Assembly: GCA_021786945.1 (NCBI GenBank)
Contig: JAJYMK010000001.1
Coordinates: 64,794 to 128,793, forward strand
Reading direction: 5' to 3'
DNA from: a bacterium
GTDB lineage: Bacteria; Patescibacteriota; Minisyncoccia; UBA6257; 02-FULL-45-10c
DNA length: 64,000 bases
Numbering within the stretch: the first letter of the stretch is position 1; the number at the start of each line of letters is the position of its first letter. The translations under genes were made by a program, and so were the position numbers. The notes under the pieces were generated by a model that was not told where the DNA came from, ran no database searches, and worked only from the letters and a program-made list of their open reading frames with translations. Shown here one piece after another: positions 1-64,000 of the stretch.

Positions 1-48
1 GAAATGAAATGGGTGCGATGTTAGGAAACGCAATGAAGCAATAAACCT

Positions 49-288
49 ATGAGCGAAAAAATAAACAAACAAACCGAGGAAACCATCAGCAATTTGTACG
101 AGACAAAGTATTTTGAAGCTTTGTCCGACCTGATTGCCGATGAATTGGAAATAACCAAGACTTGGTTATTAAACAAAGGATTGCCCACCGATGACATTCG
201 GCACTATCAAGGTCGAGCCGAAGGGTTGGGAGTCGTGTTGCTTAGAATAAAAGCAATTCATGACGAATTTATAAAACCAAAAATATGA
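49..288 (+). CDS. hypothetical phage protein (79 aa)
   Basis: ORF in the phage block, followed by an inverted repeat and an intrinsic terminator. Confidence 0.3.
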   Translation: MSEKINKQTEETISNLYETKYFEALSDLIADELEITKTWLLNKGLPTDDIRHYQGRAEGLGVVLLRIKAIHDEFIKPKI

Positions 289-310
289 AAACCTGATAAA
301 AACAATTTAA

Positions 311-373
311 GGAAATCGCCAAAATTTTGAGAGGTTCAGCTGGCCTCTTGAGATGGGATTTCTGGCGATTTCC
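311..373. promoter_or_regulatory. Perfect 11-bp inverted repeat (GGAAATCGCCA ... TGGCGATTTCC) flanking a ~40-nt interior that contains a CAGCTG palindrome. Possible regulator-binding or packaging-related element.
   Basis: Read directly: left arm 311-321, right arm 363-373. CTTGAGA is repeated three times nearby. Confidence 0.3.
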
Positions 374-390
374 ACATCTTGAGAAGCCAA

Positions 391-418
391 CCGAGCCTCC
401 ACAAAGGGGCTCGGTTTT
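391..418 (+). terminator. intrinsic terminator (CCGAGCC-loop-GGCTCGG followed by TTTT)
   Basis: GC stem 391-397/408-414 followed by a T-run. Confidence 0.5.
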
Positions 419-491
419 ATTAACAGACGGACGCTTTGAAAGTCTTTCGTGAGGTCAGACTGGAAAAGAACAATCCGCCATTAATACGCCT

Positions 492-1346
492 ATGGAAAAA
501 CCAAACAATTCCGGCGCCGATCCGAACGCAAAGCCAGAGACTCCGTCTTTTGACGATGCAGTCGGAAAGGAACAACCGGTCAATTCAGTTCCGTCAGGCA
601 CTCCGAGCGGAGAGCAACCTGACAAAAAACCAGACGCTAAGGGTGAACAACCTAAAGATCAATCTGGCGACACGCCCAGCGATAAGGGCGAAAGTCCCGA
701 CGGTAAAAAGTCCGAGGGCGATAAATCCTTCTGGGGAAAGTTTAAGAGCGAGGATGATGCTAAACGCTCGTATGACGAAGCCCAGACCAAGATCATCGAG
801 CAAGGAAAAGAAATCAATGATTTGAAAACCCAACATGAGAAAAATGAACAGTTTCTCTCTGTGTTGGATCGAGCATTGGTTAAAAATCCGCAATTAGCCG
901 AACAGTTAAAAGCGGTACTTGCCGAGACCATGAAGTCCGGCGAATCGGAGCCGGAGGATACGCCCGACATAGAAGCTATCCTCGACAAAAAGCTTGAGGA
1001 AAGAGAAACCAAAGCAAAAACCAAAGCGGAAATTGATAAGTGGATCGAGGAACACGAGGACTTCAAAGAACCAGAATTGGGACACAAAGTTCTCGACATC
1101 ATCGAGAAAGAAAAACTGCCATTCAATGCTCGCACGCTTCAATTGGCCTACGACTCCATCACCAAGGATGCCCAAGCCAAGAAAGCAACCGAGGAAGCTT
1201 TGAAAAAAGAGGAAGTGAAAAATCTTGAGCGTGAAAATGCATCAGGTGTCGGAGGCGGTTCACCAACTACCAAAGGCCAAACGCCCAAAGATAATCCCTT
1301 TGACGATCTTGTGGGCGAAAGTATCAACCCAAACAAAGTCAGGTAA
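492..1346 (+). CDS. putative phage scaffolding-like protein (284 aa; acidic and Lys-rich, predicted coiled coil)
   Basis: K/E/D-rich low-complexity N-terminus followed by a heptad-like helical region. It sits immediately upstream of the capsid-like gene, the typical scaffold-to-capsid order. Confidence 0.35.
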   Translation: MEKPNNSGADPNAKPETPSFDDAVGKEQPVNSVPSGTPSGEQPDKKPDAKGEQPKDQSGDTPSDKGESPDGKKSEGDKSFWGKFKSEDDAKRSYDEAQTKIIEQGKEINDLKTQHEKNEQFLSVLDRALVKNPQLAEQLKAVLAETMKSGESEPEDTPDIEAILDKKLEERETKAKTKAEIDKWIEEHEDFKEPELGHKVLDIIEKEKLPFNARTLQLAYDSITKDAQAKKATEEALKKEEVKNLERENASGVGGGSPTTKGQTPKDNPFDDLVGESINPNKVR

Positions 1347-1405
1347 TGCTTATTAGATTTGAGGTCTCGTGAGCGGTTACCGGCTTTCTAACATAAAACA
1401 AAATT

Positions 1406-2629
1406 ATGTCTGAACCAACCCATCTCATCGGAACGAGGAACACACTGACGATTGAACAATCACAGCGTATTCCCGATGTCGATGACAAAATATTCCTTCT
1501 TGAACCAGGCGAATCACCGCTCACTGCTTTCTTGACCCAAATCGGAAAGATTGGTGACGGTGGAGGCAAGTTCAAAGGAATGGCTCTCCAAAAAAGAGTC
1601 GTCTATAACCCGGAGTTTACTGAATATGAGGATCAGTACTCCGGTGTCTGGGCTCGAATTAACAACGGCGGTGGCTACCTCGTAGGTGCAACCGACATTG
1701 TTGTCGATAGTCCAGGTGCCTCAATTTTCTCCAAGTACGATCTGATTAAAAACACTCGTACCGGTGAAATCATGAGAGTCACCAATGTTAATTATTCCAC
1801 GAACACTCTAACCGTAAGTCGTGGAGCCGGTGCCACTGCGGCGGCCGCCATCAATGATGACGACTGGCTATTGGTCATCGGTCCTGCTTTTGAGGAAGGA
1901 TCAAAGTCTGGTGATTCCAACACGACCAAACTCGTGAAAGTCACCAACTACACCCAAATCTTCAAAACAAAATTCGGTGTCACTCAAACCGAGAACGCTT
2001 CGAAGCTCTATCCATCCGGTGCTCCGGGTGCGGACTTGAAGTACCTGCGTGCAAAGCATGGTATCGAGCAAGCAAAGAAAATCGAACGCGCGTATTGGTT
2101 TGGTGAAAAGAAAGAAGTCACCGGTCCCGATGGTAAACCACTCCGCTTAACTGGAGGTATTTTGGAATCCATCATCGCCGCCGGAAATGTGCAAGATGAA
2201 TCAAGCTCGAGCTTAACCGAAGCCGAATTCCGATCATTCTTGCAGAACTATGCCTTTAAGTATGGTTCAAGCGAGAAATACTTCTTCTGTGGCAATACTG
2301 TACTCGGTTATTTGGAAGGCTTTGCCACGAGCAAGATGTATGTCGTTCCAACCGATAAGACATACGGAGTAGAAATCCGTAAATTCCAGTCTTCATTCGG
2401 TACCTTGAACATTGTTCGTCACCCGATGTTCGACAATCAGTACGCCGGAATGGGAGTCGTATTGGATCTTTCAACCTTAAAGCATTGTCCTCTGAATGGT
2501 CGAGACACTTCTCTCGAAACCAACATTCAGGACAACGATGCTGACGAGGAAGTCGACCAATACAAAACCGAAGTCGGTTTGCAGAGAGTCAACTTCGAAA
2601 AGAACGCTTTGCTTAAGGGTGTTGCCTAA
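1406..2629 (+). CDS. putative phage major capsid protein (407 aa)
   Basis: Size and position directly after the scaffold-like gene. An RBS-like AAAACAAAATT precedes the ATG. No specific motif was recognised, so the call is by synteny only. Confidence 0.45.
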   Translation: MSEPTHLIGTRNTLTIEQSQRIPDVDDKIFLLEPGESPLTAFLTQIGKIGDGGGKFKGMALQKRVVYNPEFTEYEDQYSGVWARINNGGGYLVGATDIVVDSPGASIFSKYDLIKNTRTGEIMRVTNVNYSTNTLTVSRGAGATAAAAINDDDWLLVIGPAFEEGSKSGDSNTTKLVKVTNYTQIFKTKFGVTQTENASKLYPSGAPGADLKYLRAKHGIEQAKKIERAYWFGEKKEVTGPDGKPLRLTGGILESIIAAGNVQDESSSSLTEAEFRSFLQNYAFKYGSSEKYFFCGNTVLGYLEGFATSKMYVVPTDKTYGVEIRKFQSSFGTLNIVRHPMFDNQYAGMGVVLDLSTLKHCPLNGRDTSLETNIQDNDADEEVDQYKTEVGLQRVNFEKNALLKGVA

Positions 2630-2733
2630 ACCTGACCAAGGCTCTGCTCTGACTCGCTGGCCTCCACTCTGTGGAAGCCAGGAGTAAGGGCGGATGCCAG
2701 ATAAAAATTAAAAACTTAATTAATAAAACTTAT

Positions 2734-3090
2734 ATGGCTAAATTTAATTCCCATATCAAAAGACTCAAGATCGTCCTTAAACCGGCTATGCCGATATTTG
2801 AGGGTGGATTAAAAATCGGCGATCAGCCGGGAGTTTACGCTCTGTTCGAAGATGGTCAATTTGAGACCAAGGATGAGGAAATCATCAAACAACTTGAGGG
2901 CTTAGACACATTCAAAATAGATTTTTGGCGTGTGTCTGGTGAGTCCAGTCCAGTCGAGGACACTACAGTCGACAAAGACTTTGTGAAGCTAACCAAAAAA
3001 GAGCTTCAATCTCTGGCAAAAGAAAAAGGTGTTGAGGTCGACGGCACTGAAACAAAAGAAAGACTGGTCGAGCTTTTGACCGACAAATAA
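2734..3090 (+). CDS. small phage protein with a C-terminal Rho-N/SAP-like helix-extension-helix motif
   Basis: ORF track begins at 2671, but 2671-2733 is AT-rich intergenic-looking sequence; in-frame ATG at 2734 (MAKFNSH...). The C-terminus KKELQSLAKEKGVEVDGTETKERLVELL resembles a Rho_N/HeH motif. Confidence 0.4.
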   Translation: MAKFNSHIKRLKIVLKPAMPIFEGGLKIGDQPGVYALFEDGQFETKDEEIIKQLEGLDTFKIDFWRVSGESSPVEDTTVDKDFVKLTKKELQSLAKEKGVEVDGTETKERLVELLTDK

Positions 3091-3123
3091 AACCTTAAGG
3101 GGTCGATAATCTAAAACAAACTT

Positions 3124-3903
3124 ATGCCAATCGTATCAGCAGACTTAAAAGAATATAAATCGTCAGCAACCAATTCTGACGGTGCTGGAATTTCGGCGAC
3201 TGAAGTAGTCGACAATACCGATAATAACCTGTTCACCGACATAACTGGTGACGAAGCGACTGCCGGTGGCACTGAGTATCGAAAGATATTCAGGAAAAAT
3301 ACCCATGCAACGCTTACTTGGCAAAACATAGTCTCGTGGCTATTAAGCCAACCAACCAATTCCGCCTTATCGTTCGGTTTTGGTTTGGATCATGCAGATG
3401 ATGCAGATGGTGCTCAAGGAAACATGTCGGCGTTCGGGGCAAATGCCGTTGTCGCTGTGGTATCCGATGGTGCAGACACCAGACAACTAACCGTTGTCGG
3501 CGAGGATGCTTCCGGAAACAGACAGACCGAAACATTAACTTTGAACGGTACAACCGAAGTGGTCGGATCGCTTACATTTTCCAAAGTGTATGCGGTTTAT
3601 GCCAACTCACTCTCCGCTTCAAGATCAGTGACTATTAAACAAGGTGCCGGAGGTACATCAAGAGGAACTATCGGAACGAATAAAAAGATTTGTTTCCTTT
3701 GGTTCGGAAAGAGATATTCCGCCGGTTCATTGGTCAACGCCGAGGGTGGCGATATGGCCAGCAAAGCAACCGGTCTGAAGTGTGGAGATGTCGCACCTGC
3801 CGGAAACTTCGGACTATGGTATCGCATTACTTGGCCAGCTGGCGCTGGTGCAGTAACTGCCACGACAACCCAAGTGAAATCCGAGGGTGACACTGCGGCC
3901 TAA
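3124..3903 (+). CDS. hypothetical phage structural protein (259 aa; Gly/Ala/Thr-rich, possible head decoration or Ig-like)
   Basis: ORF in the structural block; composition only. Confidence 0.35.
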   Translation: MPIVSADLKEYKSSATNSDGAGISATEVVDNTDNNLFTDITGDEATAGGTEYRKIFRKNTHATLTWQNIVSWLLSQPTNSALSFGFGLDHADDADGAQGNMSAFGANAVVAVVSDGADTRQLTVVGEDASGNRQTETLTLNGTTEVVGSLTFSKVYAVYANSLSASRSVTIKQGAGGTSRGTIGTNKKICFLWFGKRYSAGSLVNAEGGDMASKATGLKCGDVAPAGNFGLWYRITWPAGAGAVTATTTQVKSEGDTAA

Positions 3904-3919
3904 AAGAAATTAAAAAGCT

Positions 3920-5473
3920 ATGGCTAAAACTTTCTTAACAAAAAAGAATAACGCCAAAAGCACAACCACGGACAATCCATTGCTTTCGGGTGCGACTGTC
4001 CTCAATGTGCAGACCGGTGATGGGGTGAAGTTTCCATCGGCACCATTCCACGCCACGCTTTACTCAAGCGATCCAAGTGTGGGAGAAATTGTGAAAATAA
4101 CAACGATCGTAACCGATCAATTCACAATTGAACGAGCCAAAGAAAACACCACTGCCCAACAATGGCCTCAAGGTACACGCCTTGAACTTTTGGTGACAGC
4201 CAAGCTTTTTGACGACTTCCAAACAAGAACCGAAGTAATCGTAGCGACAGACGGATCGGGCGACTATAACTGCGACGGCACGGCCGATCAAACAGAGATT
4301 AATGAAGCTATAAGCAATCTGCCAGCCGGTGGCGGAATCGTAAGAATCAAGAAAGGAACTTATAACCTGACTGGTGTCGTTGAGATCTTAAAGAGCAATG
4401 TCATTCTCGAGGGCGAAGGGACAGCAACACTTTTGCGTGTCGCAAACTCTGCCAACTTGGGAGATGTTGTGAGAATTGGAAATGGTGGAAGTGTCAGCTA
4501 CACCAACATCACGGTCCGAGACTTTATGATCGACGGCAACCAAGCCAATCAGACATCGGGTGCCAATAGTCCTCTCGTGCTTTGGGGAACTGCATCGTAT
4601 AAGCACAGCAAACTGACAATAGAAAACTTATGGCTTACTGGTGCGAAACAAGATTGCTTAAAAGTCATTGCCATTGAGGATAGTGTAATAAAAAATTGTT
4701 ACATCTATTCAAACACCGGAACAGCAATCGGATTATTCACCAGCTCTCAATACATCAGCATCATTGGTAATGTGCTGGCTTCAAATTCTTACGGAATATA
4801 CGACAACGCTTGCAACTACAACACCATCACCGGAAATGTGATCCGAAATAATGGCTACGGCTTTTATGTAAACAGCGGGTGGCGAGAAGTATTCACAGGC
4901 AACATGGTGTTCACCAGTACAAACTACGGGGTCTATCTCGTTGGTGCTCAAAGAGTGGCCGTAACTGGAAATCACTTCTACGGAGATAGCTGGAGTATTG
5001 TAGTTGGCAATAGTACCAATGCCACTAAATACAATGTGATCACTGGAAACACGATCACATATCCTACCAGCCAAGGCATTGCCCTCTACTACGGTTCGGG
5101 TACGACAGTCAGCAATGTTATAAGCGGAAACCACATCTTCGGTGCCGGTGGACATGGGATATATCTTTATGGATCGTCCTTCAACACAATCACCGGAAAT
5201 GCGATTGATAATGCTTCGAGAAATGCAAACAATACCTCGAACAGCATCTACCTATCGAACAACGGCTCAGTCTATTCAACCTACAATGTGATCTCGTCAA
5301 ACAATCTTCATGCCACGCAAACTAACAAGTCCGCCTATCACATCAGAGAGCAAAGTGCGAGCGATGATTATAACTTAGCAATCGGCAATATTTGCAATGG
5401 TGGGGTCACAGCTCAAATCAGCTTACAAGGAACCAATTCAGTGAGAGGAACTAACATACCGGCTTCCGGTTAA
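3920..5473 (+). CDS. right-handed parallel beta-helix (pectate-lyase fold) protein, a putative tail spike or fiber with a possible glycan depolymerase function
   Basis: Many PbH1-type repeats (e.g. IIGNVLASNSYGIYDNACNYNTITGNVIRNNGYGFYV; ITGNTITYPTSQGIALYYGSG; ITGNAIDNASRNANNTSNSIYL). Confidence 0.65.
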   Translation: MAKTFLTKKNNAKSTTTDNPLLSGATVLNVQTGDGVKFPSAPFHATLYSSDPSVGEIVKITTIVTDQFTIERAKENTTAQQWPQGTRLELLVTAKLFDDFQTRTEVIVATDGSGDYNCDGTADQTEINEAISNLPAGGGIVRIKKGTYNLTGVVEILKSNVILEGEGTATLLRVANSANLGDVVRIGNGGSVSYTNITVRDFMIDGNQANQTSGANSPLVLWGTASYKHSKLTIENLWLTGAKQDCLKVIAIEDSVIKNCYIYSNTGTAIGLFTSSQYISIIGNVLASNSYGIYDNACNYNTITGNVIRNNGYGFYVNSGWREVFTGNMVFTSTNYGVYLVGAQRVAVTGNHFYGDSWSIVVGNSTNATKYNVITGNTITYPTSQGIALYYGSGTTVSNVISGNHIFGAGGHGIYLYGSSFNTITGNAIDNASRNANNTSNSIYLSNNGSVYSTYNVISSNNLHATQTNKSAYHIREQSASDDYNLAIGNICNGGVTAQISLQGTNSVRGTNIPASG

Positions 5474-5477
5474 AACT

Positions 5478-6947
5478 ATGTTCAACGCTTATCAATTCAA
5501 CACGGCTCAACTAAACAACACCGGTTCAAAGCCAATCGCTAAAGCCGTGAGTTATGCGTTGGATGTATTCGGACTGGTAAGCAAACAGATCACATACTTG
5601 CTTGATAGTTTCGTCACAATTTCGCATGCCAGAACATATATCCTCGACATCAAGAACTTAATGGCAAAAATAGAAACCTACATTCTCGATGCTTTCGGAC
5701 TTTCAAACAGGATGACTGCCTACAAGTTTGATGTTAGGAGTTTGATTGTCAAAATGGAATCTTATGTTTTGGATATATTTCAAACAATCACAAAAAGCCT
5801 GACATACAGATTCGACATCAGAATCATCGTTGTCAAAACAGAAAGATACATCCTCGATGTGTTTGGATTAATTGCGAAACTGATCGCTTATAAACTCGAT
5901 ATCAGAAACCTTGCCACGAAACTTGAGACTTATGTTTTAGATATTCGCCTAAAGGTGAATAAAACTGCATCATACCTCTTCGACATAATTGGTGGTGCAT
6001 GGCTTGGATTGGTTTATAAGTTGGATGTTAGAAACATCACCACAAAGAGTATGGCGTACCGGTTTGATGTTCTGATCACACTCGGCCGAACGATAACCTA
6101 CAAGTTTGATTCTTTTCTCACGGCTCTCAAACAGTCGATATACAAATGGGATATAAGAAACACGGCTCAGAAGTTAATGGCCTATGTGATGGACATCAGA
6201 AATACGATTGCCAGATTGGAAACATACAAGCTTGATGTTAGAAACTTGGCCACCAAGATTGAAAGATATTTGATCGACATCAGAAGTCTCACATCCAAAG
6301 CTTGGACTTACATCTTGGATATAAGAAATATTGCCGGTAAGACTGAAAGTTATTTGCTCGACATTAAAAACCTTATTGCCAAAAACACCCGATACTTGTT
6401 TGACTCGCTGATCACTGTTTTGAGACAGACAATCTATCTCTTGGACATCAGGAGTTTAACAACCAAAGCAATGCGATATGTGTTGGACATTCAAGTGCTG
6501 ATTGCCAAGTTGGAAACTTATAAATTAGACATCCGCAACCTTGCCACAAAGATCGAAAGATATGTACTGGATATCAGAAGTTTGATTGCTAAAACCGAAA
6601 CCTATCTCTTGGACATCCTAAGCAAGATTACGAAATGGTGGACTTATAAATTAGACATTCTGATAACCACCGGCAAGCAATGGACATACTTATTCGACAT
6701 TCGAGGATTGATTGCGAAAGTCTGGAGTTATCGCTTCAGGATTTGGAAAATTATTGAGGGTGTAAAAATAGCGGTTGAATTCTTATCTGCAAAACTGTCG
6801 GTCCTAATGCTTAACGCCAGAGAGTCGCTTGGATTAGTTAATGCTAGGACAAACATTGAGGTCAAAAATGCCAAACAAGATCAATCATTGCAATCAGCAA
6901 GATTGGATGTCGGTCTTGGTAAAGGCAATAAAGATATAAAACTATGA
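5478..6947 (+). CDS. phage protein made almost entirely of ~28 tandem 14-residue repeats (consensus Y-x-L-D-I-R-N-L-A-T-K-x-E-x); probable fibrous tail or receptor-binding shaft
   Basis: Translation shows strict 14-aa periodicity from roughly residue 25 to 415 (YKLDIRNLATKLET / YVLDIRSLIAKTET / YLLDIKNLIAKNTR ...). Placement between the tail spike and further structural ORFs supports a fibre role. Confidence 0.6.
   Translation: MFNAYQFNTAQLNNTGSKPIAKAVSYALDVFGLVSKQITYLLDSFVTISHARTYILDIKNLMAKIETYILDAFGLSNRMTAYKFDVRSLIVKMESYVLDIFQTITKSLTYRFDIRIIVVKTERYILDVFGLIAKLIAYKLDIRNLATKLETYVLDIRLKVNKTASYLFDIIGGAWLGLVYKLDVRNITTKSMAYRFDVLITLGRTITYKFDSFLTALKQSIYKWDIRNTAQKLMAYVMDIRNTIARLETYKLDVRNLATKIERYLIDIRSLTSKAWTYILDIRNIAGKTESYLLDIKNLIAKNTRYLFDSLITVLRQTIYLLDIRSLTTKAMRYVLDIQVLIAKLETYKLDIRNLATKIERYVLDIRSLIAKTETYLLDILSKITKWWTYKLDILITTGKQWTYLFDIRGLIAKVWSYRFRIWKIIEGVKIAVEFLSAKLSVLMLNARESLGLVNARTNIEVKNAKQDQSLQSARLDVGLGKGNKDIKL
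5553..6723 (+). repeat. 42-bp in-frame degenerate tandem repeat array (~28 units) inside CDS 5478..6947
   Basis: Recurrent tacaagcttgatgttagaaacttggccacc-type units visible in the nucleotide sequence. The repeat is coding, not CRISPR. Confidence 0.6.
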
Positions 6948-7258
6948 GCGTAAAAATTGTTCAAGACGATACAAGACCACCACTGGAATTCAATCTGACT
7001 CAAGATGGTTCACCTGTAGATTTAACCGGATGCACGGTCAAATTCTACATGAAAGATGCCACCAGCGGATCAGTAAAAATCAGTGGTAGTACTTGCGTGA
7101 TAACCGATGCCACCAAAGGTAAATGCAAATACCTCTGGACTTCATCGGATACCAACACAGCCGGAACTTATGTGGGAGAGGTTGAGGTCACTTTTCCTGA
7201 CGGAAAGATTCAGACCGGCTATAAACAAATCGGAATCACAATAAGAGCTGACATCTAA
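6944..7258 (+). CDS. hypothetical phage structural protein (104 aa)
   Basis: ORF overlapping the upstream stop codon (ATGA); beta-rich composition. Confidence 0.35.
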   Translation: MSVKIVQDDTRPPLEFNLTQDGSPVDLTGCTVKFYMKDATSGSVKISGSTCVITDATKGKCKYLWTSSDTNTAGTYVGEVEVTFPDGKIQTGYKQIGITIRADI

Positions 7259-7262
7259 AACT

Positions 7263-7895
7263 ATGACCAGAGGCGATATAAAAACAGCAATAAAAAACGA
7301 AGTCGATGATCAGACCGTTGACTCAACACTGCTCAACACATGGGTTCAAAGAGCCGATGAGAAAGTGCAGAGTTGGCGTCCATCGGATGATCGAGATCAG
7401 ACATTTGATTATTGGGATTATCTCAAAACCGAACAGCCGTTCACAACGGTTGCCAATCAAGAGAAATATCCAGTGCCAGAAAATTATCGTGCGTTCATCG
7501 AACTAAGAATCGGAACGGATAAAACACCTTATAAGCTGATCGACTTCCGAGACAGAGACAAGTTTGATGACCATGCGGTGTATATGCTGGGCGGTTATTT
7601 CTACCCGATAGCGACACCAACAATTGATGGTAATGCCATGAGGTTTGTCTTTGTCCGAATATCCGATGACTTTGCGTCCGACAATGACGAACCGGAGGTC
7701 GAAAAACTCTACCACCAAGCCTATGTCGAGTGGGGTAAGAAAATGTACTACAACCAACAAGGCGACACTGAATTGGAACGACAGGCCGAGAATAACTTCG
7801 AGAGAACAATGATTGGTAAATGGCGTGATCAAGAATTAGCCAGAATGTCTTCAGCTTCGGATCAAGCCGAAATTCCAAGAAGTAGTCTTGTATAA
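7263..7895 (+). CDS. hypothetical phage protein (210 aa)
   Basis: ORF in the structural block. Confidence 0.35.
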   Translation: MTRGDIKTAIKNEVDDQTVDSTLLNTWVQRADEKVQSWRPSDDRDQTFDYWDYLKTEQPFTTVANQEKYPVPENYRAFIELRIGTDKTPYKLIDFRDRDKFDDHAVYMLGGYFYPIATPTIDGNAMRFVFVRISDDFASDNDEPEVEKLYHQAYVEWGKKMYYNQQGDTELERQAENNFERTMIGKWRDQELARMSSASDQAEIPRSSLV

Positions 7896-7904
7896 ACAAC
7901 AACT

Positions 7905-9596
7905 ATGTCACTACCAAAGAAAATCTGGAAAACATCACAATTCCACAAAGGCATCTCAAACCTTAATGCCGAGGGAACCTTTTGGTTTTCAAACGGATTG
8001 GAATTTGATCAGTATCCTCCGTATTTGAAAGTGGCAAATAAATTTTTCAAAGAAAGTGACAGCGTAAGCGTGCCGACATTGAATCAGCCGACTTATATGT
8101 GTTATTTCAATTATCGATATTATTGCGTCAATCATGATGACGGAAAGATTTTTGAAAATAATTACAATAGCTGGACTGAAGTACACGACAGCGTAAACAT
8201 CTGGGGAGGAAGCGGATTATATGCCGATGACGATTATATGTACTACGCCGGAAGTACTTGGGTCGGTCGCTTTGATAAAAACACATGGGTGGACAATTGG
8301 CAGTCGTTTAATGTGAACACGGCATTTGACGATGTACCAATCACCAAGTTTTTGAAATTCATTTGCTTTGGAAATAAAAACTATTTAGCCACATGGGATA
8401 CAGGGGCAAGCTCTTGGAATCCCAACAAGCTAACGCTACCGACTGGCTATGTGATTATGTGGCTTGCACCGCTTACCGACTATCTCGTCATTTCCGCTCA
8501 CCATCCGACATTCGGATCAGCTTTGTTTTTCTGGGATGGATATTCGCAAACTTATAATCGTGTTTTACAACTAACCCAAACTCAAAGCTTGGCTGGTTGC
8601 GTTGATAAAAATGTTTTGTATTTCCTAACAAGGGACGGCTGGATCTGCCGATTTAATGGTTCGGGAATAGAAAAACTTAATAAGTTTCCTGAAATGAATC
8701 ATGAGGACTACATATCACTGAAAGCTGGATGCATGAAAGTTTATCAAGGCACAATTCTCATCGCTAAAGGATCAAATACCTACGATGTGAGTCGCCGAAA
8801 TCAATATTGCGGAATTTGGTGCTACAACCCATCAACTAACGCTCTTTATTTCAAGCACAGAATATCAACCGGTGCAGTCAATCATGTGACTCCAGGATTA
8901 GCGGTAATGTATGGACTTTATGTCGATAACAATACGATTCGAGTAATGTACAGCGACGGTAATAAATCAATCATCGATGTAAACCATGACACTGGAACAT
9001 TCAGACCTTATGAATTCGGGGCGTACTGGATCAGTCCGCTGATAGACAATGATCCATATCTTCGCAAGAGATGGAAACAAATAATTTTGAACTTTTTCAA
9101 ACCAATGCCTAATAGCAGTTTTGCGAGGTTTGAACTTAAGTACAACACCACTGAACAGAATATAAGAGATCAAGCGAAATATGTGACTGGCGGAGGTTCG
9201 GATTACTTTACCGTTTCTTATTTTAGTAGCTCGTATGAGGTTGGTGACGAAGTGATTATTCTTGCCGGTCCGGCCGCCGGACAGATTAGGCACATAAAAA
9301 GCATGGACAATGCAACAAAAACAATTTATCTGGATGAAACCCTGTACTATGTCGGGACTTCACAAGGATATTTGCAAGCCGGAGATTATGTGGCGATCAC
9401 ACCTTTTAAACGGCTTGGAACGATTAAAGGAAATGAAAATCAAGGCAAGGTAAATAAAATGCTTCGGTTTAATGCGAGGTCAAAAAAGATTCAATTCAAG
9501 GTCGAAGTCTGGAGTAATTCTGGATACTCGGGCGAATGGGACATGGGATTAAAAGATGTGTCCGCCGTATTCGTTCCGGACAGAATAATTAAATAA
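7905..9596 (+). CDS. hypothetical large phage structural protein (563 aa; Tyr/Trp/Asn-rich, possibly tail or baseplate)
   Basis: ORF size and position; no motif recognised. Confidence 0.4.
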   Translation: MSLPKKIWKTSQFHKGISNLNAEGTFWFSNGLEFDQYPPYLKVANKFFKESDSVSVPTLNQPTYMCYFNYRYYCVNHDDGKIFENNYNSWTEVHDSVNIWGGSGLYADDDYMYYAGSTWVGRFDKNTWVDNWQSFNVNTAFDDVPITKFLKFICFGNKNYLATWDTGASSWNPNKLTLPTGYVIMWLAPLTDYLVISAHHPTFGSALFFWDGYSQTYNRVLQLTQTQSLAGCVDKNVLYFLTRDGWICRFNGSGIEKLNKFPEMNHEDYISLKAGCMKVYQGTILIAKGSNTYDVSRRNQYCGIWCYNPSTNALYFKHRISTGAVNHVTPGLAVMYGLYVDNNTIRVMYSDGNKSIIDVNHDTGTFRPYEFGAYWISPLIDNDPYLRKRWKQIILNFFKPMPNSSFARFELKYNTTEQNIRDQAKYVTGGGSDYFTVSYFSSSYEVGDEVIILAGPAAGQIRHIKSMDNATKTIYLDETLYYVGTSQGYLQAGDYVAITPFKRLGTIKGNENQGKVNKMLRFNARSKKIQFKVEVWSNSGYSGEWDMGLKDVSAVFVPDRIIK

Positions 9597-9600
9597 ACAT

Positions 9601-9798
9601 ATGACTAAATTCACATTGGAAAAAATAGATCAAGAGAATGTAAAAAAGACAGACATTCGTGAGGATGTCTCAACGGTGAACATTCCAGCTTTAGAAAAAC
9701 AAAAGTCCGAACTGGAACAACAGATCACCTCAATGCAAAAACAACTCGACCAAATAAACGAGGTCTTGGCCGAGTATAAGAAACTTCCACAAACATGA
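9601..9798 (+). CDS. small coiled-coil phage protein (65 aa)
   Basis: ORF with a heptad-like segment LEKQKSELEQQITSMQKQLDQINEVLAEY. Confidence 0.3.
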   Translation: MTKFTLEKIDQENVKKTDIREDVSTVNIPALEKQKSELEQQITSMQKQLDQINEVLAEYKKLPQT

Positions 9799-9998
9799 AC
9801 AACTCACCAAACCAAGATCAACCATTTGATCCGAATCTGGGTTCGATACTCAATCTCCTCCGTGATATTCCGATATTGAACTCACCGCCATCAGATACAC
9901 CAAGAACGCCAATCAGCTTCGCTTTATACGACAACGGTGGCACAAGACGGTTCTATATATTTTTTAACGGAGTGTGGAGGTATGTAACGCTAACTTAA
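9795..9998 (+). CDS. hypothetical small phage protein (67 aa)
   Basis: ORF overlapping the upstream stop codon. Confidence 0.25.
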   Translation: MNNSPNQDQPFDPNLGSILNLLRDIPILNSPPSDTPRTPISFALYDNGGTRRFYIFFNGVWRYVTLT

Positions 9999-10004
9999 AA
10001 TCAT

Positions 10005-11333
10005 ATGGCTCAAATTACCATACAAAAAGGTCAAACATTATCGGGAATCGCCAAACAGCAAGGCACCACTGTTGATGCGATCATGAAAGCCAATCCGACC
10101 ATCAAGAATGCCAACCTGATATATGCAGGTTCTTCCTTAAATTTGCCCGGATCACCAACTTCACCCGTTGTTGCCCCTAAGGCGAGCGTTCCGAGCCCAA
10201 GTCCCACCGTGACACCTTCTTCGACCGTAACACCGCCCGTTGCCCAAAATTCGAGCCCGGGGACAAGCTCTGTCCCAGCCAAAAGCACCCTTTATGGGAC
10301 GGAAGTGCCTTCTAACACATCTTTGCTTAAACAATACCGGTCCGAACTAGGTCTCGATTCAACGCTTAAAAGCATGCAGGATAGCCAGACTTCCTACCTC
10401 GATACTCTCAAAAATTTGCCGAAAAAATCTGACATCTATCAGCAAGAAAGAACTAAGAGAGGGATTGATACGATGCAAACAAACTTAAAAAGTTTGGATG
10501 ATCGATTGGCCACAATGGAGGAAGCAATCAATAGTTCGGAAAAAGATATCCGAGATAGGACTGTCGCAAGTAATGGCTTGGTAACCGAGAGCCAAACACA
10601 AAGACTTGTAGCTTCCGAAAAGCAACCGCTGATTGATGAATACAGAAAATTATTGAATGAAAGAAATAGGCTTGCGACTGAAATGGGTACGGCTGATGCA
10701 TCCGCAAAAGAAATGGCTGGAATGCAATATGAGGATTCAACACTACCTTTGACCGTAGCAGAAAAAACTCTTGGATTCCAAAAAGATCAATACAGTGTGC
10801 TCGGTGATATTTTAGGCCAAGTATACGGTGCCTCAGAAAAAGATGTCGCCAATTTAATTGATTCTGCTAAATACGGAAAAGAACAGGAAAAGAAAGATGC
10901 TCAAGATGTGATAGATCGTGCCTTGAAACTTGCCCAGCTGGCCAATGATACTCCAGCCGGAACCGTGCTTGATGTGGGAGGAAATAAAGTAGTCGGACTT
11001 AAAGGAAAAACTGGAAGCGGTTCAGGAACCGACGGCAATGATGTTGAAGCTTACGCTTTGGAACTCTTAAACAATCCAAACTTCTCAATCAGTAATGTGC
11101 CTCAAAGTATTCGAGGACAAGTGATCACAAAAAGAGATCAGATTAAAGCTGAAGCGGAAACTTCGATGGCAAACAGTACGCCAGCGATGATAGACAACAC
11201 TCCTCCGATAACCGCACAACAATTCGGGGCTGGTTTACAGGATGTATTCACAAAGCAAATACCGGGAGTGGCAAAAAATGTGTGGGGTGGAACGAAAGGA
11301 TTCTTCAAAGGTCTTTTCGGTAGCGGAAATTAA
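10005..11333 (+). CDS. LysM domain-containing phage protein with a Pro/Ser/Thr-rich linker (442 aa)
   Basis: N-terminus IQKGQTLSGIAKQQGTTVDAIMKANPTIKNANLIYAGSSLNLPG matches the LysM consensus, followed by a PSPT-rich low-complexity linker. Confidence 0.65.
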   Translation: MAQITIQKGQTLSGIAKQQGTTVDAIMKANPTIKNANLIYAGSSLNLPGSPTSPVVAPKASVPSPSPTVTPSSTVTPPVAQNSSPGTSSVPAKSTLYGTEVPSNTSLLKQYRSELGLDSTLKSMQDSQTSYLDTLKNLPKKSDIYQQERTKRGIDTMQTNLKSLDDRLATMEEAINSSEKDIRDRTVASNGLVTESQTQRLVASEKQPLIDEYRKLLNERNRLATEMGTADASAKEMAGMQYEDSTLPLTVAEKTLGFQKDQYSVLGDILGQVYGASEKDVANLIDSAKYGKEQEKKDAQDVIDRALKLAQLANDTPAGTVLDVGGNKVVGLKGKTGSGSGTDGNDVEAYALELLNNPNFSISNVPQSIRGQVITKRDQIKAEAETSMANSTPAMIDNTPPITAQQFGAGLQDVFTKQIPGVAKNVWGGTKGFFKGLFGSGN

Positions 11334-11338
11334 AACTT

Positions 11339-14300
11339 ATGGCATATCTTAAAGACCCAAAAACTGGAAAATATATAGTCACTGATACAGCACCAACTGC
11401 AACAGTGAAAACTTCTGTCCCAACTTCTGCTGGGAACATTAAGTACGGTAAAAATGCCCAAGGCGGATACACAAAAATTGAGACGGACACATCTGCTGGA
11501 ACTTCTGCAAAACCAAACATCACCACAGTGGCCGGACTTAAAGATTACGCCTTAAAAAATAATGTTGATATTTCTGATGCCCAACCCCAAGAATCAACTC
11601 TGCAAAAAATTCTCAATGTCTTAAATACCGGTGCGTACGCTGTGGGAGGACTTATAAGTGGAAAAGGAATCGTTAAGGGAATCCAAGAACACACATTGCC
11701 ATCCGAAGCGTTAGGAATAAAAAACAAGATTGGAGGTTTTGTTGCTGATGTCCTGCTTGATCCAACCACTTACATAACATTCGGTTATGGTAGCGGTGCG
11801 AAACTTGCAACAAAAGCTGGCGAGGTTGTGCTTAGTAAAACAGGAACCAGTTTGCTTAAAAAATCCATCATTGAACTTGGCGAGCAAGGTGCGAGAAAAG
11901 CTCTTGCTGAAAAAGTTTTGCAAGAAGGAGGCGAAAAGTTATTAGCTAAAGGCGGTTTGAAATTTGCTGGAACTGAAATATTGCCCCGTAAGGTCGTAAC
12001 CGCACCGTTTAAGATCGCAGACACTCTTGTAGAAAAAACACCTGTGGTCGGAAAATTATATCAAGGTGCAAAAGACTTGGCCGGTAAAGCATTTGTACCA
12101 TTCAAATCAATTAAAGATATGCCGGGTGGAATAGGCCAACAGTATGTCGATAAATTTTCTGACTTCAGTAAAGCAACAAGATCGGAAGTCGGCAAAGCTG
12201 TTGAGGAAGTATCGGCTCTCGGAAAAACAGCTAAGAAAGAACTGGGAGATAAAGCTGGAATTGAGGTCGGGAAAATACTTGAGAATGTACCTAAACCTCA
12301 AATGCCACTGCCGAGAGCCCTTGAACCAATCAAAGACATGGTCAAAGGTGTTGATCTTGGGGACATAAAAGGAGTCGACCGAAATAATATCGTAGACATG
12401 AAAGTATTTGGGTCTTCTGTTGAGGGGAAACTAAAACCGAATGATGTTGATGTTTTTGTGAAAGTAAAAGACGGCTCGATGAAGTTTAAAAATGCTGGCG
12501 GTCTTCCAAGCCCGATAGTCATCAAGAAAGGAAAAGTCCAATACTTTATCATGCCTGAAAGCCAAGGCGATGAATTACTGGATGCAATGCTTTATACCGG
12601 CAGAAAAGATCAGAGTCGCTTGTATTCCGGAACGGCCGTAAAAGTTCCAAAACCTTACTGGAACGGAATGATGAAAGTAAACGATGATACTGCACAAGCT
12701 GGAAATAAAGTTATAAACGAGATCACTGACTACATAAGAGGCCAGCATAAATCATTTGCCACTAAAGAAAAAGAAAGAGGTCTCCTCGACTACACTTTGC
12801 CTGATTATCTTCGTCACTACCTGACACCAGAGGGTCGTGATTTCTTACAGAAAGGAAGTGCAAATATTACTGGGGAGTTAAACAAACCATTGCGAGTAAA
12901 AACACCATTTGCCAAAGAAAGAGAGCTGAACGACACGATCGGTGGAATCAATAAATACTTCCAAAAACAATACGGTGTCAGCCAGATGTTCGAAAGCGAT
13001 GCGTTCAAAGCATTCGCGGCTCGAAAAGCCGAACACATCAAAGCCGTAAATACCTACGACTTCCTGACCAATGTTGGAAAAGAATTCGGACGACCAGCAG
13101 AGGTAATGACTAAAGAAATCAAGAATCCAGTAACTGGAAAAATGATAACCAAAGAGATCACGAAGCCAATCTACGAAAACGGAATCAAATACATTGAAAG
13201 TTCAGTACCACAACTTAAAGGAACGCTTTTGCCAGAGCAGATTGTAAAGCATGTTGATGACACTTATAAAGTTTTAACCAACGAGGAAGCAACGAAAAAG
13301 TTTCTCGGTCTTTATGATAAAGTTTTGAATTTTTGGAAAGGATCGGTCACTGGATGGTTTCCAGCTTTCCACACACGAAACTCAATCGGTGGAATTTTTA
13401 ACAACTGGATTGCTGGTGTAAAAAGTCCGACTCGCTATCTGCAAGCTGATCAAATTGCCAGAGGTGCTGAGGGTGCAATAACCACTCAGATCGGGACGAA
13501 ATACACATATAGCCAGATAAGAGATGTTGCCAACAAACTGGGAGTCGTGGGACAGCCGGGTTATTTGGATGTCATGAAAGAAGTAGAAAAGGATATCGGA
13601 AAAGGTCCGGTGGCAAAACTGATGGATACACCTAAAAAAGCGATGGAGATTGTGGAAAACAGACTTCGTTTGCCTTTATTTGTTGATCGCTTAATTAAAG
13701 GCGATGCACCTGAACAGGCGGCCAAGGCCGTGTTCCAATTCCACTTCGACTACGCACCGGAAGCATTAGCACCTTTTGAACAGAACATAATGAAGCGTTT
13801 GTTGCCATTTTATAAGTGGACTCGTGGCAACATTCCACTTCAGCTTGAGCAAATGGTAAAACAACCCGGAAAGTATGCTGGAATCGGGAAAGCCGTACAG
13901 GGATTGCAGTCAGACAAAGAAAAAGCCAAAGAGGAATTTTCAATACTGCCTCCTTATATGCGAGAGGGTTTGCCAATCAGACTCGGCGAAAAAGGCGGAT
14001 TCTCACAATACCTATATGGACTGGGGTTGCCGGTCGAGGATGTAAACAGACTATATAAAGGAAGTGCCAAAAGAACACTGGCCAGTTTTATTGGTGAATT
14101 ATCTCCGCTTCTTAAATATCCAATCGAAGCTGGAACAGGACAAAACTTATTCACTGGTGAACCGATAGAAGCAAACAACAATGTCTATCCATTCATGAAT
14201 AAAGTCCCAGGACTCCGTGACTGGCTTGAAGTGACAGAAAAGAAAAATAAGGATGGATCAACGGGTTATGTCGCCAATGCTTATAAACTCCACTTCCTGA

Positions 14301-14524
14301 ACACTGCGTTGGGGAGATTCTACACTACAGCTGGAAAACTGACCGATGATAAAACATCCGGTGCGGTTAAGTTTTTGTACGGACTGATTGGTGCAAAAGC
14401 AAAATCCGTAGACATCGAAAAAGAAAAGTTTTGGCGTGATCAAGAACAACAAGACAGTCTTGAACAAGCTTTGCAAAATAGAGGTCTCCTAAAACAGTAT
14501 CAGAGGGCATATGTCCCAAAATAA
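11339..14524 (+). CDS. very large phage protein (1061 aa) with an embedded minimal nucleotidyltransferase (pol-beta superfamily) motif
   Basis: Segment MKVFGSSVEGKLKPNDVDVFVKV fits the GS-x(9-13)-DxD minimal NTase signature. A Gly/Ala/Lys-rich N-terminus precedes it. Position after the LysM gene and before the lysis genes. Confidence 0.45.
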   Translation: MAYLKDPKTGKYIVTDTAPTATVKTSVPTSAGNIKYGKNAQGGYTKIETDTSAGTSAKPNITTVAGLKDYALKNNVDISDAQPQESTLQKILNVLNTGAYAVGGLISGKGIVKGIQEHTLPSEALGIKNKIGGFVADVLLDPTTYITFGYGSGAKLATKAGEVVLSKTGTSLLKKSIIELGEQGARKALAEKVLQEGGEKLLAKGGLKFAGTEILPRKVVTAPFKIADTLVEKTPVVGKLYQGAKDLAGKAFVPFKSIKDMPGGIGQQYVDKFSDFSKATRSEVGKAVEEVSALGKTAKKELGDKAGIEVGKILENVPKPQMPLPRALEPIKDMVKGVDLGDIKGVDRNNIVDMKVFGSSVEGKLKPNDVDVFVKVKDGSMKFKNAGGLPSPIVIKKGKVQYFIMPESQGDELLDAMLYTGRKDQSRLYSGTAVKVPKPYWNGMMKVNDDTAQAGNKVINEITDYIRGQHKSFATKEKERGLLDYTLPDYLRHYLTPEGRDFLQKGSANITGELNKPLRVKTPFAKERELNDTIGGINKYFQKQYGVSQMFESDAFKAFAARKAEHIKAVNTYDFLTNVGKEFGRPAEVMTKEIKNPVTGKMITKEITKPIYENGIKYIESSVPQLKGTLLPEQIVKHVDDTYKVLTNEEATKKFLGLYDKVLNFWKGSVTGWFPAFHTRNSIGGIFNNWIAGVKSPTRYLQADQIARGAEGAITTQIGTKYTYSQIRDVANKLGVVGQPGYLDVMKEVEKDIGKGPVAKLMDTPKKAMEIVENRLRLPLFVDRLIKGDAPEQAAKAVFQFHFDYAPEALAPFEQNIMKRLLPFYKWTRGNIPLQLEQMVKQPGKYAGIGKAVQGLQSDKEKAKEEFSILPPYMREGLPIRLGEKGGFSQYLYGLGLPVEDVNRLYKGSAKRTLASFIGELSPLLKYPIEAGTGQNLFTGEPIEANNNVYPFMNKVPGLRDWLEVTEKKNKDGSTGYVANAYKLHFLNTALGRFYTTAGKLTDDKTSGAVKFLYGLIGAKAKSVDIEKEKFWRDQEQQDSLEQALQNRGLLKQYQRAYVPK

Positions 14525-14756
14525 AAATATGGATAAAACAGAGTATCAAAATCAAATACAAGACGAACGACTTGATCGAGTCGAGAAAACCGTAAACGAA
14601 ATCAAAGATAATCATCTCGTTCACCTACAAGAGGATGTAACGAAAGTCGGGACTGATGTCGACTGGCTCAAGCGTTTCTTTTGGATCTTGGCTACCGCAT
14701 CCGTGGGAGGTCTTATAACCGCCTTAATTAATTTACTAATAACAATCGATAAATAA
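14511..14756 (+). CDS. putative holin (81 aa; single C-terminal TM helix)
   Basis: C-terminal hydrophobic segment FFWILATASVGGLITALINLLITI; lies immediately upstream of the amidase endolysin. Confidence 0.45.
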   Translation: MSQNKNMDKTEYQNQIQDERLDRVEKTVNEIKDNHLVHLQEDVTKVGTDVDWLKRFFWILATASVGGLITALINLLITIDK

Positions 14757-14761
14757 AAACT

Positions 14762-15331
14762 ATGAATATCATTCAAAAGAAATCACCAAACTTCTGGGCT
14801 GGTCGCAACAGTTATCGTCCGGAAGCAATAGTCATTCACATTATGGATGGCACGCTGGCCGGAACCGATGCGTGGTTTACAAACCCATCTTCGCAAGTAA
14901 GTGCTCACTATGGCATCGGAAAGAATGGCGAAGTGCATCAGTATGTAAAAGAGGAAGATACTGCTTGGCACGCTGGACGAATAGACACACCAACTTGGAA
15001 GTTTATTAAACAAAAGGTAAACCCCAACCTCTATACAATCGGAATTGAACACGAGGGAAAGCCTGACGACATATGGACTGAAGCAATGAAACAAGCGAGT
15101 GCGATGATGATCCACGAGATCTGCCAACGCTGGCAAATACCGGTCGACCGTGATCACATCGTTGGCCACTTTGAGATTTACTCAAAGAAACCGAATTGTC
15201 CGGCAACTGATAAGCGGATATTGGACGAGCTTGTTGCCCTTGCCAGTGATCACACACCAAATACCTCAGTCGAGGATGGTGTGAGAAAGATTGAGGAGGG
15301 GCTGGCCATTATAAAGAAAATAATTTATTAA
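14762..15331 (+). CDS. N-acetylmuramoyl-L-alanine amidase (Amidase_2/PGRP fold) endolysin
   Basis: IVIHIMDGTLAGTDAWFTNPSSQVSAHYGIGKNGEVHQYVKEEDTAWHAG matches the Amidase_2 N-terminal region; C..H..C zinc-ligand-like residues are present. Confidence 0.8.
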   Translation: MNIIQKKSPNFWAGRNSYRPEAIVIHIMDGTLAGTDAWFTNPSSQVSAHYGIGKNGEVHQYVKEEDTAWHAGRIDTPTWKFIKQKVNPNLYTIGIEHEGKPDDIWTEAMKQASAMMIHEICQRWQIPVDRDHIVGHFEIYSKKPNCPATDKRILDELVALASDHTPNTSVEDGVRKIEEGLAIIKKIIY

Positions 15332-15334
15332 CCT

Positions 15335-15553
15335 ATGACAACACCACAAAAAGAAGCATTAAAGCACCTAGCGATCGTTTTCCTTTACTCCGGAGTCTCA
15401 TCAATCCTACCGATCGTTTTGGCTTATGTAGAGCATGATCCACGCTGGACACTGCTGATACCACTTATAAACTCGGCTTGGTATGCCGTGAGTCGATACC
15501 TCAAGGAAAGTAAGTTAATTGAGGAGTCCGACACCAAGGGAGACCAATTTTAG
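15335..15553 (+). CDS. small two-TM membrane protein (72 aa), possibly a lysis accessory (holin or antiholin-like)
   Basis: Two hydrophobic helices; last gene of the phage block. Confidence 0.3.
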   Translation: MTTPQKEALKHLAIVFLYSGVSSILPIVLAYVEHDPRWTLLIPLINSAWYAVSRYLKESKLIEESDTKGDQF

Positions 15554-15625
15554 CTAAATTAAGCAAATCCCGATTAATAGACCTTTACAGCAAATGTCGG
15601 AACCTCAAAAGAGGCTGGATTTTCC

Positions 15626-15654
15626 TTGTAAAATAACCGTAATTGGCGTATAAT
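15626..15654 (+). promoter_or_regulatory. sigma70-like promoter candidate (TTGTAA, 17-bp spacer, TATAAT) upstream of mltG
   Basis: -35 element at 15626-15631 and -10 element at 15649-15654, read directly. Confidence 0.35.
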
Positions 15655-15728
15655 TTTATCAATACGACCATAAGATAAGGTCTTTAAGGCGAATACCGGT
15701 TCAAAGTTCCGGACATCGTCACCGCCAA

Positions 15729-16709
15729 ATGACTAGATCTAAATCAATAACCATTTTAATATTGGCAATATTTTTCATTTTATTGATGGGATTATTTTAT
15801 TTTTGGTTTTTCAGTGCCCCCCAAAAAAATAAAGAATCGGAAAGATATATAATCCCACTTAATTTTTCGGCAACAGAAATATCTAGTGATTTAAAAACAA
15901 ATGGATTTATCAAAAATCAATTAGCTTTCGATTTTATAATTTCAATTAAGAGTGGCTTGAGTAATATAAAAGCCGGCGGCTATAAAATTTCCAAATCAAT
16001 GAATGTCTGGGAAATAACAGATATTTTAATAAAAAAACCATATATGGAATGGGTAGTAATTCCCGAAGGTTTGCGCAAAGAAGAAATTGCCGAAATTCTT
16101 GGCCAAAAACTAAGCTGGAATAGCGATAAAAAAGAGAATTGGCTAAAAACCGCCACAACTCAAAAACCGGAATATTTTGAGGGAGTTTACTTCCCTGATA
16201 CATATTTAATTCCTATAGACGAAACCCTTCTTCAGATAGCAGCCCGTCTTCAGGCTAAATTCCAGGAAAAATTTACGCCCTATGCCAAAGAAGCGGCAAA
16301 CCAAAACATAAAATGGGATACGGCACTAAAGATAGCGTCAATAATCCAGCGAGAAAGCGCAGGAAAAAACGACATGCCAATTATTTCTGCGGTAATCTGG
16401 AATAGACTTTTACAAGGCATGAAGTTGGATATAGATGCCACAATTCAATATGCTCGAGGCAATACGGGGCAAGGCTGGTGGGCGCCAATAAACGTAAGTG
16501 ATAAACAAATAAATTCTCCGTACAACACTTATAAATACAAAGGGCTGCCGCCTCACCCTATTTGTAATCCGGGATTAGACGCCATAAATGCCGTTTTAAA
16601 CCCAGCCAAAACCGACTGTCTTTACTATCTGCACGACAGCTCAAAAACAATCCATTGCGCCGAAACATACGAAGAGCACTTACAAAACATACAAAGATAT
16701 CTAAAATAA
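15729..16709 (+). CDS. mltG: endolytic murein transglycosylase MltG (YceG family)
   Basis: N-terminal TM segment, then YceG-like conserved region LKIASIIQRESAGKNDMPIISAVIWNRLLQGMKLDIDATIQYA. Confidence 0.75.
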   Translation: MTRSKSITILILAIFFILLMGLFYFWFFSAPQKNKESERYIIPLNFSATEISSDLKTNGFIKNQLAFDFIISIKSGLSNIKAGGYKISKSMNVWEITDILIKKPYMEWVVIPEGLRKEEIAEILGQKLSWNSDKKENWLKTATTQKPEYFEGVYFPDTYLIPIDETLLQIAARLQAKFQEKFTPYAKEAANQNIKWDTALKIASIIQRESAGKNDMPIISAVIWNRLLQGMKLDIDATIQYARGNTGQGWWAPINVSDKQINSPYNTYKYKGLPPHPICNPGLDAINAVLNPAKTDCLYYLHDSSKTIHCAETYEEHLQNIQRYLK

Positions 16710-16758
16710 AAAATCCCCTATTCCTCATGAATAAGGGATTTTTCATATATAAATTTTA

Positions 16759-17097
16759 TTACTGATTAATTGGTAAAGTTGTGGTCGCACCTCTTAAGAA
16801 AAAACCTTTTGTGGAACCAGAGGAATTAGTTCTTCTAAGATTAGAAAAACTAATATTTCTGCAATTTCCAAAATTTCTTCCACCATACATCATTCTCTGT
16901 CCGTAATAATCATTTCGTTTATATTTGTTAAAATAGGTTTTTATTTCTCCCACTTTAACCCCCGCACAGAAAACCACTCCCAAAACAAAAAGGCTTATTA
17001 AAATTCGTATCACCATTCTTTTAGATACGGAGATCGCCTTTACCTTTTCAGAAAAAGAATTAATATCTTTTTCTTTATTTTCCGGTTTATTGTCCAT
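16759..17097 (-). CDS. hypothetical membrane-anchored protein (112 aa)
   Basis: ORF with one TM helix. Confidence 0.3.
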   Translation of the reverse strand: MDNKPENKEKDINSFSEKVKAISVSKRMVIRILISLFVLGVVFCAGVKVGEIKTYFNKYKRNDYYGQRMMYGGRNFGNCRNISFSNLRRTNSSGSTKGFFLRGATTTLPINQ

Positions 17098-17204
17098 ATT
17101 TTTATTATTTATTAATTATCTGACCTTATTTAATAATACGTATCAAAATACAAATTTGGTGCATTTGAGTAGAATATTAAATAGAAAGGATTTATAATAA
17201 AATT

Positions 17205-17396
17205 ATGGATCAGGAAATTTTAAAAAAACTCGATGAACTGGAGAAAAAAATTGACGCTACTTTTAAATCGTCGGAAAAAATGCGTAAATATTTTCTATGG
17301 ACACTGATTATAAGCTTGATTGTTATAGTACTCCCCCTTATCGGCCTGGTATTTCTTATACCGACATATCTAAATACATTACAGATTCCCTTTTAA
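17205..17396 (+). CDS. small membrane protein (63 aa)
   Basis: ORF with a C-terminal TM helix, followed by a terminator. Confidence 0.25.
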   Translation: MDQEILKKLDELEKKIDATFKSSEKMRKYFLWTLIISLIVIVLPLIGLVFLIPTYLNTLQIPF

Positions 17397-17426
17397 CCAA
17401 AACCGCCTCAATTGAGGCGGTTTTTT
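17397..17426. terminator. bidirectional intrinsic terminator (CCGCCTCAATTGAGGCGG flanked by an A-run and a T-run)
   Basis: Perfect hairpin 17403-17420 between convergent genes. Confidence 0.6.
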
Positions 17427-17439
17427 AAAATATAAAGCC

Positions 17440-18249
17440 TTATACTTTCATTCTCTTAAAAGCCAAACCTCCAAGCAAAATAACCAAAACCAAAAACACA
17501 AGCATTATTCCTAAATCAAACATTAGGGAAAATTGAGAAATGCCCAAAATAACATTTCTCAAAGCATCGACGGCATAAGTTAATGGATCTAAAAGAGTAA
17601 ATGGTTTAATCCAAATTGGTAATTTATCTATCGGAAATAAAGCCCCAGACAGAAAAAATAAAGGAAAAACCAAAAAACTTGAAATAAGCTGAAATCCTTC
17701 CGGGCTTTCCATTTGCGAACCAATTATAAGCCCGAGACTTACAAATGAAACCGTGGTAATAAATAAGATAATTAAAGCCAATAAAATAGAATATGGGGAA
17801 AAATAAATACCCTGAATCATTCCAAAATTTTCAAGAGCTAAACCAACCAAAAGTAAAATAACCGACTGAATCATAGAGTCTGTAGATCCGCCGATGACCT
17901 TACCGATAAATATAGACGTTCTTGAAATTGGAGCAACCAAAACCTCTTTCAAAAAATCTATTTTCCTATCCCAAACAATATAAACACCAAAAAATATAGA
18001 AGAAAAAAGAACAGACTGGGTCAATATTCCGGGGAAAATAAAAGCCTGATAATTAACTCCGGGAATAGAAACACTAGAGCCCAATCCTCCGCCAAAAACT
18101 AAAAGCCAAAGTATGGGATTTACGATAGACGCAACGATTCTCGATTTTTCCCGAAGAAAAACCTTAAATTCCCTATACCAAATTGCTAAAATTCCATTTA
18201 TTTCATTCATTATTTTTTTGATCGATAATTGATTATCCTTTCCGACCAT
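17440..18249 (-). CDS. ABC-2 type transporter permease
   Basis: Six-TM ABC-2 topology; overlaps the upstream ATPase gene. Confidence 0.65.
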   Translation of the reverse strand: MVGKDNQLSIKKIMNEINGILAIWYREFKVFLREKSRIVASIVNPILWLLVFGGGLGSSVSIPGVNYQAFIFPGILTQSVLFSSIFFGVYIVWDRKIDFLKEVLVAPISRTSIFIGKVIGGSTDSMIQSVILLLVGLALENFGMIQGIYFSPYSILLALIILFITTVSFVSLGLIIGSQMESPEGFQLISSFLVFPLFFLSGALFPIDKLPIWIKPFTLLDPLTYAVDALRNVILGISQFSLMFDLGIMLVFLVLVILLGGLAFKRMKV

Positions 18250-19178
18250 CCGCCCTCAGCAGACTCCTCTCTAATTTCTCTGCCGGTATAATGCAAAAAT
18301 ACGTCATTCAGCGTCGGGGAATGAAGCTCTACCGACTCCACTCTTCCCGTAACAGCCAATAATTCGGAGATATTTTCGTTCGCATTATTAACAGACAAAG
18401 ACAAGGTTCCGTCTTTAGAATTTATATTTTTTACGAAATCAAGTTTTTTTATGCTCTCAATATCAGGATTTTTTATTTTTAAATTTATAACATCACCCCC
18501 TACAACTTTTTTAAGGTTAGTTGGAGAATCCAAGGCCACTATTTTTCCCTTATCTATTATAGCCAAGCGGTCGCAAAGCTTATCGGCTTCATCCATATAA
18601 TGAGTTGTAATAATAACACTTACCCTCTCCTCTTTTGAAAGTTTTTCTATGTAGTCCCAAATATTTTCACGCGACTGCGGATCCAATCCCAAAGTAGGCT
18701 CATCTAAAAATATAATTTTGGGGTGATGCATCAATCCCCTGCCCAACTCCAATCTTCTTCTCATTCCGCCCGAATAATTTTTTACCAAATCATCTTTTCT
18801 GTTTGTCAGATCAACTAATTCTAAAACTTCTTTGATTCTTCTTTCTCTCAACTCGGCGGGCATATTATAAAGCATTCCGTGAAGCTTAAGATTTTCGTAT
18901 CCCGTTAAGGTATCATCGGAACTTGGATCTTGAAAAACAATACCGATAGATTTTCTGACCCCATCAGGATCGGCGACAATATCAAAATTATTTACCCTGG
19001 CTGTACCGGAAGTCGGCTTCAGTAAAGTAGTAAGCATCATAAGTGTAGTTGATTTTCCGGCTCCATTTGGGCCAAGTAATCCAAATATTTCACCTTGATT
19101 TACTTCTAAGCTCAACCCATTAACAGCGGTAAAATCACCAAACTTTTTTATTAAATTATCGGTTTTAATTATTGGCAT
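18210..19178 (-). CDS. ABC transporter ATP-binding protein (DrrA-like)
   Basis: Walker A GPNGAGKST, ABC signature LSGGMRRRL, Walker B IIFLDEPT. Confidence 0.85.
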   Translation of the reverse strand: MPIIKTDNLIKKFGDFTAVNGLSLEVNQGEIFGLLGPNGAGKSTTLMMLTTLLKPTSGTARVNNFDIVADPDGVRKSIGIVFQDPSSDDTLTGYENLKLHGMLYNMPAELRERRIKEVLELVDLTNRKDDLVKNYSGGMRRRLELGRGLMHHPKIIFLDEPTLGLDPQSRENIWDYIEKLSKEERVSVIITTHYMDEADKLCDRLAIIDKGKIVALDSPTNLKKVVGGDVINLKIKNPDIESIKKLDFVKNINSKDGTLSLSVNNANENISELLAVTGRVESVELHSPTLNDVFLHYTGREIREESAEGGWSERIINYRSKK

Positions 19179-19288
19179 ATAAACAATATTTAATATATTA
19201 GCACAACATAGTCTGTTGTAGTAATTGGCTTTTTTCCGCTAAAGAATTAAAATGAAATAGTAAGTAAAAAATTAATAAAAAATTAAAA

Positions 19289-19687
19289 ATGAAGGGATTT
19301 AATGCGAATATAGAAAAAGAAACTTTAGAAAATAATAATTTTCGGAAAGTTCTTTACACAGCCAAACATTGCCAGCTCGTGCTTATGTCATTATTACCTA
19401 AAGAAGAAATAGGTATGGAAGTCCATACTGATAACGACCAGTTCTTCAGATTCGAAAAAGGCCAAGGAGAGGTAATTATCGATGGAAATAAATATGAAGT
19501 TGGTGATGGTTCTGCAATTATAGTTCCGTCCGGATCCCAGCATAATGTAATTAATACTTCAGATACCGAACCTCTTAAGCTTTATACGATATATTCCCCC
19601 GCTCATCACCAAGATGGAGTTGTGCGTCTGACAAAAGCCGAAGCCGAAGCTAATGGACCGGAATTTGACGGGAAAACAACAGAATAA
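19289..19687 (+). CDS. cupin domain protein
   Basis: Cupin motif region GMEVHTDNDQFFRFEKGQGEVIIDGNKYEVGDGSAIIVPSGSQHNV. Confidence 0.55.
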   Translation: MKGFNANIEKETLENNNFRKVLYTAKHCQLVLMSLLPKEEIGMEVHTDNDQFFRFEKGQGEVIIDGNKYEVGDGSAIIVPSGSQHNVINTSDTEPLKLYTIYSPAHHQDGVVRLTKAEAEANGPEFDGKTTE

Positions 19688-19690
19688 ATT

Positions 19691-19718
19691 AAAAACCGCC
19701 TCTCAAAAGGCGGTTTTT
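19691..19718. terminator. intrinsic terminator (CCGCCT-ctcaaa-AGGCGG followed by TTTTT)
   Basis: Hairpin 19696-19713 plus T-run. Confidence 0.55.
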
Positions 19719-19724
19719 AATTTA

Positions 19725-20156
19725 TTATCGTAATTGAATTGACTCGGCGCTTATGCTGCCATCACTATTCGCCACTCCTGTAACTACAGCCTGATTTCCT
19801 ACTAATATGTCAGCTATAGTACTTGAAGCCATTTTAGAAACAATTGTTTTTCCGGAATAAAGCACAATTTTCGATCCACCATCCCTTAATTTTAAAGTAA
19901 TGCTATTTTCATCTTTGGAAATAACTTCACCGGAAGCACCTCCGCTAAAACCATTTATTCTTCCAGTGGTCCTTGTATTTTCAGCCGAGGGACTACCAAA
20001 ACCCATCATGCCTGAATTCTGAGGATTAAATTGATTACTATAAGTATTTTTAGTTGTATTAGATTTTTTTGTCCCAATCAAAATTCCTCCATAAAAAGAT
20101 AAGCTCATCAGTAAAATTGCCGCCACTGATAAAATTATAATTGTTTTTTTATTCAT
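19725..20156 (-). CDS. hypothetical secreted or membrane-anchored protein (143 aa)
   Basis: N-terminal TM/signal segment; last gene of the ECF-sigma / efflux operon. Confidence 0.35.
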   Translation of the reverse strand: MNKKTIIILSVAAILLMSLSFYGGILIGTKKSNTTKNTYSNQFNPQNSGMMGFGSPSAENTRTTGRINGFSGGASGEVISKDENSITLKLRDGGSKIVLYSGKTIVSKMASSTIADILVGNQAVVTGVANSDGSISAESIQLR

Positions 20157-20176
20157 ATTTTTATATTTATTTTAAT

Positions 20177-21409
20177 TTACTCATATCTTAAGGCTTCAAT
20201 AGGATTTAGTCCCGCAGCCCTTCTTGCCGGATAATAACCAAATACTATTCCAATTAAAGCGGAAACGCCGAATGCCAACAAAATTGACGATGAAGAAACC
20301 TGGGTCGCTATCGAACTAAATTTTGTTATCAATAAAGATGCTAACCATCCAAACAACACTCCTAAAAATCCACCCACAAAAGTCAAAACTATAGCCTCGG
20401 TCAAGAATTGCGTACTTATATCTTTATTTTTTGCACCGATAGCCTTTCTTAAACCAATCTCTCTGGTTCTTTCGGTTACAGTTGTAAGCATCATATTCAT
20501 AATTCCGATACCGCCAACTATCAACGAAATTCCGGCAATAGAACCAAGTAAAATTTTTAATGTGTCTGTAATTGATGATGCGCTACTTACAATGTCTGAC
20601 TGATTCATGATACTGAAATCTGCCTTTGTAGGATCGGAAATATTATGACGCTGTAGTAATAAATCAGTAACCTGAGTTTGAACATCGGCCATAGAACCCT
20701 GATCAATAGCCTGAATACTTATAGTGCTCAAGCGCTCACTTCCCACTAATAATTTTTGAGCTGAAGAAAGCGGAACAAAAATCATATCATCCTGACTGCT
20801 GGGACCACTGCCTCCTTTTGCTTTAGTAACCCCAATTATGGTAAAAAGTATTTTATTTATTTTTATTGTCTGGCCAATAACACTGTCATTATCAATCCCT
20901 TCTCCGAAAAGATCGTCACGAACTGTTGGCCCAATAACGGCAACTCTGGATACGCTTTTTACATTCTGATCGGAAATAAAATCGCCGGTCTCAACCGTAA
21001 TATTTCTGACCTGAGAATAAGAAGGCGTAACACCGTCAACCGATGTATTAGTATTGGTTCCCTTAGCTGTAATCTGATAGCGGCTAGACAAGTCCGGCGC
21101 AACAGCCTGAACACCACCAACCCCCTGTTCAATAGCGGTAGCGTCTTCGTTTGTTAGTGTAGTGGCCGATCCTCGTCCGGAACTCACCTGAATACCAACA
21201 CCCCTTTGTGCGCCCGGCATAACAATAATTAGATTTGACCCTAAAGCCTGAATATTAGATTCAATAGAATTTTGAGCGCCTTGACCAATTGAGATCATAG
21301 CTATAACCGATCCGATACCAATAACAATGCCTAAAACCGTAAGACCGGACCTGACCTTATTGGATAGTAACGCAGAGTATGTTTCCTGCAATGTGTCTGT
21401 AAATTTCAT
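20177..21409 (-). CDS. ABC transporter permease, FtsX/MacB-like (four TM helices plus a large periplasmic domain)
   Basis: MacB_PCD-like extracytoplasmic domain and a C-terminal FtsX region. Confidence 0.75.
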   Translation of the reverse strand: MKFTDTLQETYSALLSNKVRSGLTVLGIVIGIGSVIAMISIGQGAQNSIESNIQALGSNLIIVMPGAQRGVGIQVSSGRGSATTLTNEDATAIEQGVGGVQAVAPDLSSRYQITAKGTNTNTSVDGVTPSYSQVRNITVETGDFISDQNVKSVSRVAVIGPTVRDDLFGEGIDNDSVIGQTIKINKILFTIIGVTKAKGGSGPSSQDDMIFVPLSSAQKLLVGSERLSTISIQAIDQGSMADVQTQVTDLLLQRHNISDPTKADFSIMNQSDIVSSASSITDTLKILLGSIAGISLIVGGIGIMNMMLTTVTERTREIGLRKAIGAKNKDISTQFLTEAIVLTFVGGFLGVLFGWLASLLITKFSSIATQVSSSSILLAFGVSALIGIVFGYYPARRAAGLNPIEALRYE

Positions 21410-21412
21410 ATA

Positions 21413-22126
21413 TTAGTAAATATGTGTATGATGAACAAATCTTTTATTATCATTTTTTTTATCTTCAATAATTACCCCATCGCGAATATGTATTATTCTA
21501 TTGGCATGTTCCGCCACGTATAGCTCATGGGTTATAAGAATAATGGTTTTTTTCTGTTCTTGATTCAAAGTCTGAAAAGTGTGCAAAACAATATCACCGG
21601 TTTTTGTATCTAAGTTTCCGGTTGGTTCATCTGCTAAAATTAAAGACGGGTTATTAACTAGCGCCCTGGCAATAGCCACGCGCTGCATCTGTCCACCGGA
21701 TAATTGATTGGATAGGTGATAAAAACGAGACTCATCAAGGCCTGCTTGAACCAGGGCTTTTTTGGCTCTTTCTTCCCTTTCCAAGGGTTCAATACCGGCA
21801 TAAACCAGAGGCAATGCAACATTTCTGAGTACCGTAGCTCTGGATAAAAGATTAAATGACTGAAAAACAAAACCTATTTTATTTTTACGAACATCGGCCA
21901 ATTGATCGTCCGACATAGTGGAAACATCTATACCGTCCAAGAAATATTTACCACTAGTTGGCGTATCCAATGCGCCCAAAATATGCATAAGAGTCGATTT
22001 TCCCGAACCAGACGGTCCCATGATTGCCACAAATTCACCGTCATCAATCTTAAAAGAAATATTTTTTAATACCGGCGTAACCTCCCCGTCGCTATATGTT
22101 TTAGAAATATTTTTACATTCAATCAT
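21413..22126 (-). CDS. ABC transporter ATP-binding protein (MacB/LolD-like)
   Basis: Walker [10 protein letters not shown], signature LSGGQMQRV, Walker [12 protein letters not shown]. Confidence 0.85.
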
Positions 22127-22138
22127 ATTAATTTTAAG

Positions 22139-23905
22139 TTAAAAACCCATTCCCGGAATTCTTATTGAACTTCGATTGCTGCCCTGAGAAGAACTTTGGG
22201 TAGAAGAAGTCGTGCTGCCACCACTTGTTCTGATAATAATCTTATCTCCCTCATTAAGACCTCCGGTAATTTCAATGCTCGTTCCATTGGTTGTTCCGGT
22301 CTCCACCTGTTGTTTAACTATTGGTTTCTGCAAAACAATGCCGCTATTGCTAATCTGTGCCGGAATCTCGGAAGAATCGGGAACATCTACATAGCTTATC
22401 CCCTGAGAAGTTTTTACAGCGGATGCAGGAATAACCAGAATATCCGATTTAATATCCGTAATTATTGAGGCTGAAACACTCATGCCTGGTTTAATTCTGC
22501 TATCCTGAGTATCAAACAATATTTTAACGCTATAATTTACCACCCCCTGAGACACGGTTCCAACAGTATCAACCTCGGAAACTTTTCCGGAAATAGTAAG
22601 CCCTTCAACAGCGTCAAAAGTAAGAGTAACTTTTTGGCCAAGTTTAACATTGGCAACGTCAACCTCATTAAGAGAAATTTCCGCCAACTGCTGATTCGTT
22701 ACAATTGTAGCTATAACAGTTCCATTAGAAACCGAATCAAGCTTTTGCACGCTAACCTTGGCAATAGTTCCGTCAAAAGGAGCTCGAACGGTGTATTTAG
22801 CTAAATCGGATTTAAGCGTAGCTAGATCTGACTCCTGCTTTGCTATACTATTTTTTGAAACCTGAAGCGAAATTGGATTATTACCGGTAGGATTATTAAT
22901 CAAAAGAAGATCTATGTTCCTTTGATCATTAATTATGGCCTGTTTTCCATTATCCAAAGAAGACTGTTGTGACAATAAAGAACTTAAATCATTATTTGTA
23001 GTACCAATATAGCTCTTCAAATTAGACTGGAAAATACTAATAGCTGAATTTAGTTTCTGTTTCTTGTTCTGAGCAATATCAACAATTGTATCCAATAAAT
23101 TATTCTCACTTTTAATCGCCTGGGCTACGGCCTTAGTTGTTGTCAAAGTCTCAGTCAATAGATTTTCTAAAACTGCCTTATCTGAATAACGAGTAATGTT
23201 TTTAAAATCGGCAAAATTTTTATCATAGCTATCTAGAGCGGTACGATAATCCTTATCAGCTATATCAGCTAAAGAATTAACTAGCTTGCCATCAACGTCG
23301 TCGTTTCCGAATAAATCCCTGTAAACATTTATATTCTCCTGATTATTGGAATAAATAGAAAGTTGATTTCCATATAAAACATCCTCTACTCCAGTCATAA
23401 CTGTTGGCAAATCCAAAAATGTATTAGAAATAGAATTAAAAACATCATCATAAGTTTTTTCTAAATCTTTCTGGTCGGATGCCAGAGTTTCCAATTGTTT
23501 CTGATAATCAATTGGTGCTTGAGCTGAATCTCTATCAAATTGAAGTTTTGCTTCAGATAATGAAGTTTCCGCATTGGAAATACTTTGTAATGCATCTGTG
23601 TTATCTATGGTTGCGATAGCCTGACCCGCCCTAACCTGTTGTCCCGCACTTACTCCAAGCCAAGTAATATCACCAGAAACTTCCGACTTTATATCAACCT
23701 GATTTAATGCGGCTACTTGACCCGTGCCGTCTACCGAAGAAATAATATTGCCTTTTTTAACCTCACCTAAAATATAAGTGGTTTGAGTAGGCGCAGAAGA
23801 AGACGAAAACCAATAATATCCACCGGTAAATAAAACCGCCAAGACAATAACGCTGATTACTTTATGAGACAAAATTAACAACTTAATTTTATTTAAAAAA
23901 TTCAT
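22139..23905 (-). CDS. HlyD/MacA-family periplasmic adaptor (membrane fusion) protein with a long coiled coil (588 aa)
   Basis: N-terminal TM segment, biotinyl-lipoyl-like motifs, long coiled-coil region and C-terminal beta-barrel region, all typical of membrane fusion proteins. Confidence 0.65.
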   Translation of the reverse strand: MNFLNKIKLLILSHKVISVIVLAVLFTGGYYWFSSSSAPTQTTYILGEVKKGNIISSVDGTGQVAALNQVDIKSEVSGDITWLGVSAGQQVRAGQAIATIDNTDALQSISNAETSLSEAKLQFDRDSAQAPIDYQKQLETLASDQKDLEKTYDDVFNSISNTFLDLPTVMTGVEDVLYGNQLSIYSNNQENINVYRDLFGNDDVDGKLVNSLADIADKDYRTALDSYDKNFADFKNITRYSDKAVLENLLTETLTTTKAVAQAIKSENNLLDTIVDIAQNKKQKLNSAISIFQSNLKSYIGTTNNDLSSLLSQQSSLDNGKQAIINDQRNIDLLLINNPTGNNPISLQVSKNSIAKQESDLATLKSDLAKYTVRAPFDGTIAKVSVQKLDSVSNGTVIATIVTNQQLAEISLNEVDVANVKLGQKVTLTFDAVEGLTISGKVSEVDTVGTVSQGVVNYSVKILFDTQDSRIKPGMSVSASIITDIKSDILVIPASAVKTSQGISYVDVPDSSEIPAQISNSGIVLQKPIVKQQVETGTTNGTSIEITGGLNEGDKIIIRTSGGSTTSSTQSSSQGSNRSSIRIPGMGF

Positions 23906-23928
23906 ATTTGGATTTTAAAATTAAATAA

Positions 23929-24429
23929 TTAAAAGGGTTGGCTGGGGGGCATAATTCTGATAAAGCCCGCTTCTATTTCTCCGTTATTATTTGGGGACCC
24001 TAAAACAACCGCAAATTCATCTTGCTGCACATTGGAAATGTTTATATTATCCCTAAATCTTCGGATAACCGTCTTGTCGTTTACCAAAACAGACTTCTCC
24101 ACATTATCGACTCCTTCAATCATTATTCTTGGAGGAATAACTTTTAAAATCCTGCCGGAAACACCATGCGCATCCGTAAAACCCATTTCCATCATACCCA
24201 TCTTATTTGGTAAACCCATCGTTCTCGGATCGCCCTGAGGTTTACCGAAAGCGCGGTAATAATTATCTCCCCACTGGTAGGAAAAACTTGCTTTTTTAAA
24301 ACCAACAAGCATGCCTAATTGAAAAACGGCTAAAATCAAAATAGCTAAACCAATTATAATCAAAGCTATTTTTAATTTTCTTGACTTAAACAAATCTTTT
24401 TTTGACTCAATTAATTCTTTAAAATTCAT
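23929..24429 (-). CDS. hypothetical membrane-anchored protein (166 aa)
   Basis: One N-terminal TM helix; sits between the anti-sigma-like gene and the adaptor gene. Confidence 0.3.
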   Translation of the reverse strand: MNFKELIESKKDLFKSRKLKIALIIIGLAILILAVFQLGMLVGFKKASFSYQWGDNYYRAFGKPQGDPRTMGLPNKMGMMEMGFTDAHGVSGRILKVIPPRIMIEGVDNVEKSVLVNDKTVIRRFRDNINISNVQQDEFAVVLGSPNNNGEIEAGFIRIMPPSQPF

Positions 24430-24435
24430 AATTTT

Positions 24436-24837
24436 TTATATAAATTTATTTGTTAAAAATATGACCTTTTTATTTTTTATAATATTTTTAATGGATTCCA
24501 ATAATGCAAAGATAGCGGCTAAGAAAGCCGTAAACCACAATAATGGAACCGATTCTGCCAAAAGCATAATAAAATCTTTCCAATATGTTATAACTATTCC
24601 GCCATCGGAAAAAATCAAAGAAATGTAATTATAAAAACCCGATCGGTAAAAATCGTCTAGGGCAAATTTAAAAGAAACTGCGGCAATAGCCAAAGATAAT
24701 AAACCCGCGGCCTGAAATACAAAAAACTTTACTCTGGCAACTCTTTTTTTATGAAGCTCTATTTTAGCCAAAATCCTCCCGCTTAAATACTCCGGGGGAT
24801 TAATTTCTTTTAAATTTTTAAATTCATATTCCGCCAT
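24436..24837 (-). CDS. putative membrane anti-sigma factor (133 aa)
   Basis: Immediately downstream of the ECF sigma gene; single TM helix with a cytoplasmic N-terminal segment. Confidence 0.35.
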   Translation of the reverse strand: MAEYEFKNLKEINPPEYLSGRILAKIELHKKRVARVKFFVFQAAGLLSLAIAAVSFKFALDDFYRSGFYNYISLIFSDGGIVITYWKDFIMLLAESVPLLWFTAFLAAIFALLESIKNIIKNKKVIFLTNKFI

Positions 24838-24860
24838 ATATATAAATACGTATATAAAAA

Positions 24861-25427
24861 TTAATTGGATGCATCGAGCATCTTCTTGAGATAATTTAAC
24901 GCCCGCTGATGCTGGCTTTTTACCGTATTGGCCGGCCTGCCAATCACCTCTCCTATTTCATCAAAAGTAAGCTGATTTTTATATCTCAAAACTATCACTT
25001 CTTTATAAATCGCCGGCAATTTAGAAATAAATCCCTCGATCATTCCGGAATTTTCGGCTTTTATAGCCAAGTCGTCGGGCCAAGGAGACTCATCTACAAC
25101 AGAATCAAACAGCTTATTCTCCCCCTCTTCATCCTCAAAAGCGGAAAAATTAATATTTTTCTTTTTTCTAAGCCAATCTATTGCAGTATTCCTGGCTATG
25201 CTAAACAACCAGGCCTTAAAACTTGTTCCGGGCCTATATTTTTTAAGATTTTTCCATAATTTAATAAATACTTCCTGAGTAATATCTTCTGCATCTTTGG
25301 AATTACCGCAAATTCTATAAACAAAATTAAATACGGGTTTAATATAAAAATTAAGGATCTCAACAAAGCCGGCATCGTCACCCTCCGAAATTCTTTCTAT
25401 GTTTTTTTGTATGTCGATCTGATCCAT
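24861..25427 (-). CDS. RNA polymerase ECF-type sigma-70 factor
   Basis: Sigma70 region 2 (DAEDITQEVFIKLW) and region 4 helix-turn-helix (LTFDEIGEVIGRPANTVKSQHQRAL). Confidence 0.8.
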   Translation of the reverse strand: MDQIDIQKNIERISEGDDAGFVEILNFYIKPVFNFVYRICGNSKDAEDITQEVFIKLWKNLKKYRPGTSFKAWLFSIARNTAIDWLRKKKNINFSAFEDEEGENKLFDSVVDESPWPDDLAIKAENSGMIEGFISKLPAIYKEVIVLRYKNQLTFDEIGEVIGRPANTVKSQHQRALNYLKKMLDASN

Positions 25428-25486
25428 TTATAAAATAATTATAAGCTATTTACCAATTGGACAAAATTAGCTTATTATAAAAACAT

Positions 25487-25828
25487 ATGGAAAAATTTCC
25501 ACCCCAAGAAAATAATAAGGAAAAAGAAGATTTTTTAATTCACTATCCTCTACCAAAAGAATTTGAGGATAAATTGAGTACGGCAATGGAATTAAAAAAA
25601 ATAATAAGTTCACTTATTGAAAAAGATTCGCATGAAAATGATTTTAAAAATTTTAAAGAATTATCAGAATTTGCCAAAAAATTAAAAATAAAATATAGCG
25701 ACGCCGGCGAATATTACTTATATCACCTTATGATTGGAAGTAGTTTAAACAAAGAAAGAATGCCTACAAAATTTGACTTTCAAGGAGAGGATTCTATAGA
25801 ATTTTTTTTAAAATCAAAAAATATATAA
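25487..25828 (+). CDS. hypothetical protein (113 aa)
   Basis: ORF only. Confidence 0.3.
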   Translation: MEKFPPQENNKEKEDFLIHYPLPKEFEDKLSTAMELKKIISSLIEKDSHENDFKNFKELSEFAKKLKIKYSDAGEYYLYHLMIGSSLNKERMPTKFDFQGEDSIEFFLKSKNI

Positions 25829-25907
25829 AGACTCTTGAAAAATAACAAATAAAGACCTATAAACAATATAGGTCTTTATTAATTTGAGCTGATAAAGGGA
25901 GATAATT

Positions 25908-26366
25908 ATGAAAAAGATATTGGTGTATTTGGCGGGAGGTATGAAAAGCAGCTGGCAGGATAAAGTAATGGAGGAACTCGACGATCTTGCCCGGGAACAA
26001 ATAGTGGAATTTTTCGACCCGCGGAATAATCCGCCGGAACCGGAAAAATACCGTGCCGCAGACAAAGAAGCGTGGGAGAAAGCCGATATAATCTTCGCCT
26101 ATGCGGAATCCTCTAATCCGGCGCTTTTCGCCATGTGCATAGAGCTTACCGGTGGATTCTATAAAGGAGCCTGGACTATATTCGTCGATGATCTGCAGCC
26201 GGAATCCATGCCGACCCCGGAAAAATCCGAAGAAGAAAGGAAACGTAAAAAGTACCTTAGTTTTGTGGAGACCGTTTCCCATAAAAAGGCCACCAGCCTT
26301 GCCGAGGGCATATCCATCCTTAGAGACGCAATCTACGAAAGAATACTTCATAACTATAAGCCCTAA
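25908..26366 (+). CDS. hypothetical protein on a GC-rich islet; weak resemblance to the nucleoside 2-deoxyribosyltransferase fold
   Basis: Good RBS AAAGGGAG upstream. Locally much higher GC than flanking DNA. N-terminus KILVYLAGGM and an acidic patch. Bracketed by hairpin terminators at 25851-25877 and 26374-26398. Confidence 0.4.
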   Translation: MKKILVYLAGGMKSSWQDKVMEELDDLAREQIVEFFDPRNNPPEPEKYRAADKEAWEKADIIFAYAESSNPALFAMCIELTGGFYKGAWTIFVDDLQPESMPTPEKSEEERKRKKYLSFVETVSHKKATSLAEGISILRDAIYERILHNYKP

Positions 26367-26373
26367 ATAACAA

Positions 26374-26398
26374 AGCCCTGTAATTTACAGGGCTTTTT
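26374..26398 (+). terminator. intrinsic terminator (AGCCCTGTAA-t-TTACAGGGCT followed by TTTTT)
   Basis: 10-bp perfect stem read directly. Confidence 0.6.
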
Positions 26399-26427
26399 AC
26401 TTTAAAATTTCTTTTACACAATTTATT

Positions 26428-26922
26428 ATGATAAAATTATTTTATATGAACCAAGAACAAAATAAAGAATTTATCTGGCATGCGCCCGAATTTAAATATC
26501 ACCACAAAGAAGCTTCCTGGTATTGGATAAGCGGCCTTATTGCAGCCGCACTATTTATTGCTGCCCTTTATCAAGAAAATATATTATTGGCTATTTTTAT
26601 AATTTTAGCGGAAATAACAACGATAATTTTGGGTAAAAGACTGCCTAAAACGATTGAATTTAAGATAAATAAGGACGGAATTCAGTGCGGAAAACTAGCC
26701 TTTTACGAATACGAAGGATTGACCGGATTTCATATTAAAAAAGATAATGAGGAAATAGGAGAGCTCATATTAAAAACCGATTCCAGAATAACCCCGGTAG
26801 TAAAAATAAATATTTTTATGAAAGATCAGGAATACATCCGTGATGTTTTGAAAAACTTTCTAGATGAAGTAGAATACGAAGAATCCTTCCTTGATACAAT
26901 TTCGGATAAACTCGGCTTTTAA
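26428..26922 (+). CDS. hypothetical membrane protein (164 aa)
   Basis: Two TM helices after an N-terminal segment. Confidence 0.35.
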   Translation: MIKLFYMNQEQNKEFIWHAPEFKYHHKEASWYWISGLIAAALFIAALYQENILLAIFIILAEITTIILGKRLPKTIEFKINKDGIQCGKLAFYEYEGLTGFHIKKDNEEIGELILKTDSRITPVVKINIFMKDQEYIRDVLKNFLDEVEYEESFLDTISDKLGF

Positions 26923-26936
26923 CCAAAAGCAGAAAT

Positions 26937-26999
26937 GCCCTCATCGTTCAACGGATAGGACGCAAGATTGCAGATCTTGCAATTGAGGCACGCCCCCAC
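26937..26999 (+). pseudogene. tRNA-like 5' fragment (acceptor 5' strand, D arm and anticodon arm with GCA in the anticodon loop) lacking a recognisable T arm
   Basis: About 36 of the first 44 nt are identical to the adjacent tRNA-Arg 5' half (shared tcgttcaacggataggac). A 5-bp stem CAAGA/TCTTG with loop TTGCAGA is present, but no TTCRAnY T-loop or complementary acceptor 3' strand follows. Confidence 0.25.
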
Positions 27000-27026
27000 A
27001 CCAATTTCAACAAAAAATTATAATAT

Positions 27027-27098
27027 GCGCTCGTCGTTCAACGGATAGGACACGGGATTGCGGATCCCGTAATCGTGGTTCGATTCCACGCGAGCGCA
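27027..27098 (+). tRNA. tRNA-Arg, anticodon GCG as read
   Basis: Manual cloverleaf: acceptor GCGCTCG/CGAGCGC; anticodon stem CGGGA/TCCCG with loop TTGCGGA; T arm CGTGG-TTCGATT-CCACG; discriminator A; the 3' end is CCG, so CCA is not encoded. Confidence 0.65.
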
Positions 27099-27181
27099 CC
27101 GCATTGGTGCGGGGGTGAAATTCCTCACGGGGGCACGCTCTTGAAAAAGGGTAAATAAACATATAAAATTCTATATTGAAA

Positions 27182-27253
27182 GCGGGTATCGTATAGCGGC
27201 TATTATGCGACCTTGCCAAGGTCGAGATACGGGTCCGACTCCCGTTACCCGCT
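27182..27253 (+). tRNA. tRNA-Gly (anticodon GCC)
   Basis: Acceptor GCGGGTA/TACCCGC; anticodon stem CGACC/GGTCG with loop TTGCCAA; T arm ACGGG-TCCGACT-CCCGT; discriminator U. The D stem is irregular. Confidence 0.65.
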
Positions 27254-27328
27254 CAGACAAAAAAACATCGCAGTTTAAACGCGGTGTTTTTTGTTATATA
27301 ATTTAAGTAACAATTTATAATTAAAAAT

Positions 27329-27619
27329 ATGGACGAACAAATTCAAGCTATCCCATCAGCCAAAAATACGGCCTGGGAAAAAACAAAATTAATATCAAAT
27401 TGGGTCTTAGGGGTTCTTTTTTCCGTCGCGGCTTTTTTTGAGTTATTGGAATTCTCATACGGAACAATCACTCTTTTCTTATGCGCAGCCCTTACCCTAC
27501 CGCCTCTCTATGACCGATTAAAAAAGAAATTTAATTTTTCCTTGCCGCTTTGGCTTAAGATAATAATAATCTTAGGACTCGTATATCTTACTAATTATAT
27601 TTTTATCATCGAGCCTTAA
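27329..27619 (+). CDS. small membrane protein (96 aa; two or three TM helices)
   Basis: ORF with hydrophobic helices, followed by a terminator at 27639-27663. Confidence 0.35.
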   Translation: MDEQIQAIPSAKNTAWEKTKLISNWVLGVLFSVAAFFELLEFSYGTITLFLCAALTLPPLYDRLKKKFNFSLPLWLKIIIILGLVYLTNYIFIIEP

Positions 27620-27635
27620 AAAAATAATTACTATA

Positions 27636-27663
27636 AAAACACCTCCGGAAAGGAGGTGTTTTT
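27636..27663 (+). terminator. intrinsic terminator (ACACCTCC-ggaa-AGGAGGTGT followed by TTTTT)
   Basis: Perfect 8-bp stem read directly. Confidence 0.6.
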
Positions 27664-27730
27664 ATTTCGAGCTTGTATTTATAATTTTCAAGCATTAATC
27701 TAATTAATAGCTTTTTAAAAAGGGGGTGTT

Positions 27731-27961
27731 ATGAGTAAAAAGGTTTTTTATGTCACTAAAAATGGCATAAAGACAAAAAGTTTAATTCCCGGAAAATATG
27801 CGGGATGGAAGAAGGGAAAAATATTCGGACGTCTGGATTGTGCGTCCGGTAAAAAAATGAAAAAAGAAAACCGCGTATTTTTTCTTACGTGGCAAGATGC
27901 CATAAATTCCGGATACAGACCGTGTAAAAAATGCAAACCCGCACCAAATGATAAATATTAA
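27731..27961 (+). CDS. Ada metal-binding (Ada_Zn_binding) domain protein, 76 aa
   Basis: FYVTKNGIKTKSLIPGKYAGWK...YRPCKKCKP parallels the Ada N-terminal zinc domain consensus (FY...TGI.CRPSC......F......A...G.RPCKRC.P). Confidence 0.5.
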   Translation: MSKKVFYVTKNGIKTKSLIPGKYAGWKKGKIFGRLDCASGKKMKKENRVFFLTWQDAINSGYRPCKKCKPAPNDKY

Positions 27962-27989
27962 AATCCCCCGATACCGGGGGATTTTTTTA
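27961..27989. terminator. intrinsic terminator (ATCCCCCG-atac-CGGGGGAT followed by T7), located between convergent genes
   Basis: Perfect 8-bp stem 27963-27982. Confidence 0.6.
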
Positions 27990-30900
27990 TATCTTTCTTA
28001 TACCTATCCAGATTTTCTTACTATCAATTTCTGATATTATTTCTGCATTGAACTTATCTGATTTTTTAAGTTCAACCTCACTGGCGCCGACATCTTTCTT
28101 TAAAACGTCTTTATTGGCCTCAATAATCACTTCCAATTCTTTATCGGTTTCAATCATCAGATAAACCCTGTCTTTGGGTACAAAACCTCCCTCCTGCCTT
28201 AAATCCTGCACCATTCGCGCTAAATCCCTCATTAAGCCCTCTTCTTTCAATTCCTTGGTAATTATAGTATCCAGCTCTATTTCACCGCCTAATTGCAAAT
28301 TTACGGAAACTTCTTTTACGTTCACTTCCTCCTTAATTAAATCCATAAATTCACCGTCTTTTATAGAAAGTTTTTTAGTGTTTATTTCCAATTTTGCTAA
28401 TGGCTGCCTGACTTTAATTTTCTTTTCGGCTCTTAACGCCAAAGCCAAACTGGCAATGCGCCTAGCCTCCTCCATTTTTTCAATTATTTCGTTATTGGTA
28501 AATTCTTCATTAATTACCGGCCAGTCTTCAAGATGTACGGAAAGCTTAAGATTTTTTTCGTCCAAAGATTTATATAAAGCCTCGGCAAAAAATGGAGCAA
28601 ATGGAGCAATGAGTTTGCTTATTTCCAAAAGACAATAATATAAAACAGCTGAGGCTCTTTCTAAATCATCTTTACTTTCCGCTTTCTGGAATCTGCGCCT
28701 AGATCTGCGGATATACCACCTGGATAAGTCGTCGGTAAAACTCTCAATTCCCTTACAAGCGTAATTTACATCGTATTTTTCCAAACTGATGGTAGTTTCG
28801 GAAACAACTTTATTTAATCTGGCTAAAATCCATCGGTCTATCAGATCAAAATTTGAAATATTTCCGGATAATTTTTTACCTAACAATCCATATGTTTCCA
28901 AAAATACAAAAGAGTTGAAAATTATTGCAATAAATCTGCGGTAAGCCTTGCCCAAATCCATTTCGTCGAATTTCTTGTATTCCGCAGGGGGATTGATGGT
29001 ATAAAAATACCAGCGGACAATATCTGATCCATATTTATTTATCATATCCCACGGACTTACTACGTTACCCTTTGATTTAGACATTTTTTGTCCATTTTTA
29101 TCCAAAACCAAACCCAAAGTAATGACATTCAAATAAGACGGGCCTAAACCCAAAGCCGTGGAAATAGCCAGAAGCGTATAAAACCATCCCCTAGTCTGAT
29201 CAATGCCCTCGGAAATATAATCGGCCGGAAATTGAATATTTGTTTTTATTTTATTCAAATCCAACTGCTCGGATTTTTTGACTCCGGATTCAAACGGATA
29301 ATGATATTGGGCATAAGGCATGCAGCCCGAATCAAACCAAACATCAGCCACCTCTTTCACCCTGCTCATCCTTCCTCTACATTTCCTGCATTTCAAATAA
29401 ACGCTATCCACATAAGGTTTATGTAAATCCAATTCAAAGGTAATGGTATTGTATGGGTAGTTATTGAATTTTACTTTTCTGATTTCAGCGATATCAATAT
29501 AAGGAGCTTTTAATGTTTCTTCATCGGATAATCCGTTCATTGAATTTTCCAATATCCAAAGAGGGTCGCCGTGTCCGGTAATCAAAATATTTTTATTACT
29601 ATATTTGGCATTAATATCAATCATAAAATCCATCACGCGTTTTCGGACATCGGTCAGAGTTTCCCCGCCAGCCGGAGCCTTCACGAATCTTTCCATTTCA
29701 TTTTCGAAAAACTTATGAAAATCGGATACCAAACGTCCGTTAAACATACCTACTTGAAGCTCGCCTAATCTTTTATCAATCACAATTTTTGCCCCGAATT
29801 TTTTGGCGGCAATTTTGGCGGTTTCTTTTGCGCGTGCATAAGGTGAAGAAATAATAAGATCAATTTTTTTCTTGCCTAATTGCTTGGCTAATTTGACCAC
29901 AGACTCGGCAACCTGTTCTTTGCCCTTCTCAGTTAAATGAGAAGTGTTGTTTTTAGTTTCAACCCCGGAAGCAATAGTCCCAGCCTGTACATGATTAGCC
30001 TCGCCGTGCCTCAAAAGCCAGAAATTATTTTCCGAATATCTGAGTTTATTAAAATCCTCAAGCCCGCCAACAACTTCAGTATTTTCACATTTATCACACT
30101 GCCAAATCGGAAGCGGAGTTCCCCAATATCTGTCTCGAGAAATAGCCCAATCCTTAATTTCCCTGAGCCATTCACCGAATCTTCCTTCTTTAATATGCTC
30201 CGGTACCCAATTTATTTTCTGGTTATTTTCCAAAAGCTTATCTCTTAATTTTGACATCTCTATAAACCAGGAAAACTTGGCAAAATACAAAAGCGGATTA
30301 GAGCATCTCCAGCAATGTGGATATTCATGCTCCACCGTTCCCGAACTGTACAGAATATTTCTCTCGGCTAAATTGGCGATAATATCCTTGTCGGCCTGCT
30401 TTACAAATTTTCCGGCACCAGGAAGACCCTTAGCCACAATACCCCTCTCATCGATAGTAATTGGGGCTTTTTTTGCCAGATCTTTAACTTCTTTTTTGAT
30501 TAAATTAAAATCATCTTCTCCAAAAGCCGGAGCGATATGGACCATGCCGGTTCCGTCTTCGGTAGAAACAAAATCAGCAGCTTTTACCGAGAAAAAACTC
30601 TTTTCTTTCTGGGCTATAGCAATTTTAAACAAAGGCTCATATTTCAAACCAACCAGTTTAAATCCGGAAATTTTTTCGACGGCTTCTATCTCGACACTTT
30701 CTTTTTCCGGAGGCGGATTATAGGCCCAGACAAATTCCTTTCCGACTTTATATTTTGTATATGTAAGCTTCGGGTTCACAGCCACAGCTACGTTAGACGG
30801 CAATGTCCATGGTGTAGTGGTCCAAACCAAAAGATATTCATTTTTCCTGCCTTTTATTTTAAATTTTATGAAAACCGATGGGTCGCTGACTTTTTTATAA

Positions 30901-31520
30901 GCTCCCGGCTGAGCCAATTCGTGACTGGAAAGCGGAGTCTGGCATCGCGGGCACCACGGCACAATTTTAAATGATCTGGTAAGTAATTTTCTGTTTGAAA
31001 TCTGCTTCAACACCCACCACAAACTTTCAATATAAGAATTATGATATGTAACATAAGGATTTTTCAGATCCAGCCAAAAAGCCACTCTGTCCGTAAGTTT
31101 TTCCCATTCATCCTTATATTTCCAGACCGAAGCCTTGGCTTTTTCGTTGAATTCGGCAACGCCAAATTTTTCGATATCATGCTTTCCCTTGAAACCAAGC
31201 TCTTTTTCTACTTCAATTTCCACCGGCAATCCATGCGTATCCCAACCCGCTTTCCTACTAACAAAATAACCCTTCATTGTTTTATATCGGGGTATCACAT
31301 CTTTAAAAGCGCGGCCCAAAACATGGTGAATGCCCGGCCTACCATTGGCGGTCGGCGGACCTTCAAAAAAATTATAGGCTTTAGCGCCCTCCCTTTGTTT
31401 TAAAGATTTTTCGAAAATCTGATTTTCTTTCCAAAATTTCAATACTTTTTCCTCAAGTTCCGGTAATTTAAATTCTTTTATTTTTCTTAACATATTCTTA
31501 TATATTAATAAAAAAACCAC
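27987..31520 (-). CDS. ileS: isoleucyl-tRNA synthetase (type 2) carrying an internal ~200-aa histidine-phosphatase (PGAM-like) domain insertion
   Basis: HIGH-class motif PPTANGRPGIHHVLGR; editing-domain WCPRCQTPLSSHE; KMSKS. Residues ~498-700 (nt ~29420-30030) contain the histidine phosphatase motifs LLRHGE, SSPYARAKETA and ITGHGD. This block lies between CDKC and CRKC Cys pairs. Confidence 0.9.
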   Translation of the reverse strand: MVFLLIYKNMLRKIKEFKLPELEEKVLKFWKENQIFEKSLKQREGAKAYNFFEGPPTANGRPGIHHVLGRAFKDVIPRYKTMKGYFVSRKAGWDTHGLPVEIEVEKELGFKGKHDIEKFGVAEFNEKAKASVWKYKDEWEKLTDRVAFWLDLKNPYVTYHNSYIESLWWVLKQISNRKLLTRSFKIVPWCPRCQTPLSSHELAQPGAYKKVSDPSVFIKFKIKGRKNEYLLVWTTTPWTLPSNVAVAVNPKLTYTKYKVGKEFVWAYNPPPEKESVEIEAVEKISGFKLVGLKYEPLFKIAIAQKEKSFFSVKAADFVSTEDGTGMVHIAPAFGEDDFNLIKKEVKDLAKKAPITIDERGIVAKGLPGAGKFVKQADKDIIANLAERNILYSSGTVEHEYPHCWRCSNPLLYFAKFSWFIEMSKLRDKLLENNQKINWVPEHIKEGRFGEWLREIKDWAISRDRYWGTPLPIWQCDKCENTEVVGGLEDFNKLRYSENNFWLLRHGEANHVQAGTIASGVETKNNTSHLTEKGKEQVAESVVKLAKQLGKKKIDLIISSPYARAKETAKIAAKKFGAKIVIDKRLGELQVGMFNGRLVSDFHKFFENEMERFVKAPAGGETLTDVRKRVMDFMIDINAKYSNKNILITGHGDPLWILENSMNGLSDEETLKAPYIDIAEIRKVKFNNYPYNTITFELDLHKPYVDSVYLKCRKCRGRMSRVKEVADVWFDSGCMPYAQYHYPFESGVKKSEQLDLNKIKTNIQFPADYISEGIDQTRGWFYTLLAISTALGLGPSYLNVITLGLVLDKNGQKMSKSKGNVVSPWDMINKYGSDIVRWYFYTINPPAEYKKFDEMDLGKAYRRFIAIIFNSFVFLETYGLLGKKLSGNISNFDLIDRWILARLNKVVSETTISLEKYDVNYACKGIESFTDDLSRWYIRRSRRRFQKAESKDDLERASAVLYYCLLEISKLIAPFAPFFAEALYKSLDEKNLKLSVHLEDWPVINEEFTNNEIIEKMEEARRIASLALALRAEKKIKVRQPLAKLEINTKKLSIKDGEFMDLIKEEVNVKEVSVNLQLGGEIELDTIITKELKEEGLMRDLARMVQDLRQEGGFVPKDRVYLMIETDKELEVIIEANKDVLKKDVGASEVELKKSDKFNAEIISEIDSKKIWIGIRKI

Positions 31521-31548
31521 CTTATGAAAAGGCGGGTTTTTTATATTT

Positions 31549-33264
31549 CTACATCCTCTCAGGAACTTTTATTCCTAGAATTTCTAAACCATTTTTCATA
31601 ATCTGCATAAATGCCAAAGTTAAAGCTAATTTATACGGAGAAAATTCGTCTTTCTTGTTTACGATTTTTACTTTAGCGTAATAAGCATTGAATACCCTGC
31701 TAAGCTCTATTAAATATGTAGCAATGTAATGCGGAGCCAATTCCTTCCCGGATCTTTCAACTACTTCAGAAAATCGGCAAATCATGCTTTCCAATTCGGA
31801 AACTTCATTCGGCATTAATTTTAATGCCGGCTTCACCTTTTCTTCTTTGGCTTTTTCCAAAACAGATTTGGCACGCGTATAGGCATATTGCAAATACGGC
31901 CCGGAATCGCCTTCAAAGGAGATGGATTTTTCAAAATCAAAAATAATATCCCCTCCTATTGCCTGCCTCAAAATCGAGTATTTTACAGCACCAATAGAAA
32001 CAACTTCTTTAATTTCTTTTTTTTCTTTTTCTGTTAATTTCTGGCCTGAGATTTTTTCTTCAACCAATTTTTCAACTTCAGCTATTAAAGATTCAGCCGT
32101 AATAATATTTCCTGCACGCGAAGACATTTTTCCGCTGGCAAAACGAAGCATGCCGTGTCCGATATGCCTGGAAATCTTGGCATACTCCGGAAAAATAAAT
32201 TCCAACGCCTTAAAAACCACCCTGAAATAATCATTTTGTTCATTGGCGGTCACAATCAAAGATGACGTCAATCTTTTTTCCAAACCCATCTTCTTTTTAG
32301 CCAAACCCAGATCCTTTGTTTCGTAGGTCGGTAAACCCTGGGAATTTATAAATACACGCGTATGAAGGCCATATTTATCGCCCGGGAAAATCACTGCACC
32401 GCTACTCTCTTCAAAAACTTTTTCTCGTCCTAAGTTTACCGAAGGATTCAAAAATTCTCTGACAATTTTTTCGCCATCGGAAATAACCGAAGATTCCAAA
32501 ATAATATGGTTAAATTTTGTGCCAAGTTTTTTATAAACCTCGTCAAAATGAGCCAAGCTCCACTTTTTTCCTTTTTCGTAAAAACGATTTATTTCTTTGT
32601 CAGACTTTTCGAAAACTTTTTTGTTTATTTCTTTTATTTCTCCGGCCGCAGCCTGATTATCTTCATATTTTTGGGAACCCAAAACATAGGACTTTCCCAG
32701 AAAAGCAATTTTTTCTTCCAATTTAGCACTGTCTTTAGGAAAATTTTCCTTATCCTGTAAAATCCCCCAGATTGTTTTTGCCACATGAAGGCCGACATCA
32801 CCCTGATAGCAAACTCTTATAACTTTTGCCCCATTCCATTCAAAAACTCTGCAAAGCGATTCGCCAATAGCATTACTCATCAAGTGTCCTATATGAAACT
32901 CCTTGAAAGGATTAGGGTCGGTATAGTCCAACATAATTTTCTGTCCTTTCAGATTGCTGTTTTTACCGTATTTATCCTTATTTTTTAAGATAATTGGCAA
33001 TTCACTCTGAAAAAATTCCGGTTTCATCCAAAAATTTATGAATCCCGGAGCTGCGGCTTCCACTTTTTCGATATATTCATTTTTAGAAAGTTTTTCCGCC
33101 AATTCTCCGGCTATTTCCAAAGGAGATTTTTTCTGTATTTTAGAAAGCTTAAAAGCAACATTTGAAGAATAATGCCCAAAACCAAACTTCTCCGAAGCCG
33201 ATACTCCCATATCGATATCTTCCTTAATCACCTCTTTTAGTATTTTGACTATTCTTTCAGTCAT
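31549..33264 (-). CDS. argS: arginyl-tRNA synthetase
   Basis: HIGH motif region FHIGHLMSNAIGESL; characteristic C-terminus ...LEILGIKVPERM; length 571 aa. Confidence 0.9.
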   Translation of the reverse strand: MTERIVKILKEVIKEDIDMGVSASEKFGFGHYSSNVAFKLSKIQKKSPLEIAGELAEKLSKNEYIEKVEAAAPGFINFWMKPEFFQSELPIILKNKDKYGKNSNLKGQKIMLDYTDPNPFKEFHIGHLMSNAIGESLCRVFEWNGAKVIRVCYQGDVGLHVAKTIWGILQDKENFPKDSAKLEEKIAFLGKSYVLGSQKYEDNQAAAGEIKEINKKVFEKSDKEINRFYEKGKKWSLAHFDEVYKKLGTKFNHIILESSVISDGEKIVREFLNPSVNLGREKVFEESSGAVIFPGDKYGLHTRVFINSQGLPTYETKDLGLAKKKMGLEKRLTSSLIVTANEQNDYFRVVFKALEFIFPEYAKISRHIGHGMLRFASGKMSSRAGNIITAESLIAEVEKLVEEKISGQKLTEKEKKEIKEVVSIGAVKYSILRQAIGGDIIFDFEKSISFEGDSGPYLQYAYTRAKSVLEKAKEEKVKPALKLMPNEVSELESMICRFSEVVERSGKELAPHYIATYLIELSRVFNAYYAKVKIVNKKDEFSPYKLALTLAFMQIMKNGLEILGIKVPERM

Positions 33265-33377
33265 AATTAAATATTATCAGAAATTTAGCCAAATATCATT
33301 ATTTTAAATATTTATTGACATATTTTTATTAGAGGAATAGCATTTAAATTAGTTATTTCAATCTTTACGGAGGGTTT

Positions 33378-33539
33378 ATGGAAATAAGGAAAAAGGTTAA
33401 ATGCAGATGCGGGCGCAAACTGACCCGCGTTTTCTGCGCCGACAACGAAACCACCCAGGTTTACTTCGTCGGCAAGAAAAAAGGAGAGGTCATAAAGAAG
33501 TGCCCTGGATGCAAAAAATCACTTAAGGGGTTGATATGA
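33378..33539 (+). CDS. unannotated small zinc-ribbon protein (53 aa), GC-rich
   Basis: Not in the ORF track (shorter than 60 aa). RBS GGAGGG lies 3 nt upstream of the ATG. Translates to MEIRKKVKCRCGRKLTRVFCADNETTQVYFVGKKKGEVIKKCPGCKKSLKGLI with a CxC...C...CxxC arrangement. Its stop codon overlaps the next gene's start. Confidence 0.35.
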   Translation: MEIRKKVKCRCGRKLTRVFCADNETTQVYFVGKKKGEVIKKCPGCKKSLKGLI

Positions 33540-33991
33540 AAGAAATAGAAAATATGACCCTGCTCCTGATGTTGGTGATAATCATGCTCTTCGTTGCTAC
33601 GAGCGGTATGAAAATCGCCAAAAAGGTCACTTTATTGATGCTGGGTCTTATAGTAGCTCTCTGGCTCTGCGGATGCCAGATGATGCAAAAAAAGACCTTC
33701 GTCCATAAAGGGTACGTATGCTATACCAACGCAACCATCATGGAAGTTAAAAACTCCCGCGAACAGCTGAAGTTTATGGGGGCGGCGGTAAAGCCTGAAA
33801 AAAAGAAGATGTGCGACACAGTCCTGCGGACCGATCAGAACGAAATGATGACGGCTTCACGTGAAGGCTACGTGGAATGTTCCACCAACACGGTGAACGG
33901 ACGCGTAACTGTCTACACCTTCAATAATCAGGTAATAGGCATAAATGACAGCCCTGATCCCTACCTCGAAGAAAACAACGCCAATAAATAG
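33536..33991 (+). CDS. hypothetical membrane or secreted protein (151 aa), GC-rich
   Basis: Two N-terminal hydrophobic segments and a Cys-containing C-terminal domain; GC clearly above the surrounding DNA. Confidence 0.4.
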   Translation: MKEIENMTLLLMLVIIMLFVATSGMKIAKKVTLLMLGLIVALWLCGCQMMQKKTFVHKGYVCYTNATIMEVKNSREQLKFMGAAVKPEKKKMCDTVLRTDQNEMMTASREGYVECSTNTVNGRVTVYTFNNQVIGINDSPDPYLEENNANK

Positions 33992-34004
33992 AGGGTGGCG
34001 CCTC

Positions 34005-34036
34005 AAAAAAAGTCCCGGAAGTTCGGGACTTTTTAT
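34005..34036 (+). terminator. intrinsic terminator (AGTCCCGGAAGTTCGGGACT followed by TTTTT)
   Basis: Hairpin 34011-34030. Confidence 0.55.
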
Positions 34037-34139
34037 TTAAAATAAGATATATTAAAAGTAAATTATATGCCAGGCAGTATAAATTCGGCCTTGCCTGGCG
34101 GCAATTTATAATTCATAGCCGAATTTCTACTGACCCGGT

Positions 34140-34583
34140 ATGGCTCAACCAATTATAGAAAATAGAAAAGCCAGATTTGAATATGAAATTTTGGAAACCT
34201 TTGAAGCGGGCTTGGTTTTGACCGGCCAAGAGGTTAAATCCATAATTTCCGGAAAGGCCAATATCGGAGCCGCGTTTGTATTGGTCAGGCCAAGCGGAGC
34301 CGAGCTGGTAAATTTCCAAATTTTGCCCTACCAGCCCAAAAACCAAGGCGGTAATTTTAAAGAAGACAGACCAAGAAAATTATTGCTTCACAAAGACCAA
34401 ATAGACTATTTAATAGGCAAATCCAAAGAAGGGGGCTTAGCCATCATTCCATTGACAATTTACAGAAAAAACAGCAAAATCAAGCTAGCTATCGGCTTAG
34501 CTAGGCATAAATCCAAACGCGACAAGCGTGAAACAATCAAAAAACGTGAAACGCAGAGAGAAATAAAACGCGTAGTCGGATAA
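34140..34583 (+). CDS. smpB: SsrA-binding protein SmpB
   Basis: ENRKARFEYEILETFEAGLVLTGQEVKSI matches the SmpB N-terminus; ~150 aa with a basic C-terminal tail. Confidence 0.9.
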   Translation: MAQPIIENRKARFEYEILETFEAGLVLTGQEVKSIISGKANIGAAFVLVRPSGAELVNFQILPYQPKNQGGNFKEDRPRKLLLHKDQIDYLIGKSKEGGLAIIPLTIYRKNSKIKLAIGLARHKSKRDKRETIKKRETQREIKRVVG

Positions 34584-34588
34584 ATAAA

Positions 34589-34964
34589 TGGGGGCGCTGG
34601 GCTTCGACGGTCATTGAAAAATTAGAATCGAACTGAAGCGTGGAACTTCGTTAAAATCCACAAACAGAAAAGTGCAAACTTTTCCTCAAAGTTAAGAATG
34701 CCAGCAATGGCATTTGCCTAACTTCCACGACATTTAATGTTGTGGCATCCAAGCGCTTGATGCTCGCTAGAGCTGTCTTGGGTGTTATATAAGCGAGATG
34801 CTTTCTTATTGCTCCCGCCAATAGGAATTAAGACTTGTCGGGATAGGTTAAAAAGTTTTCGCCAAACTTTCTACTTTTTAACCCAATTTAAGTTTGGCTA
34901 CGTTCGTACCAGTTCTAATCCGTAAATGATTCGGATGCGGGTTCAACTCCCGCCGTCTCCACAA
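34589..34964 (+). ncRNA. ssrA: tmRNA (ssrA), ~376 nt
   Basis: 5' end GGGGGCGCUGGGCUUCGACGG (tRNA-like acceptor/D region) and 3' end GGAUGCGGGUUCAACUCCCGCCGUCUCCACAA (T arm plus an acceptor strand pairing with the 5' GGGGGCG via two G-U pairs). Internal tag ORF GCA AAC TTT TCC TCA AAG TTA AGA ATG CCA GCA ATG GCA TTT GCC TAA encodes ANFSSKLRMPAMAFA*. It lies directly downstream of smpB. Confidence 0.75.
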
Positions 34965-35077
34965 ATTTAATAAAATAAATACCCAAAATTGGTTTATTTT
35001 TATTTAAATAAAGGCTTGGATATAAAATAAGCGGACACTCTAGACAAATCAATAAAAATCCATTAATATTTACTTCA

Positions 35078-35575
35078 TTGGTTAGAATAAACGAAAAAAT
35101 AAATGTTAGAGAAGTAAGAGTGATTGATGACACAGGCGCTAATTTAGGCGTTCTTGAAACATCTGAAGCTCTTAGGCTAGCCAAAGAAAAGGGTTTGGAT
35201 TTGGTAGAAATTTCCCCCATGACCAATCCTCCGGTAGCAAAAATTATTAGTTTTGATAAATATCGCTATCAGGAAGAAAAGAAATTGAAAAAACAAAAAG
35301 CCCAACAAAAAACTCAGGAGATGAAACAAGTTCAGATAAGCGTAAGAGAAGCTGAACATGACCTGGGTGTAAAAGCTACAAGAGTTAATAAATTCTTGGA
35401 TGAAGGGCATAGAGTAGAAATACTTTTGAACCTTCGCGGCAGAGAAAAAGCCCATCAAGATCTGGCTAAACAAAAATTGAGGGATTTTACCAAAATAGTA
35501 AATCCAGAACACAAAATACTTTCGGATATAAAATGGACGGGGCGAGGATTCAATATATTAATAGTAAAAAAATAA
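35078..35575 (+). CDS. infC: translation initiation factor IF-3
   Basis: RINEKINVREVRVIDDTGANLGVLETSEALRLAKEKGLDLVEISPMTNPPVAKI aligns to the IF-3 N-domain. The ORF has no ATG; the TTG at 35078 or an upstream in-frame ATA/ATC is the likely start, and the frame is open from 35012. Confidence 0.85.
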   Translation: MVRINEKINVREVRVIDDTGANLGVLETSEALRLAKEKGLDLVEISPMTNPPVAKIISFDKYRYQEEKKLKKQKAQQKTQEMKQVQISVREAEHDLGVKATRVNKFLDEGHRVEILLNLRGREKAHQDLAKQKLRDFTKIVNPEHKILSDIKWTGRGFNILIVKK

Positions 35576-35579
35576 ATTT

Positions 35580-35771
35580 ATGAGAAAAAGTTTTGCAAAA
35601 AGAGTAAGAATAACAAAAACCGGCAAAATGATGAGGCGTAAAATGGCTCAGGACCATTTTAGAGCCAACAAATCAGGGAAGCAAATACAAAGAAAAAGAG
35701 GAGCTTTGAGTACAAAGAAGGTTGATATCAAAGCCTTTCATGAATTAAAACATAAAGGAGTATTAAAATAA
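35580..35771 (+). CDS. rpmI: 50S ribosomal protein L35
   Basis: Small basic protein MRKSFAKRVRITKTGKMMRRK in the infC-rpmI-rplT order. Confidence 0.85.
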   Translation: MRKSFAKRVRITKTGKMMRRKMAQDHFRANKSGKQIQRKRGALSTKKVDIKAFHELKHKGVLK

Positions 35772-35775
35772 TTTT

Positions 35776-36120
35776 ATGCCAAGAACAAAAGGAGGCGTAT
35801 TGACCGCCAAAAAAAGAAAAAAAGTTTTAGCTTATACTAAAGGATTTAGATGGGACAGAAAAACCAAGAAGAGAGCCGCTATGGAAGCTTTGCTCCATGC
35901 CTGGACTCATGCATATAGAGGTAGAAAACAAAAAAAGCGTGATTATAGAACCCTCTGGAACGTCAAAATAAATGCCGCCGCCAGAGAATCCGGAGTTAAA
36001 TATAGTGTTCTTATTAATAAACTTAAGAAAGCTGATATCAAACTCGACAGAAAAATTTTAGCCGATCTCGCCAGGAATAATCCTCAGGTTTTCGCTAAAG
36101 TGGTTGCTAAAATAAAATAA
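35776..36120 (+). CDS. rplT: 50S ribosomal protein L20
   Basis: MPRTKGGVLTAKKRKKVLAYTKGFRWDRK... is typical of L20. Confidence 0.9.
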   Translation: MPRTKGGVLTAKKRKKVLAYTKGFRWDRKTKKRAAMEALLHAWTHAYRGRKQKKRDYRTLWNVKINAAARESGVKYSVLINKLKKADIKLDRKILADLARNNPQVFAKVVAKIK

Positions 36121-36130
36121 ATTATACAAA

Positions 36131-36160
36131 AAACCTCCGCCATTAAACGGAGGTTTTTGT
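36131..36160 (+). terminator. intrinsic terminator (CCTCCG-loop-CGGAGG followed by TTTTT)
   Basis: Hairpin 36134-36153 plus T-run. Confidence 0.55.
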
Positions 36161-36172
36161 TATTATTAATGT

Positions 36173-36706
36173 ATGGATAAAAAAATAACAAAAGATCTGT
36201 TTATTATAGCCTTCAGCATCGTTGTTGCAATAATTTTGGTTAAATCCAATGCAATAACAACATTAATCAATTCAACAAAAGAATACGAGATTTTGGCCGG
36301 ATTTATTTCTGGAATTTTTTATACTTCAATATTTACCGTAGTCCCCGCATCAGCAACTATTATAGAGATAGCCCAAAAATTCGATCCTTTTTTTCTAGCA
36401 TTTATCGGTGGCTTCGGCGCCCTTCTCGGAGATTATATAATTTTTAAATATATACGTGATAATATTTCTGGATATATTGCTGCAATAGCCAAAAAAATAA
36501 GACGCGAATCTGTTTTGGAATCAAAACTATTCAGCTGGTCTTTTTCTTTAATTGGCGCAGTAATAGTTGCTAGTCCACTCCCCGATGAAATCGGATTGGC
36601 CCTGATGGGAATAACAAAAATGAGGACTATTTATTTCGTCCCCATTTCATATATTTTAAACTTTATCGGAATTTTAGTTCTGGCCCTTATAGGTAAAGTT
36701 GTCTAA
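36173..36706 (+). CDS. integral membrane protein (177 aa), possibly DedA/VTT-like
   Basis: Four or five TM helices and a Gly-rich FIGGFGALLGDY segment. Confidence 0.3.
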   Translation: MDKKITKDLFIIAFSIVVAIILVKSNAITTLINSTKEYEILAGFISGIFYTSIFTVVPASATIIEIAQKFDPFFLAFIGGFGALLGDYIIFKYIRDNISGYIAAIAKKIRRESVLESKLFSWSFSLIGAVIVASPLPDEIGLALMGITKMRTIYFVPISYILNFIGILVLALIGKVV

Positions 36707-37209
36707 ACTGATTTTCTGCCCTGATAATTATTTCTGGTGTTTATCAGGGGTTTTCTATAATTATTTCTGGCATTCGCCTTTCTTACAAGATAATCATTAG
36801 CTTTTTTAAGTATAAATTTACTATTGTGGTGTTTTAATAACTTAACCGCGTCTTTATAAAGGAACCAGCCATAACCTTCATGTTCACTGGATAACTTTAT
36901 ATCAGCTTGGTTAGTTTGGGCTAAATAAAAAACAACAATCTTAAAAATCTTATTACCTTCGCGCTGATAAATATATCTATCGGATTCTTTAAAATCTCTC
37001 TCCATCCTTAGATTGCCAGGCAAAATTCCGGCCTCTTCGCCAGTCTCTCTTAAAGCCGCCTCGAAACTTCTCTCGTCTTGTTCTAGTTTTCCTTTTGGAA
37101 AATTCCAATATCCCCTGCCGTGATAAAGCAATAAATATTTTGTTTCCACTTTCCCATCACGATCTTTTATTCTTTTATAAATAACGATTCCGGCTGATAT
37201 TTCCCTCAT
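36703..37209 (-). CDS. NUDIX hydrolase
   Basis: NUDIX box GKLEQDERSFEAALRETGEEAGI (Gx5Ex7REUxEExGU). Confidence 0.75.
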   Translation of the reverse strand: MREISAGIVIYKRIKDRDGKVETKYLLLYHGRGYWNFPKGKLEQDERSFEAALRETGEEAGILPGNLRMERDFKESDRYIYQREGNKIFKIVVFYLAQTNQADIKLSSEHEGYGWFLYKDAVKLLKHHNSKFILKKANDYLVRKANARNNYRKPLINTRNNYQGRKSV

Positions 37210-37233
37210 AAAAATAAAAATGTCTTAGTAATA

Positions 37234-38964
37234 TTATTTTAACATTTTTAACATTTTTTCGAATGGCCAGGCATTTATAATATCTTTCTTTTGACACCAT
37301 CCCCTGCGGGCCTGAGCAATTCCATATTCCAAATAATCAAAATGGCTTGCCAGATGACCATCGGAATCAATAGACATTTTTACTCCGGCATCAATGCATT
37401 TTCTTATATATTCATCTTTCAAATCCAGCCTGTTCGGAAAAGAATTTATTTCTAAAATAGTTCCGGTTTTTTTAGCCGTCTCAATAATTTTATTTATATC
37501 CAATTTATAAGGTTCCCTCTGATTTATAATCCTACCGGTTGGATGAAAAATAATATCCACATTTTTATTATTCATAGCTTTTATCATTCTTTCCGTTTGC
37601 TCTTCCTCGGAAAGATTAAAAGAAGAATGAATTGAAGCACCAACAACATCGAGTTGGAATAAAATATTATCGGGCAAATCTAAAGATCCATCTTTCAATA
37701 TATCGCATTCTGTGCCTTTTAAGACTTTAAAATCTAATCCCTCTTTTTCCATTTTTTTATTTACTAAATCTATTTCTTTCCATTGCTGCTTTATTTTTTT
37801 TTCGTCTAAACCATGAGCAATTGTAAGATGTTTTGTGTGGTCGGTAACCACAATATACTTTAAGCCCCTTTTAAATGCCGCCCTAGCCATCTCCTCTACC
37901 GAATTGACGCCGTCGGACCAATTAGTTTGAACTTGTAAATCACCTTTTAGATCACTATATCCAATAAGTTTAGGTAATTTATTTTTTTGTGAAGCTTCAA
38001 TTTCACCCCCCATCTCTCTGAGCTCTGGTTCGATATAATGCATTCCTAATTTTTCATATAAATCATTTTCTGTTTTTCCAGCAATCTGCTTATCACCCTC
38101 AAATAAACCATATTCATTAAGCTTCCAGCCTTTTTTTATAGCCAGCTCTCTTAAAGCAATGCCGTGGTCTTTCGAACCGGTAAAATAATTAAGCGCAGCA
38201 CCATAGGATTCTTTCGGAACCACGCGTATATCGGCATCTAAACCATTTTTAAGCCTAACTGAAGATTTTGTTTTCCCGTAAACTAATACGCTTTCGGTTT
38301 CCGGCATGCTAGTAAAAAAATCCATAATAGGTTTAGAATTTTTAGAAATAACCAAAATATCTATATCTCCTATAGTTTCTTTTCTTCGGCGTACAGAGCC
38401 GGCCACATCCACTCTCTCCACATCTTTTATTTTTTCAAATTTTTCTTTAATAATCCTGATTTCCGGCATAACAAAACCGAGTACCATCCTACCTCCTGAT
38501 TTTTTAAAAAATTCTATACTTTTCAAAATTTTTTCTTGGCTTTTTTCTCCGAATCCCTCTAATTTACTGATTTTATTGTTCTTTAAACAATCTTCAAGAT
38601 CTTTAAGATTTTTAATCTTAAGCGCCTCATAAAGATGCCTGATTGTTTTAGGACCCAGACCTTCAATATTTAAAAATTCTTCAATTTTTATTGGCCACTT
38701 CTTTTTCAAATACTCCAAATATTTAACCTTACCGCTTTTCAAAAACTCTTCTATTTTTTCGGCTATTGAAATACCCACACCGGGAATATCTTCCAATGCT
38801 TTAATGCCTCCTTTTTGATAAATAATATCTAAATCTTCCTGAAAATCATTAATTACTTCGGACGCTTTTGTATAGGCATGCGGTTTAAAAAGAACACCGT
38901 CCATTTCCAAGTAAAATGAAATTTCGCTGAGAATTCTTGCTATTTGTTTATTTAATCCTTTCAA
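37234..38964 (-). CDS. DNA polymerase X family protein with a C-terminal PHP phosphoesterase domain
   Basis: N-terminal HhH motifs, a pol-beta-like nucleotidyltransferase core (GSVRRRKETIGDIDILV) and a C-terminal PHP domain; 576 aa. Confidence 0.8.
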   Translation of the reverse strand: MKGLNKQIARILSEISFYLEMDGVLFKPHAYTKASEVINDFQEDLDIIYQKGGIKALEDIPGVGISIAEKIEEFLKSGKVKYLEYLKKKWPIKIEEFLNIEGLGPKTIRHLYEALKIKNLKDLEDCLKNNKISKLEGFGEKSQEKILKSIEFFKKSGGRMVLGFVMPEIRIIKEKFEKIKDVERVDVAGSVRRRKETIGDIDILVISKNSKPIMDFFTSMPETESVLVYGKTKSSVRLKNGLDADIRVVPKESYGAALNYFTGSKDHGIALRELAIKKGWKLNEYGLFEGDKQIAGKTENDLYEKLGMHYIEPELREMGGEIEASQKNKLPKLIGYSDLKGDLQVQTNWSDGVNSVEEMARAAFKRGLKYIVVTDHTKHLTIAHGLDEKKIKQQWKEIDLVNKKMEKEGLDFKVLKGTECDILKDGSLDLPDNILFQLDVVGASIHSSFNLSEEEQTERMIKAMNNKNVDIIFHPTGRIINQREPYKLDINKIIETAKKTGTILEINSFPNRLDLKDEYIRKCIDAGVKMSIDSDGHLASHFDYLEYGIAQARRGWCQKKDIINAWPFEKMLKMLK

Positions 38965-38974
38965 AGCAATATAT

Positions 38975-39628
38975 TTAACCCGTTAAAGGAGGTTTGTGAT
39001 CGCGGATTTCCGCAACCGGAGAAGTTTGAGGGGGTAAAACCATTTTTGGAAAAGTTATTACAATAAAAGCCGAAACCAGGGAAAGGCATCCGCCTAAAAT
39101 AAATATAGCGTTAAAACCAAAAGCTTGGGCGATCATACCACCTAATAATCCGGCAATACCCGAAGATATACCTATAGCCGTACTATCAAGGGAGTAATCA
39201 AACGATCTGCGCTTGTCATCCAGATGATGCGAAAATATTCCTGACCAAGATGGGGTATATAAACCAAAAGCGATTGCTTGAATAGTTTGAAAAAAATACA
39301 ATTGCGGTATTGTGCGTACCACTATATAGCCAAAAGCGGAAATACCAGCCAAAATTAAAGCGGCGACTAAAGCGTAAAAATCATCTTTTTCTCCATCTGT
39401 TTTATCCAAAAAATTAGCTATGGGCAACTGAATCAACGATCTAATAAGCCAATAAAGTGCGGTTGTTATTCCAACCGTCGCTAAAGTAGCTCCTTGAATT
39501 TTATTAATTATAAAAACAGAAAAAATAGGAGAAATAAAGCCCCATCCCGCCATGAGCATCATATCGGAAAATACAAGTGTTTTTATAATTTGGCCAACTT
39601 TCAAATTTACATCGATTTTTATTTTCAT
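38975..39628 (-). CDS. six-TM membrane protein resembling half of an MFS transporter
   Basis: Six hydrophobic helices in 217 aa. Confidence 0.35.
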   Translation of the reverse strand: MKIKIDVNLKVGQIIKTLVFSDMMLMAGWGFISPIFSVFIINKIQGATLATVGITTALYWLIRSLIQLPIANFLDKTDGEKDDFYALVAALILAGISAFGYIVVRTIPQLYFFQTIQAIAFGLYTPSWSGIFSHHLDDKRRSFDYSLDSTAIGISSGIAGLLGGMIAQAFGFNAIFILGGCLSLVSAFIVITFPKMVLPPQTSPVAEIRDHKPPLTG

Positions 39629-39654
39629 AATATAAATTTTATCAAATTTAATGG

Positions 39655-42195
39655 TTAATTTACACCTCTTTCAAAAATAATTTCCTCTCCCTTCAAAATT
39701 ACGGATAATTTATCTCCTTTTTGTATTTCATTTTTAAGAATCTTCTCCGCCAGCACACTTCTTATTTTATCCGAAATTACTCCCCTTAAAGGCCTTGCAC
39801 CAAAAACCGGATCATAACCCCAGACCGCCAATTTTTTAACAGCTTCTTCACTAAATTCCATCTCTATTCCATGAGAATCCATTAGATCCTTGGCTAAATC
39901 CTTAAGAGATAATTTTGCTATGGAAACAATATTTTCCTGAGATAAATTTTTAAAAACAATTATTCCGGAAAAACGGTTTATAAGCTCGGGTTTAAAATAA
40001 TCTGTAAGTTTTTTCTTGAGATCATCTCCGATCTGGGATATCGATCTGCCGCTTTCAATACTTTCTTTAATAAAAGTCGAGTGGGCATTTGATGTGGCGA
40101 TTATTATGGTATTGGTAAAATCTGCAACTCGCCCAAAATTGTCGGATAACCGGCCATCATCAAATACCTGCAAAAATATATTCAAAATATCCGGATGTGC
40201 TTTTTCGAATTCATCCAAAAGTACTATGCTATAAGGTTTCTTCATTACGGCATCAGTAAGATTACCGCTCATCGATCCGTCAGGTGATCCAATAAATTTG
40301 AAAATGCTCTGTTTGTCTTGATATTCAGACATATCAAAACGAATCATTGCGTCTTTTGATCCGAATTGTATGGAAGCCAACAATTTAGAAAGCTCTGTTT
40401 TACCCACGCCCGTAGGTCCAACAAAAAGAAATGTAGCTATAGGACCGCCTTTCCTGGAAAGACCGCTCCTATATTCACGCAAAGCTCTAGAAACAGCCTT
40501 TACCGCTTCTTCTTGATCAATAAATTTTTCATGTATAATATTTTCTAAATTCAAAAGCTTTAAAGCTTCAGAATCGCCAGCCTGCCTTAACGGTATAGAA
40601 ATCTTGCGTTGAGCCACGTCTATAACATCATCCCCATTCAAAACCTTATCCCCCCTTTCTTTGGCATTAGAAATTGATTCTTTCAGTAATTCTGCGGAAC
40701 TGGTAAGAATTGATTTTTCTTTAAAATATTTTGATGACAACAATACTGTTTGTTTTATAGCATTAAAATTTATTGTTATTTTAAATTGCTTCTCTAAAAT
40801 TAAAGCTTCATAAACTAAAAGCTTCATAGCTTCGGCTGAAGAAATATCGGGAACATCAATTTTTTCAAAAGCCTCAACAAACTGCCCCTGGCTTTCCGAC
40901 ATTTGCCTGAATTCTCTTGGAAATGTCGTGGCAACCACAGAAAAAACACTCGAATTGAATGACGGCAAGAATATATCAGCCGCATTCAAACCAATCTTAT
41001 CTGACATTTTTAATAAATTGTGAATTTCTGGAATAAATAAAATTACATTCCCCGCGGCAACAATTTCGTTCACTATTTTATTTACCCTTATTTGAATTTC
41101 GCTTTGTTGCGCGCCCGTCAATAAATCTGTAATTCGCAATTTTACCACCCTCTTATCAAAAAGCTGCGGCGGAACCTGATCTTTTGTTATTTTATAAGCC
41201 AAATGCTTAACAATGGTATCTTTACCAACGCCGGGGTCGCCAACCAAAAGAGCGTTTGGTCTGCCAGCTCTGGAAATAACATCTATTAATCTGTCATATT
41301 CCTGTTCATGACCAACCAAAAAACCGATAGATTCAGTATCAGCGTAATCAGTCAAATCATCGCTAAATTGATCGAGAAACGGAGTCGGTCTGGCAGTCCA
41401 CGCCCTGTTCATAACACGATGCCTTACTTTATATGGCCTAGAAAAAGAAATAAATTGGTCTAACGAACTTGGTAACGCCCTGAGAAAACTTAAGGAATTA
41501 TAATAATTACTGAAAATCATCGAATTTTCTAAATCTCCCGGATCTATGTTAAAAAATTCAAGAACCCTTAAAACCCCATGACTATCGCAATAACTCAATG
41601 TTGCAAAAATATCTTTCGGAGTAATATATCTATTTCCGGAAGCCGCAGCCTGCCTTAAAGCCAATGTCAATATTTTTTCTATTTCTTTCCTTAAAGCCTC
41701 ACGATGCGCCTCTCCGGATCCGTAATCCTTTTTTTGTTCCAATGAAACAGCCAATGACTCCTCTATTTTATTAACAAAATCTTCGGTTTTTATATCCATC
41801 CTGCTTAATCCCGATTTTATATCTCCTCTTTCCACTAGTTTCTTCATCAGATAAAGATAAAAATTTCCGCCTAAAAGCAAAGACCTATCAAATGCGTATT
41901 CGATAACGGAAAAAGCGGCGGGAGCCGTATATTTTGAAAGATTTACTTTGCCCGAAAGTTCACCACGCAAAGAACGGTCGGCTCCGCCTAAATGCCTTAT
42001 AAAATCAACTAAAAACAATACAAGTAAAATTCCTAGCCAAAAAAACCACTTGATAGTAGAAGTTAGCGATAAGAAACAAATAGCCAGCAAAACAGCGAAG
42101 CTGAAATAAAAAACCAATCGGACAAAAAATCTTCCTATATGAGACATTCTGAGTCTTGGATCTTCAAAATATAATTCTAATTTTTTATCCGGCAT
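39655..42195 (-). CDS. membrane-anchored ClpA/ClpC-family double-AAA+ ATPase (846 aa)
   Basis: Two N-terminal TM helices; Clp_N-like repeats; AAA-1 with an atypical Walker A GDPGVGKD (T replaced by D); AAA-2 with a canonical GPTGVGKT, Walker B VLLDEFEKAH and sensor residues. Confidence 0.7.
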   Translation of the reverse strand: MPDKKLELYFEDPRLRMSHIGRFFVRLVFYFSFAVLLAICFLSLTSTIKWFFWLGILLVLFLVDFIRHLGGADRSLRGELSGKVNLSKYTAPAAFSVIEYAFDRSLLLGGNFYLYLMKKLVERGDIKSGLSRMDIKTEDFVNKIEESLAVSLEQKKDYGSGEAHREALRKEIEKILTLALRQAAASGNRYITPKDIFATLSYCDSHGVLRVLEFFNIDPGDLENSMIFSNYYNSLSFLRALPSSLDQFISFSRPYKVRHRVMNRAWTARPTPFLDQFSDDLTDYADTESIGFLVGHEQEYDRLIDVISRAGRPNALLVGDPGVGKDTIVKHLAYKITKDQVPPQLFDKRVVKLRITDLLTGAQQSEIQIRVNKIVNEIVAAGNVILFIPEIHNLLKMSDKIGLNAADIFLPSFNSSVFSVVATTFPREFRQMSESQGQFVEAFEKIDVPDISSAEAMKLLVYEALILEKQFKITINFNAIKQTVLLSSKYFKEKSILTSSAELLKESISNAKERGDKVLNGDDVIDVAQRKISIPLRQAGDSEALKLLNLENIIHEKFIDQEEAVKAVSRALREYRSGLSRKGGPIATFLFVGPTGVGKTELSKLLASIQFGSKDAMIRFDMSEYQDKQSIFKFIGSPDGSMSGNLTDAVMKKPYSIVLLDEFEKAHPDILNIFLQVFDDGRLSDNFGRVADFTNTIIIATSNAHSTFIKESIESGRSISQIGDDLKKKLTDYFKPELINRFSGIIVFKNLSQENIVSIAKLSLKDLAKDLMDSHGIEMEFSEEAVKKLAVWGYDPVFGARPLRGVISDKIRSVLAEKILKNEIQKGDKLSVILKGEEIIFERGVN

Positions 42196-42557
42196 TAGTT
42201 TGGAAAATTAATAATTATTTTATAAATACAAAATAATGGTATGGCCATCCAAATCAAAAAAATAAATCCACAAAACAACAAAAATACTAGATAAAAAAAA
42301 GATGCAATTGTTATCCTTATAGACCTAAGAAAAAATCCCAGAACATATCCCAAAAAACTGTAATCCTGATAAAGGGGTTGAAAAATATTTTGTAAATTTA
42401 TCCTCAAAGCCAGCTTGTAATCCATTTTTTCCAAGCGACTCACCACCCAATTAAAAAACTTGCGAAAACCACGGATATACCAATGATAACCAAAATAATA
42501 AACCCAGAAAAAAAATCTGTTTAAAATATAAATAACCGAAACACCGAGGTAATCCAT
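42195..42557 (-). CDS. small polytopic membrane protein (120 aa)
   Basis: Hydrophobic ORF whose stop codon overlaps the start of the Clp-like gene. Confidence 0.35.
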   Translation of the reverse strand: MDYLGVSVIYILNRFFFWVYYFGYHWYIRGFRKFFNWVVSRLEKMDYKLALRINLQNIFQPLYQDYSFLGYVLGFFLRSIRITIASFFYLVFLLFCGFIFLIWMAIPLFCIYKIIINFPN

Positions 42558-42579
42558 ATAAAGTAATTATAACAGAAAT

Positions 42580-43881
42580 TTAAAGCTTTTTTGAGCGTTT
42601 TTTTGGTCCGGCAAACAAAGACTTTTCCTCTTCCGAAAAAATATTTATTAACCCAAATTGACCGTCAAATCCAGGATTTATACTCAATCTCCCATCCCTT
42701 ACTCTTTTTATGCCCTCGGCTATTTCCGCCCTAGAATTTAAAGCTATTTCTTTAACATCGGCATTTAATAAAACATCGAATTCTGAATTAAAAGCCCTGA
42801 TTAATTTCCAATATTCTTTTTTAACTTTATTTGAAGATCTTCCGACATTTAAAGCCTCTCCAATTATTGAATCGAGAGTCACTAAACTTTTATAGGGAAC
42901 TCTTTTTTTATCGACAAATCCCTCCAGCCTGTCAGCAAGTTTTTCTATGCGGCTTAATACACCAATGGTCATTTTTTTTCCACATTTTGGACAAATTTCT
43001 TTAAGTTTTAAAGTTTCTTTAGGTTTACACGAAAATCCACAAGCTAAATGGCCGTCTAAATAATATTTTCCTTCTTCGGGAAAGAACTCAACTGTATATA
43101 AAAATCCTGATTTATTCCCCTTTCGGCTCGGCGCGCTGTTTTTTATGGCCTCCATCATTGCTTTATAAGAAAATTCGCAATTAAAAACATTAGCCTCCCT
43201 ACCTATTCTTTCCAAGCTATGGGAATCAGAATTGGAAACCAAAGCAATATTATCAAGCTTGGAAAGCCTCCAATTCATCGCCGGATCACTGGAAAGACCG
43301 GTTTCAATAGCAAAAATTTTATCGGCATACTTTCCAAAACATTCCTCTAAAGAATCAAAGCCGCTCATTGATCCGAACACAGAAAACCACGGAGTCCATG
43401 CGTGAGCCGGGATAATTACACAATCCTCATTTATTCCAAAAATTATCCCAGCCAGATCCTCACAATCTAAACCCAATATAGGTCTGCCATCGGAAGCTAG
43501 GTTGCCTATTTCCGAAAGTTTTATATTTATTTTTTCAGCGCTTTCAATATCCGGAGAAAAAATAATATTATGAACTCTCTTGGTTTTTCCATTTTTTGAA
43601 TAAATACTGGAAATCTCGGTGGAAAGTATAAATCTCGTATCAGCCAATTCGCCTTTTATATTTTTTATTTTAAATTCACTTTTCAATTTAAAAAAACCAG
43701 GCTCTGCCGGCTCGAGCTTATTTTTTAACTCGCTAAAATAATACGGGTGCGTAAAATCCCCGGTACCCATTAATTTGATTCCTTTATCGCTAGCCCAAGC
43801 ATCCAATTCTTCTAAATTCATTTTAGGCGAAACAGCACGCGAATATTTGGAATGAATGTGTAAATCCGCTATAAATTGCAT
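42580..43881 (-). CDS. PHP-domain protein of the TIGR00375 / endonuclease Q-like family with a C-terminal zinc ribbon
   Basis: N-terminus ADLHIHSKYSRAVSPKMNLEELDAWASDKGIKLMGTGDFTHP (PHP His motifs) and C-terminal CPKCGKKMTIG zinc ribbon, as in archaeal EndoQ. Confidence 0.5.
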   Translation of the reverse strand: MQFIADLHIHSKYSRAVSPKMNLEELDAWASDKGIKLMGTGDFTHPYYFSELKNKLEPAEPGFFKLKSEFKIKNIKGELADTRFILSTEISSIYSKNGKTKRVHNIIFSPDIESAEKINIKLSEIGNLASDGRPILGLDCEDLAGIIFGINEDCVIIPAHAWTPWFSVFGSMSGFDSLEECFGKYADKIFAIETGLSSDPAMNWRLSKLDNIALVSNSDSHSLERIGREANVFNCEFSYKAMMEAIKNSAPSRKGNKSGFLYTVEFFPEEGKYYLDGHLACGFSCKPKETLKLKEICPKCGKKMTIGVLSRIEKLADRLEGFVDKKRVPYKSLVTLDSIIGEALNVGRSSNKVKKEYWKLIRAFNSEFDVLLNADVKEIALNSRAEIAEGIKRVRDGRLSINPGFDGQFGLINIFSEEEKSLFAGPKKRSKKL

Positions 43882-43894
43882 AGATGGATTATAA

Positions 43895-43930
43895 CAAAAA
43901 ACTCCGGCTATGAAAGCCGGAGTTTGTTTT
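43895..43930. terminator. bidirectional intrinsic terminator (ACTCCGGCT-atgaa-AGCCGGAGT with an A-run and a T-run)
   Basis: 9-bp perfect stem 43901-43923. Confidence 0.55.
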
Positions 43931-44261
43931 ACTTATAAATTTTTATAAATATCGTAGCCAAAATAATAAAGACGATTATTGCGGCTAAAATTGCCCTTAA
44001 AGATCCTATTCGTGGAGCAAGAAAATAAATTGTCAGCATATACGGCATCCAAGCGACTATTGTTCCCAATAATACAAAAAGGGCATGACTAGAAACTTCT
44101 TTTGGGCCGGAAATTTCTCCGATAAACAAATAAGAAAGCCAGGTAAATACAGGAGTTAGGGCGGCTAGACGTGAAAGCAGCGGAAAACCGCTTGACTCAA
44201 AATAAACTATCGAAGTCGTTATTAACCCGCCAACCACAAAAGTAAAAAAATATTGAAGCAT
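43929..44261 (-). CDS. small membrane protein (110 aa; three or four TM helices)
   Basis: Hydrophobic ORF. Confidence 0.35.
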   Translation of the reverse strand: MLQYFFTFVVGGLITTSIVYFESSGFPLLSRLAALTPVFTWLSYLFIGEISGPKEVSSHALFVLLGTIVAWMPYMLTIYFLAPRIGSLRAILAAIIVFIILATIFIKIYK

Positions 44262-44263
44262 AA

Positions 44264-44767
44264 TTAAAATTCTACAACCGCAACAGCTATATCAGCCGGT
44301 TCGTCGGAATAACTTATTGTGATTTTTGATTTTTTGTGGGAATTTTTTATTTTTTTAGCCATGCTTACCGCTAATTCATTTTCCGTAGTAAGTCCGACTA
44401 AATCATTACCAACTTTTTTCAAACTAATCAATCTGTGCATAGGGTCCTTCGCAAAAGCTGATTCGGCTACATTTCCAATTAAATTAACAATTTCTTCTGC
44501 GGCTTCCTTAGGAATATTTTTTATAACCAACTTACCTTCATATTGTTTATTTTTAATCATCGCATCCGCCGGGCAAAGCATAAATTTAACCGGCGCATCT
44601 TCACCGCCTTTAAAATTTACCTCGCTATGATGCCAAGCCTTACCGAAATACGCCGCCTTACATTTAGGGCACAAAATCAACCCCTTCTTGCCGCTACCAA
44701 ACTCCTCCATTTCATGTTCCGGCTTTGTCGGCCTATTTTTATATTGTGATTTAAATTTTTTAGCCAT
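44264..44767 (-). CDS. hypothetical zinc-ribbon-containing protein (167 aa)
   Basis: N-terminal CPKC...CPAD Cys cluster; C-terminal alpha/beta region. Confidence 0.3.
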   Translation of the reverse strand: MAKKFKSQYKNRPTKPEHEMEEFGSGKKGLILCPKCKAAYFGKAWHHSEVNFKGGEDAPVKFMLCPADAMIKNKQYEGKLVIKNIPKEAAEEIVNLIGNVAESAFAKDPMHRLISLKKVGNDLVGLTTENELAVSMAKKIKNSHKKSKITISYSDEPADIAVAVVEF

Positions 44768-44786
44768 ATTTTTATAAATTAATAGT

Positions 44787-45911
44787 TTATTTAATTATCG
44801 CATAAACCAACGCAATTAAAAATATCCCTAATAAAAACGGCAGAGTGGCCTTAGTAAAATCACTGTTAAAAAAATCGTTAGTTGGCCTTATTTTATTTGC
44901 CCGCAACCAAATAAAAATCAATAAAATTATTTCTAAAGGAATAAATACCGATCCCGTAAAAGAAACTGCTTCCGTAAAATTTCTCATTCCCAATAAATAT
45001 AAAATGGGCGGAATGGAAACTACAAAAAAACCAGCCAATGACGGCGAAAAAGAAAAATCATATTCCAAAATATGCCTCGTATTTAAACCTACTAAAACAT
45101 AAGAACTCACCAAAGATAAAAAACCCAAAACACCCAAAAAAATTATAAGCCATTGGGGCGATTGCCCGATTAAACCGGTTACGGAATCAGCTGAAACAGT
45201 TTTGGATAAAGCTATAATTCCCAAGACAAAAGCTCCATAGCCAAGTGCCGGCAAAAATCCGCCCAATAACAAAGATCTTTTTAAAAATTTAAGAGGAGAA
45301 CTAGATTCTTTAAAATATGCCACCACCTCCGGGATCGTCATAACTCCGGATAAAGCAAAAAGCACCGGGCCAATAACACCCAAAGAATTTAAATTAAATT
45401 TAAAATCTGAAAATGCAGAAAAATTTAATTTTCCGGCACCGAAACAAAAAACTACAAAAATTATCAAAATAATTCCGCTTACAATAAAAAATTCAGATAG
45501 GGCCACATTCTTGTTGTTCATCAGCACTAAAATAGAACTTAGTATCCAGAAAAACAACAAATGAGAAAGATGGCTACCTCCAAAAATAAGACCAATAAAA
45601 CTTGGCGCTAAAATAAGATAAACCGTCAAAACCAAAAGTAATTGAACTAAACCAATAACAACAGCTGCCCAAAAACCTGTTTTTCCTAAATATATTTTCG
45701 AATAACCCACGAATCTATGTTCCCCCTCTGTTCTCAAAACGATGTCCGCATAAATAAAATAAACCAGTGCATATACCAAAGAAAAAATAAACAGAGATGT
45801 AATTCCGGCCAATAATCCGTAGTTTTTAAAAACAAAAGGCAGGGAAAATATCCCCGCCCCAATTATGGTTCCGGCCAGCATACTGGCCGGTAAAAAAATA
45901 TTTTTATACAC
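44787..45911 (-). CDS. amino acid permease-like membrane transporter (10-11 TM helices; aromatic amino acid / HAAAP-like)
   Basis: N-terminus SMLAGTIIGAGIFSLPFVF is typical of Trp/Tyr-permease-type transporters; polytopic. Confidence 0.45.
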   Translation of the reverse strand: MYKNIFLPASMLAGTIIGAGIFSLPFVFKNYGLLAGITSLFIFSLVYALVYFIYADIVLRTEGEHRFVGYSKIYLGKTGFWAAVVIGLVQLLLVLTVYLILAPSFIGLIFGGSHLSHLLFFWILSSILVLMNNKNVALSEFFIVSGIILIIFVVFCFGAGKLNFSAFSDFKFNLNSLGVIGPVLFALSGVMTIPEVVAYFKESSSPLKFLKRSLLLGGFLPALGYGAFVLGIIALSKTVSADSVTGLIGQSPQWLIIFLGVLGFLSLVSSYVLVGLNTRHILEYDFSFSPSLAGFFVVSIPPILYLLGMRNFTEAVSFTGSVFIPLEIILLIFIWLRANKIRPTNDFFNSDFTKATLPFLLGIFLIALVYAIIK

Positions 45912-46254
45912 GGTAAACCTTAAAACCTTCTTTGACTGGCTTCTTTGTTTTTACACCAACTTCTTGACCCTTTTTGGCTTTAGAAATTTTTTCATGTTCA
46001 AACTGCATAGATTTTAAAGACTGAGAAAAATCACCGTGAGGACCCTCAAAACAAACCTCTTCACCAACTGCCATAGCTTGATTAAATTTAATGACTGCTA
46101 CACAAATTTTATCGTAAAAATGTTTAACTTCGCCTACCGGCTTTCTTTTGGATGTTGGTTTTTTAACTATTTTTTTAACTTTTTTCTTTATAATTTTCTT
46201 GGCTTTTCTCGCGGCCTTCTTTTTCGAATTTTTTTTAACTTTTTTCTTTTTCAT
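45904..46254 (-). CDS. small protein with a Lys-rich N-terminal tail and a C-terminal EF-Tu-domain-2-like beta-barrel
   Basis: MKKKKVKKNSKKKAARKAKK... followed by VIKFNQAMAVGEEVCFEGPHG...ISKAKKGQEVGVKTKKPVKEGFKVY, which resembles the GTP_EFTU_D2 pattern. Confidence 0.3.
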   Translation of the reverse strand: MKKKKVKKNSKKKAARKAKKIIKKKVKKIVKKPTSKRKPVGEVKHFYDKICVAVIKFNQAMAVGEEVCFEGPHGDFSQSLKSMQFEHEKISKAKKGQEVGVKTKKPVKEGFKVYRV

Positions 46255-46266
46255 ATTAGCGATTAT

Positions 46267-46860
46267 TTATCCCCTTTTAATACCGTTAGACTTTTTATCT
46301 TTATCAATTTCCGCAATTATTTTATCAACTAAATCCTTTATATCTCTTGAATAAACCACTCTTCCCGGACCACGATGCATCTTCTCTACAATTCCTCTTA
46401 ACTCATCTGCGGTTCCTCCTGTTCCCTCCAACACACCCATAGGTTTCTGATCTTCAAAACCAATTGTAAATTCGTTTAATGTTCCCATTCTGCCACAAAT
46501 AGTAATAACAGCATCCGAAGAACGTATTAAAAGCAAGTTTCTTCCGGAATACTCAAAGCCCGTATACATAATCATATCGTGGAAATCGGTCGGTAAATGA
46601 TATGTTTTTATATGAGCAGTTTCCGAAGCGGCCGGAGAAATACCAAAAACTATACCGCCTTCTTCTTTGGCTCCTTTCGCGGCCCAATAAGGGATACCGA
46701 CGGTGGCTCCCGTTACAAGGACCATTCCTCGCCTGGCAATTTCCCTGCCAAGCTCCTCAGCCTTCTCGGCGGCATCAACAGTACAATGACCGGTATCAGC
46801 CGCACCCGAAATACAAATTTTATACTTTAAATGTTGTCTTCTGCTTAATTTTATAGCCAT
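46267..46860 (-). CDS. LOG / TIGR00725-family Rossmann-fold protein (SLOG superfamily)
   Basis: ISGAADTGHC...VLVTGATVGIPYWAAKGA and ICGRMGTLNEF correspond to the LOG motifs GGGxGxMG and PGGxGTxxE. Locally GC-richer. Confidence 0.55.
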   Translation of the reverse strand: MAIKLSRRQHLKYKICISGAADTGHCTVDAAEKAEELGREIARRGMVLVTGATVGIPYWAAKGAKEEGGIVFGISPAASETAHIKTYHLPTDFHDMIMYTGFEYSGRNLLLIRSSDAVITICGRMGTLNEFTIGFEDQKPMGVLEGTGGTADELRGIVEKMHRGPGRVVYSRDIKDLVDKIIAEIDKDKKSNGIKRG

Positions 46861-46886
46861 ATAATTATTATAATAAATTTTTAAAA

Positions 46887-48227
46887 TTAAAGTTCATAAG
46901 TTTTTCCAAGTTCTGGAATTTCAGCGTGAACAGCAAGTTCATCAGTAATTTTTTGTACCAAGACCGGAGCACCCTCTTCATCTCCTTGAACTACAAAAAC
47001 TTTTTTCAGATTGAGTCTCATTGGATCTATCCAGGCCAAAAGCTGTTTTTGATCGGCATGAGCCGAATAACTTTCAATGGCCACTACTTTACATTTTATA
47101 GGAATTTCTTCTCCATGAATTTTTACCATTGGCTCACCCTCCAAAATTCGCCTTCCTAGTGATCCTTTGGTCTGGTATCCAACAAATAAAATGATACTTT
47201 TGGGATCGGATAAATACCTCATTTCGTGATGAAGGATTCTTCCGCCTTGGGACATTCCAGAACCAGCAATTATAACTTTAGGAGCAGGAACAGAATTTAT
47301 ATTTTTTGATTCTTCCGTTGTAAGAGTCTTGGTTAAACAACAAAAATCAAAAAGCAGGTAATGCTCCTTCATCTCTTTTACTGTTTCGGCGTTAAAATAA
47401 TCTTTATATTTTTTATAAATATCGGTTACCTCTATAGCCAGCGGGCTATCTAAATACACCGGAACTTTTGGAATTCTTTCCTCTCCAAAAAGATCATGCA
47501 TTTCATAAAGTATTTTTTGAGTTCGCTCCATGGCAAAAGCCGGAATCATTAAAACACCTTTTTGTCGCGCTACATCTTCAATTAAATCTTCGATAACCCC
47601 CTCCCTTGCAGGTTCATGAATTCTGGCGCCGTATGCGGATTCAATAACGCAATAATCAGCAACATCAAGATAATCCGTGCCTTTAATTATAGGCGGTGGA
47701 TTATTGCCTAAATCACCGGTAAAAGCAATTTTTTTGCCATCGGCTTCAAGCACTATAATACTAGAGCCCAAAATATGTCCGGCGTTATAAAAAGTTATTT
47801 TTATATTTCCTATATTGAAATCTCTGTAATACTCAACTCCTTCCCAACGCAACATCAATTTTAAAACATCGTCGGCCAGATACAACGGCTCTCTTTTATG
47901 TTTTTCGGCTTCTTTGTGCAAAATAGTTTCTGAATCAAGCAAGAGAAGTTCGGCAAAATCTTTTGTCGGCGGAGTAGAATACACCTTTCCCTCAAAACCA
48001 TTTCTCAATAAATAAGGTAATCTGCCGGTATGATCTATATGTGCATGAGTTACCAAAACCGCGGAAATTTCTTTAGGGTTATAAGGAAATGGATCCCAGT
48101 TTGACTCATCGGCAAAAGCGCCGCTTTGCTTTAATCCACAATCAATTAAAATTTTTGTATCTCCGCTCTCTACCAAATAATTCGCACCCGTAACTTCTTT
48201 TACTGCGCCGCAAAAAGTTAGTTTCAT
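46887..48227 (-). CDS. beta-CASP family MBL-fold ribonuclease (RNase J / CPSF-like)
   Basis: HxHxDH motif VTHAHIDHTG; a beta-CASP region with Asp/His motifs; 446 aa. Confidence 0.7.
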   Translation of the reverse strand: MKLTFCGAVKEVTGANYLVESGDTKILIDCGLKQSGAFADESNWDPFPYNPKEISAVLVTHAHIDHTGRLPYLLRNGFEGKVYSTPPTKDFAELLLLDSETILHKEAEKHKREPLYLADDVLKLMLRWEGVEYYRDFNIGNIKITFYNAGHILGSSIIVLEADGKKIAFTGDLGNNPPPIIKGTDYLDVADYCVIESAYGARIHEPAREGVIEDLIEDVARQKGVLMIPAFAMERTQKILYEMHDLFGEERIPKVPVYLDSPLAIEVTDIYKKYKDYFNAETVKEMKEHYLLFDFCCLTKTLTTEESKNINSVPAPKVIIAGSGMSQGGRILHHEMRYLSDPKSIILFVGYQTKGSLGRRILEGEPMVKIHGEEIPIKCKVVAIESYSAHADQKQLLAWIDPMRLNLKKVFVVQGDEEGAPVLVQKITDELAVHAEIPELGKTYEL

Positions 48228-48230
48228 AAA

Positions 48231-49454
48231 TTATATTTCTATTTTAATTTCATTTAAAATTTCTTTTATTATTTCCCTTTCACTCCAGGGGATTTTTTTG
48301 CCTTTCGCAAGTCTCATATATGGCTCCGATCCCTTTCCGGTTACAATCACCATATCTCCCTTTTTTGCGGAAACAATAGCCTCCCTAATAGCATCTTTTC
48401 TGTCTATAATTTTTTTAAATTTCTTATTATAAGAAGATTTTTTTATGCCGTCGGCAATCTGTTCGATAATCATTTCGGGATCATCGTCAAAAGGATCCTC
48501 GTTGGTTAATAAAATATCATCACAATATTTCGAAGCTATCTCTCCCATAACCGGCCTCTTCCATGAATCACGCCCTCCGCCGGCGCAACCCAAAACACAA
48601 ATCATCCTTCCCCCTCTTTTTTTGGAAGAAATATTCTTTTTTACCGCCTGATAAACTTTTTCCAAAGAATCCGGCGTGTGAGCATAATCAATCACGATAG
48701 AAAAAGGGTCTTTTTGAATAAATTCCAAACGGCCGGGCACTCCATCAAAATTCTCAATTACGTTTTTAATTATATCCCAGTCAATATTTTGACTTCGGCA
48801 AAAAGAAACAGCCGCAGCGATATTTTCTAAATTAAAATCACCTAGAAGTTTTATCCTCCACTTCATTCTGCTTAAATCATCTTTGTTATAAAAAATAGTT
48901 TTTCCCGTACCGGCTACTGCATCTGCGAACATCTGATTATCCTTGGCTCCACTATTTATAAAAAACAATTTATGTTTTTTATTTGAATGGATTCCGATAT
49001 TTTTAAAAAAACTTATTTTACTGCCACGATAATTTTCAAAAGATCCATGAGATTCAATATGTTCCGGCTGAAGATTGGTTAATAACCCCGCATCAAAATT
49101 TATGAAACGGTCTCTGTACTGAACCACTCCTTGAGAAGTAACTTCTATAAAAGCGTACTGACAATCTTTGTCTACGGCTTCACGCAAAAATTTCTGTATA
49201 AAAAGCCTTCCGGGCATAGTCATGCCGGTCCGATTCTCTTTCTCTTCAACCCCAATTTTGAATCTTACAGAAGAAACTATAGCCGTTCTTTTTCCGGCGG
49301 CTTCCATAATGGCATTAATAAGCTCGGTTACCGTGGATTTTCCTTTGGTACCGGTAACACCAAGAACAAAAATATCTTTAGAGGGATTTCTAAAGATAAT
49401 GCTTCCGAGCCAAGCAAGACCAAAATGATACATTTTTTTTAATTTTTTAAACAT
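48231..49454 (-). CDS. Mur ligase family protein (MurE/MurF/MurT-like), 407 aa
   Basis: P-loop VLGVTGTKGKSTV of the Mur ligase central domain and the downstream TNLQPEHIESHG motif. Confidence 0.65.
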   Translation of the reverse strand: MFKKLKKMYHFGLAWLGSIIFRNPSKDIFVLGVTGTKGKSTVTELINAIMEAAGKRTAIVSSVRFKIGVEEKENRTGMTMPGRLFIQKFLREAVDKDCQYAFIEVTSQGVVQYRDRFINFDAGLLTNLQPEHIESHGSFENYRGSKISFFKNIGIHSNKKHKLFFINSGAKDNQMFADAVAGTGKTIFYNKDDLSRMKWRIKLLGDFNLENIAAAVSFCRSQNIDWDIIKNVIENFDGVPGRLEFIQKDPFSIVIDYAHTPDSLEKVYQAVKKNISSKKRGGRMICVLGCAGGGRDSWKRPVMGEIASKYCDDILLTNEDPFDDDPEMIIEQIADGIKKSSYNKKFKKIIDRKDAIREAIVSAKKGDMVIVTGKGSEPYMRLAKGKKIPWSEREIIKEILNEIKIEI

Positions 49455-50025
49455 TTTTCAAAATTTTCAGAGCAGCTTTTATTCTGTCCTCTATATTTTT
49501 AATTTTCGAATCAACCTTTGAAATAGCCTGTTTGGCCTGAGCTTTGGTATATCCAAGATTTTGCAAAACATCCATTATATCGGAATCCGATTCCATTATT
49601 CCGGCAATTTCACCGGAATCAATCTGGCCAAACTTTCCTTTAAGCTCTACAACTACTCTTTCTGCGGTCTTTTTTCCGATTCCCGAAGCCTTAGTCAGCA
49701 AATCTACTCTGCCCTCGTTAATTGCCGCCATCAACCTCTCTGCTGTATCAATATTTAATATATTTAAAGCTGTTTTTGGACCAACACCGTTAACGCTAAG
49801 TAATTTTTCAAAAAATTCTAATTCAGGTTTGCTGAAAAATCCATAAATATCCCAAGCATCTTCTTTAATGTGCAGATGTGTAAAAATATTGATTATATTT
49901 CCGGCTTCGGGTAGGGATTTTAAAGTTGTAGCTGACACAAAAATCTGTAAACCAAATCCGCTGGTTTCCAGAATAAAATAATTTTCTTTTTTCTGAATTA
50001 ATTTTCCGGTTAAATAATAAAGCAT
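49447..50025 (-). CDS. ruvA: Holliday junction DNA helicase RuvA
   Basis: MLYYLTGKL... OB-fold N-terminus, HhH region LSVNGVGPKTALNIL and a C-terminal domain; 192 aa. Confidence 0.85.
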   Translation of the reverse strand: MLYYLTGKLIQKKENYFILETSGFGLQIFVSATTLKSLPEAGNIINIFTHLHIKEDAWDIYGFFSKPELEFFEKLLSVNGVGPKTALNILNIDTAERLMAAINEGRVDLLTKASGIGKKTAERVVVELKGKFGQIDSGEIAGIMESDSDIMDVLQNLGYTKAQAKQAISKVDSKIKNIEDRIKAALKILKNV

Positions 50026-50151
50026 AGAAAAATACTATTTATTTAATTATAGTTTAATTCCTTCAAAATAAAAAATTAATATTGACAATCAATATTATTA
50101 ATTACAGTATTTATTTAGTAGAAGTTCTTTAATAATCAATGAGGAGATATT

Positions 50152-51384
50152 ATGAGATTCATAAAAATAATGACGTCTCGGGGAATCCCCTTGTATGCCT
50201 GCTATCTGCCCCATGCCAAAAGCGTCACAACGAGCGTGGTGGTGAAAGTTGGCATGTGTAATGAGCTCTGGCCCCAGGAAGCCGGGCTTGCTCACGCCAT
50301 GGAACATATGGTTTTCCGCGGTACCGAAGATTTTGCCGATAGCCAGAAAATATCGGCATATATCGAAAATACCGGCGGATGGCTGAATGCCTATACATCA
50401 AGAAACTATACCTACTTCCAAAACCAGCTTCCGTATATGCATCTCGAAAAAGGAATTCATTCCCTTAGCCAGCTGGTCAGAAAACCGCTGCTCCGGCCCA
50501 AAGATATAAAGGCCGAAATGCAGGCGGTTATACAGGAGATTAAGCAACGCAATGACGATCCCAGCGAAGTGCTTTTCGACGAATTCGTCAATGAATCTTT
50601 CAGGGGCCACCCCCTCGGAAGAGACATATTGGGAACGGAAAAATCGGTGCTCGGCTTTAAAAATGCCGATTTCAAAAATTGGCAAAATAAATATTACCGG
50701 CCGGAAAACTTCATGTTTTTCATTGTCGGCAATTTTAAGCTCAGCGAAGCAAAAAAACTCTTCGAGAAATATTTTCCGGAAAATGCTTCAGGAAGAGTTC
50801 TTGCAAGGCCCGACGCTGTCATAGTTCCAGTAAAAAAAGTAAGGCAAATTTGCCGAGATACGGAGCAAGCTCATTTAGCGATAGGGACAATCGTCCCTAA
50901 AGCCGAGGATCTCGACTCGATGCCGCTGCTTGTTTTTCAACAGATGATAGGCGGGGGTATGTCATCACCTCTTTTTCAGGAAGTAAGAGAAAAAAGAGGA
51001 TTGGCATATTCCGTACATGCCTGCCACTGGCTGTATGCTCAATTAGGCCTCTTCTTTATCTATGTCGGAACTGATCCGAAAAAGACAGAAGAAGCCGCAA
51101 GAGTAAGCCTTCAGGTAATTAAAAAATATAAAAACTCATCTAAGCTAATGAAATTGGCTAAAGAAATGTTGATCGGGGAACTAAATTTAGCCATGGATAA
51201 TCCAAAGAAAGTGCTTGGTGCGGCAATCGAAGAGCTCAGCCTTTTCGGCAAGATATACTCCTTAAAAGAAAGGGTCGAAAGAATAAAGGCCGTGACAATC
51301 GGGCAGATATCAAAGGCGGTAGAAAAATATCTGCTGAACGAAAACCGGCGCGTTACCCTCATACTTGGCCCCAAAACCAAGTAA
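50152..51384 (+). CDS. M16-family (pitrilysin/insulinase) zinc peptidase
   Basis: Inverted zinc motif HAMEHMVFRGTE (HxxEH) plus a downstream conserved Glu; the 5' third of the gene is strikingly GC-rich. Confidence 0.8.
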   Translation: MRFIKIMTSRGIPLYACYLPHAKSVTTSVVVKVGMCNELWPQEAGLAHAMEHMVFRGTEDFADSQKISAYIENTGGWLNAYTSRNYTYFQNQLPYMHLEKGIHSLSQLVRKPLLRPKDIKAEMQAVIQEIKQRNDDPSEVLFDEFVNESFRGHPLGRDILGTEKSVLGFKNADFKNWQNKYYRPENFMFFIVGNFKLSEAKKLFEKYFPENASGRVLARPDAVIVPVKKVRQICRDTEQAHLAIGTIVPKAEDLDSMPLLVFQQMIGGGMSSPLFQEVREKRGLAYSVHACHWLYAQLGLFFIYVGTDPKKTEEAARVSLQVIKKYKNSSKLMKLAKEMLIGELNLAMDNPKKVLGAAIEELSLFGKIYSLKERVERIKAVTIGQISKAVEKYLLNENRRVTLILGPKTK

Positions 51385-51392
51385 AACCAATA

Positions 51393-51429
51393 ATCCCCAT
51401 TCCGGCTAAACGGAATGGGGATTTTTTTA
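51393..51429 (+). terminator. intrinsic terminator (ATCCCCATTCCG-gctaaa-CGGAATGGGGAT followed by T7)
   Basis: 12-bp perfect stem read directly. Confidence 0.65.
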
Positions 51430-51480
51430 TTATTAGTTGACTGAAAGTCACTTTTACTATATTCTATTAACTATAATTTT

Positions 51481-51738
51481 ATGATTACTAAATCAGCCCA
51501 AAAAGCTTATAGGCAGAATTTAAAGAGAAAGGCTCATAACGCCAAACAAAAAATAGCGCTCAAGAAGCTTATTAAGGAATACAAGAAATTGGTTTCCTCC
51601 AAAGAATTGGCTAAAGCCAAAGAAAAGCTCTCCGCCGTATATAAAGCCTTAGATAAAGCGGCCAAAACAAATCTTATCAAGAAAAATACAGCTTCAAGAT
51701 TGAAATCCCGCCTTACAAAATCAGCAAATAAAAAATAA
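51481..51738 (+). CDS. rpsT: 30S ribosomal protein S20
   Basis: MITKSAQKAYRQNLKRKAHNAKQK... is typical of S20. Confidence 0.85.
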   Translation: MITKSAQKAYRQNLKRKAHNAKQKIALKKLIKEYKKLVSSKELAKAKEKLSAVYKALDKAAKTNLIKKNTASRLKSRLTKSANKK

Positions 51739-51756
51739 CCCACAAGGGTTATTTTT

Positions 51757-52560
51757 TTAGTTAAGCATCATATCTAGTAAGGCCTCCTCGTAATCCAGCT
51801 TTCCTGTTTTTATGGCAACATCATAATCGGCCATATCTATTTTTTGCTCCCTGCTTAAATATGGAGATGCTGCAGATATATTGAAAATCATCGCCGGATC
51901 AACCCCGCGCCTAAAAAGATCTTCCAAAAATCTTAATTTCTCGCCAACACTATAACTAGTCCTTATTTTATTGAGCTGGCTGAATATGTCGATATCGGGC
52001 AATAAATCCATATGTTTCTCCAGAATCTTAACGTCAATTTTCTTTTCGTTAAGAAGGGCCAGTTTATCAAGTTCGGAAATCAAATTCCAAATATTTTGCC
52101 CGCATGAAGCTAGAAGGAGCTCCCTGCTTTTTATATCCAATTCAATTCCTCTTTTTTTTATTTCCAAATCCAAGAATTTATTTAGCTCCACACCCTCCAA
52201 ATTATCAAAACTATGCGTAATAGCCGGTTTTTTCAGCAAAAAAGAAAAATCTTTTGTTGGTTTTTTGTCGCTGTTTAAAATTAAGGTAATATCTTTATTT
52301 TCAAGATTATTTTTTATTAACACAGTAAATTCTTTCAGTTCCGATTTAGATAAATCCATAAAATTAAACACAATTCCCAGTTTGGAAGCTTCAAAGAGAG
52401 ACATAGATTTACAAAAATTTTTAAAACCTTCCCAATCCTCATTTTTATCCAAATAAAAAACCTGCGAAGCCCCGGAAAATTTGCTTTTATACCTTTCTAT
52501 ATATTCGTTTATTTTTTCACGGCGCCTGTAAGAATCCGGGCCATATAAATAAATAATCAT
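51757..52560 (-). CDS. holA: DNA polymerase III delta subunit
   Basis: MIIYLYGPDSYRRREKINEY... N-terminus and size (267 aa) typical of a compact HolA. Confidence 0.65.
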   Translation of the reverse strand: MIIYLYGPDSYRRREKINEYIERYKSKFSGASQVFYLDKNEDWEGFKNFCKSMSLFEASKLGIVFNFMDLSKSELKEFTVLIKNNLENKDITLILNSDKKPTKDFSFLLKKPAITHSFDNLEGVELNKFLDLEIKKRGIELDIKSRELLLASCGQNIWNLISELDKLALLNEKKIDVKILEKHMDLLPDIDIFSQLNKIRTSYSVGEKLRFLEDLFRRGVDPAMIFNISAASPYLSREQKIDMADYDVAIKTGKLDYEEALLDMMLN

Positions 52561-52571
52561 CTTTTAAAAAT

Positions 52572-53489
52572 TTATAATTTTTGGCAAACCGGGCAAAAAT
52601 GAGCCGATCGGCCGCCAATTTTTTTTCTGACAATTATACCGCCATCATTTCTAAGGCATTTTTCTCCCTCGCGCTGATAAGCCAGCATAACCCTGCCATA
52701 ATCACCTTTTTTTCCGGCAGTGTCCCTGAAGTCACTAATAGAACTACCTCTTAATTTTATGGCTTTATTCAAAATTATCCTAATCGCCTTAAAAAGCTCC
52801 TTAAGCTCCGCTTCGGAAATTTTATTGGCCGGCTTAAAAGGATTTATCCTCGCCAGCCATAAAATATCGTCGGAATAAATATTTCCTATTCCGGCAATAA
52901 CTTTAGGATTCATAAGAACTTGTTTTGTTTTTCCGGTTTTTGAAGAAATTATTTCCCTAAAATCATTAAATTTAAAATTTTTATCCAGCGGTTCCGGACC
53001 GAGCTCTTTAAGCTCCGGCAAATTTTCCAAATCCTGTTTTTTACCCAAAATAATTTTTGCAAATTTACGTACATCAGAAAGACCAAGCATCTTACCGCCA
53101 CTCAGATAAAAAATAACGTGGATGAATCTATTGTAAGGATCTTTTGATATATCATCCGAGCCCATTGCCACTGCCCTACCGCTAACTATTTTCCAGTTTC
53201 CAACCAACAAATGCCCGGTCATTTTCTGATGAATCAGCATCATATAACCACAAGACAAATCCAAAAGAAGGTTTTTAGCGCGGCGACGAGCTTTCAGAAT
53301 TTTTTTACCTTTTATAAATTTCTCAAAATACTTTAGCTCCGGTTTTTTTACTAATTTTAAAACACCGTTTTTATTTTCTAAGAAATTCAAATGCTTCGGC
53401 CAATCCAGCCATACTTTCAATACCCTTTTTCCTAAAATTTTTTTATTCAAATCATCCGCGATGGTTTGAACTTCCGGTAATTCCGGCAT
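52572..53489 (-). CDS. mutM: formamidopyrimidine-DNA glycosylase (Fpg/MutM)
   Basis: N-terminal MPELPEVQT (catalytic Pro2/Glu3), H2TH region and a C-terminal CPVCQ zinc finger. Confidence 0.85.
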   Translation of the reverse strand: MPELPEVQTIADDLNKKILGKRVLKVWLDWPKHLNFLENKNGVLKLVKKPELKYFEKFIKGKKILKARRRAKNLLLDLSCGYMMLIHQKMTGHLLVGNWKIVSGRAVAMGSDDISKDPYNRFIHVIFYLSGGKMLGLSDVRKFAKIILGKKQDLENLPELKELGPEPLDKNFKFNDFREIISSKTGKTKQVLMNPKVIAGIGNIYSDDILWLARINPFKPANKISEAELKELFKAIRIILNKAIKLRGSSISDFRDTAGKKGDYGRVMLAYQREGEKCLRNDGGIIVRKKIGGRSAHFCPVCQKL

Positions 53490-53506
53490 ATAAATTTATA
53501 TTTAAT

Positions 53507-54835
53507 TTACTCTCCGTAAACTATCTCTTTCTGAGGAACTAAAGCAGGGTCAGTGGGTAGGGTGAAGTAAAAAGTAGTACCTCTATTAACCTCGGATTCA
53601 ACACCTATATCTCCTCCATGCCTTCTAATAATATTTCTAGTTATATAAAGACCTAAACCAGAGCCGGTTGTTTCTTTAGTTAAAGCGCTGCTAGATCTGA
53701 AAAACTTACCGAATAATTTCTTAAGATCTTCCGGGGGGATACCGACGCCCGTATCTTTTACGCCTACCTGAACATAGGGCCTGTCTTTAACTCTTCTCAC
53801 CGAAACAGTCACCTGTCCATTAGCGGTATTATATTTAATAGCATTATCCAAAAGATTGGAAACAGCCATGCCCAATTTTGTGGGGTCGCCATATATTTCA
53901 ACGCTTTTTTCCTCTCCGGGATCAAAATAGACATTTACATTATATTGTTTGGCGATAGCCTCCGCCTGAGAAAGCAAAGAAGAGAAGAATTTTATAAGAT
54001 CGAAATTTTGAAAATTATACCCGAATCTTCCCTCTTCAATTTTTGAAACATTAAGTAAATCTTCAACAACCTTCAATAAATTTGCTGAAGCGGCAGCACC
54101 CATCCTAACCACATCCTGCTGACTATCGCTAAGACTCTCTCCTTTTAAAGTTTCAAAAACCCAACCTACGGCAGCGAGAGGGGTCCTAAGCTGATGCGCG
54201 GCAACTGTAATAAAATCGCTTTTTGATTTAATGAGCTCAACCTCCCTGGTCCTATCTCTTACAACCTTGAGAAAGCCGAAAACTTTTCCGTTTTCATCCA
54301 ATAATCTGCTGGTGGTAACTCTCAATTCCAATCTTGGATCATCAAAAGAAATATCAATAACCTGAGGATAAATACCTTGCTCGGAACGCCTTACAACCGT
54401 CGGCGCCAAAGAAGGATAAATAACTTGAGCTAAAATTTTATATTCACGCTCTTTTATGTTTTCTATAGTAACTATATGTCCAATAGCATTATTTTGGCTG
54501 ATTCCAAAAATTTCTTCTGCGGCTTTATTGAAAATCAAAACCTTAAAATCAACGTCGTAAACAACTAATCCATCTCCAATACTAGAAATAATATTATTCA
54601 ATCTAGATCTTTCAATACCGACATTTAAATTTAGTTTGGCCGCTCTCAAATTATTGAAAAAAACTAAAAAACCAATACAAAGCAAGACAATAAAAATAAC
54701 CAAACGCCACAATAAAATCTGCACGAACAAAAAATCGATGAACAGAATAACTAATAAAAGCAAAATAAATATCCAGAGCATTCTCATCTCCGGCATTTTT
54801 AAATATTCCTTAAAATTTTTGAAAAAATCGTTCAT
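53507..54835 (-). CDS. sensor histidine kinase (two TM helices, PAS, HisKA, HATPase_c)
   Basis: H-box AHQLRTPLAAV, N box LLDNAIKYN, G boxes DTGVGI and GSGLGL. No response regulator is adjacent. Confidence 0.8.
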   Translation of the reverse strand: MNDFFKNFKEYLKMPEMRMLWIFILLLLVILFIDFLFVQILLWRLVIFIVLLCIGFLVFFNNLRAAKLNLNVGIERSRLNNIISSIGDGLVVYDVDFKVLIFNKAAEEIFGISQNNAIGHIVTIENIKEREYKILAQVIYPSLAPTVVRRSEQGIYPQVIDISFDDPRLELRVTTSRLLDENGKVFGFLKVVRDRTREVELIKSKSDFITVAAHQLRTPLAAVGWVFETLKGESLSDSQQDVVRMGAAASANLLKVVEDLLNVSKIEEGRFGYNFQNFDLIKFFSSLLSQAEAIAKQYNVNVYFDPGEEKSVEIYGDPTKLGMAVSNLLDNAIKYNTANGQVTVSVRRVKDRPYVQVGVKDTGVGIPPEDLKKLFGKFFRSSSALTKETTGSGLGLYITRNIIRRHGGDIGVESEVNRGTTFYFTLPTDPALVPQKEIVYGE

Positions 54836-54836
54836 T

Positions 54837-56327
54837 TTATTTAATCTCTCCCCAAGTTTTACCCGTTTCTACCGATACTTTAAGCGGAACCGAGAGTTTA
54901 AAAGCGGATTCCATTATTTCCGAAATGTCCGCCCTTACTTTTTTTATTATATCACTTTTAACTTCAAATAATAATTCGTCATGAATAGTAAGGAGCATCC
55001 GAACTTGGTCGTTATTCCAGCCTCTTTTTACTAAATAATCATAAACTTTTACCATCGAAATTTTTAAAATATCGGCAGCCAGGCTCTGTACGGGCATATT
55101 TATAGCTTCACGTTCAGACTGAGAAGCCAAAAATTGGGAGCTTGAAATAATATTCAGAAGCCATCGCCTTCGGCCGTTCAAATTAGAAACAAAACAGTTT
55201 TTCCTGGCCTCCTCTTTAACTTTTTCCTGCCATTTTTTGATTTCCTTAAAATCATCAAAATATTCTGCTATAAATTTCTTGGCTTCGGCAGCCGGCAATC
55301 CGCTGGCTTTGGCAAAAGCCACAAAACCCATACCATAAACAACTCCAAAATTAAGAGTTTTGGCGAAACTTCTCATTTCCGGAGTCACCTTATCAAGCGG
55401 TACGTTATTTACCTGGGCAGCCGTCATTTTATGAATATCCAAATCTCTCTTAAAAGCATCTATCATTTTTGGGTCTCCGGACAATGATGCCAAAACCCTA
55501 AGTTCAATTTGAGAATAATCGAAAGAAATAAATTCGTATCCTTTTTCCGCCTCAAAACAACCCCTGAATTTATCCGAAAGTTCGGTTCCGCCGGGAATGT
55601 TCTGCATGTTAGGATTTTCGGAACTCAAACGGCCGGTCACCGTCCCCGTCTGCAAATAATTAGTATGAATTCTTCCGTCTTTAGCCACCAATTCCTGAAA
55701 AGGCTTTATATAAGTAGATTGAAGTTTAAAAATTTCACGGTATTCCAAAATTAGTCCAATGATTTCATGTTCGTTTTTAAGCGCCTCTAAAGTTTCTATG
55801 TTTGTTGAAATTGCGCCCGTAGAAGTTTTCTTCAAACCTTTAATACTGATATTGAGCTTATTAAACAATATATCCGAAAGCTGTTTTGGAGAGTTGATAT
55901 TAAAAATTTCCCCGGCCTCCTTATATATTTTTTGTACCAGCTCACTTATTTTTTTACTGATTTGTTTATCCAAGTCCGCTAACTTCTTTTTGTTTAGTCC
56001 TATACCGTTTATTTCCATATCGGCCAAAACTTTGAGAAGCGGCATTTCAAGATCGTAAAAAACATGCTTCATTTCAAACTCCGCCAATTTATCTTCCGCA
56101 TACTTTTTCAACTCTTCTAAAACTTCTTCGGAAAAACCTTGTCCTGAACTCGTCGAAGGATCAAATTCTTTATGTAAATATTTAGGTACCAAATATTCAC
56201 CCGTATATTCTTTTTCGTCGGGATTTATAAGCCAAAAAGCTATTCCTAAATCAAAAATTTCTGCCGGAATAGGCTTATTTTTTTTCTTCAATTCCTTTAT
56301 TTTTTCCTTCAAATTAAAACCAATCAT
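54837..56327 (-). CDS. polA: DNA polymerase I polymerase (Klenow-like) domain protein with a vestigial 3'-5' exonuclease region, encoded separately from the 5' nuclease
   Basis: Family A polymerase motifs: motif A DYSQIELR, motif B RSFAKTLNFGVVYG, motif C LTIHDELLFE. The ATG lies 1 nt after the upstream gene's stop codon. Confidence 0.85.
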   Translation of the reverse strand: MIGFNLKEKIKELKKKNKPIPAEIFDLGIAFWLINPDEKEYTGEYLVPKYLHKEFDPSTSSGQGFSEEVLEELKKYAEDKLAEFEMKHVFYDLEMPLLKVLADMEINGIGLNKKKLADLDKQISKKISELVQKIYKEAGEIFNINSPKQLSDILFNKLNISIKGLKKTSTGAISTNIETLEALKNEHEIIGLILEYREIFKLQSTYIKPFQELVAKDGRIHTNYLQTGTVTGRLSSENPNMQNIPGGTELSDKFRGCFEAEKGYEFISFDYSQIELRVLASLSGDPKMIDAFKRDLDIHKMTAAQVNNVPLDKVTPEMRSFAKTLNFGVVYGMGFVAFAKASGLPAAEAKKFIAEYFDDFKEIKKWQEKVKEEARKNCFVSNLNGRRRWLLNIISSSQFLASQSEREAINMPVQSLAADILKISMVKVYDYLVKRGWNNDQVRMLLTIHDELLFEVKSDIIKKVRADISEIMESAFKLSVPLKVSVETGKTWGEIK

Positions 56328-56328
56328 G

Positions 56329-57189
56329 TTAAACCCGCTCTACCATACTCTTAAAACCAAGCTCTTCAAAATATTTTTTAATAACTTCTTTATTTAGCCC
56401 ATTAAACTTTAAATCTTCTAGGGAAATTTCCAGCGGGGCATCTCTTTTTATAGCGGCCAGCTTTTTGGACATAAACGCCATCTCTTTATTGGCTGCTAAC
56501 TTTTCCTTCAAGGCTTTTTTGGAAATCAATTCAATGTCTTCGTAAATTTTTTCAACCGTGGCATATTCCTTTATCAAATCCGTAGCGCCCTTCGGACCAA
56601 TTCCTTTCACTCCGGGAATATTATCGGAAGCATCGCCAACCAATGCCTTGTAATCCACCAATTGTCGCGGCGAAAATCCGTAATCCTGCAAAAACACCGG
56701 CTCATTATATACCACCGTTTTACTGACTCCTGTTTTCAAAAGCTCGACAACGACCTTATCGCCGTCAACCAGTTGCAAATTATCCTTATCGCCTGAAAAA
56801 ATAACCACTTTTATATCCGGCTCGGCTTTAAATTTCTCGGCCAAAATACCGACAATATCATCGGCTTCCAATCCTGCTTTTTCCACTACTTTTACTCCAA
56901 ATTTTTCAAAAGTATTATGCGCTTCACCTAACTGCGGCACCAACAAATTGTCGGTTGGCGGCCTGTGCGCTTTATATTCTTTAAAAATTTCATCGCGGAA
57001 AGTCGGTTCAGGTCTGTCGAAAGCGGCAGCAATATAGTCAGGATTGTGCTCCCTTAAAATTTTCAAAAGAATGCTTGAAAGACCATAAACAGCATTGATC
57101 GGCTCGCCTTTTAAAGAAGTTAGTGGTGGCAAAGCATGGAAAGATCTGTGAATCAGAGAATTCGCGTCAATTAAAAGAAGTTTTTTCAT
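56329..57189 (-). CDS. 5'-3' exonuclease / FEN domain protein (the Pol I N-terminal domain as a separate ORF)
   Basis: LLLIDANSLIHRSFHA, 53EXO catalytic acidic residues, and an H3TH region GDASDNIPGVKGIGPKGA. Confidence 0.85.
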   Translation of the reverse strand: MKKLLLIDANSLIHRSFHALPPLTSLKGEPINAVYGLSSILLKILREHNPDYIAAAFDRPEPTFRDEIFKEYKAHRPPTDNLLVPQLGEAHNTFEKFGVKVVEKAGLEADDIVGILAEKFKAEPDIKVVIFSGDKDNLQLVDGDKVVVELLKTGVSKTVVYNEPVFLQDYGFSPRQLVDYKALVGDASDNIPGVKGIGPKGATDLIKEYATVEKIYEDIELISKKALKEKLAANKEMAFMSKKLAAIKRDAPLEISLEDLKFNGLNKEVIKKYFEELGFKSMVERV

Positions 57190-57193
57190 TATA

Positions 57194-57658
57194 TTATTTT
57201 ATATTAATTATACGCTCTTTTTCTTTTTTTGAATGACTCAAAAAAACCTTAATCGTGTCTTTCGGCAAATATTTTAAAATCTTTTCCGGCCATTCAATCA
57301 AAACAATATTTTCCGGATTTTTTATTATTTTTTTGAAATCCAAATCAATTATTTCTTTAGGTTTCTGGATTCTATATAAATCAAAATGAAAAATATTTTT
57401 GAATTTTAAATCTTTAATCTTTAATTTTAAATCACTTATCGGGTATCTCCTGAAAATCACAAATGTCGGGCTGGGCACGTGAGTTTTTATCCCTAAAGAT
57501 TTTATGAACCCTCCGGTAAAAGCAGTTTTTCCCGAACCTAAGTCGCCAACTAAAGCCAAAACCTTTGCATTTTTTCCGGTGGCTTGTGAAACTATCTTTT
57601 TTGCCAGTTTCGCGGCAAATTTCTGAGTTTGTATTTTTGATTTACTTACCATAACCAT
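57194..57658 (-). CDS. tsaE: tRNA threonylcarbamoyladenosine biosynthesis protein TsaE
   Basis: P-loop LVGDLGSGKTAFTGGF and SPTF motif. Confidence 0.8.
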   Translation of the reverse strand: MVMVSKSKIQTQKFAAKLAKKIVSQATGKNAKVLALVGDLGSGKTAFTGGFIKSLGIKTHVPSPTFVIFRRYPISDLKLKIKDLKFKNIFHFDLYRIQKPKEIIDLDFKKIIKNPENIVLIEWPEKILKYLPKDTIKVFLSHSKKEKERIINIK

Positions 57659-58830
57659 TATTTAGAGTATAAACTATTTAGCTTTTTTAGCGTCATCGGA
57701 CCCAATATTTTCGTAGCAACGGAAAGGTTAATTGGTTTTAGAATATCGCTGCTATATTTTTCCTGAAACTGGCCAATGGCCAATTTTGTACACTTCAAAA
57801 AATTACCTGTTATCGGACAATCCTTTAAAGAATAACTTTCTGGAGGATAAACCCCTTGCCCTACCAAAGCCAGCTGTAAAGACAAAACATTTTTATTGTT
57901 TTTTATTCCATAAATCAAACCACTATTCCATTTATTAGGTAAAAGAGTTGATTCGGCATAAATTTTTGATGAATCAAAATATTTTTTGACTCCAATGTAA
58001 GTCCTATACGCCAATTCGTTAAAAAATAATTTTCTTATAGAACTATTTAAAGCATAACTATCATAAATATACCCATATTCGATAAGTAACGATGGACTAA
58101 ACAAAGTATTTTTGGGTCCAATAGCTATAAGCTGCTGGTCTTCCACTATTCCTTTATTTTCTAAAGGAAGATCGCTGACAGCCAAAACTTTTTCAAGGTT
58201 GGGAAAAATAGATTTGGCTAGTTCATTGCTGAAAAAATAATTATTCAGCTGTTTTTCGGGAATATAAATACTGAATCCAGAATAATCTCCAGCCACATTC
58301 TTTTTCCTGCCGGCCACATCATTAAAATGCACATGAATTATCAAATCCATATTATTTTCGTTGGCCCAGGCATTAATTCCAAATAAACGCGTCGCCACTT
58401 CTTTTTTGGCGGTATTGTGTTCCACGCCGTCAACCCATTGAAAATCAGGAAAAAGATTGCTGAACCAATCGTTCGACAAAGAAACATATTTTTCTATCGC
58501 ATCTTTTTTGTCCGTAAAATAATTTTTAAATACCGGTAAATAGCCGCTTGAATCACGGGTAATATACGCATCAAAATTCGGATCATTTTTGAAATAATCA
58601 AAAAGATTTGTGGCTAGCTGCAAATTAAAAGTCTCTTCTTTTATGGTTTTGAATTCGGCGCCGGGATATTCTTTGTCATGCCCCGGAACTATCAAAATTC
58701 TTATTTTGTCATTAAAATATTTACCCTTAAAAGCATCTATATCCTGATTTGTAATTTCAAGACCAGCCGCATTAGCGGTAAAACCAATAAATAAAGAAAT
58801 AAATATTAAAATTTTTCCAAAAAAATTCAT
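57658..58830 (-). CDS. N-acetylmuramoyl-L-alanine amidase (Amidase_3-like) with a C-terminal peptidoglycan-binding (PG_binding_1-like) domain
   Basis: Signal peptide; ILIVPGHDKEYPGAEF...AYITRD and DLIIHVHFNDVAGR...GFSIYIPE parallel Amidase_3 motifs; C-terminal LQLALVGQGVYPP... repeat. Confidence 0.55.
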   Translation of the reverse strand: MNFFGKILIFISLFIGFTANAAGLEITNQDIDAFKGKYFNDKIRILIVPGHDKEYPGAEFKTIKEETFNLQLATNLFDYFKNDPNFDAYITRDSSGYLPVFKNYFTDKKDAIEKYVSLSNDWFSNLFPDFQWVDGVEHNTAKKEVATRLFGINAWANENNMDLIIHVHFNDVAGRKKNVAGDYSGFSIYIPEKQLNNYFFSNELAKSIFPNLEKVLAVSDLPLENKGIVEDQQLIAIGPKNTLFSPSLLIEYGYIYDSYALNSSIRKLFFNELAYRTYIGVKKYFDSSKIYAESTLLPNKWNSGLIYGIKNNKNVLSLQLALVGQGVYPPESYSLKDCPITGNFLKCTKLAIGQFQEKYSSDILKPINLSVATKILGPMTLKKLNSLYSK

Positions 58831-58860
58831 ATTTTTGATGTCTTCAAAAAAGATTAAAAA

Positions 58861-59343
58861 CTAAAATAATTTTCTGTCTAATTTCTTCTCTAATTGAAGA
58901 ATAACATAAACCGCAATTAACCCTAAAATCAGGCTCAAAAATACATCCAAAGCCAATATTCCGCCAAAAGGCTGCCTATATCCAGAGTTTATTATCTGCC
59001 CATTTTGAAATTCTGATTTTATTTCTATTGTTTTTTGGTTTACCACTAGCTTCCCCTCTTCGGCTGTGCCGACATAGCTTAATTTATCAATTAAAACTCC
59101 ATTTTGATCAAATAAAGAAATATCCTCGCCGTTATTGTTTAAAGAAATTTTCGTGGTTGAAGAAAAAAGCGATAATTCTTCTTTTGGCTTAACAATTCCG
59201 CTCAAAGAAAAAGACTTTCCCGAAGCATCGGTTATTTTCCAGCCGGCCAAATTAACCGATTTGTCGGAATCGTTAAAAATTTTTATATATTCGCCGTCTT
59301 TATCCGGCCCGACGGGATTAGGCAAAAATTCTTTAATCAACAT
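58861..59343 (-). CDS. lamin tail domain (LTD) protein with a C-terminal TM anchor
   Basis: LIKEFLPNPVGPDKDGEYIKIFNDSDKSVNLAGWKITD matches the LTD consensus (NPxGxDxxxEwIEL.N....vdLsGW). Confidence 0.6.
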   Translation of the reverse strand: MLIKEFLPNPVGPDKDGEYIKIFNDSDKSVNLAGWKITDASGKSFSLSGIVKPKEELSLFSSTTKISLNNNGEDISLFDQNGVLIDKLSYVGTAEEGKLVVNQKTIEIKSEFQNGQIINSGYRQPFGGILALDVFLSLILGLIAVYVILQLEKKLDRKLF

Positions 59344-60514
59344 TTTCCAAAGTTTGGATTATTTTTCTTTTTTCCAGCCCGGCAATTTTGGTTTTTTCCA
59401 CATAACTTTTCATTTTATTGATCGTAAAATCATAAGTTGCGCAATCTACTGGATATGGCGTCGCATCTTTTCCTCCATGAGCAAAGCTATATCTGGCCGG
59501 ATCTTCATATGACGGCTTAGCGCCATAAATCACTTCACCAACCAAAGCCAAAGCACGCATAGTTTTTGGACCGACACCCTGCAAAGACAATAGTTTTTCG
59601 TAATTTTCCGGCTTTTCATCGCAAACTTTATATAAAATTTTTTCCAAATATTTACTCTTGCTGAAATCCTCATTGATAACCGGATGTGTATCAAATTCCT
59701 TATTTTCTAAATTCAATAAAATGAGCTGATTTGGCCCGATTCCCCATTTTGCCATCTGGCTTAAGTTAGAACTATGTTTTCTGAGCAGCTGAATATCCTT
59801 CATTAAAGTTTTATATCCTACTCCAACCATCTCCGTGCTTAGTTCCCTGGTTTTTTCGCTGTCCTTTGCCACCAAGTTTAAAACCGTGTCGCTATTTACT
59901 CCACCCACCTGCGAAATGCCCGAATGCGGCTCACAAACCAAGTCGTTTATATTTTCCGAATACCAGTGATACCTGCGCGCAGTCTGATTTCCTGTATTCA
60001 TTCCTTGCTGGACCACCGCCCACGCCCCCTCACTGCCTTTTTTATCCGAAGGTCTGCTGAAAAAGAAAGAATGGTGATAAATAGAATAGCCGTCCTGCAC
60101 CAAAGAGCTGTCCACCTTTGCGCTCATTTTAGAGTTATATATTAATGCATTGGTTTTTTCTTCACCTATTCCCAATCTATATCCCCAATTCGTAATTTCG
60201 TCCGGAACTTTCAGGGAAGTTTTTCCTTTTCCACCGCAAATAAAAATTCCCAGCTCTTTTTCCCGGCCACGGATAGCTTCTTTAAGCGCTGCGGTTAAAA
60301 TAGTGGTGAGTCCCGAAGCGTTCCAATCAAAAGCCAACACAGTTCCCAAAGACTGGAACCACACAGGATCCGCAATTCTTTTTATAAATTCATCCGGGCC
60401 CTCCTCGGCCACAATCACAGCCACCATTTCCCTGCCCAAAGCCACCATTCTATCGAATAGCCACTTAGGGCATTTTCCGTAATCAAGTGTGAATGTAGCA
60501 ATACCTCGTTGCAT
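59333..60514 (-). CDS. DUF763-family protein (393 aa)
   Basis: N-terminus MQRGIATFTLDYGKCPKWLFDRMVALGREM resembles the conserved start of DUF763 proteins as I recall it. The call is from memory, not a search. Confidence 0.4.
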   Translation of the reverse strand: MQRGIATFTLDYGKCPKWLFDRMVALGREMVAVIVAEEGPDEFIKRIADPVWFQSLGTVLAFDWNASGLTTILTAALKEAIRGREKELGIFICGGKGKTSLKVPDEITNWGYRLGIGEEKTNALIYNSKMSAKVDSSLVQDGYSIYHHSFFFSRPSDKKGSEGAWAVVQQGMNTGNQTARRYHWYSENINDLVCEPHSGISQVGGVNSDTVLNLVAKDSEKTRELSTEMVGVGYKTLMKDIQLLRKHSSNLSQMAKWGIGPNQLILLNLENKEFDTHPVINEDFSKSKYLEKILYKVCDEKPENYEKLLSLQGVGPKTMRALALVGEVIYGAKPSYEDPARYSFAHGGKDATPYPVDCATYDFTINKMKSYVEKTKIAGLEKRKIIQTLENVD

Positions 60515-60591
60515 GCCTAAATTTTACCACCAACAAATAAAAATACGAGTTTTGAGCTCGTATTTTTAATAAGCTATTTTAATTTAAGAAA

Positions 60592-61401
60592 CTATTTTAT
60601 TTCAGAAAGACATCTATTTTTAAAATTCAATAAATAATCTTTACCGACAATATTGTCATTTGGTAATTTAATATTTTCACACAACAATTTATCTCCTTTG
60701 TTTACCGCTATTTTATAAATACAATCAAATTTTTTTTCGAATGACCCGACATATTGCAAACATGGTTCAACATCATTTTTTGCAATAGCTATATTAGCAA
60801 CGCAGGTATCTCTAGCCACTGTACTACCCTCTGTAGCTATAATACACAAAGACAAATCTTTTGTGTTGTTTGCGATCCTTAAAACACAATCATTCTGCAC
60901 ATAAGAATCTTTAATTTGCCTACATGTATCAATATTATTGGTTACCACACCAAGATTAAAAAAACATTGATTCATTTGAGGAGTGGCCTGAAACGAAAAA
61001 CATGTTTTAATATCAAAGTCTTTGTTTATATCACTAATAATTCTACTATTACTTTGGTAAATAAAATAAGGAATAGAAACAATAATTGAAAAAACAATTA
61101 AAACAATACACTTTGTTACAATCCTATAGTTTTTATCTAACAAAAAAACCAATAAAACTCCGAGAATTGCATATTCAAGAGGATATAAAGATAACAATAA
61201 AGCACCACTAAAACTCGCTTGTTGTTGGTAAAGATAAAGTTGATTAAAACTAAATATAAAATTAGCTGGTGCTAAAAGAGGGCTCGCTCCCCAAAAAATT
61301 AATAAAAGAACCGCATCGCTTAAAATACCAAATAAACCACCAAAAAGAGCACCTTTCAATAATTTTTTAATTCTATTATTAGAAGCAAGTTCTTCGTTCA
61401 T
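60592..61401 (-). CDS. membrane protein with a Cys-rich extracytoplasmic C-terminal region (269 aa)
   Basis: Four or five TM helices, then a domain with ~11 Cys in repeated C-x(n)-C spacing. Confidence 0.35.
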   Translation of the reverse strand: MNEELASNNRIKKLLKGALFGGLFGILSDAVLLLIFWGASPLLAPANFIFSFNQLYLYQQQASFSGALLLSLYPLEYAILGVLLVFLLDKNYRIVTKCIVLIVFSIIVSIPYFIYQSNSRIISDINKDFDIKTCFSFQATPQMNQCFFNLGVVTNNIDTCRQIKDSYVQNDCVLRIANNTKDLSLCIIATEGSTVARDTCVANIAIAKNDVEPCLQYVGSFEKKFDCIYKIAVNKGDKLLCENIKLPNDNIVGKDYLLNFKNRCLSEIK

Positions 61402-61413
61402 AATTTTTAATTT

Positions 61414-62421
61414 TTAAAACAACTCCTCTCCCTTAGGATTCTTAATACCCAAATGTTTGTAAGCTTCCGGGGTGGCTACACGGCCAGCCGGAGTACGGAC
61501 CAAAAGACCAACACTCATAAGATATGGCTCGTAAACATCTTCAATAATTCCGCTGTCGTCGTTTAATGCAGCAGAAAGGGTCTGAATGCCCACCGGGCCG
61601 CCCTTAAACTTTTCAATAATAGTCATAAGTAATTGTCTATCCGTGGGCTCAAGACCTAAGTTGTCCACCTCCAACATTTCCAAAGTTTGTTTGGCAATTT
61701 CTTCATTTACGGTTGTGGCGTCGTTTACATCAGCAAAATCACGGACACGGCGGAGAAGCCTGTTGGCAGTTCTAGGAGTAAATCTGGAAGCCCTGGCAAT
61801 CACATTTAAAGCCTCTGGAGCAATTTCCAAATTCAAAAGCTTGGCGGACCTGTTTACAATCGCTTCAATATCGGGAATTTCGTAATAATCAAGTTTGAAG
61901 GTGGCGCCAAAACGGGAACGAAGCGGACCAGAAAGTAAATTCGCTCTGGTAGTGGCGGCAATCAAAGTAAATGGTGGGAGGTCTATGGCCAAAGTCCTGG
62001 CACCCGCGCCTTTTCCAACTATCAAATGCAATTTTCTGTTTTCCAAAGCAGGATACAAAACTTCTTCAATGGCTCGGTTCAGCCTGTGCGCCTCATCAAT
62101 AAACAAAACATCTCCTTTTTCCAAGTTGCTTAAAATTGCGGCTAGGTCTCCCATCTTTTCCAACGCCGGACCAGAAGTAATTTTTAAGTTCGCTCCCATT
62201 TCCCGGGCAATCAAATATGCCAAAGTGGTTTTTCCAAGACCTGCCTGTCCGTACAAAAGAAGGTGATCGCTCACTTCTCCTCTTTTTTTGGCGGCATCCA
62301 AAATAGTCTTCAAATTCTTTTTGATTTTGTGCTGGCCAACATAGTCATTCCAGCTGGACGGCCTCAAAGCCAAATCAATCACTTCATCTTCTTTTTTATT
62401 TACAGTCTTTTTGATATCCAT
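61414..62421 (-). CDS. ruvB: Holliday junction DNA helicase RuvB
   Basis: LRPSSWNDYVGQ...LLYGQAGLGKTTLA Walker A, DEAHRL Walker B, sensor and winged-helix domains. Confidence 0.9.
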   Translation of the reverse strand: MDIKKTVNKKEDEVIDLALRPSSWNDYVGQHKIKKNLKTILDAAKKRGEVSDHLLLYGQAGLGKTTLAYLIAREMGANLKITSGPALEKMGDLAAILSNLEKGDVLFIDEAHRLNRAIEEVLYPALENRKLHLIVGKGAGARTLAIDLPPFTLIAATTRANLLSGPLRSRFGATFKLDYYEIPDIEAIVNRSAKLLNLEIAPEALNVIARASRFTPRTANRLLRRVRDFADVNDATTVNEEIAKQTLEMLEVDNLGLEPTDRQLLMTIIEKFKGGPVGIQTLSAALNDDSGIIEDVYEPYLMSVGLLVRTPAGRVATPEAYKHLGIKNPKGEELF

Positions 62422-62454
62422 AAACTCTATAGTTATATTTTAACAGGTAATAGA

Positions 62455-63156
62455 TTATTTTAAACCTTCTTTGTTTTTATCCAGTTCCTGCTTATAACTC
62501 GCCAATTTTTCTTTATTTATTTTTGTTCTTTCAAAATCTACCGGTGTTATTTTTCTTATAGTTTTAGATTCAAAGTCGATATCGAAAACCATATCTTTCA
62601 ACTTCCACCCTCTTTCAACCCCGGCTTTTTCAAATTTATTCTTTAATTCTTCCATCTTCATTTCGGCTTCTTTCAGAATATTTTCCTTATCTTCCTTGTT
62701 TAAACCCATCTGGTCCAAAAAATCTTTTTCATACCAATTAATACCGGGAACTTTTTCCATCACAAATAAATAGTTACCATTATTTTCCGCTTTAGCGATA
62801 AGCCTTGGTGATGGCAGCCCTACTTCATTTAAAGCCTTAATAATTTCATATTCATAAAAAGGGTTTTTTGATTCTCCGATTTTGCCTTTTTTTACATTCA
62901 CTTTTTTACCAATCGTCATCAATATCTCCTCTTTATTTATCCAAGCCGGAAAGTTTTTAACAGCCGTAGGGTCCTCACGCACCATTCCCGCTTCGTCTTT
63001 TTTAATTTCTCCGGCTTTTATATTTTTACCCCACAACTCAAAATAACCCAATGGATCTTTTTTAAAATCTTCCGGAATAAAATCTTCAAAACCTCTCTCA
63101 ATTTCAATTTTATTTCTTGGTTCAGATTCTTTTTTAATAAAAAATCTTTCAAACAT
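62455..63156 (-). CDS. hypothetical protein (233 aa), possibly a small kinase-like fold
   Basis: Weak hinge-like YLFVMEKVPG and DMVFDID segments; not convincing. Confidence 0.25.
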   Translation of the reverse strand: MFERFFIKKESEPRNKIEIERGFEDFIPEDFKKDPLGYFELWGKNIKAGEIKKDEAGMVREDPTAVKNFPAWINKEEILMTIGKKVNVKKGKIGESKNPFYEYEIIKALNEVGLPSPRLIAKAENNGNYLFVMEKVPGINWYEKDFLDQMGLNKEDKENILKEAEMKMEELKNKFEKAGVERGWKLKDMVFDIDFESKTIRKITPVDFERTKINKEKLASYKQELDKNKEGLK

Positions 63157-63203
63157 ATACCATAATTAAACCATCTTTATTTTTTTAAAGCAAAAATTAC
63201 TAA

Positions 63204-63233
63204 TAAAAACAAAAAAACCGCGGAAAGCGGCCG
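63204..63233 (-). terminator. minus-strand intrinsic terminator (CCGC-ttucc-GCGG followed by T7 on the minus strand)
   Basis: The plus strand reads aaaaaaaCCGCGGAAAGCGG, so the complement carries the T-run. Confidence 0.45.
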
Positions 63234-63288
63234 ATGGTGTAATATTTTTATTCCTAATACGTTGTATTTCTTGCTGTTTCTGAGGTAC

Positions 63289-63317
63289 TTGACAAAACCA
63301 GATATTCGTGCTATATT
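63289..63317 (+). promoter_or_regulatory. strong sigma70-like promoter (TTGACA, 17-bp spacer, TATATT)
   Basis: -35 element at 63289-63294 and -10 element at 63312-63317, read directly. No plus-strand CDS lies downstream. Confidence 0.45.
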
Positions 63318-63323
63318 ATTTAT

Positions 63324-63536
63324 ATAAAGTTCGTTAAAAGAGTGTAACAGTCTGTGGGCGGGAATTAATTTTATACGGAAGATTTGGCTCCGGCGAGGTC
63401 TCTCCTATATGTAATTCTAACCTTCATATTTTTTCAAAATATAAAGCCCTACAAACTCTTGCCGCTACCACGGCAATTTGCCCACAGACTATTGCACTTT
63501 TTCCTGAAGCTACGCTCTACCAAGCGTAGTTTTTTG
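63324..63536 (+). ncRNA. candidate structured small RNA (~210 nt), possibly a 6S-like RNA
   Basis: Bounded by the promoter above and an intrinsic terminator (GCTACGCT-ctacca-AGCGTAGT followed by T6, 63509-63536). Long-range complementarity between the 5' CAGTCTGTGGGC (63348-63359) and the 3' GCCCACAGACTA (63479-63490), plus an internal hairpin TTGCCG-ctacca-CGGCAA. No ORF is present. Confidence 0.35.
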
Positions 63537-63558
63537 TTATTAGCCTTTAAAGTACAAC

Positions 63559-64000
63559 TTACATCAACTCCTCTATCGGACCCGTAATCTTTTCTACTTC
63601 GTCAAAAGTGGTCAGTCCGGAAATCACTTTCAGAACTCCGTCTTCCTGCATAGTCACCATTCCTTCTTTCCTGGCAAAATCCTCTATCTTCAGCTCCCCG
63701 CCTCCGGATATCAGGATACTCTCAACTTCTTTGCTCACTTTCAATAATTCATATATACCCACCCTGCCTTTATATCCTGTTCCCCCGCATTTATCACATC
63801 CGACGGCCTTATATATATTCAACTCCCTAAATGCTACTTTGTCTACCCTGGAAGGAATTTTTTCAATATACCCTTCAATTTTTTTCTTCATTTCCGGATC
63901 TGGTTCAACCTTCTGTTTACAGGCGGTACAAAGACGTTTTATAAGTCTCTGGGCGATTATCAGGTTCATGGCCGGGCCGATGCTGGTAGTTTTTACACCC
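63559..64000 (-). CDS. type II/IV secretion ATPase (GspE/PilB family), C-terminal portion; the gene continues beyond the window
   Basis: C-terminal zinc tetracysteine region CTACKQ...CDKCGGTGYKGRVGIYELL; the reading frame is open to the window edge. Confidence 0.7.
   Translation of the reverse strand, partial: GVKTTSIGPAMNLIIAQRLIKRLCTACKQKVEPDPEMKKKIEGYIEKIPSRVDKVAFRELNIYKAVGCDKCGGTGYKGRVGIYELLKVSKEVESILISGGGELKIEDFARKEGMVTMQEDGVLKVISGLTTFDEVEKITGPIEELM

Follow-up and report, generated by a model that had tools for sequence, protein, structure and literature searches.

Phages that integrate with large serine recombinases, such as phiC31, Bxb1, TP901-1 and A118, encode enzymes with the domain order Resolvase, Recombinase and Zn ribbon, and use short att sites in which attP, an imperfect inverted repeat, adjoins the integrase gene, whereas attL and attR share almost no identity. 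Insertion at the 3' ends of tRNA genes, with regeneration of the tRNA and an integrase gene that lies next to the junction and reads towards it, characterizes the P4, P22 and HP1 type, in which the integrases are tyrosine recombinases and usually tens of bases of tRNA 3' sequence are duplicated. Archaeal fuselloviruses of the SSV1 type also use tyrosine recombinases as integrases; these target a tRNA gene, and the integrase gene, which contains attP, is split into two large parts on integration. In the mycobacteriophages BPs and Brujita, which encode tyrosine integrases, attP is located inside the repressor gene, and the repressor of the free state and that of the integrated state differ in their C-termini. 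Integration-dependent immunity has been reported for these two phages (PMC4557955). Among the Candidate Phyla Radiation (CPR), the accessible parts of earlier reports describe a 27-kb Roizmanbacteria prophage that is polymorphic or circularizing (PMC6509639) and prophages of Absconditicoccaceae (PMC13059738), and mention neither a serine recombinase nor integration at tRNA-Ser nor an attP within an integrase gene.

When examining a stretch of 64,000 nucleotides (hereafter, the window), we arrived at a reading that we consider highly probable, namely, that positions 1-15,721 are the rightmost 15.7 kb of a temperate phage, 36,416 bp in length and with a capsid and an adaptor of the SU10 type, that was inserted by a large serine recombinase at the 3' end of tRNA-Ser(GCU) in a Patescibacteria chromosome, with attP inside the recombinase gene. 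This phage shares with phiC31, Bxb1, TP901-1 and A118 the domain order of the recombinase, a YxRVSTxxQ motif that aligns with the TP901-1 integrase, and the layout of the att sites. Unlike these phages, it targets tRNA 3' ends with a variable right half-site, has a CPR host, and carries attP within the recombinase open reading frame, so that the C-terminus of the predicted enzyme changes on integration. The insertion at a tRNA 3' end, the regenerated tRNA and the integrase gene reading towards the junction are as in the P4, P22 and HP1 type, but this enzyme belongs to the serine family and the duplication is only 6 bp long. A tRNA-integrating phage of the tyrosine-integrase type was rejected: in the annotated portion of the element, which comprises all but about 1.4 kb of the window-type copy, the serine recombinase is the only recombinase and no tyrosine recombinase (Phage_integrase) is found.

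As judged from sequence, the phage resembles the SSV1 type in having attP in the integrase gene, a tRNA target and a gene partitioned on integration, and resembles BPs and Brujita in that the integrated and free forms of a phage gene containing attP would encode different C-termini. By contrast with the former, the bacterial serine recombinase loses just the last 50 codons and gains a tRNA-antisense tail, and with the latter, it is the recombinase gene itself rather than the repressor gene that is cut; assignment to the SSV1 type was rejected given the serine enzyme and the bacterial host. In comparison with the Roizmanbacteria and Absconditicoccaceae prophages, as far as these are described in the accessible parts of the two reports, the present case is likewise an integrated tailed phage in a small CPR genome, but the host lineage and the phage are different.

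Prophage junctions and the empty site

The junction at 15,721/15,722 is a genuine prophage-host attR. The features that surround it are as follows.

15574..15726, minus strand: apparent detached 3' end of the phage serine-recombinase gene (50 codons at 15,577-15,726 and the TAA stop at 15,574-15,576)
15626..15654, plus strand: outward-facing promoter-like site TTGTAA-17-TATAAT, 75 nt upstream of the mltG ATG
15698..15721, unstranded: attR P arm, the last phage-only bases (GGTTCAAAGTTCCGGACATC + GTCA), present in all phage copies whatever the flank; inverted repeat of the attL P' arm
15722..15727, plus strand: CCGCCA, the sole attL/attR identity; last acceptor-stem bases, discriminator and CCA of tRNA-Ser
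15729..16709, plus strand: host mltG (YceG family; PF02618, E = 3e-73), the first host gene past the prophage

The window-type junction recurs in three other assemblies at 99.97-100% identity (contig L004, 99.966% over 20,570 nt; L005 and L008, 100%). The reciprocal attL was read on the L004 contig itself (L044), which matches the window at 99.97% identity over the junction, and places the left end of the prophage about 20.7 kb upstream of the window start. On the attL side, there is an intact tRNA-Ser, identical to the empty-site copy, and the neighboring phage genes encode a 524-aa serine recombinase, a 240-aa HTH_3 CI-like protein and a 68-aa HTH Cro-like protein; a related copy (L049) shows a weak Peptidase_S24 match. 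The empty site is found on a contig from the same species (L011/L045), where tRNA-Ser(GCU), at 3333-3422, ends 1 nt before an mltG gene encoding an identical protein. Homology of this contig to the window begins exactly at 15,722 and extends over 11 kb at 99.3% identity, and removal of the 36,416 bp restores the empty site exactly. The two junctions attL and attR and the restored empty site are all accounted for, as are the integrase and lysogeny regulators beside attL and the packaging, virion and lysis genes.

A prior sequence-only reading of this DNA had left the choice between a prophage that extends upstream, beyond the window, and a chimeric phage/host join. The same-species empty site, together with the attL and the recombinase on the L004 contig, bears out the former, whereas the recurrence of the junction in three other assemblies, the matching attL and the restored empty site refute the latter. 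On other contigs that carry this phage, the upstream search for an integrase, a terminase or att sites that it proposed yields the recombinase and attL (L004 contig) and the terminase (L001). The same reading was right that the window lacks an integrase, a repressor, a terminase and a long att repeat, all such genes being upstream of the window start, but its statement that the tRNA genes are 11 kb away and not at the junction was wrong or incomplete: the junction is the 3' end of tRNA-Ser(GCU), and the intact tRNA is at the far end of the prophage.

Under the proposed mechanism, the recombinase would join the short attP to the host tRNA-Ser(GCU) 3' end by a crossover in the final acceptor-stem bases, so that an intact tRNA is re-formed at the far, left-hand end. 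The crossover probably falls within the first CC of CCGCCA, with CC being the likely exact dinucleotide. Because the crossover is at the end of the acceptor stem, only CCGCCA is common to both junctions. This whole arrangement explains why neither an att repeat nor a tRNA nor an integrase is visible in the window.

The late-gene block and its composition

The long open reading frames between 49 and 15,553 are all on the plus strand, several with short overlaps, and this layout, along with the Pfam matches, agrees with the previously suggested one-strand block of overlapping phage late genes. The recognizable genes of the block are listed below.

1..44, plus strand: 3' end of the portal gene (624 aa; the remainder is upstream of the window, L001:7679-9553 corresponding to window -1830..44)
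492..1346, plus strand: 284-aa acidic protein between the portal and capsid genes; identical protein on 5 contigs
1406..2629, plus strand: major capsid protein, SU10 type (PF17236 SU10_MCP, E = 1e-39)
3920..5473, plus strand: right-handed beta-helix protein, tail spike or fibre (PF13229, E = 4e-28; PF05048, E = 5e-17)
5478..6947, plus strand: 489-aa protein with about 28 phased 14-residue repeats (Y-x-[LF]-D-[IV]...)
6944..7258, plus strand: BppU_N-domain baseplate- or fibre-associated protein (PF10651, E = 1e-12)
7263..7895, plus strand: head-tail adaptor, SU10 type (PF24175 SU10_adaptor, E = 1e-16)
7905..9596, plus strand: 563-aa virion protein, conserved in all related loci; its position suggests a tail or nozzle role
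10005..11333, plus strand: 442-aa protein with an N-terminal LysM domain (PF01476, E = 4e-12)
11339..14524, plus strand: 1061-aa protein with a GS...DxD nucleotidyltransferase-like motif, recognized by sequence, at 12,404-12,460
14511..14756, plus strand: small, probably holin-like protein with a C-terminal membrane helix, directly upstream of the endolysin gene
14762..15331, plus strand: endolysin, N-acetylmuramoyl-L-alanine amidase (PF01510 Amidase_2, E = 5e-28)
15335..15553, plus strand: 72-aa two-helix membrane protein, the last plus-strand phage gene; present in all copies

The Pfam matches confirm the Amidase_2 endolysin and the LysM protein that had been noticed earlier; in the latter protein, PHROGs matches to transglycosylases and endolysins are confined to the LysM part. 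The portal protein weakly matches PHROGs portal and head-tail adaptor families (phrog_1216, E = 1e-5; phrog_332, E = 1e-6), and the large terminase, encoded upstream of the window on L001, matches phrog_2 (E = 2.5e-19). Neither Pfam nor PHROGs contained a significant match for the 284-aa acidic protein, which, by position, might be the scaffold protein, a match above threshold for the 489-aa repeat protein, with 27 motif matches spaced by 14 residues and a single 28-residue gap that implies a 28th unit, or a family for the 563-aa virion protein; the 1061-aa protein has no Pfam match.

The capsid and adaptor proteins belong to the same Pfam families as those of Escherichia phage SU10 (Kuravirus), but the phage described here is temperate and its genome is only 36.4 kb. 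Among the capsid matches listed, SU10 is absent, and the best isolated phages are Roseobacter CRP-810 and Vibrio, Microcystis, Caulobacter and Pseudomonas 119X-like phages, at 27-30% identity; given this low identity and the 36.4-kb temperate genome, membership in Kuravirus or an SU10-like group was rejected. By analogy with the nearest relatives, the virion is likely to be short-tailed.

The sharp compositional boundary that drew attention to this locus is real. The GC content is 43.1% in 1-15,550 vs 36.2% in 15,551-64,000, with means in 500-bp windows of 0.431 (sd 0.028) and 0.362 (sd 0.039; Mann-Whitney p = 1e-12), and maximum likelihood puts the best single change-point near 15,540, where GC3 and tetranucleotide usage shift as well. 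Tetranucleotide correlation with the host mean is 0.60-0.76 for the three 5-kb chunks of 1-15,000 vs 0.945-0.99 for the chunks of 15,001-60,000. GC at the three codon positions is 48/39/43% in the late genes vs 44/33/34% in the host genes; the elevation thus extends to third positions, which makes the step more than an amino-acid effect. The phage/host junction is about 180 bp to the right of the change-point, which refines the earlier observation. The ~175-bp spacer before mltG, within which the switch had been placed, is phage DNA up to 15,721 and contains the att P arm and a conserved minus-strand frame of 50 codons that is in phase with the recombinase gene.

The lysogeny module, located at the opposite prophage end, is equally GC-rich (GC3 44.6%), whereas cargo and restriction-modification genes inside the prophage have a host-like composition, so the elevated GC belongs to the phage core modules and not to the whole prophage. 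Core genes for lysogeny, packaging, structure and lysis, with about 43% GC and a foreign tetranucleotide signature, would accordingly generate the step against a host of 36% GC. Because of the host-like genes, GC alone cannot date the acquisition; the suggestion that the prophage was acquired very recently finds no sufficient ground in GC; the better evidence for it is that one species is polymorphic for the presence or absence of the prophage.

The serine recombinase gene and its apparent detached end

In the 524-aa recombinase, the Resolvase domain (PF00239, recorded in L043/L044, with E = 7e-30 in the L031 homolog) is followed by the Recombinase domain (PF07508) and the zinc ribbon (PF13408), and the sequence YGRVSTSRQAE aligns with YTRVSTTNQAE of the TP901-1 integrase catalytic domain (E = 3.5e-12). 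The serine catalytic domain, the domain order and the short att sites all indicate a large serine recombinase. The rebuilt attP is an imperfect inverted repeat, with arms GGTTCAAAGTT(CC)GGA(C/A)ATC flanking GTCACCGCCA on both sides, and between related phages (L041/L038) the arms covary (GGTTCAAAGTT.. vs GGTTCTAACTT..). No recombination directionality factor was identified. A scan of IMG/VR for the attP pattern gave one match, by chance, and no excised or circular form; in JGI, there were 6 composite P+P' sites, none with a recombinase gene behind.

Since attP is inside the recombinase gene, integration removes the last 50 codons and puts 17 tRNA-antisense codons in their place. When attP is rebuilt, the minus-strand frame at 15,574-15,726 continues the recombinase frame in phase. 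It is apparently the detached end of this gene, contiguous with it only in the excised circle, where the 50-codon tail would probably be translated. The tail peptide is kept in 12 further junctions, in which the open reading frames diverge exactly at the GG codons. On the plus strand of the same phage DNA, the outward promoter-like site, with 10 of the 12 consensus positions, is the best match in 14,400-17,200; its hexamers are kept in variants, although this conservation is confounded with the overlapping minus-strand frame. Conceivably, this site drives mltG once the tRNA-linked promoter is displaced.

We tentatively propose, as a possibility that falls well short of a probable one, that the free circle encodes a 557-aa enzyme with a conserved 50-residue C-terminal module, whereas the prophage can only encode a form with an arbitrary tRNA-antisense end, and that this difference could act as a built-in, integration-dependent switch of recombinase activity, stability or direction, for a serine integrase directed at conserved tRNA 3' ends in many CPR lineages, with the conserved outward promoter restoring the expression of whichever host gene comes after the tRNA.

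Alternative explanations and related elements

The 150 nt before the junction could, instead, be conserved as non-coding DNA comprising an att arm, the outward promoter and regulatory sites, with a fortuitous open frame and a recombinase that natively ends near attP, an explanation that we regard as doubtful. The near-consensus promoter indeed overlaps this region, and a search of about 15 billion sequences (5.8 billion clusters) revealed neither the rebuilt 557-aa protein nor, with the tail alone as query, any full-length tail-bearing protein, the only matches being junction frames. The first 20 tail codons are variable, one variant pair (L006/L009) has a dN/dS of 0.96, and the tails of the prophage-state enzymes vary freely in length between 3 and 55 residues, which means that the native one cannot be needed for every reaction. 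However, the in-phase frame is the only one that is open in all seven diverged variants, which differ in length by exactly 9 nt, an in-frame indel; dN/dS is 0.28-0.61 in the other 14 of the 15 pairs; variable sites among the 50 codons are at 32 third positions vs 23 first and 19 second positions; and the last 28 residues are nearly invariant over at least 18 junctions, with synonymous changes. Large serine recombinases need just about 50 bp of attP, so the site alone cannot explain 150 nt of conservation.

With respect to the prophage itself, an assembly or binning chimera of a free phage genome and a host contig, joined at about 15.6-15.7 kb, seems to us exceedingly improbable. Metagenome assemblies of this phage include tangled ones, such as that of L006, and an NCBI MAG contig (L046) breaks at the integration site, 168 nt from infB, but the identical junction was obtained in three other assemblies by two different assemblers, with the reciprocal attL on one of those contigs and the exactly restored empty site, and the 6 bp common to phage and host at the join are too few for a k-mer mis-join. 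That the element is a fixed, defective remnant or a domesticated, immobile one, so that the GC step is an old scar, is improbable as well: no excised form was found in any collection searched, few recognizable replication genes are present and decayed relatives exist, but the site is polymorphic in one species, with 99.3% identical empty and occupied flanks, copies 96.8-100% identical to the late region of the window are present at several other sites, the open reading frames of every module from recombinase to lysis are intact, and the detached tail is still under purifying selection. The GC step is very unlikely to reflect the amino-acid make-up or expression level of the structural proteins rather than foreign origin. 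The late proteins do contain more Ala, Gly and Thr and less Ile, Leu, Lys and Phe than host proteins, and GC1 and GC2 exceed those of the host by 4-6 points, but GC3 is 9 points higher (43.0% vs 33.6%), the tetranucleotide signature is distinct, the lysogeny module at the opposite prophage end is equally GC-rich, and the cargo within the prophage matches the host.

Relatives were found in 21 GTDB genome records, in several cases on contigs 0.5-0.76 Mb long, and the taxonomically consistent titles among these are of Patescibacteria lineages; IF-2 homologs are named Patescibacteria or Paceibacterota. The host is a member of Patescibacteria (CPR), Paceibacteria-like. Contig k141_59091 (L006) shares the attL but ends in another 170 nt that adjoins another right flank, a sign that assemblies of this phage can be tangled. 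Among the decayed relatives, the recombinase of L022 is truncated, and L031, a mini-element of 9.6 kb, lacks structural genes. The right end of the phage adjoins at least 5 different flanks, and the targets are the 3' ends of tRNA-Ser GCU and CGA and of other tRNAs ending in ..CCGCCA, with a variable right half-site.

Junctions, the unoccupied site and the far prophage end

Judged from sequence alone, the passage from phage to host DNA ahead of mltG could have represented either a prophage whose other end lies upstream of the window or a chimeric join. Exact-protein look-ups retrieved the same phage-mltG junction from three other assemblies: contig k141_1226158 of ERZ27237183 matches the window at 99.966% identity along 20,570 nt that include the join, and in SRR13201255 and SRR13178629 the junction is 100% identical to that of the window. 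A contig of SRR22746137 that encodes an identical MltG is devoid of the phage and displays the gene order patatin, tRNA-Leu, tRNA-Cys, rbfA, infB, tRNA-Ser(GCU), mltG, with 1 nt separating the CCA end of tRNA-Ser(GCU) from the mltG ATG. The window matches this empty site from exactly 15,722 onwards, at 99.3% identity over 11 kb. The IF-2 protein of the empty site was the handle by which attL was reached; the attL sequence was taken from k141_1226158, which is near-identical to the window's contig and in which an intact tRNA-Ser(GCU), the same in sequence as the empty-site copy, comes after infB. The distance between the two copies of CCGCCA is 36,416 bp, which puts the start of the prophage ~20.7 kb before the first base of the window. 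A chimera is ruled out by the independent copies of the junction, by the attL counterpart and by the unoccupied site; the attL and recombinase on the near-identical contig, together with the empty site, establish the prophage alternative. The sequence-only reading was correct that no tRNA gene lies beside attR in the window, but the insertion nevertheless is in a tRNA gene: because the phage entered the 3' end of that gene, the tRNA is now at the opposite end of the prophage.

Features of the prophage (window coordinates; negative values are upstream of the window; L001 is the contig covering the DNA upstream of the window and L044 is the attL part of k141_1226158)
Beside tRNA-Ser at attL, reading back towards the tRNA: recombinase, 524 aa, with Resolvase, Recombinase and Zn-ribbon domains
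After the recombinase: CI-like gene, 240 aa, HTH_3
Divergent from the CI-like gene: Cro-like gene, 68 aa
Beyond the Cro-like gene: HTH_36 protein
About -10,900 to -16,400 (L044 10-5469), prophage interior: cargo block
About -9,500 to -8,470 (L001 1-1042), strand opposite to the restriction-modification genes: Fic-domain protein
About -8,200 to -3,850 (L001 1274-5657), upstream of the terminase: type II restriction-modification pair (C5 DNA methylase and NgoFVII-like endonuclease), D12-class methylase, ParB_N
Upstream of the window: large terminase, 548 aa
Upstream of the window, its final 44 nt being the window start: portal, 624 aa
5478-6947, + strand, virion module: protein of 489 aa in which a 14-residue unit recurs ~28 times in perfect phase, Y-x-[LF]-D-[IV]-[RK]-x-L-x-x-K-x-E-T
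11339-14524, + strand, after the LysM protein and before the lysis genes: protein of 1061 aa with a VFGSSVEG...DVDVFV motif at 12404-12460

The empty site has no space for a separate mltG promoter, and mltG must be read through from tRNA-Ser there. In the lysogen, the best promoter match of the region, TTGTAA-17-TATAAT (15,626-15,654), is directed outward from the phage and lies 75 nt ahead of the mltG ATG; both hexamers are retained in variants, a conservation that is inseparable from that of an overlapping coding frame. We tentatively suggest that this candidate promoter might drive mltG in the lysogen.

Several other contigs bear on the state of the site. A 502,876-bp MAG contig of the same species, with an identical IF-2 (GCA_027424165.1, DAIBYD010000001.1), ends 168 nt from infB, at the tRNA-Ser/attL position, which suggests an assembly break on a lysogen/non-lysogen polymorphism. 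The attL and infB context of the window type recurs in the 125.6-kb contig k141_59091 of ERZ27236928, to which both L006 (10,790-11,164) and L043 belong; its last ~170 nt of phage sequence and its 200-nt right flank (56% GC) are unlike the window and resemble the L009 variant, which points either to recombination or to an assembly that switched between phage variants occurring together. The empty-site sample SRR22746137 also contains a 96.8% identical phage copy at another site (SRR22746137_30297, 10,965-20,570), followed by genes for a CsoR-like repressor, a P-type ATPase, HtrA and LeuRS in DNA of 36.7% GC; this copy belongs either to the same genome as the empty site or to another host.

Attachment sites and the recombinase gene

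The recombinase contains YGRVSTSRQAE, the serine-recombinase catalytic motif, and aligns with the catalytic domain of the TP901-1 integrase (E = 3.5e-12); an identical recombinase occurs on an NCBI contig of 696,638 bp. No tyrosine integrase is present in the sequenced parts of the element, which cover all but ~1.4 kb of the window-type prophage. The attachment sites read as follows.

attB: ..GGTTCGAATCCTTCCGCCTCCGCCA followed by AATGACT
attL: ..CCTTCCGCCTCCGCCA followed by GATTTCCAACTTTGAACC
attR (window 15,698-15,734): GGTTCAAAGTTCCGGACATCGTCACCGCCA followed by AATGACT
attP, rebuilt from the phage halves: GGTTCAAAGTTCCGGACATCGTCACCGCCAGATTTCCAACTTTGAACC

Serine integrases use a short site with inverted arms and no long repeat, and a long att direct repeat is not present here, which explains why none was seen on first reading; indeed, attL and attR have only CCGCCA in common. 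The arms of the rebuilt attP, GGTTCAAAGTT(CC)GGA(C/A)ATC, are inverted and flank a 10-bp centre. In a related phage inserted in tRNA-Ser(CGA) (IMG/VR contig 3300025154_002045), both arms read GGTTCTAACTT instead and, being altered alike, indicate that the attP arms covary. Comparison of all junctions confines the crossover to CCGC, in which CC is the sole non-palindromic dinucleotide at the centre of symmetry, and we infer that CC is the crossover dinucleotide. In the protein collection, all 33 close homologues of the recombinase have tRNA-antisense tails, which are of many kinds (SGGGGRIRTF.., SGGGSGIRTH.., SGGEGGI..), so that nearly identical enzymes reside in several tRNA genes ending in ..CCGCCA.

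In the lysogen, the recombinase open reading frame crosses attL into the tRNA antisense strand and stops after 17 host-encoded residues (..SGGGGRIRTFGGVSPSTH). Across the rebuilt attP, the same frame continues for 50 codons (window 15,726-15,577, minus strand) up to a TAA at 15,576-15,574, encoding the peptide GGDDVRNFEPVFALKTLSYGRIDKIIRQLRLFYKENPASFEVPTFAVKVY. This is the sole one of the six frames that is open in 7/7 diverged variants, and the length variants differ by exactly 9 nt. Variable sites fall in the third codon position in 32 of 50 codons, as compared with 23 in the first position and 19 in the second; pairwise dN/dS is 0.28-0.61 in 14 of the 15 pairs and 0.96 in the remaining one. 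The peptide is kept in 12 further junction ORFs of the protein collection, the unrelated N-terminal parts of which diverge exactly at the GG codons. Accordingly, the ~175 bp before mltG are not the mere spacer for which they had been taken but hold a conserved frame in phase with the recombinase; this stretch appears to be the detached tail of the recombinase gene, and the tail is probably translated.

No excised or circular form was detected in any collection searched. A 22-nt degenerate attP pattern had one match in IMG/VR, an unrelated, GC-rich chance hit; the rebuilt protein of 557 aa, looked up as an exact sequence, had no match among ~15 billion sequences; the full rebuilt protein as a query found only integrated forms with tRNA-antisense tails; and with the tail by itself as query, the sole hits were 12 small junction ORFs. 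A 30-nt attP pattern retrieved 6 contigs from JGI metagenomes (L050-L055) in which the P arm (the phage half-site at attR), the core and the P' arm (that at attL) are joined. These contigs, for example, Ga0172368_10021520 and Ga0210057_1003769, carry a conserved 47-55-codon tail on the P side, but a recombinase gene behind P' was found in 0 of the 6, host-like genes being there instead. Some of the P sides are without phage lysis genes, L055, for instance, having a LexA-like gene and a methylase. These might be junctions beside remnants of older insertions.

Phages with serine integrases and phages that target tRNA genes are each well known; to our knowledge, their combination in one phage is unusual. 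We found no published report of this phage or of a serine integrase whose gene extends across its own attP, although our coverage of the literature is incomplete and this is not proof of novelty. One of the two nearest analogues is the SSV1-type split integrases of archaeal viruses. The other is the integration-dependent immunity of mycobacteriophage BPs (PMC4557955). That attP lies within the integrase gene suggests a simple route by which a phage could give its recombinase different forms before and after integration. Serine integrases usually are independent of host factors, which makes the present one a candidate for a DNA-insertion tool in CPR genomes.

Composition and gene content

The contrast between a GC-richer block and AT-rich downstream DNA, described on first reading, holds in GC content, tetranucleotide usage and third codon positions. 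The GC content is 43.1% in 1-15,550 versus 36.2% in the rest of the window (p = 1e-12, 500-bp windows), and a single-breakpoint likelihood scan places the change at ~15,540. The tetranucleotide correlation with the host mean is 0.60-0.76 for the three 5-kb chunks of 1-15,000 and 0.945-0.99 for those of 15,001-60,000. Third-position GC (GC3) reaches 43.0% for the late genes against 33.6% for the host genes, a difference that rules out amino-acid composition as the sole source of the step. The lysogeny module at the far end of the prophage equals the late genes in GC richness, with a GC3 of 44.6%. The cargo block between this module and Fic is host-like (GC1/2/3 44/33/34; tetranucleotide r = 0.95), the restriction-modification genes are likewise AT-rich, and the early region of the relative L017 is 36-37% GC throughout. 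The step thus belongs to the phage core, not to the element as a whole; GC is a good boundary marker at the right end, yet, for this reason, by itself gives no date for the acquisition. Better evidence of recent mobility comes from the polymorphism between occupied and empty sites and from copies at other sites that share 96.8-100% identity with the late region of the window. One ordinary cause accounts for the absence of tRNA-Ser, for the "spacer" and for the GC step, a lesson for annotation.

The block is indeed a one-strand late-gene module: every long ORF in 49-15,553 is on the + strand, and the Pfam matches comprise a major capsid protein and an adaptor, both of SU10 type, along with beta-helix, BppU_N and LysM proteins and an Amidase_2 endolysin, the next gene being YceG/MltG. 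The capsid protein is at most 27-30% identical to that of any isolated phage. The 489-aa repeat protein, for which Pfam and PHROGs give no family match, may be a beta-solenoid or fibre. The 1061-aa protein has no Pfam family, but its VFGSSVEG...DVDVFV motif is similar to those of polymerase-beta-type nucleotidyltransferases, and this could be an internal protein that is ejected and that bears an enzymatic domain.

The 10 kb directly upstream of the window, read on a contig 99.98% identical to the first 6 kb of the window, encode Fic, the C5 methylase with the NgoFVII-like endonuclease, the D12 methylase, ParB_N, a small gene, terminase and portal; the restriction-modification pair is complete-looking. 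The cargo block comprises a CPC-motif P1B-type ATPase, two DsbA/thioredoxin-like proteins, a transglutaminase-core protein and a SufS-like class V aminotransferase; relatives have different genes at this position, for example, methylases, RadC, Fic and AbiEii. On the host side, a full-length tmRNA at 34590-34964 (+) scores 123 bits with Rfam and is absent from the ARAGORN output on the whole window.

Hosts and relatives

Phages of CPR/Patescibacteria are poorly known and genetic tools for these hosts are few; CPR prophages have been reported, but are few (PMC6509639, PMC13059738). The present analysis defines a widespread temperate lineage with attB, attP, attL and attR at base level and a serine integrase aimed at tRNA 3' ends. 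The named IF-2 homologues carry Patescibacteria, Paceibacterota or Pacebacteria labels. Among GTDB species-representative genomes, the phage D12 methylase as a query retrieved 21 loci with 84-99% identity, labelled Parcubacteria, Paceibacterota, Nomurabacteria, Magasanikiibacteriota and Kaiserbacteria; several are on contigs of 0.5-0.76 Mb, one of these a 742,714-bp chromosome. Other titles among these relatives (L017-L037), 'uncultured Gammaproteobacteria', 'Methyloversatilis sp.', 'Saccharibacteria' and 'archaeon' (the last on a 1.8-kb contig), look like placeholder labels, mislabels or mis-binned contigs. One relative, L031 (3427-13085), is a 9.6-kb mini-element between the same attL (tRNA-Ser GCU) and attR that encodes the recombinase, AbiEii, RadC, the D12 methylase and ParB_N and is devoid of structural genes; a remnant left by deletion and a satellite-like element are the candidate readings.

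Follow-up and report, generated by a model that had tools for sequence, protein, structure and literature searches.

The window, the whole 64,000-nt stretch of DNA that was analysed, carries a run of phage structural genes on its forward strand, among which lies a gene built almost entirely of short in-frame repeats (Table 1). The capsid protein encoded in this run shared at most 30% identity with any GenBank phage capsid protein. A homologue of the 259-aa protein was found in a distant locus, directly upstream of an unrelated repeat-bearing protein. In the spike, residues 10–123 matched the N-terminus of PDB 8jov ('putative tail fiber protein', E=1e-6), and PHROG tail-fibre families matched the same N-terminal region; a literature search on PDB 8jov found nothing relevant.

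Table 1. Features of the structural module around the repeat gene, in window coordinates
Feature	Position	Strand	Remarks
SU10-type major capsid protein	1406–2629	+	Pfam SU10_MCP, E=1e-39; marks a podophage-like prophage
259-aa protein of unknown function, phrog_13135-like	3124–3903	+	BLASTP against L053:5276-5791, 30% identity, E=6e-13
517-aa spike, right-handed β-helix with a tail-fibre-type N-terminal domain	3920–5473	+	Pfam Beta_helix, E=3.8e-28
Repeat-protein gene	5478–6947	+	489 aa plus stop; no other ORF of 60 aa or more in this span on either strand
N-terminal 25 residues (MFNAYQFNTAQLNNTGSKPIAKAVS)	5478–5552	+	Conserved above the level of the shaft
Array of 29 units, 14 aa (42 nt) each, gap-free	5553–6770	+	Residues 26–431
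Four extra units	5691–5858	+	Residues 72–127; 29-unit clade only, missing from 25-unit forms
Conserved C-terminal 58 residues	6771–6944	+	Column entropy 0.60 bits
104-aa BppU_N-like (Ig-like) protein	6944–7258	+	Pfam BppU_N, E=1.2e-12
SU10-type head-to-tail adaptor	7263–7895	+	Pfam SU10_adaptor, E=1.3e-16

The repeat gene starts 4 nt past the stop codon of the spike gene, and its own stop codon overlaps the start of the next gene (ATGA). This gap of −4 between the repeat gene and the 104-aa gene was found in 36/36 loci that include the downstream gene, and the order spike, repeat gene, 104-aa gene, adaptor was the same in all 37 loci with flanks. The preliminary description had placed the gene in a phage directly after a β-helix tail spike, and the 4-nt spacing, the Pfam and PHROG matches and the conserved order bear out a prophage structural-module gene. 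The position is that looked for in a virion fibre gene: within the late structural module, between the β-helix spike and the SU10 adaptor. Sequence labels suggest that the element is an SU10-like short-tailed prophage of Saccharibacteria/Parcubacteria-type (CPR) genomes, and the host genome is probably that of a CPR bacterium.

Stacking the repeat protein from residue 26 gave 29 consecutive 14-residue units with zero indels, all 28 unit-to-unit spacings being exactly 14 residues. This agrees with the earlier account of an ORF that is nearly all strict 14-aa array, for which about 28 units had been given, and the stacked units reproduced its consensus, Y-x-[LF]-D-[IV]-R-[NS]-L-x-x-K-x-E-x. Tyr occupied position 1 in 29/29 units, Asp position 4 in 28/29, and Lys or Arg position 11 in 26/29, while unit 29 was degenerate. 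Self-identity of the protein was 0.35, 0.37, and 0.38 at lags of 14, 28, and 42 residues (0.35–0.38 with lag 56 included), compared with about 0.05 at other lags. The reading frame is open: its translation contained none of the internal stops (0) that had been named as grounds for abandoning it, and the gene is also present in independent assemblies.

Both ends of the protein differ from the array. Mean column entropy was 0.67 bits in the N-terminal 25 residues versus 0.98 bits in the repeat region, with M1, N3, Y5, N8, L12, N13, and T15 invariant in the orthologue alignment; by analogy with the fibres of SU10 (PMC9509320), these residues may constitute a docking segment. From residue 437, the translation reads as a C-terminal 9-residue pseudo-repeat, [NS]-A-[KR]-x-x-φ-x-φ-x, in five to six copies, and the C-terminal 58 residues may serve as a tip, an oligomerisation element or a partner-binding site. 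Within the array, the four-unit block is bordered by two similar 'YILDxFGL' units. That it arose when the following block was duplicated in tandem and the copies then diverged is a weak proposal, with the two lying at the 7th–10th percentile of background similarity.

At the DNA level, the array was barely visible. Tandem Repeats Finder, run over positions 4500–8000, reported no array even with a minimum score of 30. Nucleotide identity between units averaged 46% (maximum 71%), identity at codon position 3 was 0.29 at a lag of 42 nt, which is near chance, and the longest exact direct repeat in the gene was 17 nt. A repeat search returned copies that were only 60–80% identical, the listed spacings being multiples of 42 nt with one exception. 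The gene showed no conserved repeat/spacer structure, and one unbroken ORF, kept under purifying selection, covers the region. All 1470 of its 1470 nt were matched in an ENA contig, and an identical protein was encoded on six contigs from independent assemblies. The low DNA identity, the negative Tandem Repeats Finder result, the shortness of the exact repeats and the exact agreement of independent assemblies thus leave slippage, confusion with a CRISPR and assembly collapse without support. The preliminary description had expected the repeat number to vary by slippage; unit number does differ among relatives (20, 25, 26, and 29), but the divergence of the units, their short exact repeats and the retention of 25 units in most copies speak against slippage as the cause. 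Its further warnings, that the repeats could be mistaken for a CRISPR or satellite array and could collapse during assembly, did not hold for a gene in which no DNA array was detected and which independent assemblies give base for base. A DNA-level tandem repeat, as a contingency locus or satellite, was accordingly dropped as a candidate on the Tandem Repeats Finder result and the mean unit identity. For annotation, the lesson is that DNA repeat finders can overlook a repeat that is strict at the protein level.

Orthologues of the repeat gene were identified in 44 related loci, which were found via the neighbouring genes and then by alignment of the repeat protein; a search for related loci with the repeat protein alone recovered none. 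Among 41 complete copies (window included), 32 had 25 units (433 aa), seven had 29 (489 aa), one had 26 (447 aa), and one had 20 (363 aa), so that all length differences were multiples of 14 aa, that is, whole units. Across 35 orthologues, the units were positionally orthologous, each keeping its own identity, and the 25-unit length was retained even where synonymous sites were saturated. Given the low DNA identity, the 32/41 copies with 25 units and the positional orthology, the array is old and conserved in length, with rare whole-unit indels. The repeat gene is real and under purifying selection, with dN/dS values of 0.08–0.14 against 29-unit orthologues. It also encodes the fastest-diverging protein of the structural module, showing 71% and 55% identity to orthologues in comparisons where its neighbours showed 83–97% and 69–91%. 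Variation was concentrated at positions 2, 10, and 12–14 of the unit, whereas positions 1 and 4 were fixed. In one locus (L045), the repeat gene had been exchanged independently of its neighbours, and the single 26-unit form adjoins a divergent spike. These two observations are at most hints of the link between copy number and host range that the preliminary description had raised as a possibility.

The 14-residue repeat matches no described protein family or solved structure in Pfam-A, PHROGs or the PDB. In Pfam-A, only two coiled-coil families matched the repeat protein, both below threshold, and in PHROGs only phrog_10172, a family of unknown function, was matched (E=3.5e-6), and no single stretch of that match reached significance by itself. 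Searches of the PDB with the single sequence and with a repeat profile gave no match at E values up to 10, and tblastn of the repeat protein against GenBank phages likewise gave none. A word-indexed search of 5.8 billion proteins returned essentially nothing, and exact look-up there was without a match although the gene is called in assemblies; such a search can therefore miss a family of this kind almost entirely. A search of the literature for a 14-residue repeat in tail fibres found nothing relevant.

The motif recurred in about 25–30 other protein clusters; 31 clusters were counted in which it comes either after LamG or other globular domains or before a shared C-terminal domain. A few of the clusters matched PHROG virus families, among them families with the labels 'tail protein', 'minor head protein' or 'virion structural protein'. 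The unnamed proteins P0001, P0003–P0006, P0008, P0009, P0011, P0013, P0020–P0025, P0027, P0028, P0031, and P0032 share with the window family the motif φ-x-[FYW/L]-D-[IV]-x-[NQG]-x-[VI]-x-K-x-x-x in runs of 5–35 units. One of their loci also has a phrog_13135 neighbour, as the window does, and Pfam and PHROG scans of the P0003 locus found nothing beyond phrog_13135. The unnamed proteins differ from the window family in three respects: their arrays are joined either to a C-terminal domain or to large globular domains (LamG or unknown), whereas the window family is almost pure array; units of 17–18 residues punctuate their arrays, whereas the window family has no irregular unit; and their aromatic residue stands at position 3 instead of the Tyr at position 1. 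In the relatives, 82% of the spacings were 14 residues, the next commonest being 17. Most of the other architectures place the repeat on the C-terminal side of a large globular domain, whereas fibres usually have the opposite polarity. When three other repeat proteins were compared with GenBank phages by tblastn, only matches of about 21–22% identity were obtained. A loosely similar 14-residue tail was seen on a Vibrio phage neck protein.

The repeat protein could be a non-virion surface or accessory protein that the prophage provides in the lysogen, for example for adhesion or superinfection exclusion, or a head decoration instead of a tail fibre. Head-fibre and decoration genes, too, occur in the interval from capsid to adaptor in which the repeat gene is located; the 'minor head protein' match of one related repeat protein and the tail of the Vibrio neck protein point the same way. 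An accessory role is, however, at odds with the tight packing in a late structural operon, with the 4-nt gap upstream and the 4-nt overlap downstream in all loci, and neither a signal peptide nor a membrane segment was evident in the translation as read. Moron genes are, moreover, usually variable in presence, whereas the repeat gene was present in every locus. We consider such a role quite improbable.

For structure prediction, AlphaFold2 was given an in-register alignment (A4) of window fragments and database repeat runs and was run on a 10-unit fragment as a monomer. The resulting model was all-β, with pLDDT 63 and pTM 0.57, the five models spanning pLDDT 41 to 63. Its only regular break fell at positions 7–8, giving one turn per unit. 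A single-sequence AlphaFold2 run (pLDDT 43, one long helix) was discarded as uninformative. Foldseek searches of the PDB and BFVD revealed no significant structural neighbour of the model (best E=0.08, TM at most 0.27).

A turn at positions 7–8 would bring Asp4 opposite Lys11, because 4+11 = 7+8. In 54% of the longer units of relatives, Lys or Arg preceded the next Asp by 7 residues, but it followed the unit's own Asp at that distance in only 6%, a bias which implies that insertions fall in the turn while strand length stays fixed. Asn and Gly together made up 40% of residues at position 7. Of the six P0015 units that were scored, 83% had Pro at position 2, with P0005 alike by eye, and 37% of the P0011 units had Gly at position 7. 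The bulky aromatic residue is found now at position 1, now at position 3, an exchange that fits i/i+2 neighbours on the same face of a strand. The placement of insertions, Pro and Gly in the relatives agrees with a hairpin model and argues against a helix.

These patterns bear directly on an α-helical coiled coil, in which 14 residues would make two heptads and the protein might be a tail needle like P22 gp26 or SU10 gp18. Hydrophobic residues at positions 1, 5, 8, and (12) are indeed spaced 4-3-4-3, the single-sequence model was helical, Pfam coiled-coil families matched the repeat protein and its relatives, and no needle gene was evident past the 563-aa gene in the nozzle position. Yet the helical model reached only pLDDT 43, whereas the alignment-based model was all-β, and every coiled-coil match lay below its gathering threshold. 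The repeat region is 41% β-branched plus aromatic, the conserved hydrophobic residue (Leu, Phe or aromatic) would sit at heptad position f, and many units of the homologous repeats have Pro at position 2 or Gly at position 7. A coiled coil is therefore very improbable.

Hairpin topology is what we infer from the moderate-confidence model together with the sequence arguments. If the strands formed a strict antiparallel meander, corresponding residues would lie on opposite faces from one unit to the next, which predicts a 28-residue super-period; the self-identity values at lags of 14, 28, and 42 showed none, which counts against the meander, as does the existence of odd-numbered unit indels (the 26- and 20-unit forms). 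The anti-diagonal contacts that were predicted did not emerge from covariation analysis: the pooled mutual information was dominated by family-specific consensus, and mutual information within the family revealed unit subtypes only.

A parallel β-solenoid (β-roll), monomeric or oligomeric, with one 14-residue coil per unit and a rod of about 12–14 nm, would make every unit equivalent. Ice-binding β-rolls with coils of 14–15 residues exist, ladders of identical residues (Tyr, Asn) are typical of solenoids, and the weak, non-significant Foldseek matches were mostly to solenoids or cross-β stacks (SV2 luminal domains, FapC/CsgA, ice-binding proteins). However, the alignment-based model is antiparallel, none of the Foldseek matches reached significance, and Pfam Beta_helix matched the adjacent spike and not the repeat protein. 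A two-turn coil should accept insertions at both turns, whereas they were seen only between Asp4 and Lys11; positions 12–14 are rich in strand-forming Thr, not in turn-formers; and stacked ladders of Asp and of Lys are harder to explain than cross-strand Asp–Lys pairs. A solenoid thus seems rather improbable. Of the novel fibrous or β-solenoid shaft that had initially been proposed, a fibrous, β-rich shaft remains the best reading, and the solenoid part does not fit a model of antiparallel hairpins.

A homotrimeric triple β-spiral shaft of the adenovirus-fibre or reovirus σ1 type would also treat all units as equivalent and so tolerate both odd and even unit indels, and the hairpin secondary structure of the monomer model is compatible with it. 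With a rise of about 12 Å per unit (rise per residue from PMC7565637), such a shaft would measure about 31 nm with 25 units or 36 nm with 29. Against the a–o consensus of triple β-spirals (c, e, g, k, and m hydrophobic; Pro or Gly at j; PMC3150272), the hydrophobic positions 1, 3, 5, and 9 correspond to c, e, g, and k, with a turn after position 5. The m-equivalent position 11, on the other hand, is Lys or Arg in 26/29 units instead of hydrophobic, the j-equivalent position 8 is Gly in 1/29 and Pro in 0/29, and the period is 14 rather than 15 residues. The relatives vary in length in the turn that is 'highly conserved' in β-spirals, while the segment that corresponds to their variable n-o-a-b loop is fixed in length. 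Furthermore, the window protein has no C-terminal globular knob, and Foldseek gave no adenovirus or reovirus fibre match. We regard a triple β-spiral as unlikely.

The protein is most likely a fixed-length, β-sheet-rich virion fibre and not the product of an unstable DNA repeat. More specifically, we think it reasonably probable that the repeat gene encodes a structural fibre (shaft) protein of the SU10-like short-tailed prophage, a hairpin-ladder rod docked on the tail. Each unit would then contribute one long β-strand, running from position 9 to position 6 of the next unit, and a tight turn at positions 7–8, enriched in Asn, Gly and Ser, and successive units would stack into a ladder of antiparallel hairpins. 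Asp4 and Lys11 would face each other across each hairpin as salt bridges, with Tyr1, Leu/Phe3, Ile5, and Ile/Val9 providing hydrophobic contacts. The outcome would be a rigid rod, its length fixed by how many units it has, which is 25 in most relatives and 29 in the window protein; at about 0.48 nm per unit, a cross-β ladder would be about 12 nm long with 25 units and 14 nm with 29. Docking onto the tail would be through the short, conserved N-terminal segment. At the other end, the conserved 58 residues would act as a tip or as a binding site for the 104-aa Ig-like protein, whose gene is translationally coupled to the repeat gene. Positions 2, 10, and 12–14, exposed and quick to change, would be turned towards the surface of the host. 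An oligomeric state, a point of attachment and any contact with a receptor are presumed.

A broader proposal is possible but tentative: the Tyr/Asp/Lys repeat may represent a hitherto unseen fibrous β fold, a hairpin ladder zipped by Asp–Lys pairs, that serves as a length-quantised shaft in diverse uncultured viruses and that forms here the host-facing, fastest-evolving part of a widespread CPR prophage. If a new, host-facing fold were indeed involved, it would offer a first structural handle on how viruses recognise ultra-small, largely uncultured CPR cells. The protein is the most rapidly diverging structural protein in the prophage of many Saccharibacteria- or Parcubacteria-labelled genomes, in which virus–host recognition is almost unexplored. 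The motif has neither a Pfam family nor a solved relative and could already be described as a new repeat family. Its 25 or 29 perfect units make the window family an exceptionally clear example and a good target for structure determination and for relating unit number to rod length.

Many viruses make thin and very stable fibres from short-period β repeats, and the repeat types described earlier (β-spiral, triple β-helix, β-bracelet) each proved to be a distinct fold. The shafts of the adenovirus fibre and of reovirus σ1 are likewise built from a short in-frame repeat of about 15 residues. As in triple β-spirals, the window repeat has alternating hydrophobic residues in a first strand, a tight turn and a second hydrophobic element, and its units are degenerate in sequence but strict in length; unlike triple β-spirals, it has an invariant Asp/Lys pair. 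The δ β-bracelet fibre of Orsay virus, for which no relationship is claimed, is pentameric and has an 8-residue period, with (V/L)xVxV strands and 3-residue loops.

At the level of the virion, a close comparison is with SU10 (Kuravirus), whose capsid and adaptor belong to the same families (Pfam SU10_MCP and SU10_adaptor) as those of the window prophage. SU10 has long tail fibres of gp12 and gp13, short fibres of gp16 and a needle of gp18, and short N-terminal segments dock its fibres onto the adaptor or nozzle (PMC9509320); by analogy, the tail of the window prophage would be expected to carry fibres docked in the same way (PMC9509320). The repeat protein itself has no sequence similarity to any SU10 fibre or needle, and those parts of SU10 for which structures or models exist (long-fibre N-terminus, needle and short-fibre domains) consist of coiled coil or T4-like β domains instead of a 14-residue array. 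The genes are also ordered differently, the fibre genes of the window preceding the adaptor, unlike those of SU10.

The repeat gene was the sole ORF of at least 60 aa over its span on either strand, beginning with ATG and encoding 489 aa with no internal stop codon. The preliminary description had located it correctly, and its reading of in-frame units stacking on the motif Y-x-[LF]-D-[IV]-R-[NS]-L-x-x-K-x-E-x held; the periodicity was confirmed, while the estimate of about 28 units rose to 29, the last one degenerate. Within these units, position 1 was Tyr in 29/29, position 4 Asp in 28/29, and position 11 Lys or Arg in 26/29, with Leu or Phe at position 3 (26/29), Ile or Val at position 5 (25/29), and Asn, Gly, or Ser at position 7 (19/29). 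Self-identity of the protein was 0.35–0.38 at lags of 14, 28, 42, and 56 residues versus approximately 0.05 elsewhere, and the repeat region contained 41% Ile/Val/Thr/Tyr/Phe/Trp with neither Pro nor Cys. A second periodic element caps the array: the conserved C-terminal tail carries a 9-residue pseudo-repeat in 5–6 copies (residues 437–489, window 6786–6944; SAKLSVLML, NARESLGLV, NARTNIEVK, NAKQDQSLQ, SARLDVGLG, and KGNKDIKL).

At the DNA level, Tandem Repeats Finder, proposed as a check in the preliminary description, reported no array in the gene region even at a minimum score of 30. Unit-to-unit nucleotide identity averaged 46% (maximum 71%), the longest exact direct repeat was 17 nt, and a repeat search of the gene returned only families that were 60–80% identical, where every listed spacing except one was a multiple of 42 nt. 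Identity at a lag of 42 nt was 0.49, 0.53, and 0.29 at codon positions 1, 2, and 3, respectively, the last being close to chance. Because unit identity is low, the third codon position is near chance, and no DNA array was reported, the periodicity is kept by selection on the protein. The gene offers replication slippage no substrate, and the slippage-prone repeat suggested earlier was rejected together with confusion with CRISPR or satellite arrays, which this DNA does not resemble. Collapse during assembly was likewise discounted: such diverged units give assemblers no cause for it, and the gene was identical over 1470/1470 nt in an independent ENA metagenome assembly (1 mismatch in 12.6 kb). 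The same protein was also called, unchanged, on six contigs from several assemblies. The interest of the repeat is greater at the protein level than at the DNA level.

At its left end, the window, a stretch of bacterial chromosome, carries an integrated SU10-like podophage. From approximately 15.7 kb onwards the genes are those of an ordinary bacterial chromosome (YceG, ABC transporters, tRNAs, IleRS, ArgRS, ClpB, and PolA) in sequence of lower GC content, identifying the element as an integrated prophage; GC was 0.40–0.46 in the prophage (1–15400) versus mostly 0.32–0.39 in the host part (15700–64000), and the boundary falls between YceG (15729–16709) and the Amidase_2 gene before it (14762–15331). 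The prophage capsid protein was at most 30% identical to any GenBank phage counterpart. As described previously, the repeat gene directly follows the beta-helix spike gene. Its start lies 4 nt past the stop codon of the spike, and it ends in an ATGA shared with the start of the next gene. Both junctions of the gene share AAAACTATG immediately around the start codon (5466–5480 and 6937–6950) and showed no obvious Shine-Dalgarno motif, which would fit translational coupling within the operon.

Features of the prophage module (window positions) and of the repeat protein (residues)
Feature	Position	Strand	Remarks
Major capsid protein, SU10-type	1406–2629		
259-aa phrog_13135-like protein	3124–3903		
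517-aa right-handed beta-helix spike	3920–5473		~115 N-terminal residues match the N-terminus of PDB 8jov, 'putative tail fiber protein'
Repeat gene	5478–6947	+	between spike and 104-aa gene
104-aa BppU_N-like protein	6944–7258		
SU10-type adaptor	7263–7895		
563-aa protein	after adaptor		no family match
LysM protein, 1061-aa protein, amidase	after 563-aa protein		
N-terminus ahead of array	25 residues		
14-residue array	residues 26–431		29 consecutive units, no insertions or deletions; 29th degenerate
C-terminus beyond array	58 residues		

A 125-kb ENA contig matching the window (L058; 1 mismatch across the 12.6 kb overlap compared) extends further upstream. There, L058:456–4743 encodes two clustered DNA methyltransferases together with the C-terminal domain of an NgoFVII-type restriction enzyme, a ParB_N protein, and a Fic protein; next come genes of 548 and 624 aa, at the places where terminase and portal genes usually lie. 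The 10 kb examined showed no integrase or repressor. In the host part, an IleRS-like gene (27987–31520, minus strand, 1177 aa) has a complete histidine-phosphatase domain (His_Phos_1, residues 500–687) splitting the class I synthetase catalytic domain, an architecture also called in three other assemblies (L055–L057).

With the repeat protein alone as query, no homologue was found in an index of 5.8 billion proteins or in GenBank phages; 44 related loci were recovered in two steps, first via neighbouring genes and then by an alignment of three sequences. Many of these loci lay inside large MAG contigs (0.2–1.3 Mb for the related prophages) with Parcubacteria, Paceibacterota, or Candidatus Saccharibacteria labels, one of the last being a 742-kb chromosome; certain other labels (Gammaproteobacteria, Kiritimatiellae, and an archaeon) seem doubtful. 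Judging from contig labels, the element appears to belong to a prophage lineage that is widespread in CPR bacteria. Gene order (259-aa gene, spike, repeat gene, 104-aa gene, adaptor) was the same in 37/37 loci examined, and the gap between the repeat and 104-aa genes was −4 wherever a locus included the latter. Word-indexed searches and exact look-up of the 5.8 billion proteins returned neither the repeat protein nor its 53–91% identical orthologues, the family being represented there by N-terminal fragments only (P0007, P0012, P0017, and P0030); the index may systematically under-represent repeat-rich proteins or make them difficult to retrieve.

Among 41 complete copies, including that of the window, 32 had 433 aa (25 units) and seven had 489 aa (29 units), the others being single forms of 447 aa (26 units) and 363 aa (20 units), so that all length differences were exact multiples of 14 residues. 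The 29-unit clade differed from the 25-unit forms by one extra four-unit block (window residues 72–127), flanked by two alike 'YILDxFGL' units; this block may, weakly, be read as a diverged duplicate of the next. In a 35-sequence alignment every unit kept its own conserved identity, with the 'YxxDIIGGA' unit and the TLGKTITYKFDSFL pair nearly invariant; the former (5973–6014) is the sole odd unit of the family. Since units are individually conserved, the array is old and fixed in register, and its length is conserved even where sequences are so far apart that synonymous sites are saturated. Copy number does vary among relatives, as the preliminary description anticipated, but rarely, by whole units only and not by slippage.

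The repeat gene showed dN/dS values of 0.08–0.14 against four other distinct 29-unit sequences. Its product was nevertheless the fastest-diverging in the module, with 71% and 55% identity to its orthologues at the related loci L001 and L002, versus 83–97% (spike, 91%) and 69–91% (spike, 74%) for neighbouring proteins. Among orthologues, unit positions 1 and 4 were fixed (0.01 and 0.19 bits of entropy), positions 6, 8, and 11 were conserved, positions 2, 10, and 12–14 were most variable (1.26–1.56 bits), and both termini were more conserved than the shaft. At locus L045 (CAYMVY010000001.1), flanking genes were 94–100% identical to those of the window (259-aa protein, 100%; spike, 94%), whereas the repeat protein, a 25-unit form, was only 58% identical, which indicates that the repeat gene was exchanged on its own and implies a breakpoint of recombination between the spike and repeat genes. 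At L044, the only locus with a 26-unit form, the spike was divergent (48% identity). Taken together, the conserved skeleton, the mosaicism, and the variability of exposed positions would form a pattern typical of host-facing virion proteins.

An exhaustive HMMER search of 1.84 billion representative proteins (E up to 1e-3), using a 42-column profile built from the window's own units, returned 31 clusters. Four were short N-terminal fragments apparently of the same family and a few were evidently spurious simple repeats; the remainder were different proteins with 5–35 motif copies each and the pooled consensus [ALF]-x-[YFW]-D-[IV]-x-[NQG]-L-V-x-K-[DTE]-x-[TQ]. Their arrays came after a LamG domain (P0020) or globular domains of unknown type, or preceded a C-terminal domain common to P0001 and P0005, and some matched the PHROG families 'tail protein', 'minor head protein', and 'virion structural protein'. 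Arrays of other families (P0004, P0008, P0009, P0011, P0023, P0031, and others) contained a 17–18-residue unit every ~5–9 units, with 3–4 extra residues in the turn (e.g. 'YDILGGLLAVAK' and 'WDIESSATAVNK'), which the window family lacks. At the locus of the best profile match (P0003), otherwise unrelated to the window, a gene shortly upstream (L053:5276–5791) was homologous to the window's 259-aa protein (30% identity, E=6e-13); a phrog_13135-type protein of unknown function thus lies upstream of the repeat-bearing protein in both, suggesting a recurring gene or functional partnership. The motif matched no Pfam family and no PDB entry, whether as single sequence or profile, and no mention of it was found in the literature searched. 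In the cultured myophage Vibrio phage F86 (OZ196285.1), the C-terminal tail of a 'tail sheath stabilizer' (L061:1724–3238), whose gene adjoins head-tail adaptor and head-closure genes, carries ~12 units of 14 residues with loose similarity (D-T-x-I-x-W-x-x-x-x-x-phi-x-x); this repeat may be distantly related or analogous, and offers a possible route to structural data.

Single-sequence AlphaFold2 prediction was uninformative (pLDDT 43). With an alignment that placed ten window units in register with non-overlapping 14-periodic stretches taken from database matches and the remainder of the protein, five models of a monomeric fragment were obtained at moderate confidence (pLDDT 41 to 63); the best was all-beta (pTM 0.57, pLDDT ~70 over the first 90 residues). 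Its predicted topology is a hairpin ladder, antiparallel, in which each unit supplies a strand and a turn, strands running from about position 9 to position 6 of the next unit and the sole regular break falling at positions 7–8. In this model, Asp4 and Lys11 are direct cross-strand partners in every hairpin because 4+11 = 7+8, which would account for their invariance and their spacing of exactly seven residues. Sequence evidence independent of the model, including the composition, agrees with the hairpin ladder. In related proteins, 82% of Asp-to-Asp spacings were 14, and in 52 longer units Lys or Arg stood seven residues before the next Asp in 54% but seven after its own Asp in only 6%; insertions therefore sit in the turn, leaving the Lys11-to-Asp4' length fixed. 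Asn and Gly made up 40% of position 7. The bulky aromatic occupied position 1 in the window family versus position 3 in others, as expected for i/i+2 residues, which are same-face neighbours in a strand. Among the six scored units of P0015, 83% had Pro at position 2 (P0005 appeared alike by eye), and Gly stood at position 7 in 37% of P0011 units; both are incompatible with a continuous helix, and a coiled coil is accordingly a lower-probability alternative. Of the shafts proposed earlier, the fibrous one is favoured, as a beta-rich structure; the beta-solenoid, taken as a parallel one with a 14-residue coil, is also less probable, the model being antiparallel. The 28-residue super-period predicted by a strict meander was not seen in the sequence, covariation analysis did not pick up the anti-diagonal contacts expected from the model, and Foldseek searches of PDB and BFVD with the model returned no significant neighbour.

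On balance, we consider it probable that the repeat protein is a virion fibre shaft of fixed length, made of a 14-residue beta repeat not described before and belonging to an SU10-like prophage of CPR-type bacteria; that the repeat is a genuinely new fibrous fold seems to us rather unlikely. The rise of a cross-beta ladder is ~0.48 nm per strand. At this rise the rod would be ~12–14 nm long. At the beta-spiral rise quoted in PMC7565637 it would be ~31–36 nm. In the triple beta-spiral consensus, positions c, e, g, k, and m are hydrophobic and j is Pro or Gly, the g–j turn is conserved, and the loop between repeats varies (PMC3150272). Membership of this class was rejected: the equivalent of the hydrophobic m is an invariant Lys, that of j is Gly once and never Pro, the period is 14 instead of 15, and length varies in the turn, not between repeats. 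Positions 1, 3, 5, and 9 are nevertheless spaced as c, e, g, and k, and the repeat protein may work like a beta-spiral shaft.

What the first reader, a model, noticed from the sequence alone, without database searches (positions are those of the whole stretch)
29420..30030. Complete histidine-phosphatase (PGAM-like, RHG) domain inserted inside isoleucyl-tRNA synthetase
The single 1177-aa ileS ORF carries a ~200-residue block with all hallmark histidine phosphatase motifs: LLRHGE (the catalytic His in RHG), SSPYARAKETA, and a second His in ITGHGD. The block sits between a CDKC and a CRKC Cys pair (a split zinc-knuckle position), immediately before the DVWFDSG segment. It is in frame, has no intein signatures, and the synthetase motifs flanking it (HIGH-like, WCPRC editing domain, KMSKS) are intact. 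An aaRS fused internally to a phosphatase fold is not a standard architecture. It could represent a moonlighting or regulatory activity, for example acting on a nucleotide or phospho-substrate, or a selfish domain insertion.
Basis: partly seen in the sequence, partly recalled or inferred. Interest (0 to 1): 0.7.

Follow-up and report, generated by a model that had tools for sequence, protein, structure and literature searches.

The report
Phosphatase domain captured inside isoleucyl-tRNA synthetase
The isoleucyl-tRNA synthetase of this candidate-phyla-radiation bacterium carries a complete, apparently active histidine phosphatase domain that related bacteria encode as a separate gene between argS and ileS, which points to an undescribed partnership between this phosphatase and tRNA-charging enzymes.

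Summary

It is not an assembly artefact. The 120 best homologues and at least 346 GTDB species genomes (Patescibacteria/Parcubacteria) show the same architecture. The catalytic residues (R504, H505, R563, E587, E620, H650) are invariant or nearly so.

New here: a stand-alone phosphatase of about 190 aa from the same subfamily lies next to argS in nine sampled contexts and next to an insert-less ileS in seven. The window keeps that synteny but has no gene between argS and ileS. The neighbouring gene's domain now sits inside ileS.

The same subfamily is also inserted at other IleRS loops (sometimes in tandem) and in ValRS. It is fused to ArgRS, TsaC and ATP sulfurylase as well. All of these enzymes release PPi.

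Best reading: an autonomous, active phosphohydrolase tethered to adenylate-forming enzymes. The substrate is unproven; PPi is my leading guess at about 0.3. I found no paper describing this. Novelty: new variant of a known kind.

The parts
27987..31520 (-). ileS ORF (type-2 IleRS with internal phosphatase domain). The listed ORF is 1177 aa from GTG 31520; the likely true start is ATG at 31493 (1168 aa).
30087..30098 (-). First Cys pair of the second zinc knuckle (C475-D-K-C478)
   Evidence: conservation C475 119/121 and C478 92/121
29436..30038 (-). Inserted segment (aa ~495-695, about 201 aa) that is absent from insert-less IleRS
29460..30023 (-). His_Phos_1 (PF00300) domain, aa 500-687
30003..30011 (-). 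RHG motif: R504, nucleophile H505, G506
   Evidence: R and H are invariant in 121 homologues and in 160 of the 161 domain copies compared, the last having a gap
29832..29834 (-). R563, second phosphate-binding Arg (SPYxR motif)
   Evidence: invariant
29760..29762 (-). E587, predicted general acid (RLxE motif)
   Evidence: E 118/121 and D 3/121; E or D in 159 of 161 copies
29571..29573 (-). H650, second catalytic His (GHGD)
   Evidence: invariant
29406..29435 (-). ELDLHKPYVD, where the chain returns to the IleRS body; this segment is also conserved in insert-less IleRS
29379..29390 (-). Second Cys pair of the zinc knuckle (C711-R-K-C714)
   Evidence: 121/121 conserved
29073..29087 (-). KMSKS signature of the synthetase
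31549..33264 (-). argS (ArgRS, 571 aa) directly upstream and co-directional; in sister lineages the stand-alone phosphatase gene lies next to argS, usually between it and ileS
31517..31535 (-). Terminator-like hairpin plus U-run between the argS stop and the ileS start; no gene fits in this gap

Best explanation
The gene is the housekeeping type-2 isoleucyl-tRNA synthetase of a Patescibacteria (Parcubacteria-type) bacterium. A complete branch-1 histidine phosphatase domain of about 200 aa has been transplanted into the tip of its second zinc-knuckle hairpin.

Shown:
- The synthetase scaffold is intact: the GXHH variant of HIGH, KMSKS, the CP1 editing motifs, the anticodon-binding domain and the C-terminal domain are all present.
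- The insert folds as an autonomous PhoE/PspA-like domain with every catalytic residue conserved.
- In sister lineages the same phosphatase subfamily is a separate gene of about 190 aa next to argS, usually between argS and an insert-less ileS. In the window the synteny is kept, that gene is missing, and the domain is inside ileS.
- The same subfamily has been joined independently to other PPi-releasing, adenylate-forming enzymes. These are other loops of IleRS (sometimes in tandem), ValRS, the C-terminus of ArgRS, the C-terminus of TsaC and the N-terminus of ATP sulfurylase.

Inferred:
- The domain is an active phosphohydrolase that works through a phospho-His505 intermediate. R504, R563 and H650 would hold the phosphate and E587 would protonate the leaving group.
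- It acts beside the synthetase, not on its chemistry. It would be made 1:1 with IleRS and held next to the site where ATP is split.

My committed guess for the substrate is inorganic pyrophosphate, the one product shared by all partner enzymes, so that hydrolysis pulls adenylate formation forward. Rough confidences: anatomy and origin about 0.9; a functional link to adenylate-forming enzymes about 0.55; PPi as the substrate about 0.3.
For: Architecture and fold.

Breadth:
- The 120 best homologues (54-89% identity) all carry PF00300 plus the IleRS domains.
- 346 GTDB species-representative genomes match. All 80 loci kept have the domain inside an IleRS-sized ORF.

Constraint on the insert:
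- The catalytic R/H/R/E/H residues are invariant.
- Insert identity averages 51%, against 54% for the anticodon-binding domain.
- Insert length is fixed at 224-241 aa.

Stand-alone relatives:
- They share 35-45% identity with the insert.
- At least 120 clusters exist, named only 'histidine phosphatase family protein' or 'PhoE'.

Synteny:
- Ten stand-alone genes were looked up. Nine lie next to argS and seven also next to an insert-less ileS; the tenth contig shows neither gene.
- The window has the same wider gene order but only about 28 nt between argS and ileS.
- No second copy of the domain exists in the window. None of the same subfamily was found in the flanks of the fusion loci.

Independent joins to PPi-releasing enzymes:
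- ArgRS::HP, on a 70-kb contig in two assemblies.
- HP::ATP sulfurylase, in three assemblies.
- TsaC::HP, in four clusters.
- ValRS with at least four tandem copies.
- IleRS insertion sites A, C and D.
- Sources.

Precedent: histidine phosphatases that cleave P-O-P bonds are documented in PMC13573052 and PMC7926622.
Against: - No activity or substrate has been measured.
- The closest solved relatives are phosphomonoesterases (PspA, GpgP, PhoE, CobC). The P-O-P precedents I found are from branch 2, not branch 1.
- Patescibacterial TsaC is also fused to unrelated enzymes (MGMT very often, TruB, 2H phosphoesterase, NUDIX, GNAT, a DNA glycosylase). Fusion partners in these compact genomes are therefore weak evidence of shared function.
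- The ATP-sulfurylase fusion sits next to a sulfotransferase. That fits a 3'-phosphoadenosine (PAP) phosphatase equally well.
- PPi may be a useful energy carrier in these organisms; one Parcubacterium is drawn with an H+-PPase.
- I could not inspect model coordinates or PAE, so the orientation of the phosphatase pocket relative to the synthetic site is unknown.
- I could not check whole genomes for ppa, hppA or a second stand-alone copy.
Confidence: 0.55

Rival explanations
1. Neutral capture of a housekeeping phosphatase. The phosphatase has a general metabolic job unrelated to aminoacylation, for example broad phosphomonoester scavenging. It only happens to lie in the argS-ileS operon. In streamlined Patescibacteria genomes neighbouring genes fuse easily. 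The catalytic residues stay conserved simply because the insert is now the cell's only copy.
For: The stand-alone gene is the immediate neighbour of ileS and argS. The distribution is complementary: a stand-alone gene or an insert, not both, in the DNA I could see. TsaC in the same organisms is fused to many unrelated domains. The nearest characterised enzymes are broad-specificity phosphomonoesterases.
Against: An insertion into an internal surface loop of the catalytic body is not a read-through fusion. The same subfamily entered at least three different IleRS loops, entered ValRS, and is tandemly amplified (2 to 4 or more copies). The other partners found (ArgRS, TsaC, ATP sulfurylase) are all PPi-releasing enzymes, and no unrelated partner appears among the 150 best representatives.
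Confidence: 0.25
2. A 3'-phosphate (adenosine 3'-phosphate) phosphatase. The domain would remove a 3'-phosphomonoester from adenosine moieties. Candidates are damaged tRNA ends (A76 3'-phosphate, after opening of a 2',3'-cyclic phosphate) so that the tRNA can be charged again, or PAP produced by sulfotransferases.
For: Histidine phosphatases are typically phosphomonoesterases. IleRS, ArgRS and ValRS all bind the tRNA 3' end. The ATP-sulfurylase fusion is followed immediately by a sulfotransferase, whose by-product is PAP. TsaC in the same organisms is alternatively fused to 2H phosphoesterase (cyclic-phosphodiesterase-like) domains and to TruB.
Against: TsaC and ATP sulfurylase are not known to bind tRNA (my own knowledge). 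There is no reason why general end-healing should be tied to Ile, Arg and Val enzymes. I know of no described histidine phosphatase that acts on RNA 3' ends, and my literature searches found none.
Confidence: 0.12
3. A regulatory module. The domain would act as a protein phosphatase (SixA/PGAM5-like, on the synthetase itself or a partner), or as a phospho-metabolite sensor that tunes IleRS activity.
Confidence: 0.06
4. An artefact or a selfish element: a chimeric assembly, an intein, or a mobile insertion that disrupts the gene.
For: Nothing beyond the unusual architecture.
Against: The architecture occurs in 346 species genomes and more than 120 protein clusters from independent assemblies. 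The reading frame is open throughout. No Hint, intein or endonuclease family is hit. GC content is uniform across the junctions at 0.36-0.43. The full-length model is confident (pLDDT 88.4, pTM 0.81).
Confidence: 0.01

Closest known systems
Type-2 isoleucyl-tRNA synthetase (Priestia megaterium IleRS2, PDB 8c8w; Thermus thermophilus IleRS, 1ile)
   Same: Same enzyme family and domain order. Sequence match 792 bits to 8c8w and Foldseek TM 0.81 normalised to the target. It shares the GXHH form of the HIGH motif, KMSKS, CP1, the two zinc sites and the DUF5915 C-terminal domain.
   Different: The solved enzymes have only a short turn (about 8 residues in 8c8w) where this protein has a 200-aa phosphatase domain.
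Small broad-specificity branch-1 histidine phosphatases (PspA 4ij5, PhoE 1h2e, GpgP 6s2q, CobC 6e4b, HFP 9mmh)
   Different: Only 21-24% identity. It is below every curated NCBIfam cut-off (PspA 66 of 350, CobC 69 of 163, dPGM_arch 76 of 225, GpmB 47 of 261). It has its own subfamily motifs (SHGDPLW, and the NWPYN return linker in the inserted form) and its own genomic niche between argS and ileS.
Bifunctional proteins that carry a branch-1 histidine phosphatase domain (Rv2228c RNase H/acid phosphatase; MutT1 Nudix plus HP domain; PFK-2/FBPase-2)
   Different: Those are end-to-end fusions. Here the domain is inserted inside the catalytic body of an aminoacyl-tRNA synthetase, and the partner is a translation enzyme.
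Lineage-specific insertions and appended domains of class I synthetases (for example the NCBIfam 'ileS_w_GNAT' IleRS with an acetyltransferase domain)
   Same: An accessory module is added to a class Ia synthetase without destroying it.
   Different: A different module (a phosphatase with an intact active site) at a different position. The ileS_w_GNAT model scores 281 bits against a cut-off of 1999.
ATP sulfurylase-pyrophosphatase fusions of some eukaryotes (my own recollection, not checked here)
   Same: A PPi-releasing adenylyl transferase physically joined to an enzyme proposed or known to remove PPi. This subfamily is also found fused to ATP sulfurylase.
   Different: Those use a canonical family-I pyrophosphatase. 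PPi hydrolysis by this histidine phosphatase is only a hypothesis.

Membership tests
Histidine phosphatase superfamily, branch 1 (PF00300) | Significant match to the family HMM over the whole domain | tested here: met
   E=8.1e-30, 104 bits against a cut-off of 21.7; profile positions 1-183 of 194
Histidine phosphatase superfamily, branch 1 (PF00300) | RHG motif with the nucleophilic His, a second Arg, a second His and an acidic proton donor | tested here: met
   R504, H505, R563 and H650 are invariant and E587 is E or D in 121 homologues. R563, E620 and H650 are invariant in all 161 domain copies. R504 and H505 are present in 160 (one gap). E587 is E or D in 159.
Histidine phosphatase superfamily, branch 1 (PF00300) | Alpha/beta PGAM-like fold | tested here: met
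Histidine phosphatase superfamily, branch 1 (PF00300) | Phosphatase or mutase activity through a phospho-His intermediate | not testable with these tools
   Needs an enzyme assay
Cofactor-dependent phosphoglycerate mutase (dPGM, GpmA/GpmB) | Reaches the curated equivalog score | tested here: not met
   dPGM_arch 76 bits against 225; GpmB 47 bits against 261
PspA phosphoserine phosphatase, CobC alpha-ribazole phosphatase, SixA | Reaches the curated equivalog score | tested here: not met
   PspA 66 bits against 350; CobC 69 against 163; SixA 32 against 74.5. Stand-alone relatives are also below the cut-offs.
Isoleucyl-tRNA synthetase (TIGR00392), type 2 | Reaches the equivalog score; class I signatures; CP1 editing motifs; type-2 C-terminal domain | tested here: met
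   885 bits against a cut-off of 621. GIHH and KMSKS are present. TTTPWTLP and GTG.VH..P..G.DD are invariant. DUF5915 is at 1081-1176. The best structures are IleRS2.
Isoleucyl-tRNA synthetase (TIGR00392), type 2 | Aminoacylation activity retained despite the insert | not testable with these tools
   Inferred from the intact motifs, the housekeeping synteny, and its being the only IleRS in 64 kb
Mupirocin-resistance IleRS MupA/MupB; ileS_w_GNAT | Reaches the exception-model score | tested here: not met
   MupA 770 bits and MupB 761 bits against 1900; ileS_w_GNAT 281 bits against 1999
Intein or homing element | Hint/intein splicing domain or endonuclease, and an insertion that interrupts a conserved host motif | tested here: not met
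   No such Pfam family at E<=0.01. The insert replaces a variable hairpin tip, and the host motifs on both sides are intact.
Inorganic pyrophosphatase (functional class) | Hydrolysis of PPi | not testable with these tools
   Hypothesis only, resting on the shared chemistry of the partner enzymes

The most novel reading that the evidence does not exclude
This subfamily would be a previously unrecognised, metal-independent, histidine-phosphatase-type inorganic pyrophosphatase. It would be the dedicated PPi remover for adenylate-forming enzymes in Patescibacteria. It exists free in the argS-X-ileS operon, or is physically built into IleRS, ValRS, ArgRS, TsaC and ATP sulfurylase. Tethering would drive amino-acid activation in cells with minimal metabolism.
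Probability: 0.2. Interest if true: 0.8.

Novelty: new variant of a known kind. Interest (0 to 1): 0.62.

Why it matters
Aminoacyl-tRNA synthetases are among the most conserved enzymes. Accessory domains with their own intact catalytic site inside the catalytic body are rare in bacteria.

Here a whole lineage (hundreds of Patescibacteria species) has built a phosphatase into IleRS. The free-standing form of the same protein is locked between argS and ileS in relatives. Independent joins to ValRS, ArgRS, TsaC and ATP sulfurylase recur. Together these give a strong, testable 'Rosetta-stone' signal for a new helper of adenylate-forming enzymes in organisms that cannot yet be studied genetically.

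If the substrate is PPi, this would add a new class of pyrophosphatase. It would also help explain how these minimal cells pull activation reactions forward. If the substrate is a 3'-phosphate, it would reveal a tRNA-end repair step coupled to charging. Either way, the proteins are small, soluble-looking and directly assayable.

Tried and rejected
- Literature. None found a description of this architecture. Two papers give P-O-P-cleaving histidine phosphatases in branch 2. Two CPR papers mention H+-PPase or PPA only in figure legends.
- Model coordinates are not exposed. I could not measure the distance or orientation between the phosphatase pocket and the synthetic site.
- Foldseek against AFDB50 was unavailable.
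- Foldseek of the full-length model returned only IleRS structures, as expected.
These loci are about 12-kb pieces of about 100 genomes, so the result is uninformative.
- A neighbour-joining tree of IleRS bodies suggests that insert-bearing and insert-less IleRS are interspersed. The method is too weak to count gains and losses, so I draw no conclusion beyond 'patchy'.
- Rejected readings: dPGM, PspA, CobC or SixA membership (below the cut-offs); intein or mobile element; assembly chimera.
- The extra His_Phos ORF in L073 is a different, larger PGAM-family protein, not this subfamily.
Full report
**1. What is in the sequence**

Window 27987..31520 (minus strand) is one uninterrupted ORF of 1177 aa. 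Pfam finds tRNA-synt_1 split in two, Anticodon_1 (895-1042) and DUF5915 (1081-1176). Between the two halves of the catalytic domain it finds His_Phos_1 at aa 500-687, with E=8.1e-30 and 104 bits against a cut-off of 21.7. NCBIfam calls the protein ileS (885 bits, cut-off 621). It places the insert nearest to PhoE/CobC/PspA-type phosphatases, all below their family cut-offs.

GC content is even across the junctions. The GTG start lies inside a terminator-like hairpin that follows argS. The closest homologues are 1168 aa, so the real start is probably the ATG at 31493.

**2. Where the insert sits**

The best solved relatives are type-2 IleRS: P. megaterium IleRS2 8c8w (792 bits) and T. thermophilus 1ile. 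In the HMMER alignment, query 489-691 has no counterpart, while 8c8w runs from 472 to 481.

Aligned to insert-less IleRS from related bacteria, the extra segment is aa ~495-695. It lies after C-x2-C...(V/I)G(G/S)..E(L/F) and before ELDLH(K/R)PYVD...C-x2-C. That is the tip of the hairpin held by the second zinc knuckle.

**3. Real and under constraint**

All 120 best database homologues (54-89% identity, 1113-1219 aa) carry PF00300 together with the IleRS domains. Where named, they come from Patescibacteria, Parcubacteria, Minisyncoccota, Harrisonbacteria or Zambryskibacteria.

A scan of one genome per GTDB species found 346 genomes encoding the motif [IV][VI][SG]HGDPLW with a confirmed match. 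In all 80 loci kept, the domain lies inside an IleRS-sized ORF.

- R504, H505, R563, E620 and H650 are invariant in 121 sequences, and E587 is E in 118 and D in 3.
- Mean identity of the insert is 51%, like the anticodon-binding domain at 54%.
- The spacing between the Cys pairs is fixed at 224-241 aa.
- The synthetase signatures and the CP1 editing motifs are invariant.

An assembly artefact, an intein and a decaying insertion are all excluded.

**4. Where the domain came from**

A profile of the insert was searched against 1.84 billion representatives. It returned many IleRS, but also genuine stand-alone proteins of about 180-210 aa at 160-209 bits. These are 35-45% identical to the window's insert, as close to inserts as to each other, and keep the catalytic residues. 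A profile of them finds 1427 proteins at E<1e-15. The 120 best are all single-domain, and those with a source name are called 'histidine phosphatase family protein' (from Patescibacteria or Parcubacteria MAGs) or 'broad specificity phosphatase PhoE'.

I looked up the genomic context of ten stand-alone genes.

- Nine lie next to argS, usually 4-40 nt downstream or overlapping it.
- In seven of these an insert-less ileS (938-984 aa) also abuts the gene.
- Five of those seven have the order argS, phosphatase, ileS on one strand. The other two have ileS convergent.
- The tenth contig is short and shows neither argS nor ileS.
- Loci: L081-L083, L085-L093 and L097-L099.

The wider gene order in those loci is MFS, Pol X, NUDIX, L20, L35, IF3, smpB, argS. 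Much of it recurs in the window: MFS 38975, Pol X 37234, NUDIX 36703, IF3 35078, tmRNA 34590, argS 31549-33264, ileS. But the window has only about 28 nt, holding a hairpin, between argS and ileS. The only copy of the domain in 64 kb is the one inside ileS. In the fusion-bearing loci argS is again upstream and co-directional. No free copy of the subfamily is seen in the flanks.

The simplest history is that the neighbouring gene was relocated into ileS. I could not check the rest of each genome.

**5. Other joins of the same subfamily**

- ArgRS with the domain at its C-terminus, on a 70-kb contig in two assemblies. That locus retains smpB, argS::HP and recO but has lost ileS.
- TsaC/Sua5 with the domain at its C-terminus, in four clusters including an NCBI Patescibacteria MAG.
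- The domain at the N-terminus of ATP sulfurylase, in three assemblies, immediately followed by a sulfotransferase.
- A ValRS with at least four tandem copies.
- IleRS with two copies in tandem at the same site.
- IleRS with copies at two further sites: between DxWFxS and KMSKS, and between KMSKS and the anticodon-binding domain.

The catalytic residues are kept in all these copies, with one E-to-Q change at the E587 position in the ATP-sulfurylase fusion. Every partner splits ATP into an adenylate and PPi.

**6. How it most likely works**

Shown: an intact synthetase carries an intact, autonomous phosphatase fold that replaces a free-standing neighbour gene.

Inferred: catalysis goes through phospho-His505, with R504, R563 and H650 holding the phosphate and E587 acting as the acid. 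This is the standard mechanism of the superfamily.

Recurrent insertion at several loops, tandem amplification and the conserved operon all argue that proximity to these enzymes is selected. The shared product of all partners is PPi, so I commit to PPi hydrolysis that pulls adenylate formation forward, at roughly 0.3. Precedents for P-O-P cleavage in the superfamily exist, but in branch 2 (PMC13573052, PMC7926622).

Against this:
- The nearest structures are monoesterases.
- TsaC in these organisms fuses with many unrelated domains.
- The sulfurylase context also fits a PAP 3'-phosphatase.
- I could not test genome-wide absence of canonical PPases.

Rivals:
- neutral capture of a housekeeping phosphatase (0.25);
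- 3'-phosphate (tRNA end or PAP) phosphatase (0.12);
- regulatory or protein phosphatase (0.06);
- artefact (0.01).

**7. Comparison with what is known**

The scaffold is a member of type-2 IleRS, and all its defining features are met. The insert is a member of the histidine phosphatase superfamily, branch 1: HMM, motifs and fold are met, and activity is untestable here. It is not a member of dPGM, PspA, CobC or SixA, because it falls below all curated cut-offs.

The nearest analogies are end-to-end bifunctional proteins with a histidine phosphatase domain (Rv2228c-type RNase H/acid phosphatase, MutT1, PFK-2/FBPase-2). Other analogies are class I synthetases with lineage-specific modules, such as ileS_w_GNAT. 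No paper I could search describes a phosphatase inside an aaRS. The proteins are in public databases under generic names ('class I tRNA ligase family protein').

**8. Verdict**

New findings:
- the origin of the insert from the argS-X-ileS neighbour gene;
- the complementary distribution of free and inserted forms;
- the recurrent joins to other PPi-releasing enzymes.

Novelty: a new variant of a known kind, namely an accessory-domain-bearing aaRS that carries an uncharacterised histidine phosphatase subfamily. Interest 0.62.

Noticed in passing
window 492-15331 (+): A block of phage-like structural and lysis genes. It holds an SU10-type major capsid protein (1406-2629, E=1e-39), an SU10 adaptor (7263-7895), a beta-helix/NosD protein (3920-5473), a LysM protein (10005-11333), a 1061-aa ORF with no family (11339-14524) and an Amidase_2 (14762-15331). 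It looks like a podovirus-like prophage or remnant in a Patescibacteria genome.
   Followed up: no
window 31323-31334 (-), IleRS aa 63-66: The class I 'HIGH' signature is GIHH. This GXHH form occurs in 98 of 121 homologues and the canonical HXGH in 23. From my own recollection, GXHH is the altered motif linked to mupirocin hyper-resistance in P. megaterium IleRS2; the 8c8w entry title mentions a hyper-resistant HIGH-motif mutant.
   Followed up: partly
L081:4371-4373 (-): The insert-less ileS of this related contig has a single in-frame TGA exactly at the invariant Trp of the CWRC zinc motif (HC*RC). The rest of the gene stays in frame. This could be UGA=Trp recoding, a sequencing error or a pseudogene. 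The argS next to it has no in-frame stop.
   Followed up: partly
proteins P0394-P0507 (relatives of the TsaC fusion): TsaC/Sua5 of Patescibacteria is fused to a strikingly varied set of domains. These are O6-methylguanine methyltransferase PF01035 (the commonest form), TruB, 2H/cyclic phosphodiesterase-like domains, NUDIX, GNAT and a methylpurine glycosylase.
   Followed up: no
protein P0210 (IleRS, 1066 aa, JGI contig of 11 kb): An IleRS with the phosphatase insert that also has a C-terminal GNAT acetyltransferase domain and an IS200-like Y1 transposase match (PF01797, aa 340-461) inside the CP1 region.
   Followed up: no
window 27960-27985 and 31517-31535: Terminator-like hairpins lie directly after the ileS stop (11-bp stem, bidirectional) and between argS and ileS. 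Here ileS may be transcribed separately from argS, although the two genes are only about 28 nt apart.
   Followed up: partly
window 33536-33991 (+) and 33350-33950: A 151-aa ORF with no Pfam match sits between argS and the tmRNA gene, in a stretch of higher G+C (0.43-0.48 against about 0.36 nearby). By eye its N-terminus looks hydrophobic and contains an LCGC motif that could be a lipobox. Related loci have smpB at roughly this position.
   Followed up: no
L073:254-1087 (+): A second, unrelated PGAM-family ORF (about 265 aa, LLGRHGESEGN...) lies upstream of the fusion ileS in a Vogelbacteria MAG. It is a different subfamily from the insert.
   Followed up: partly
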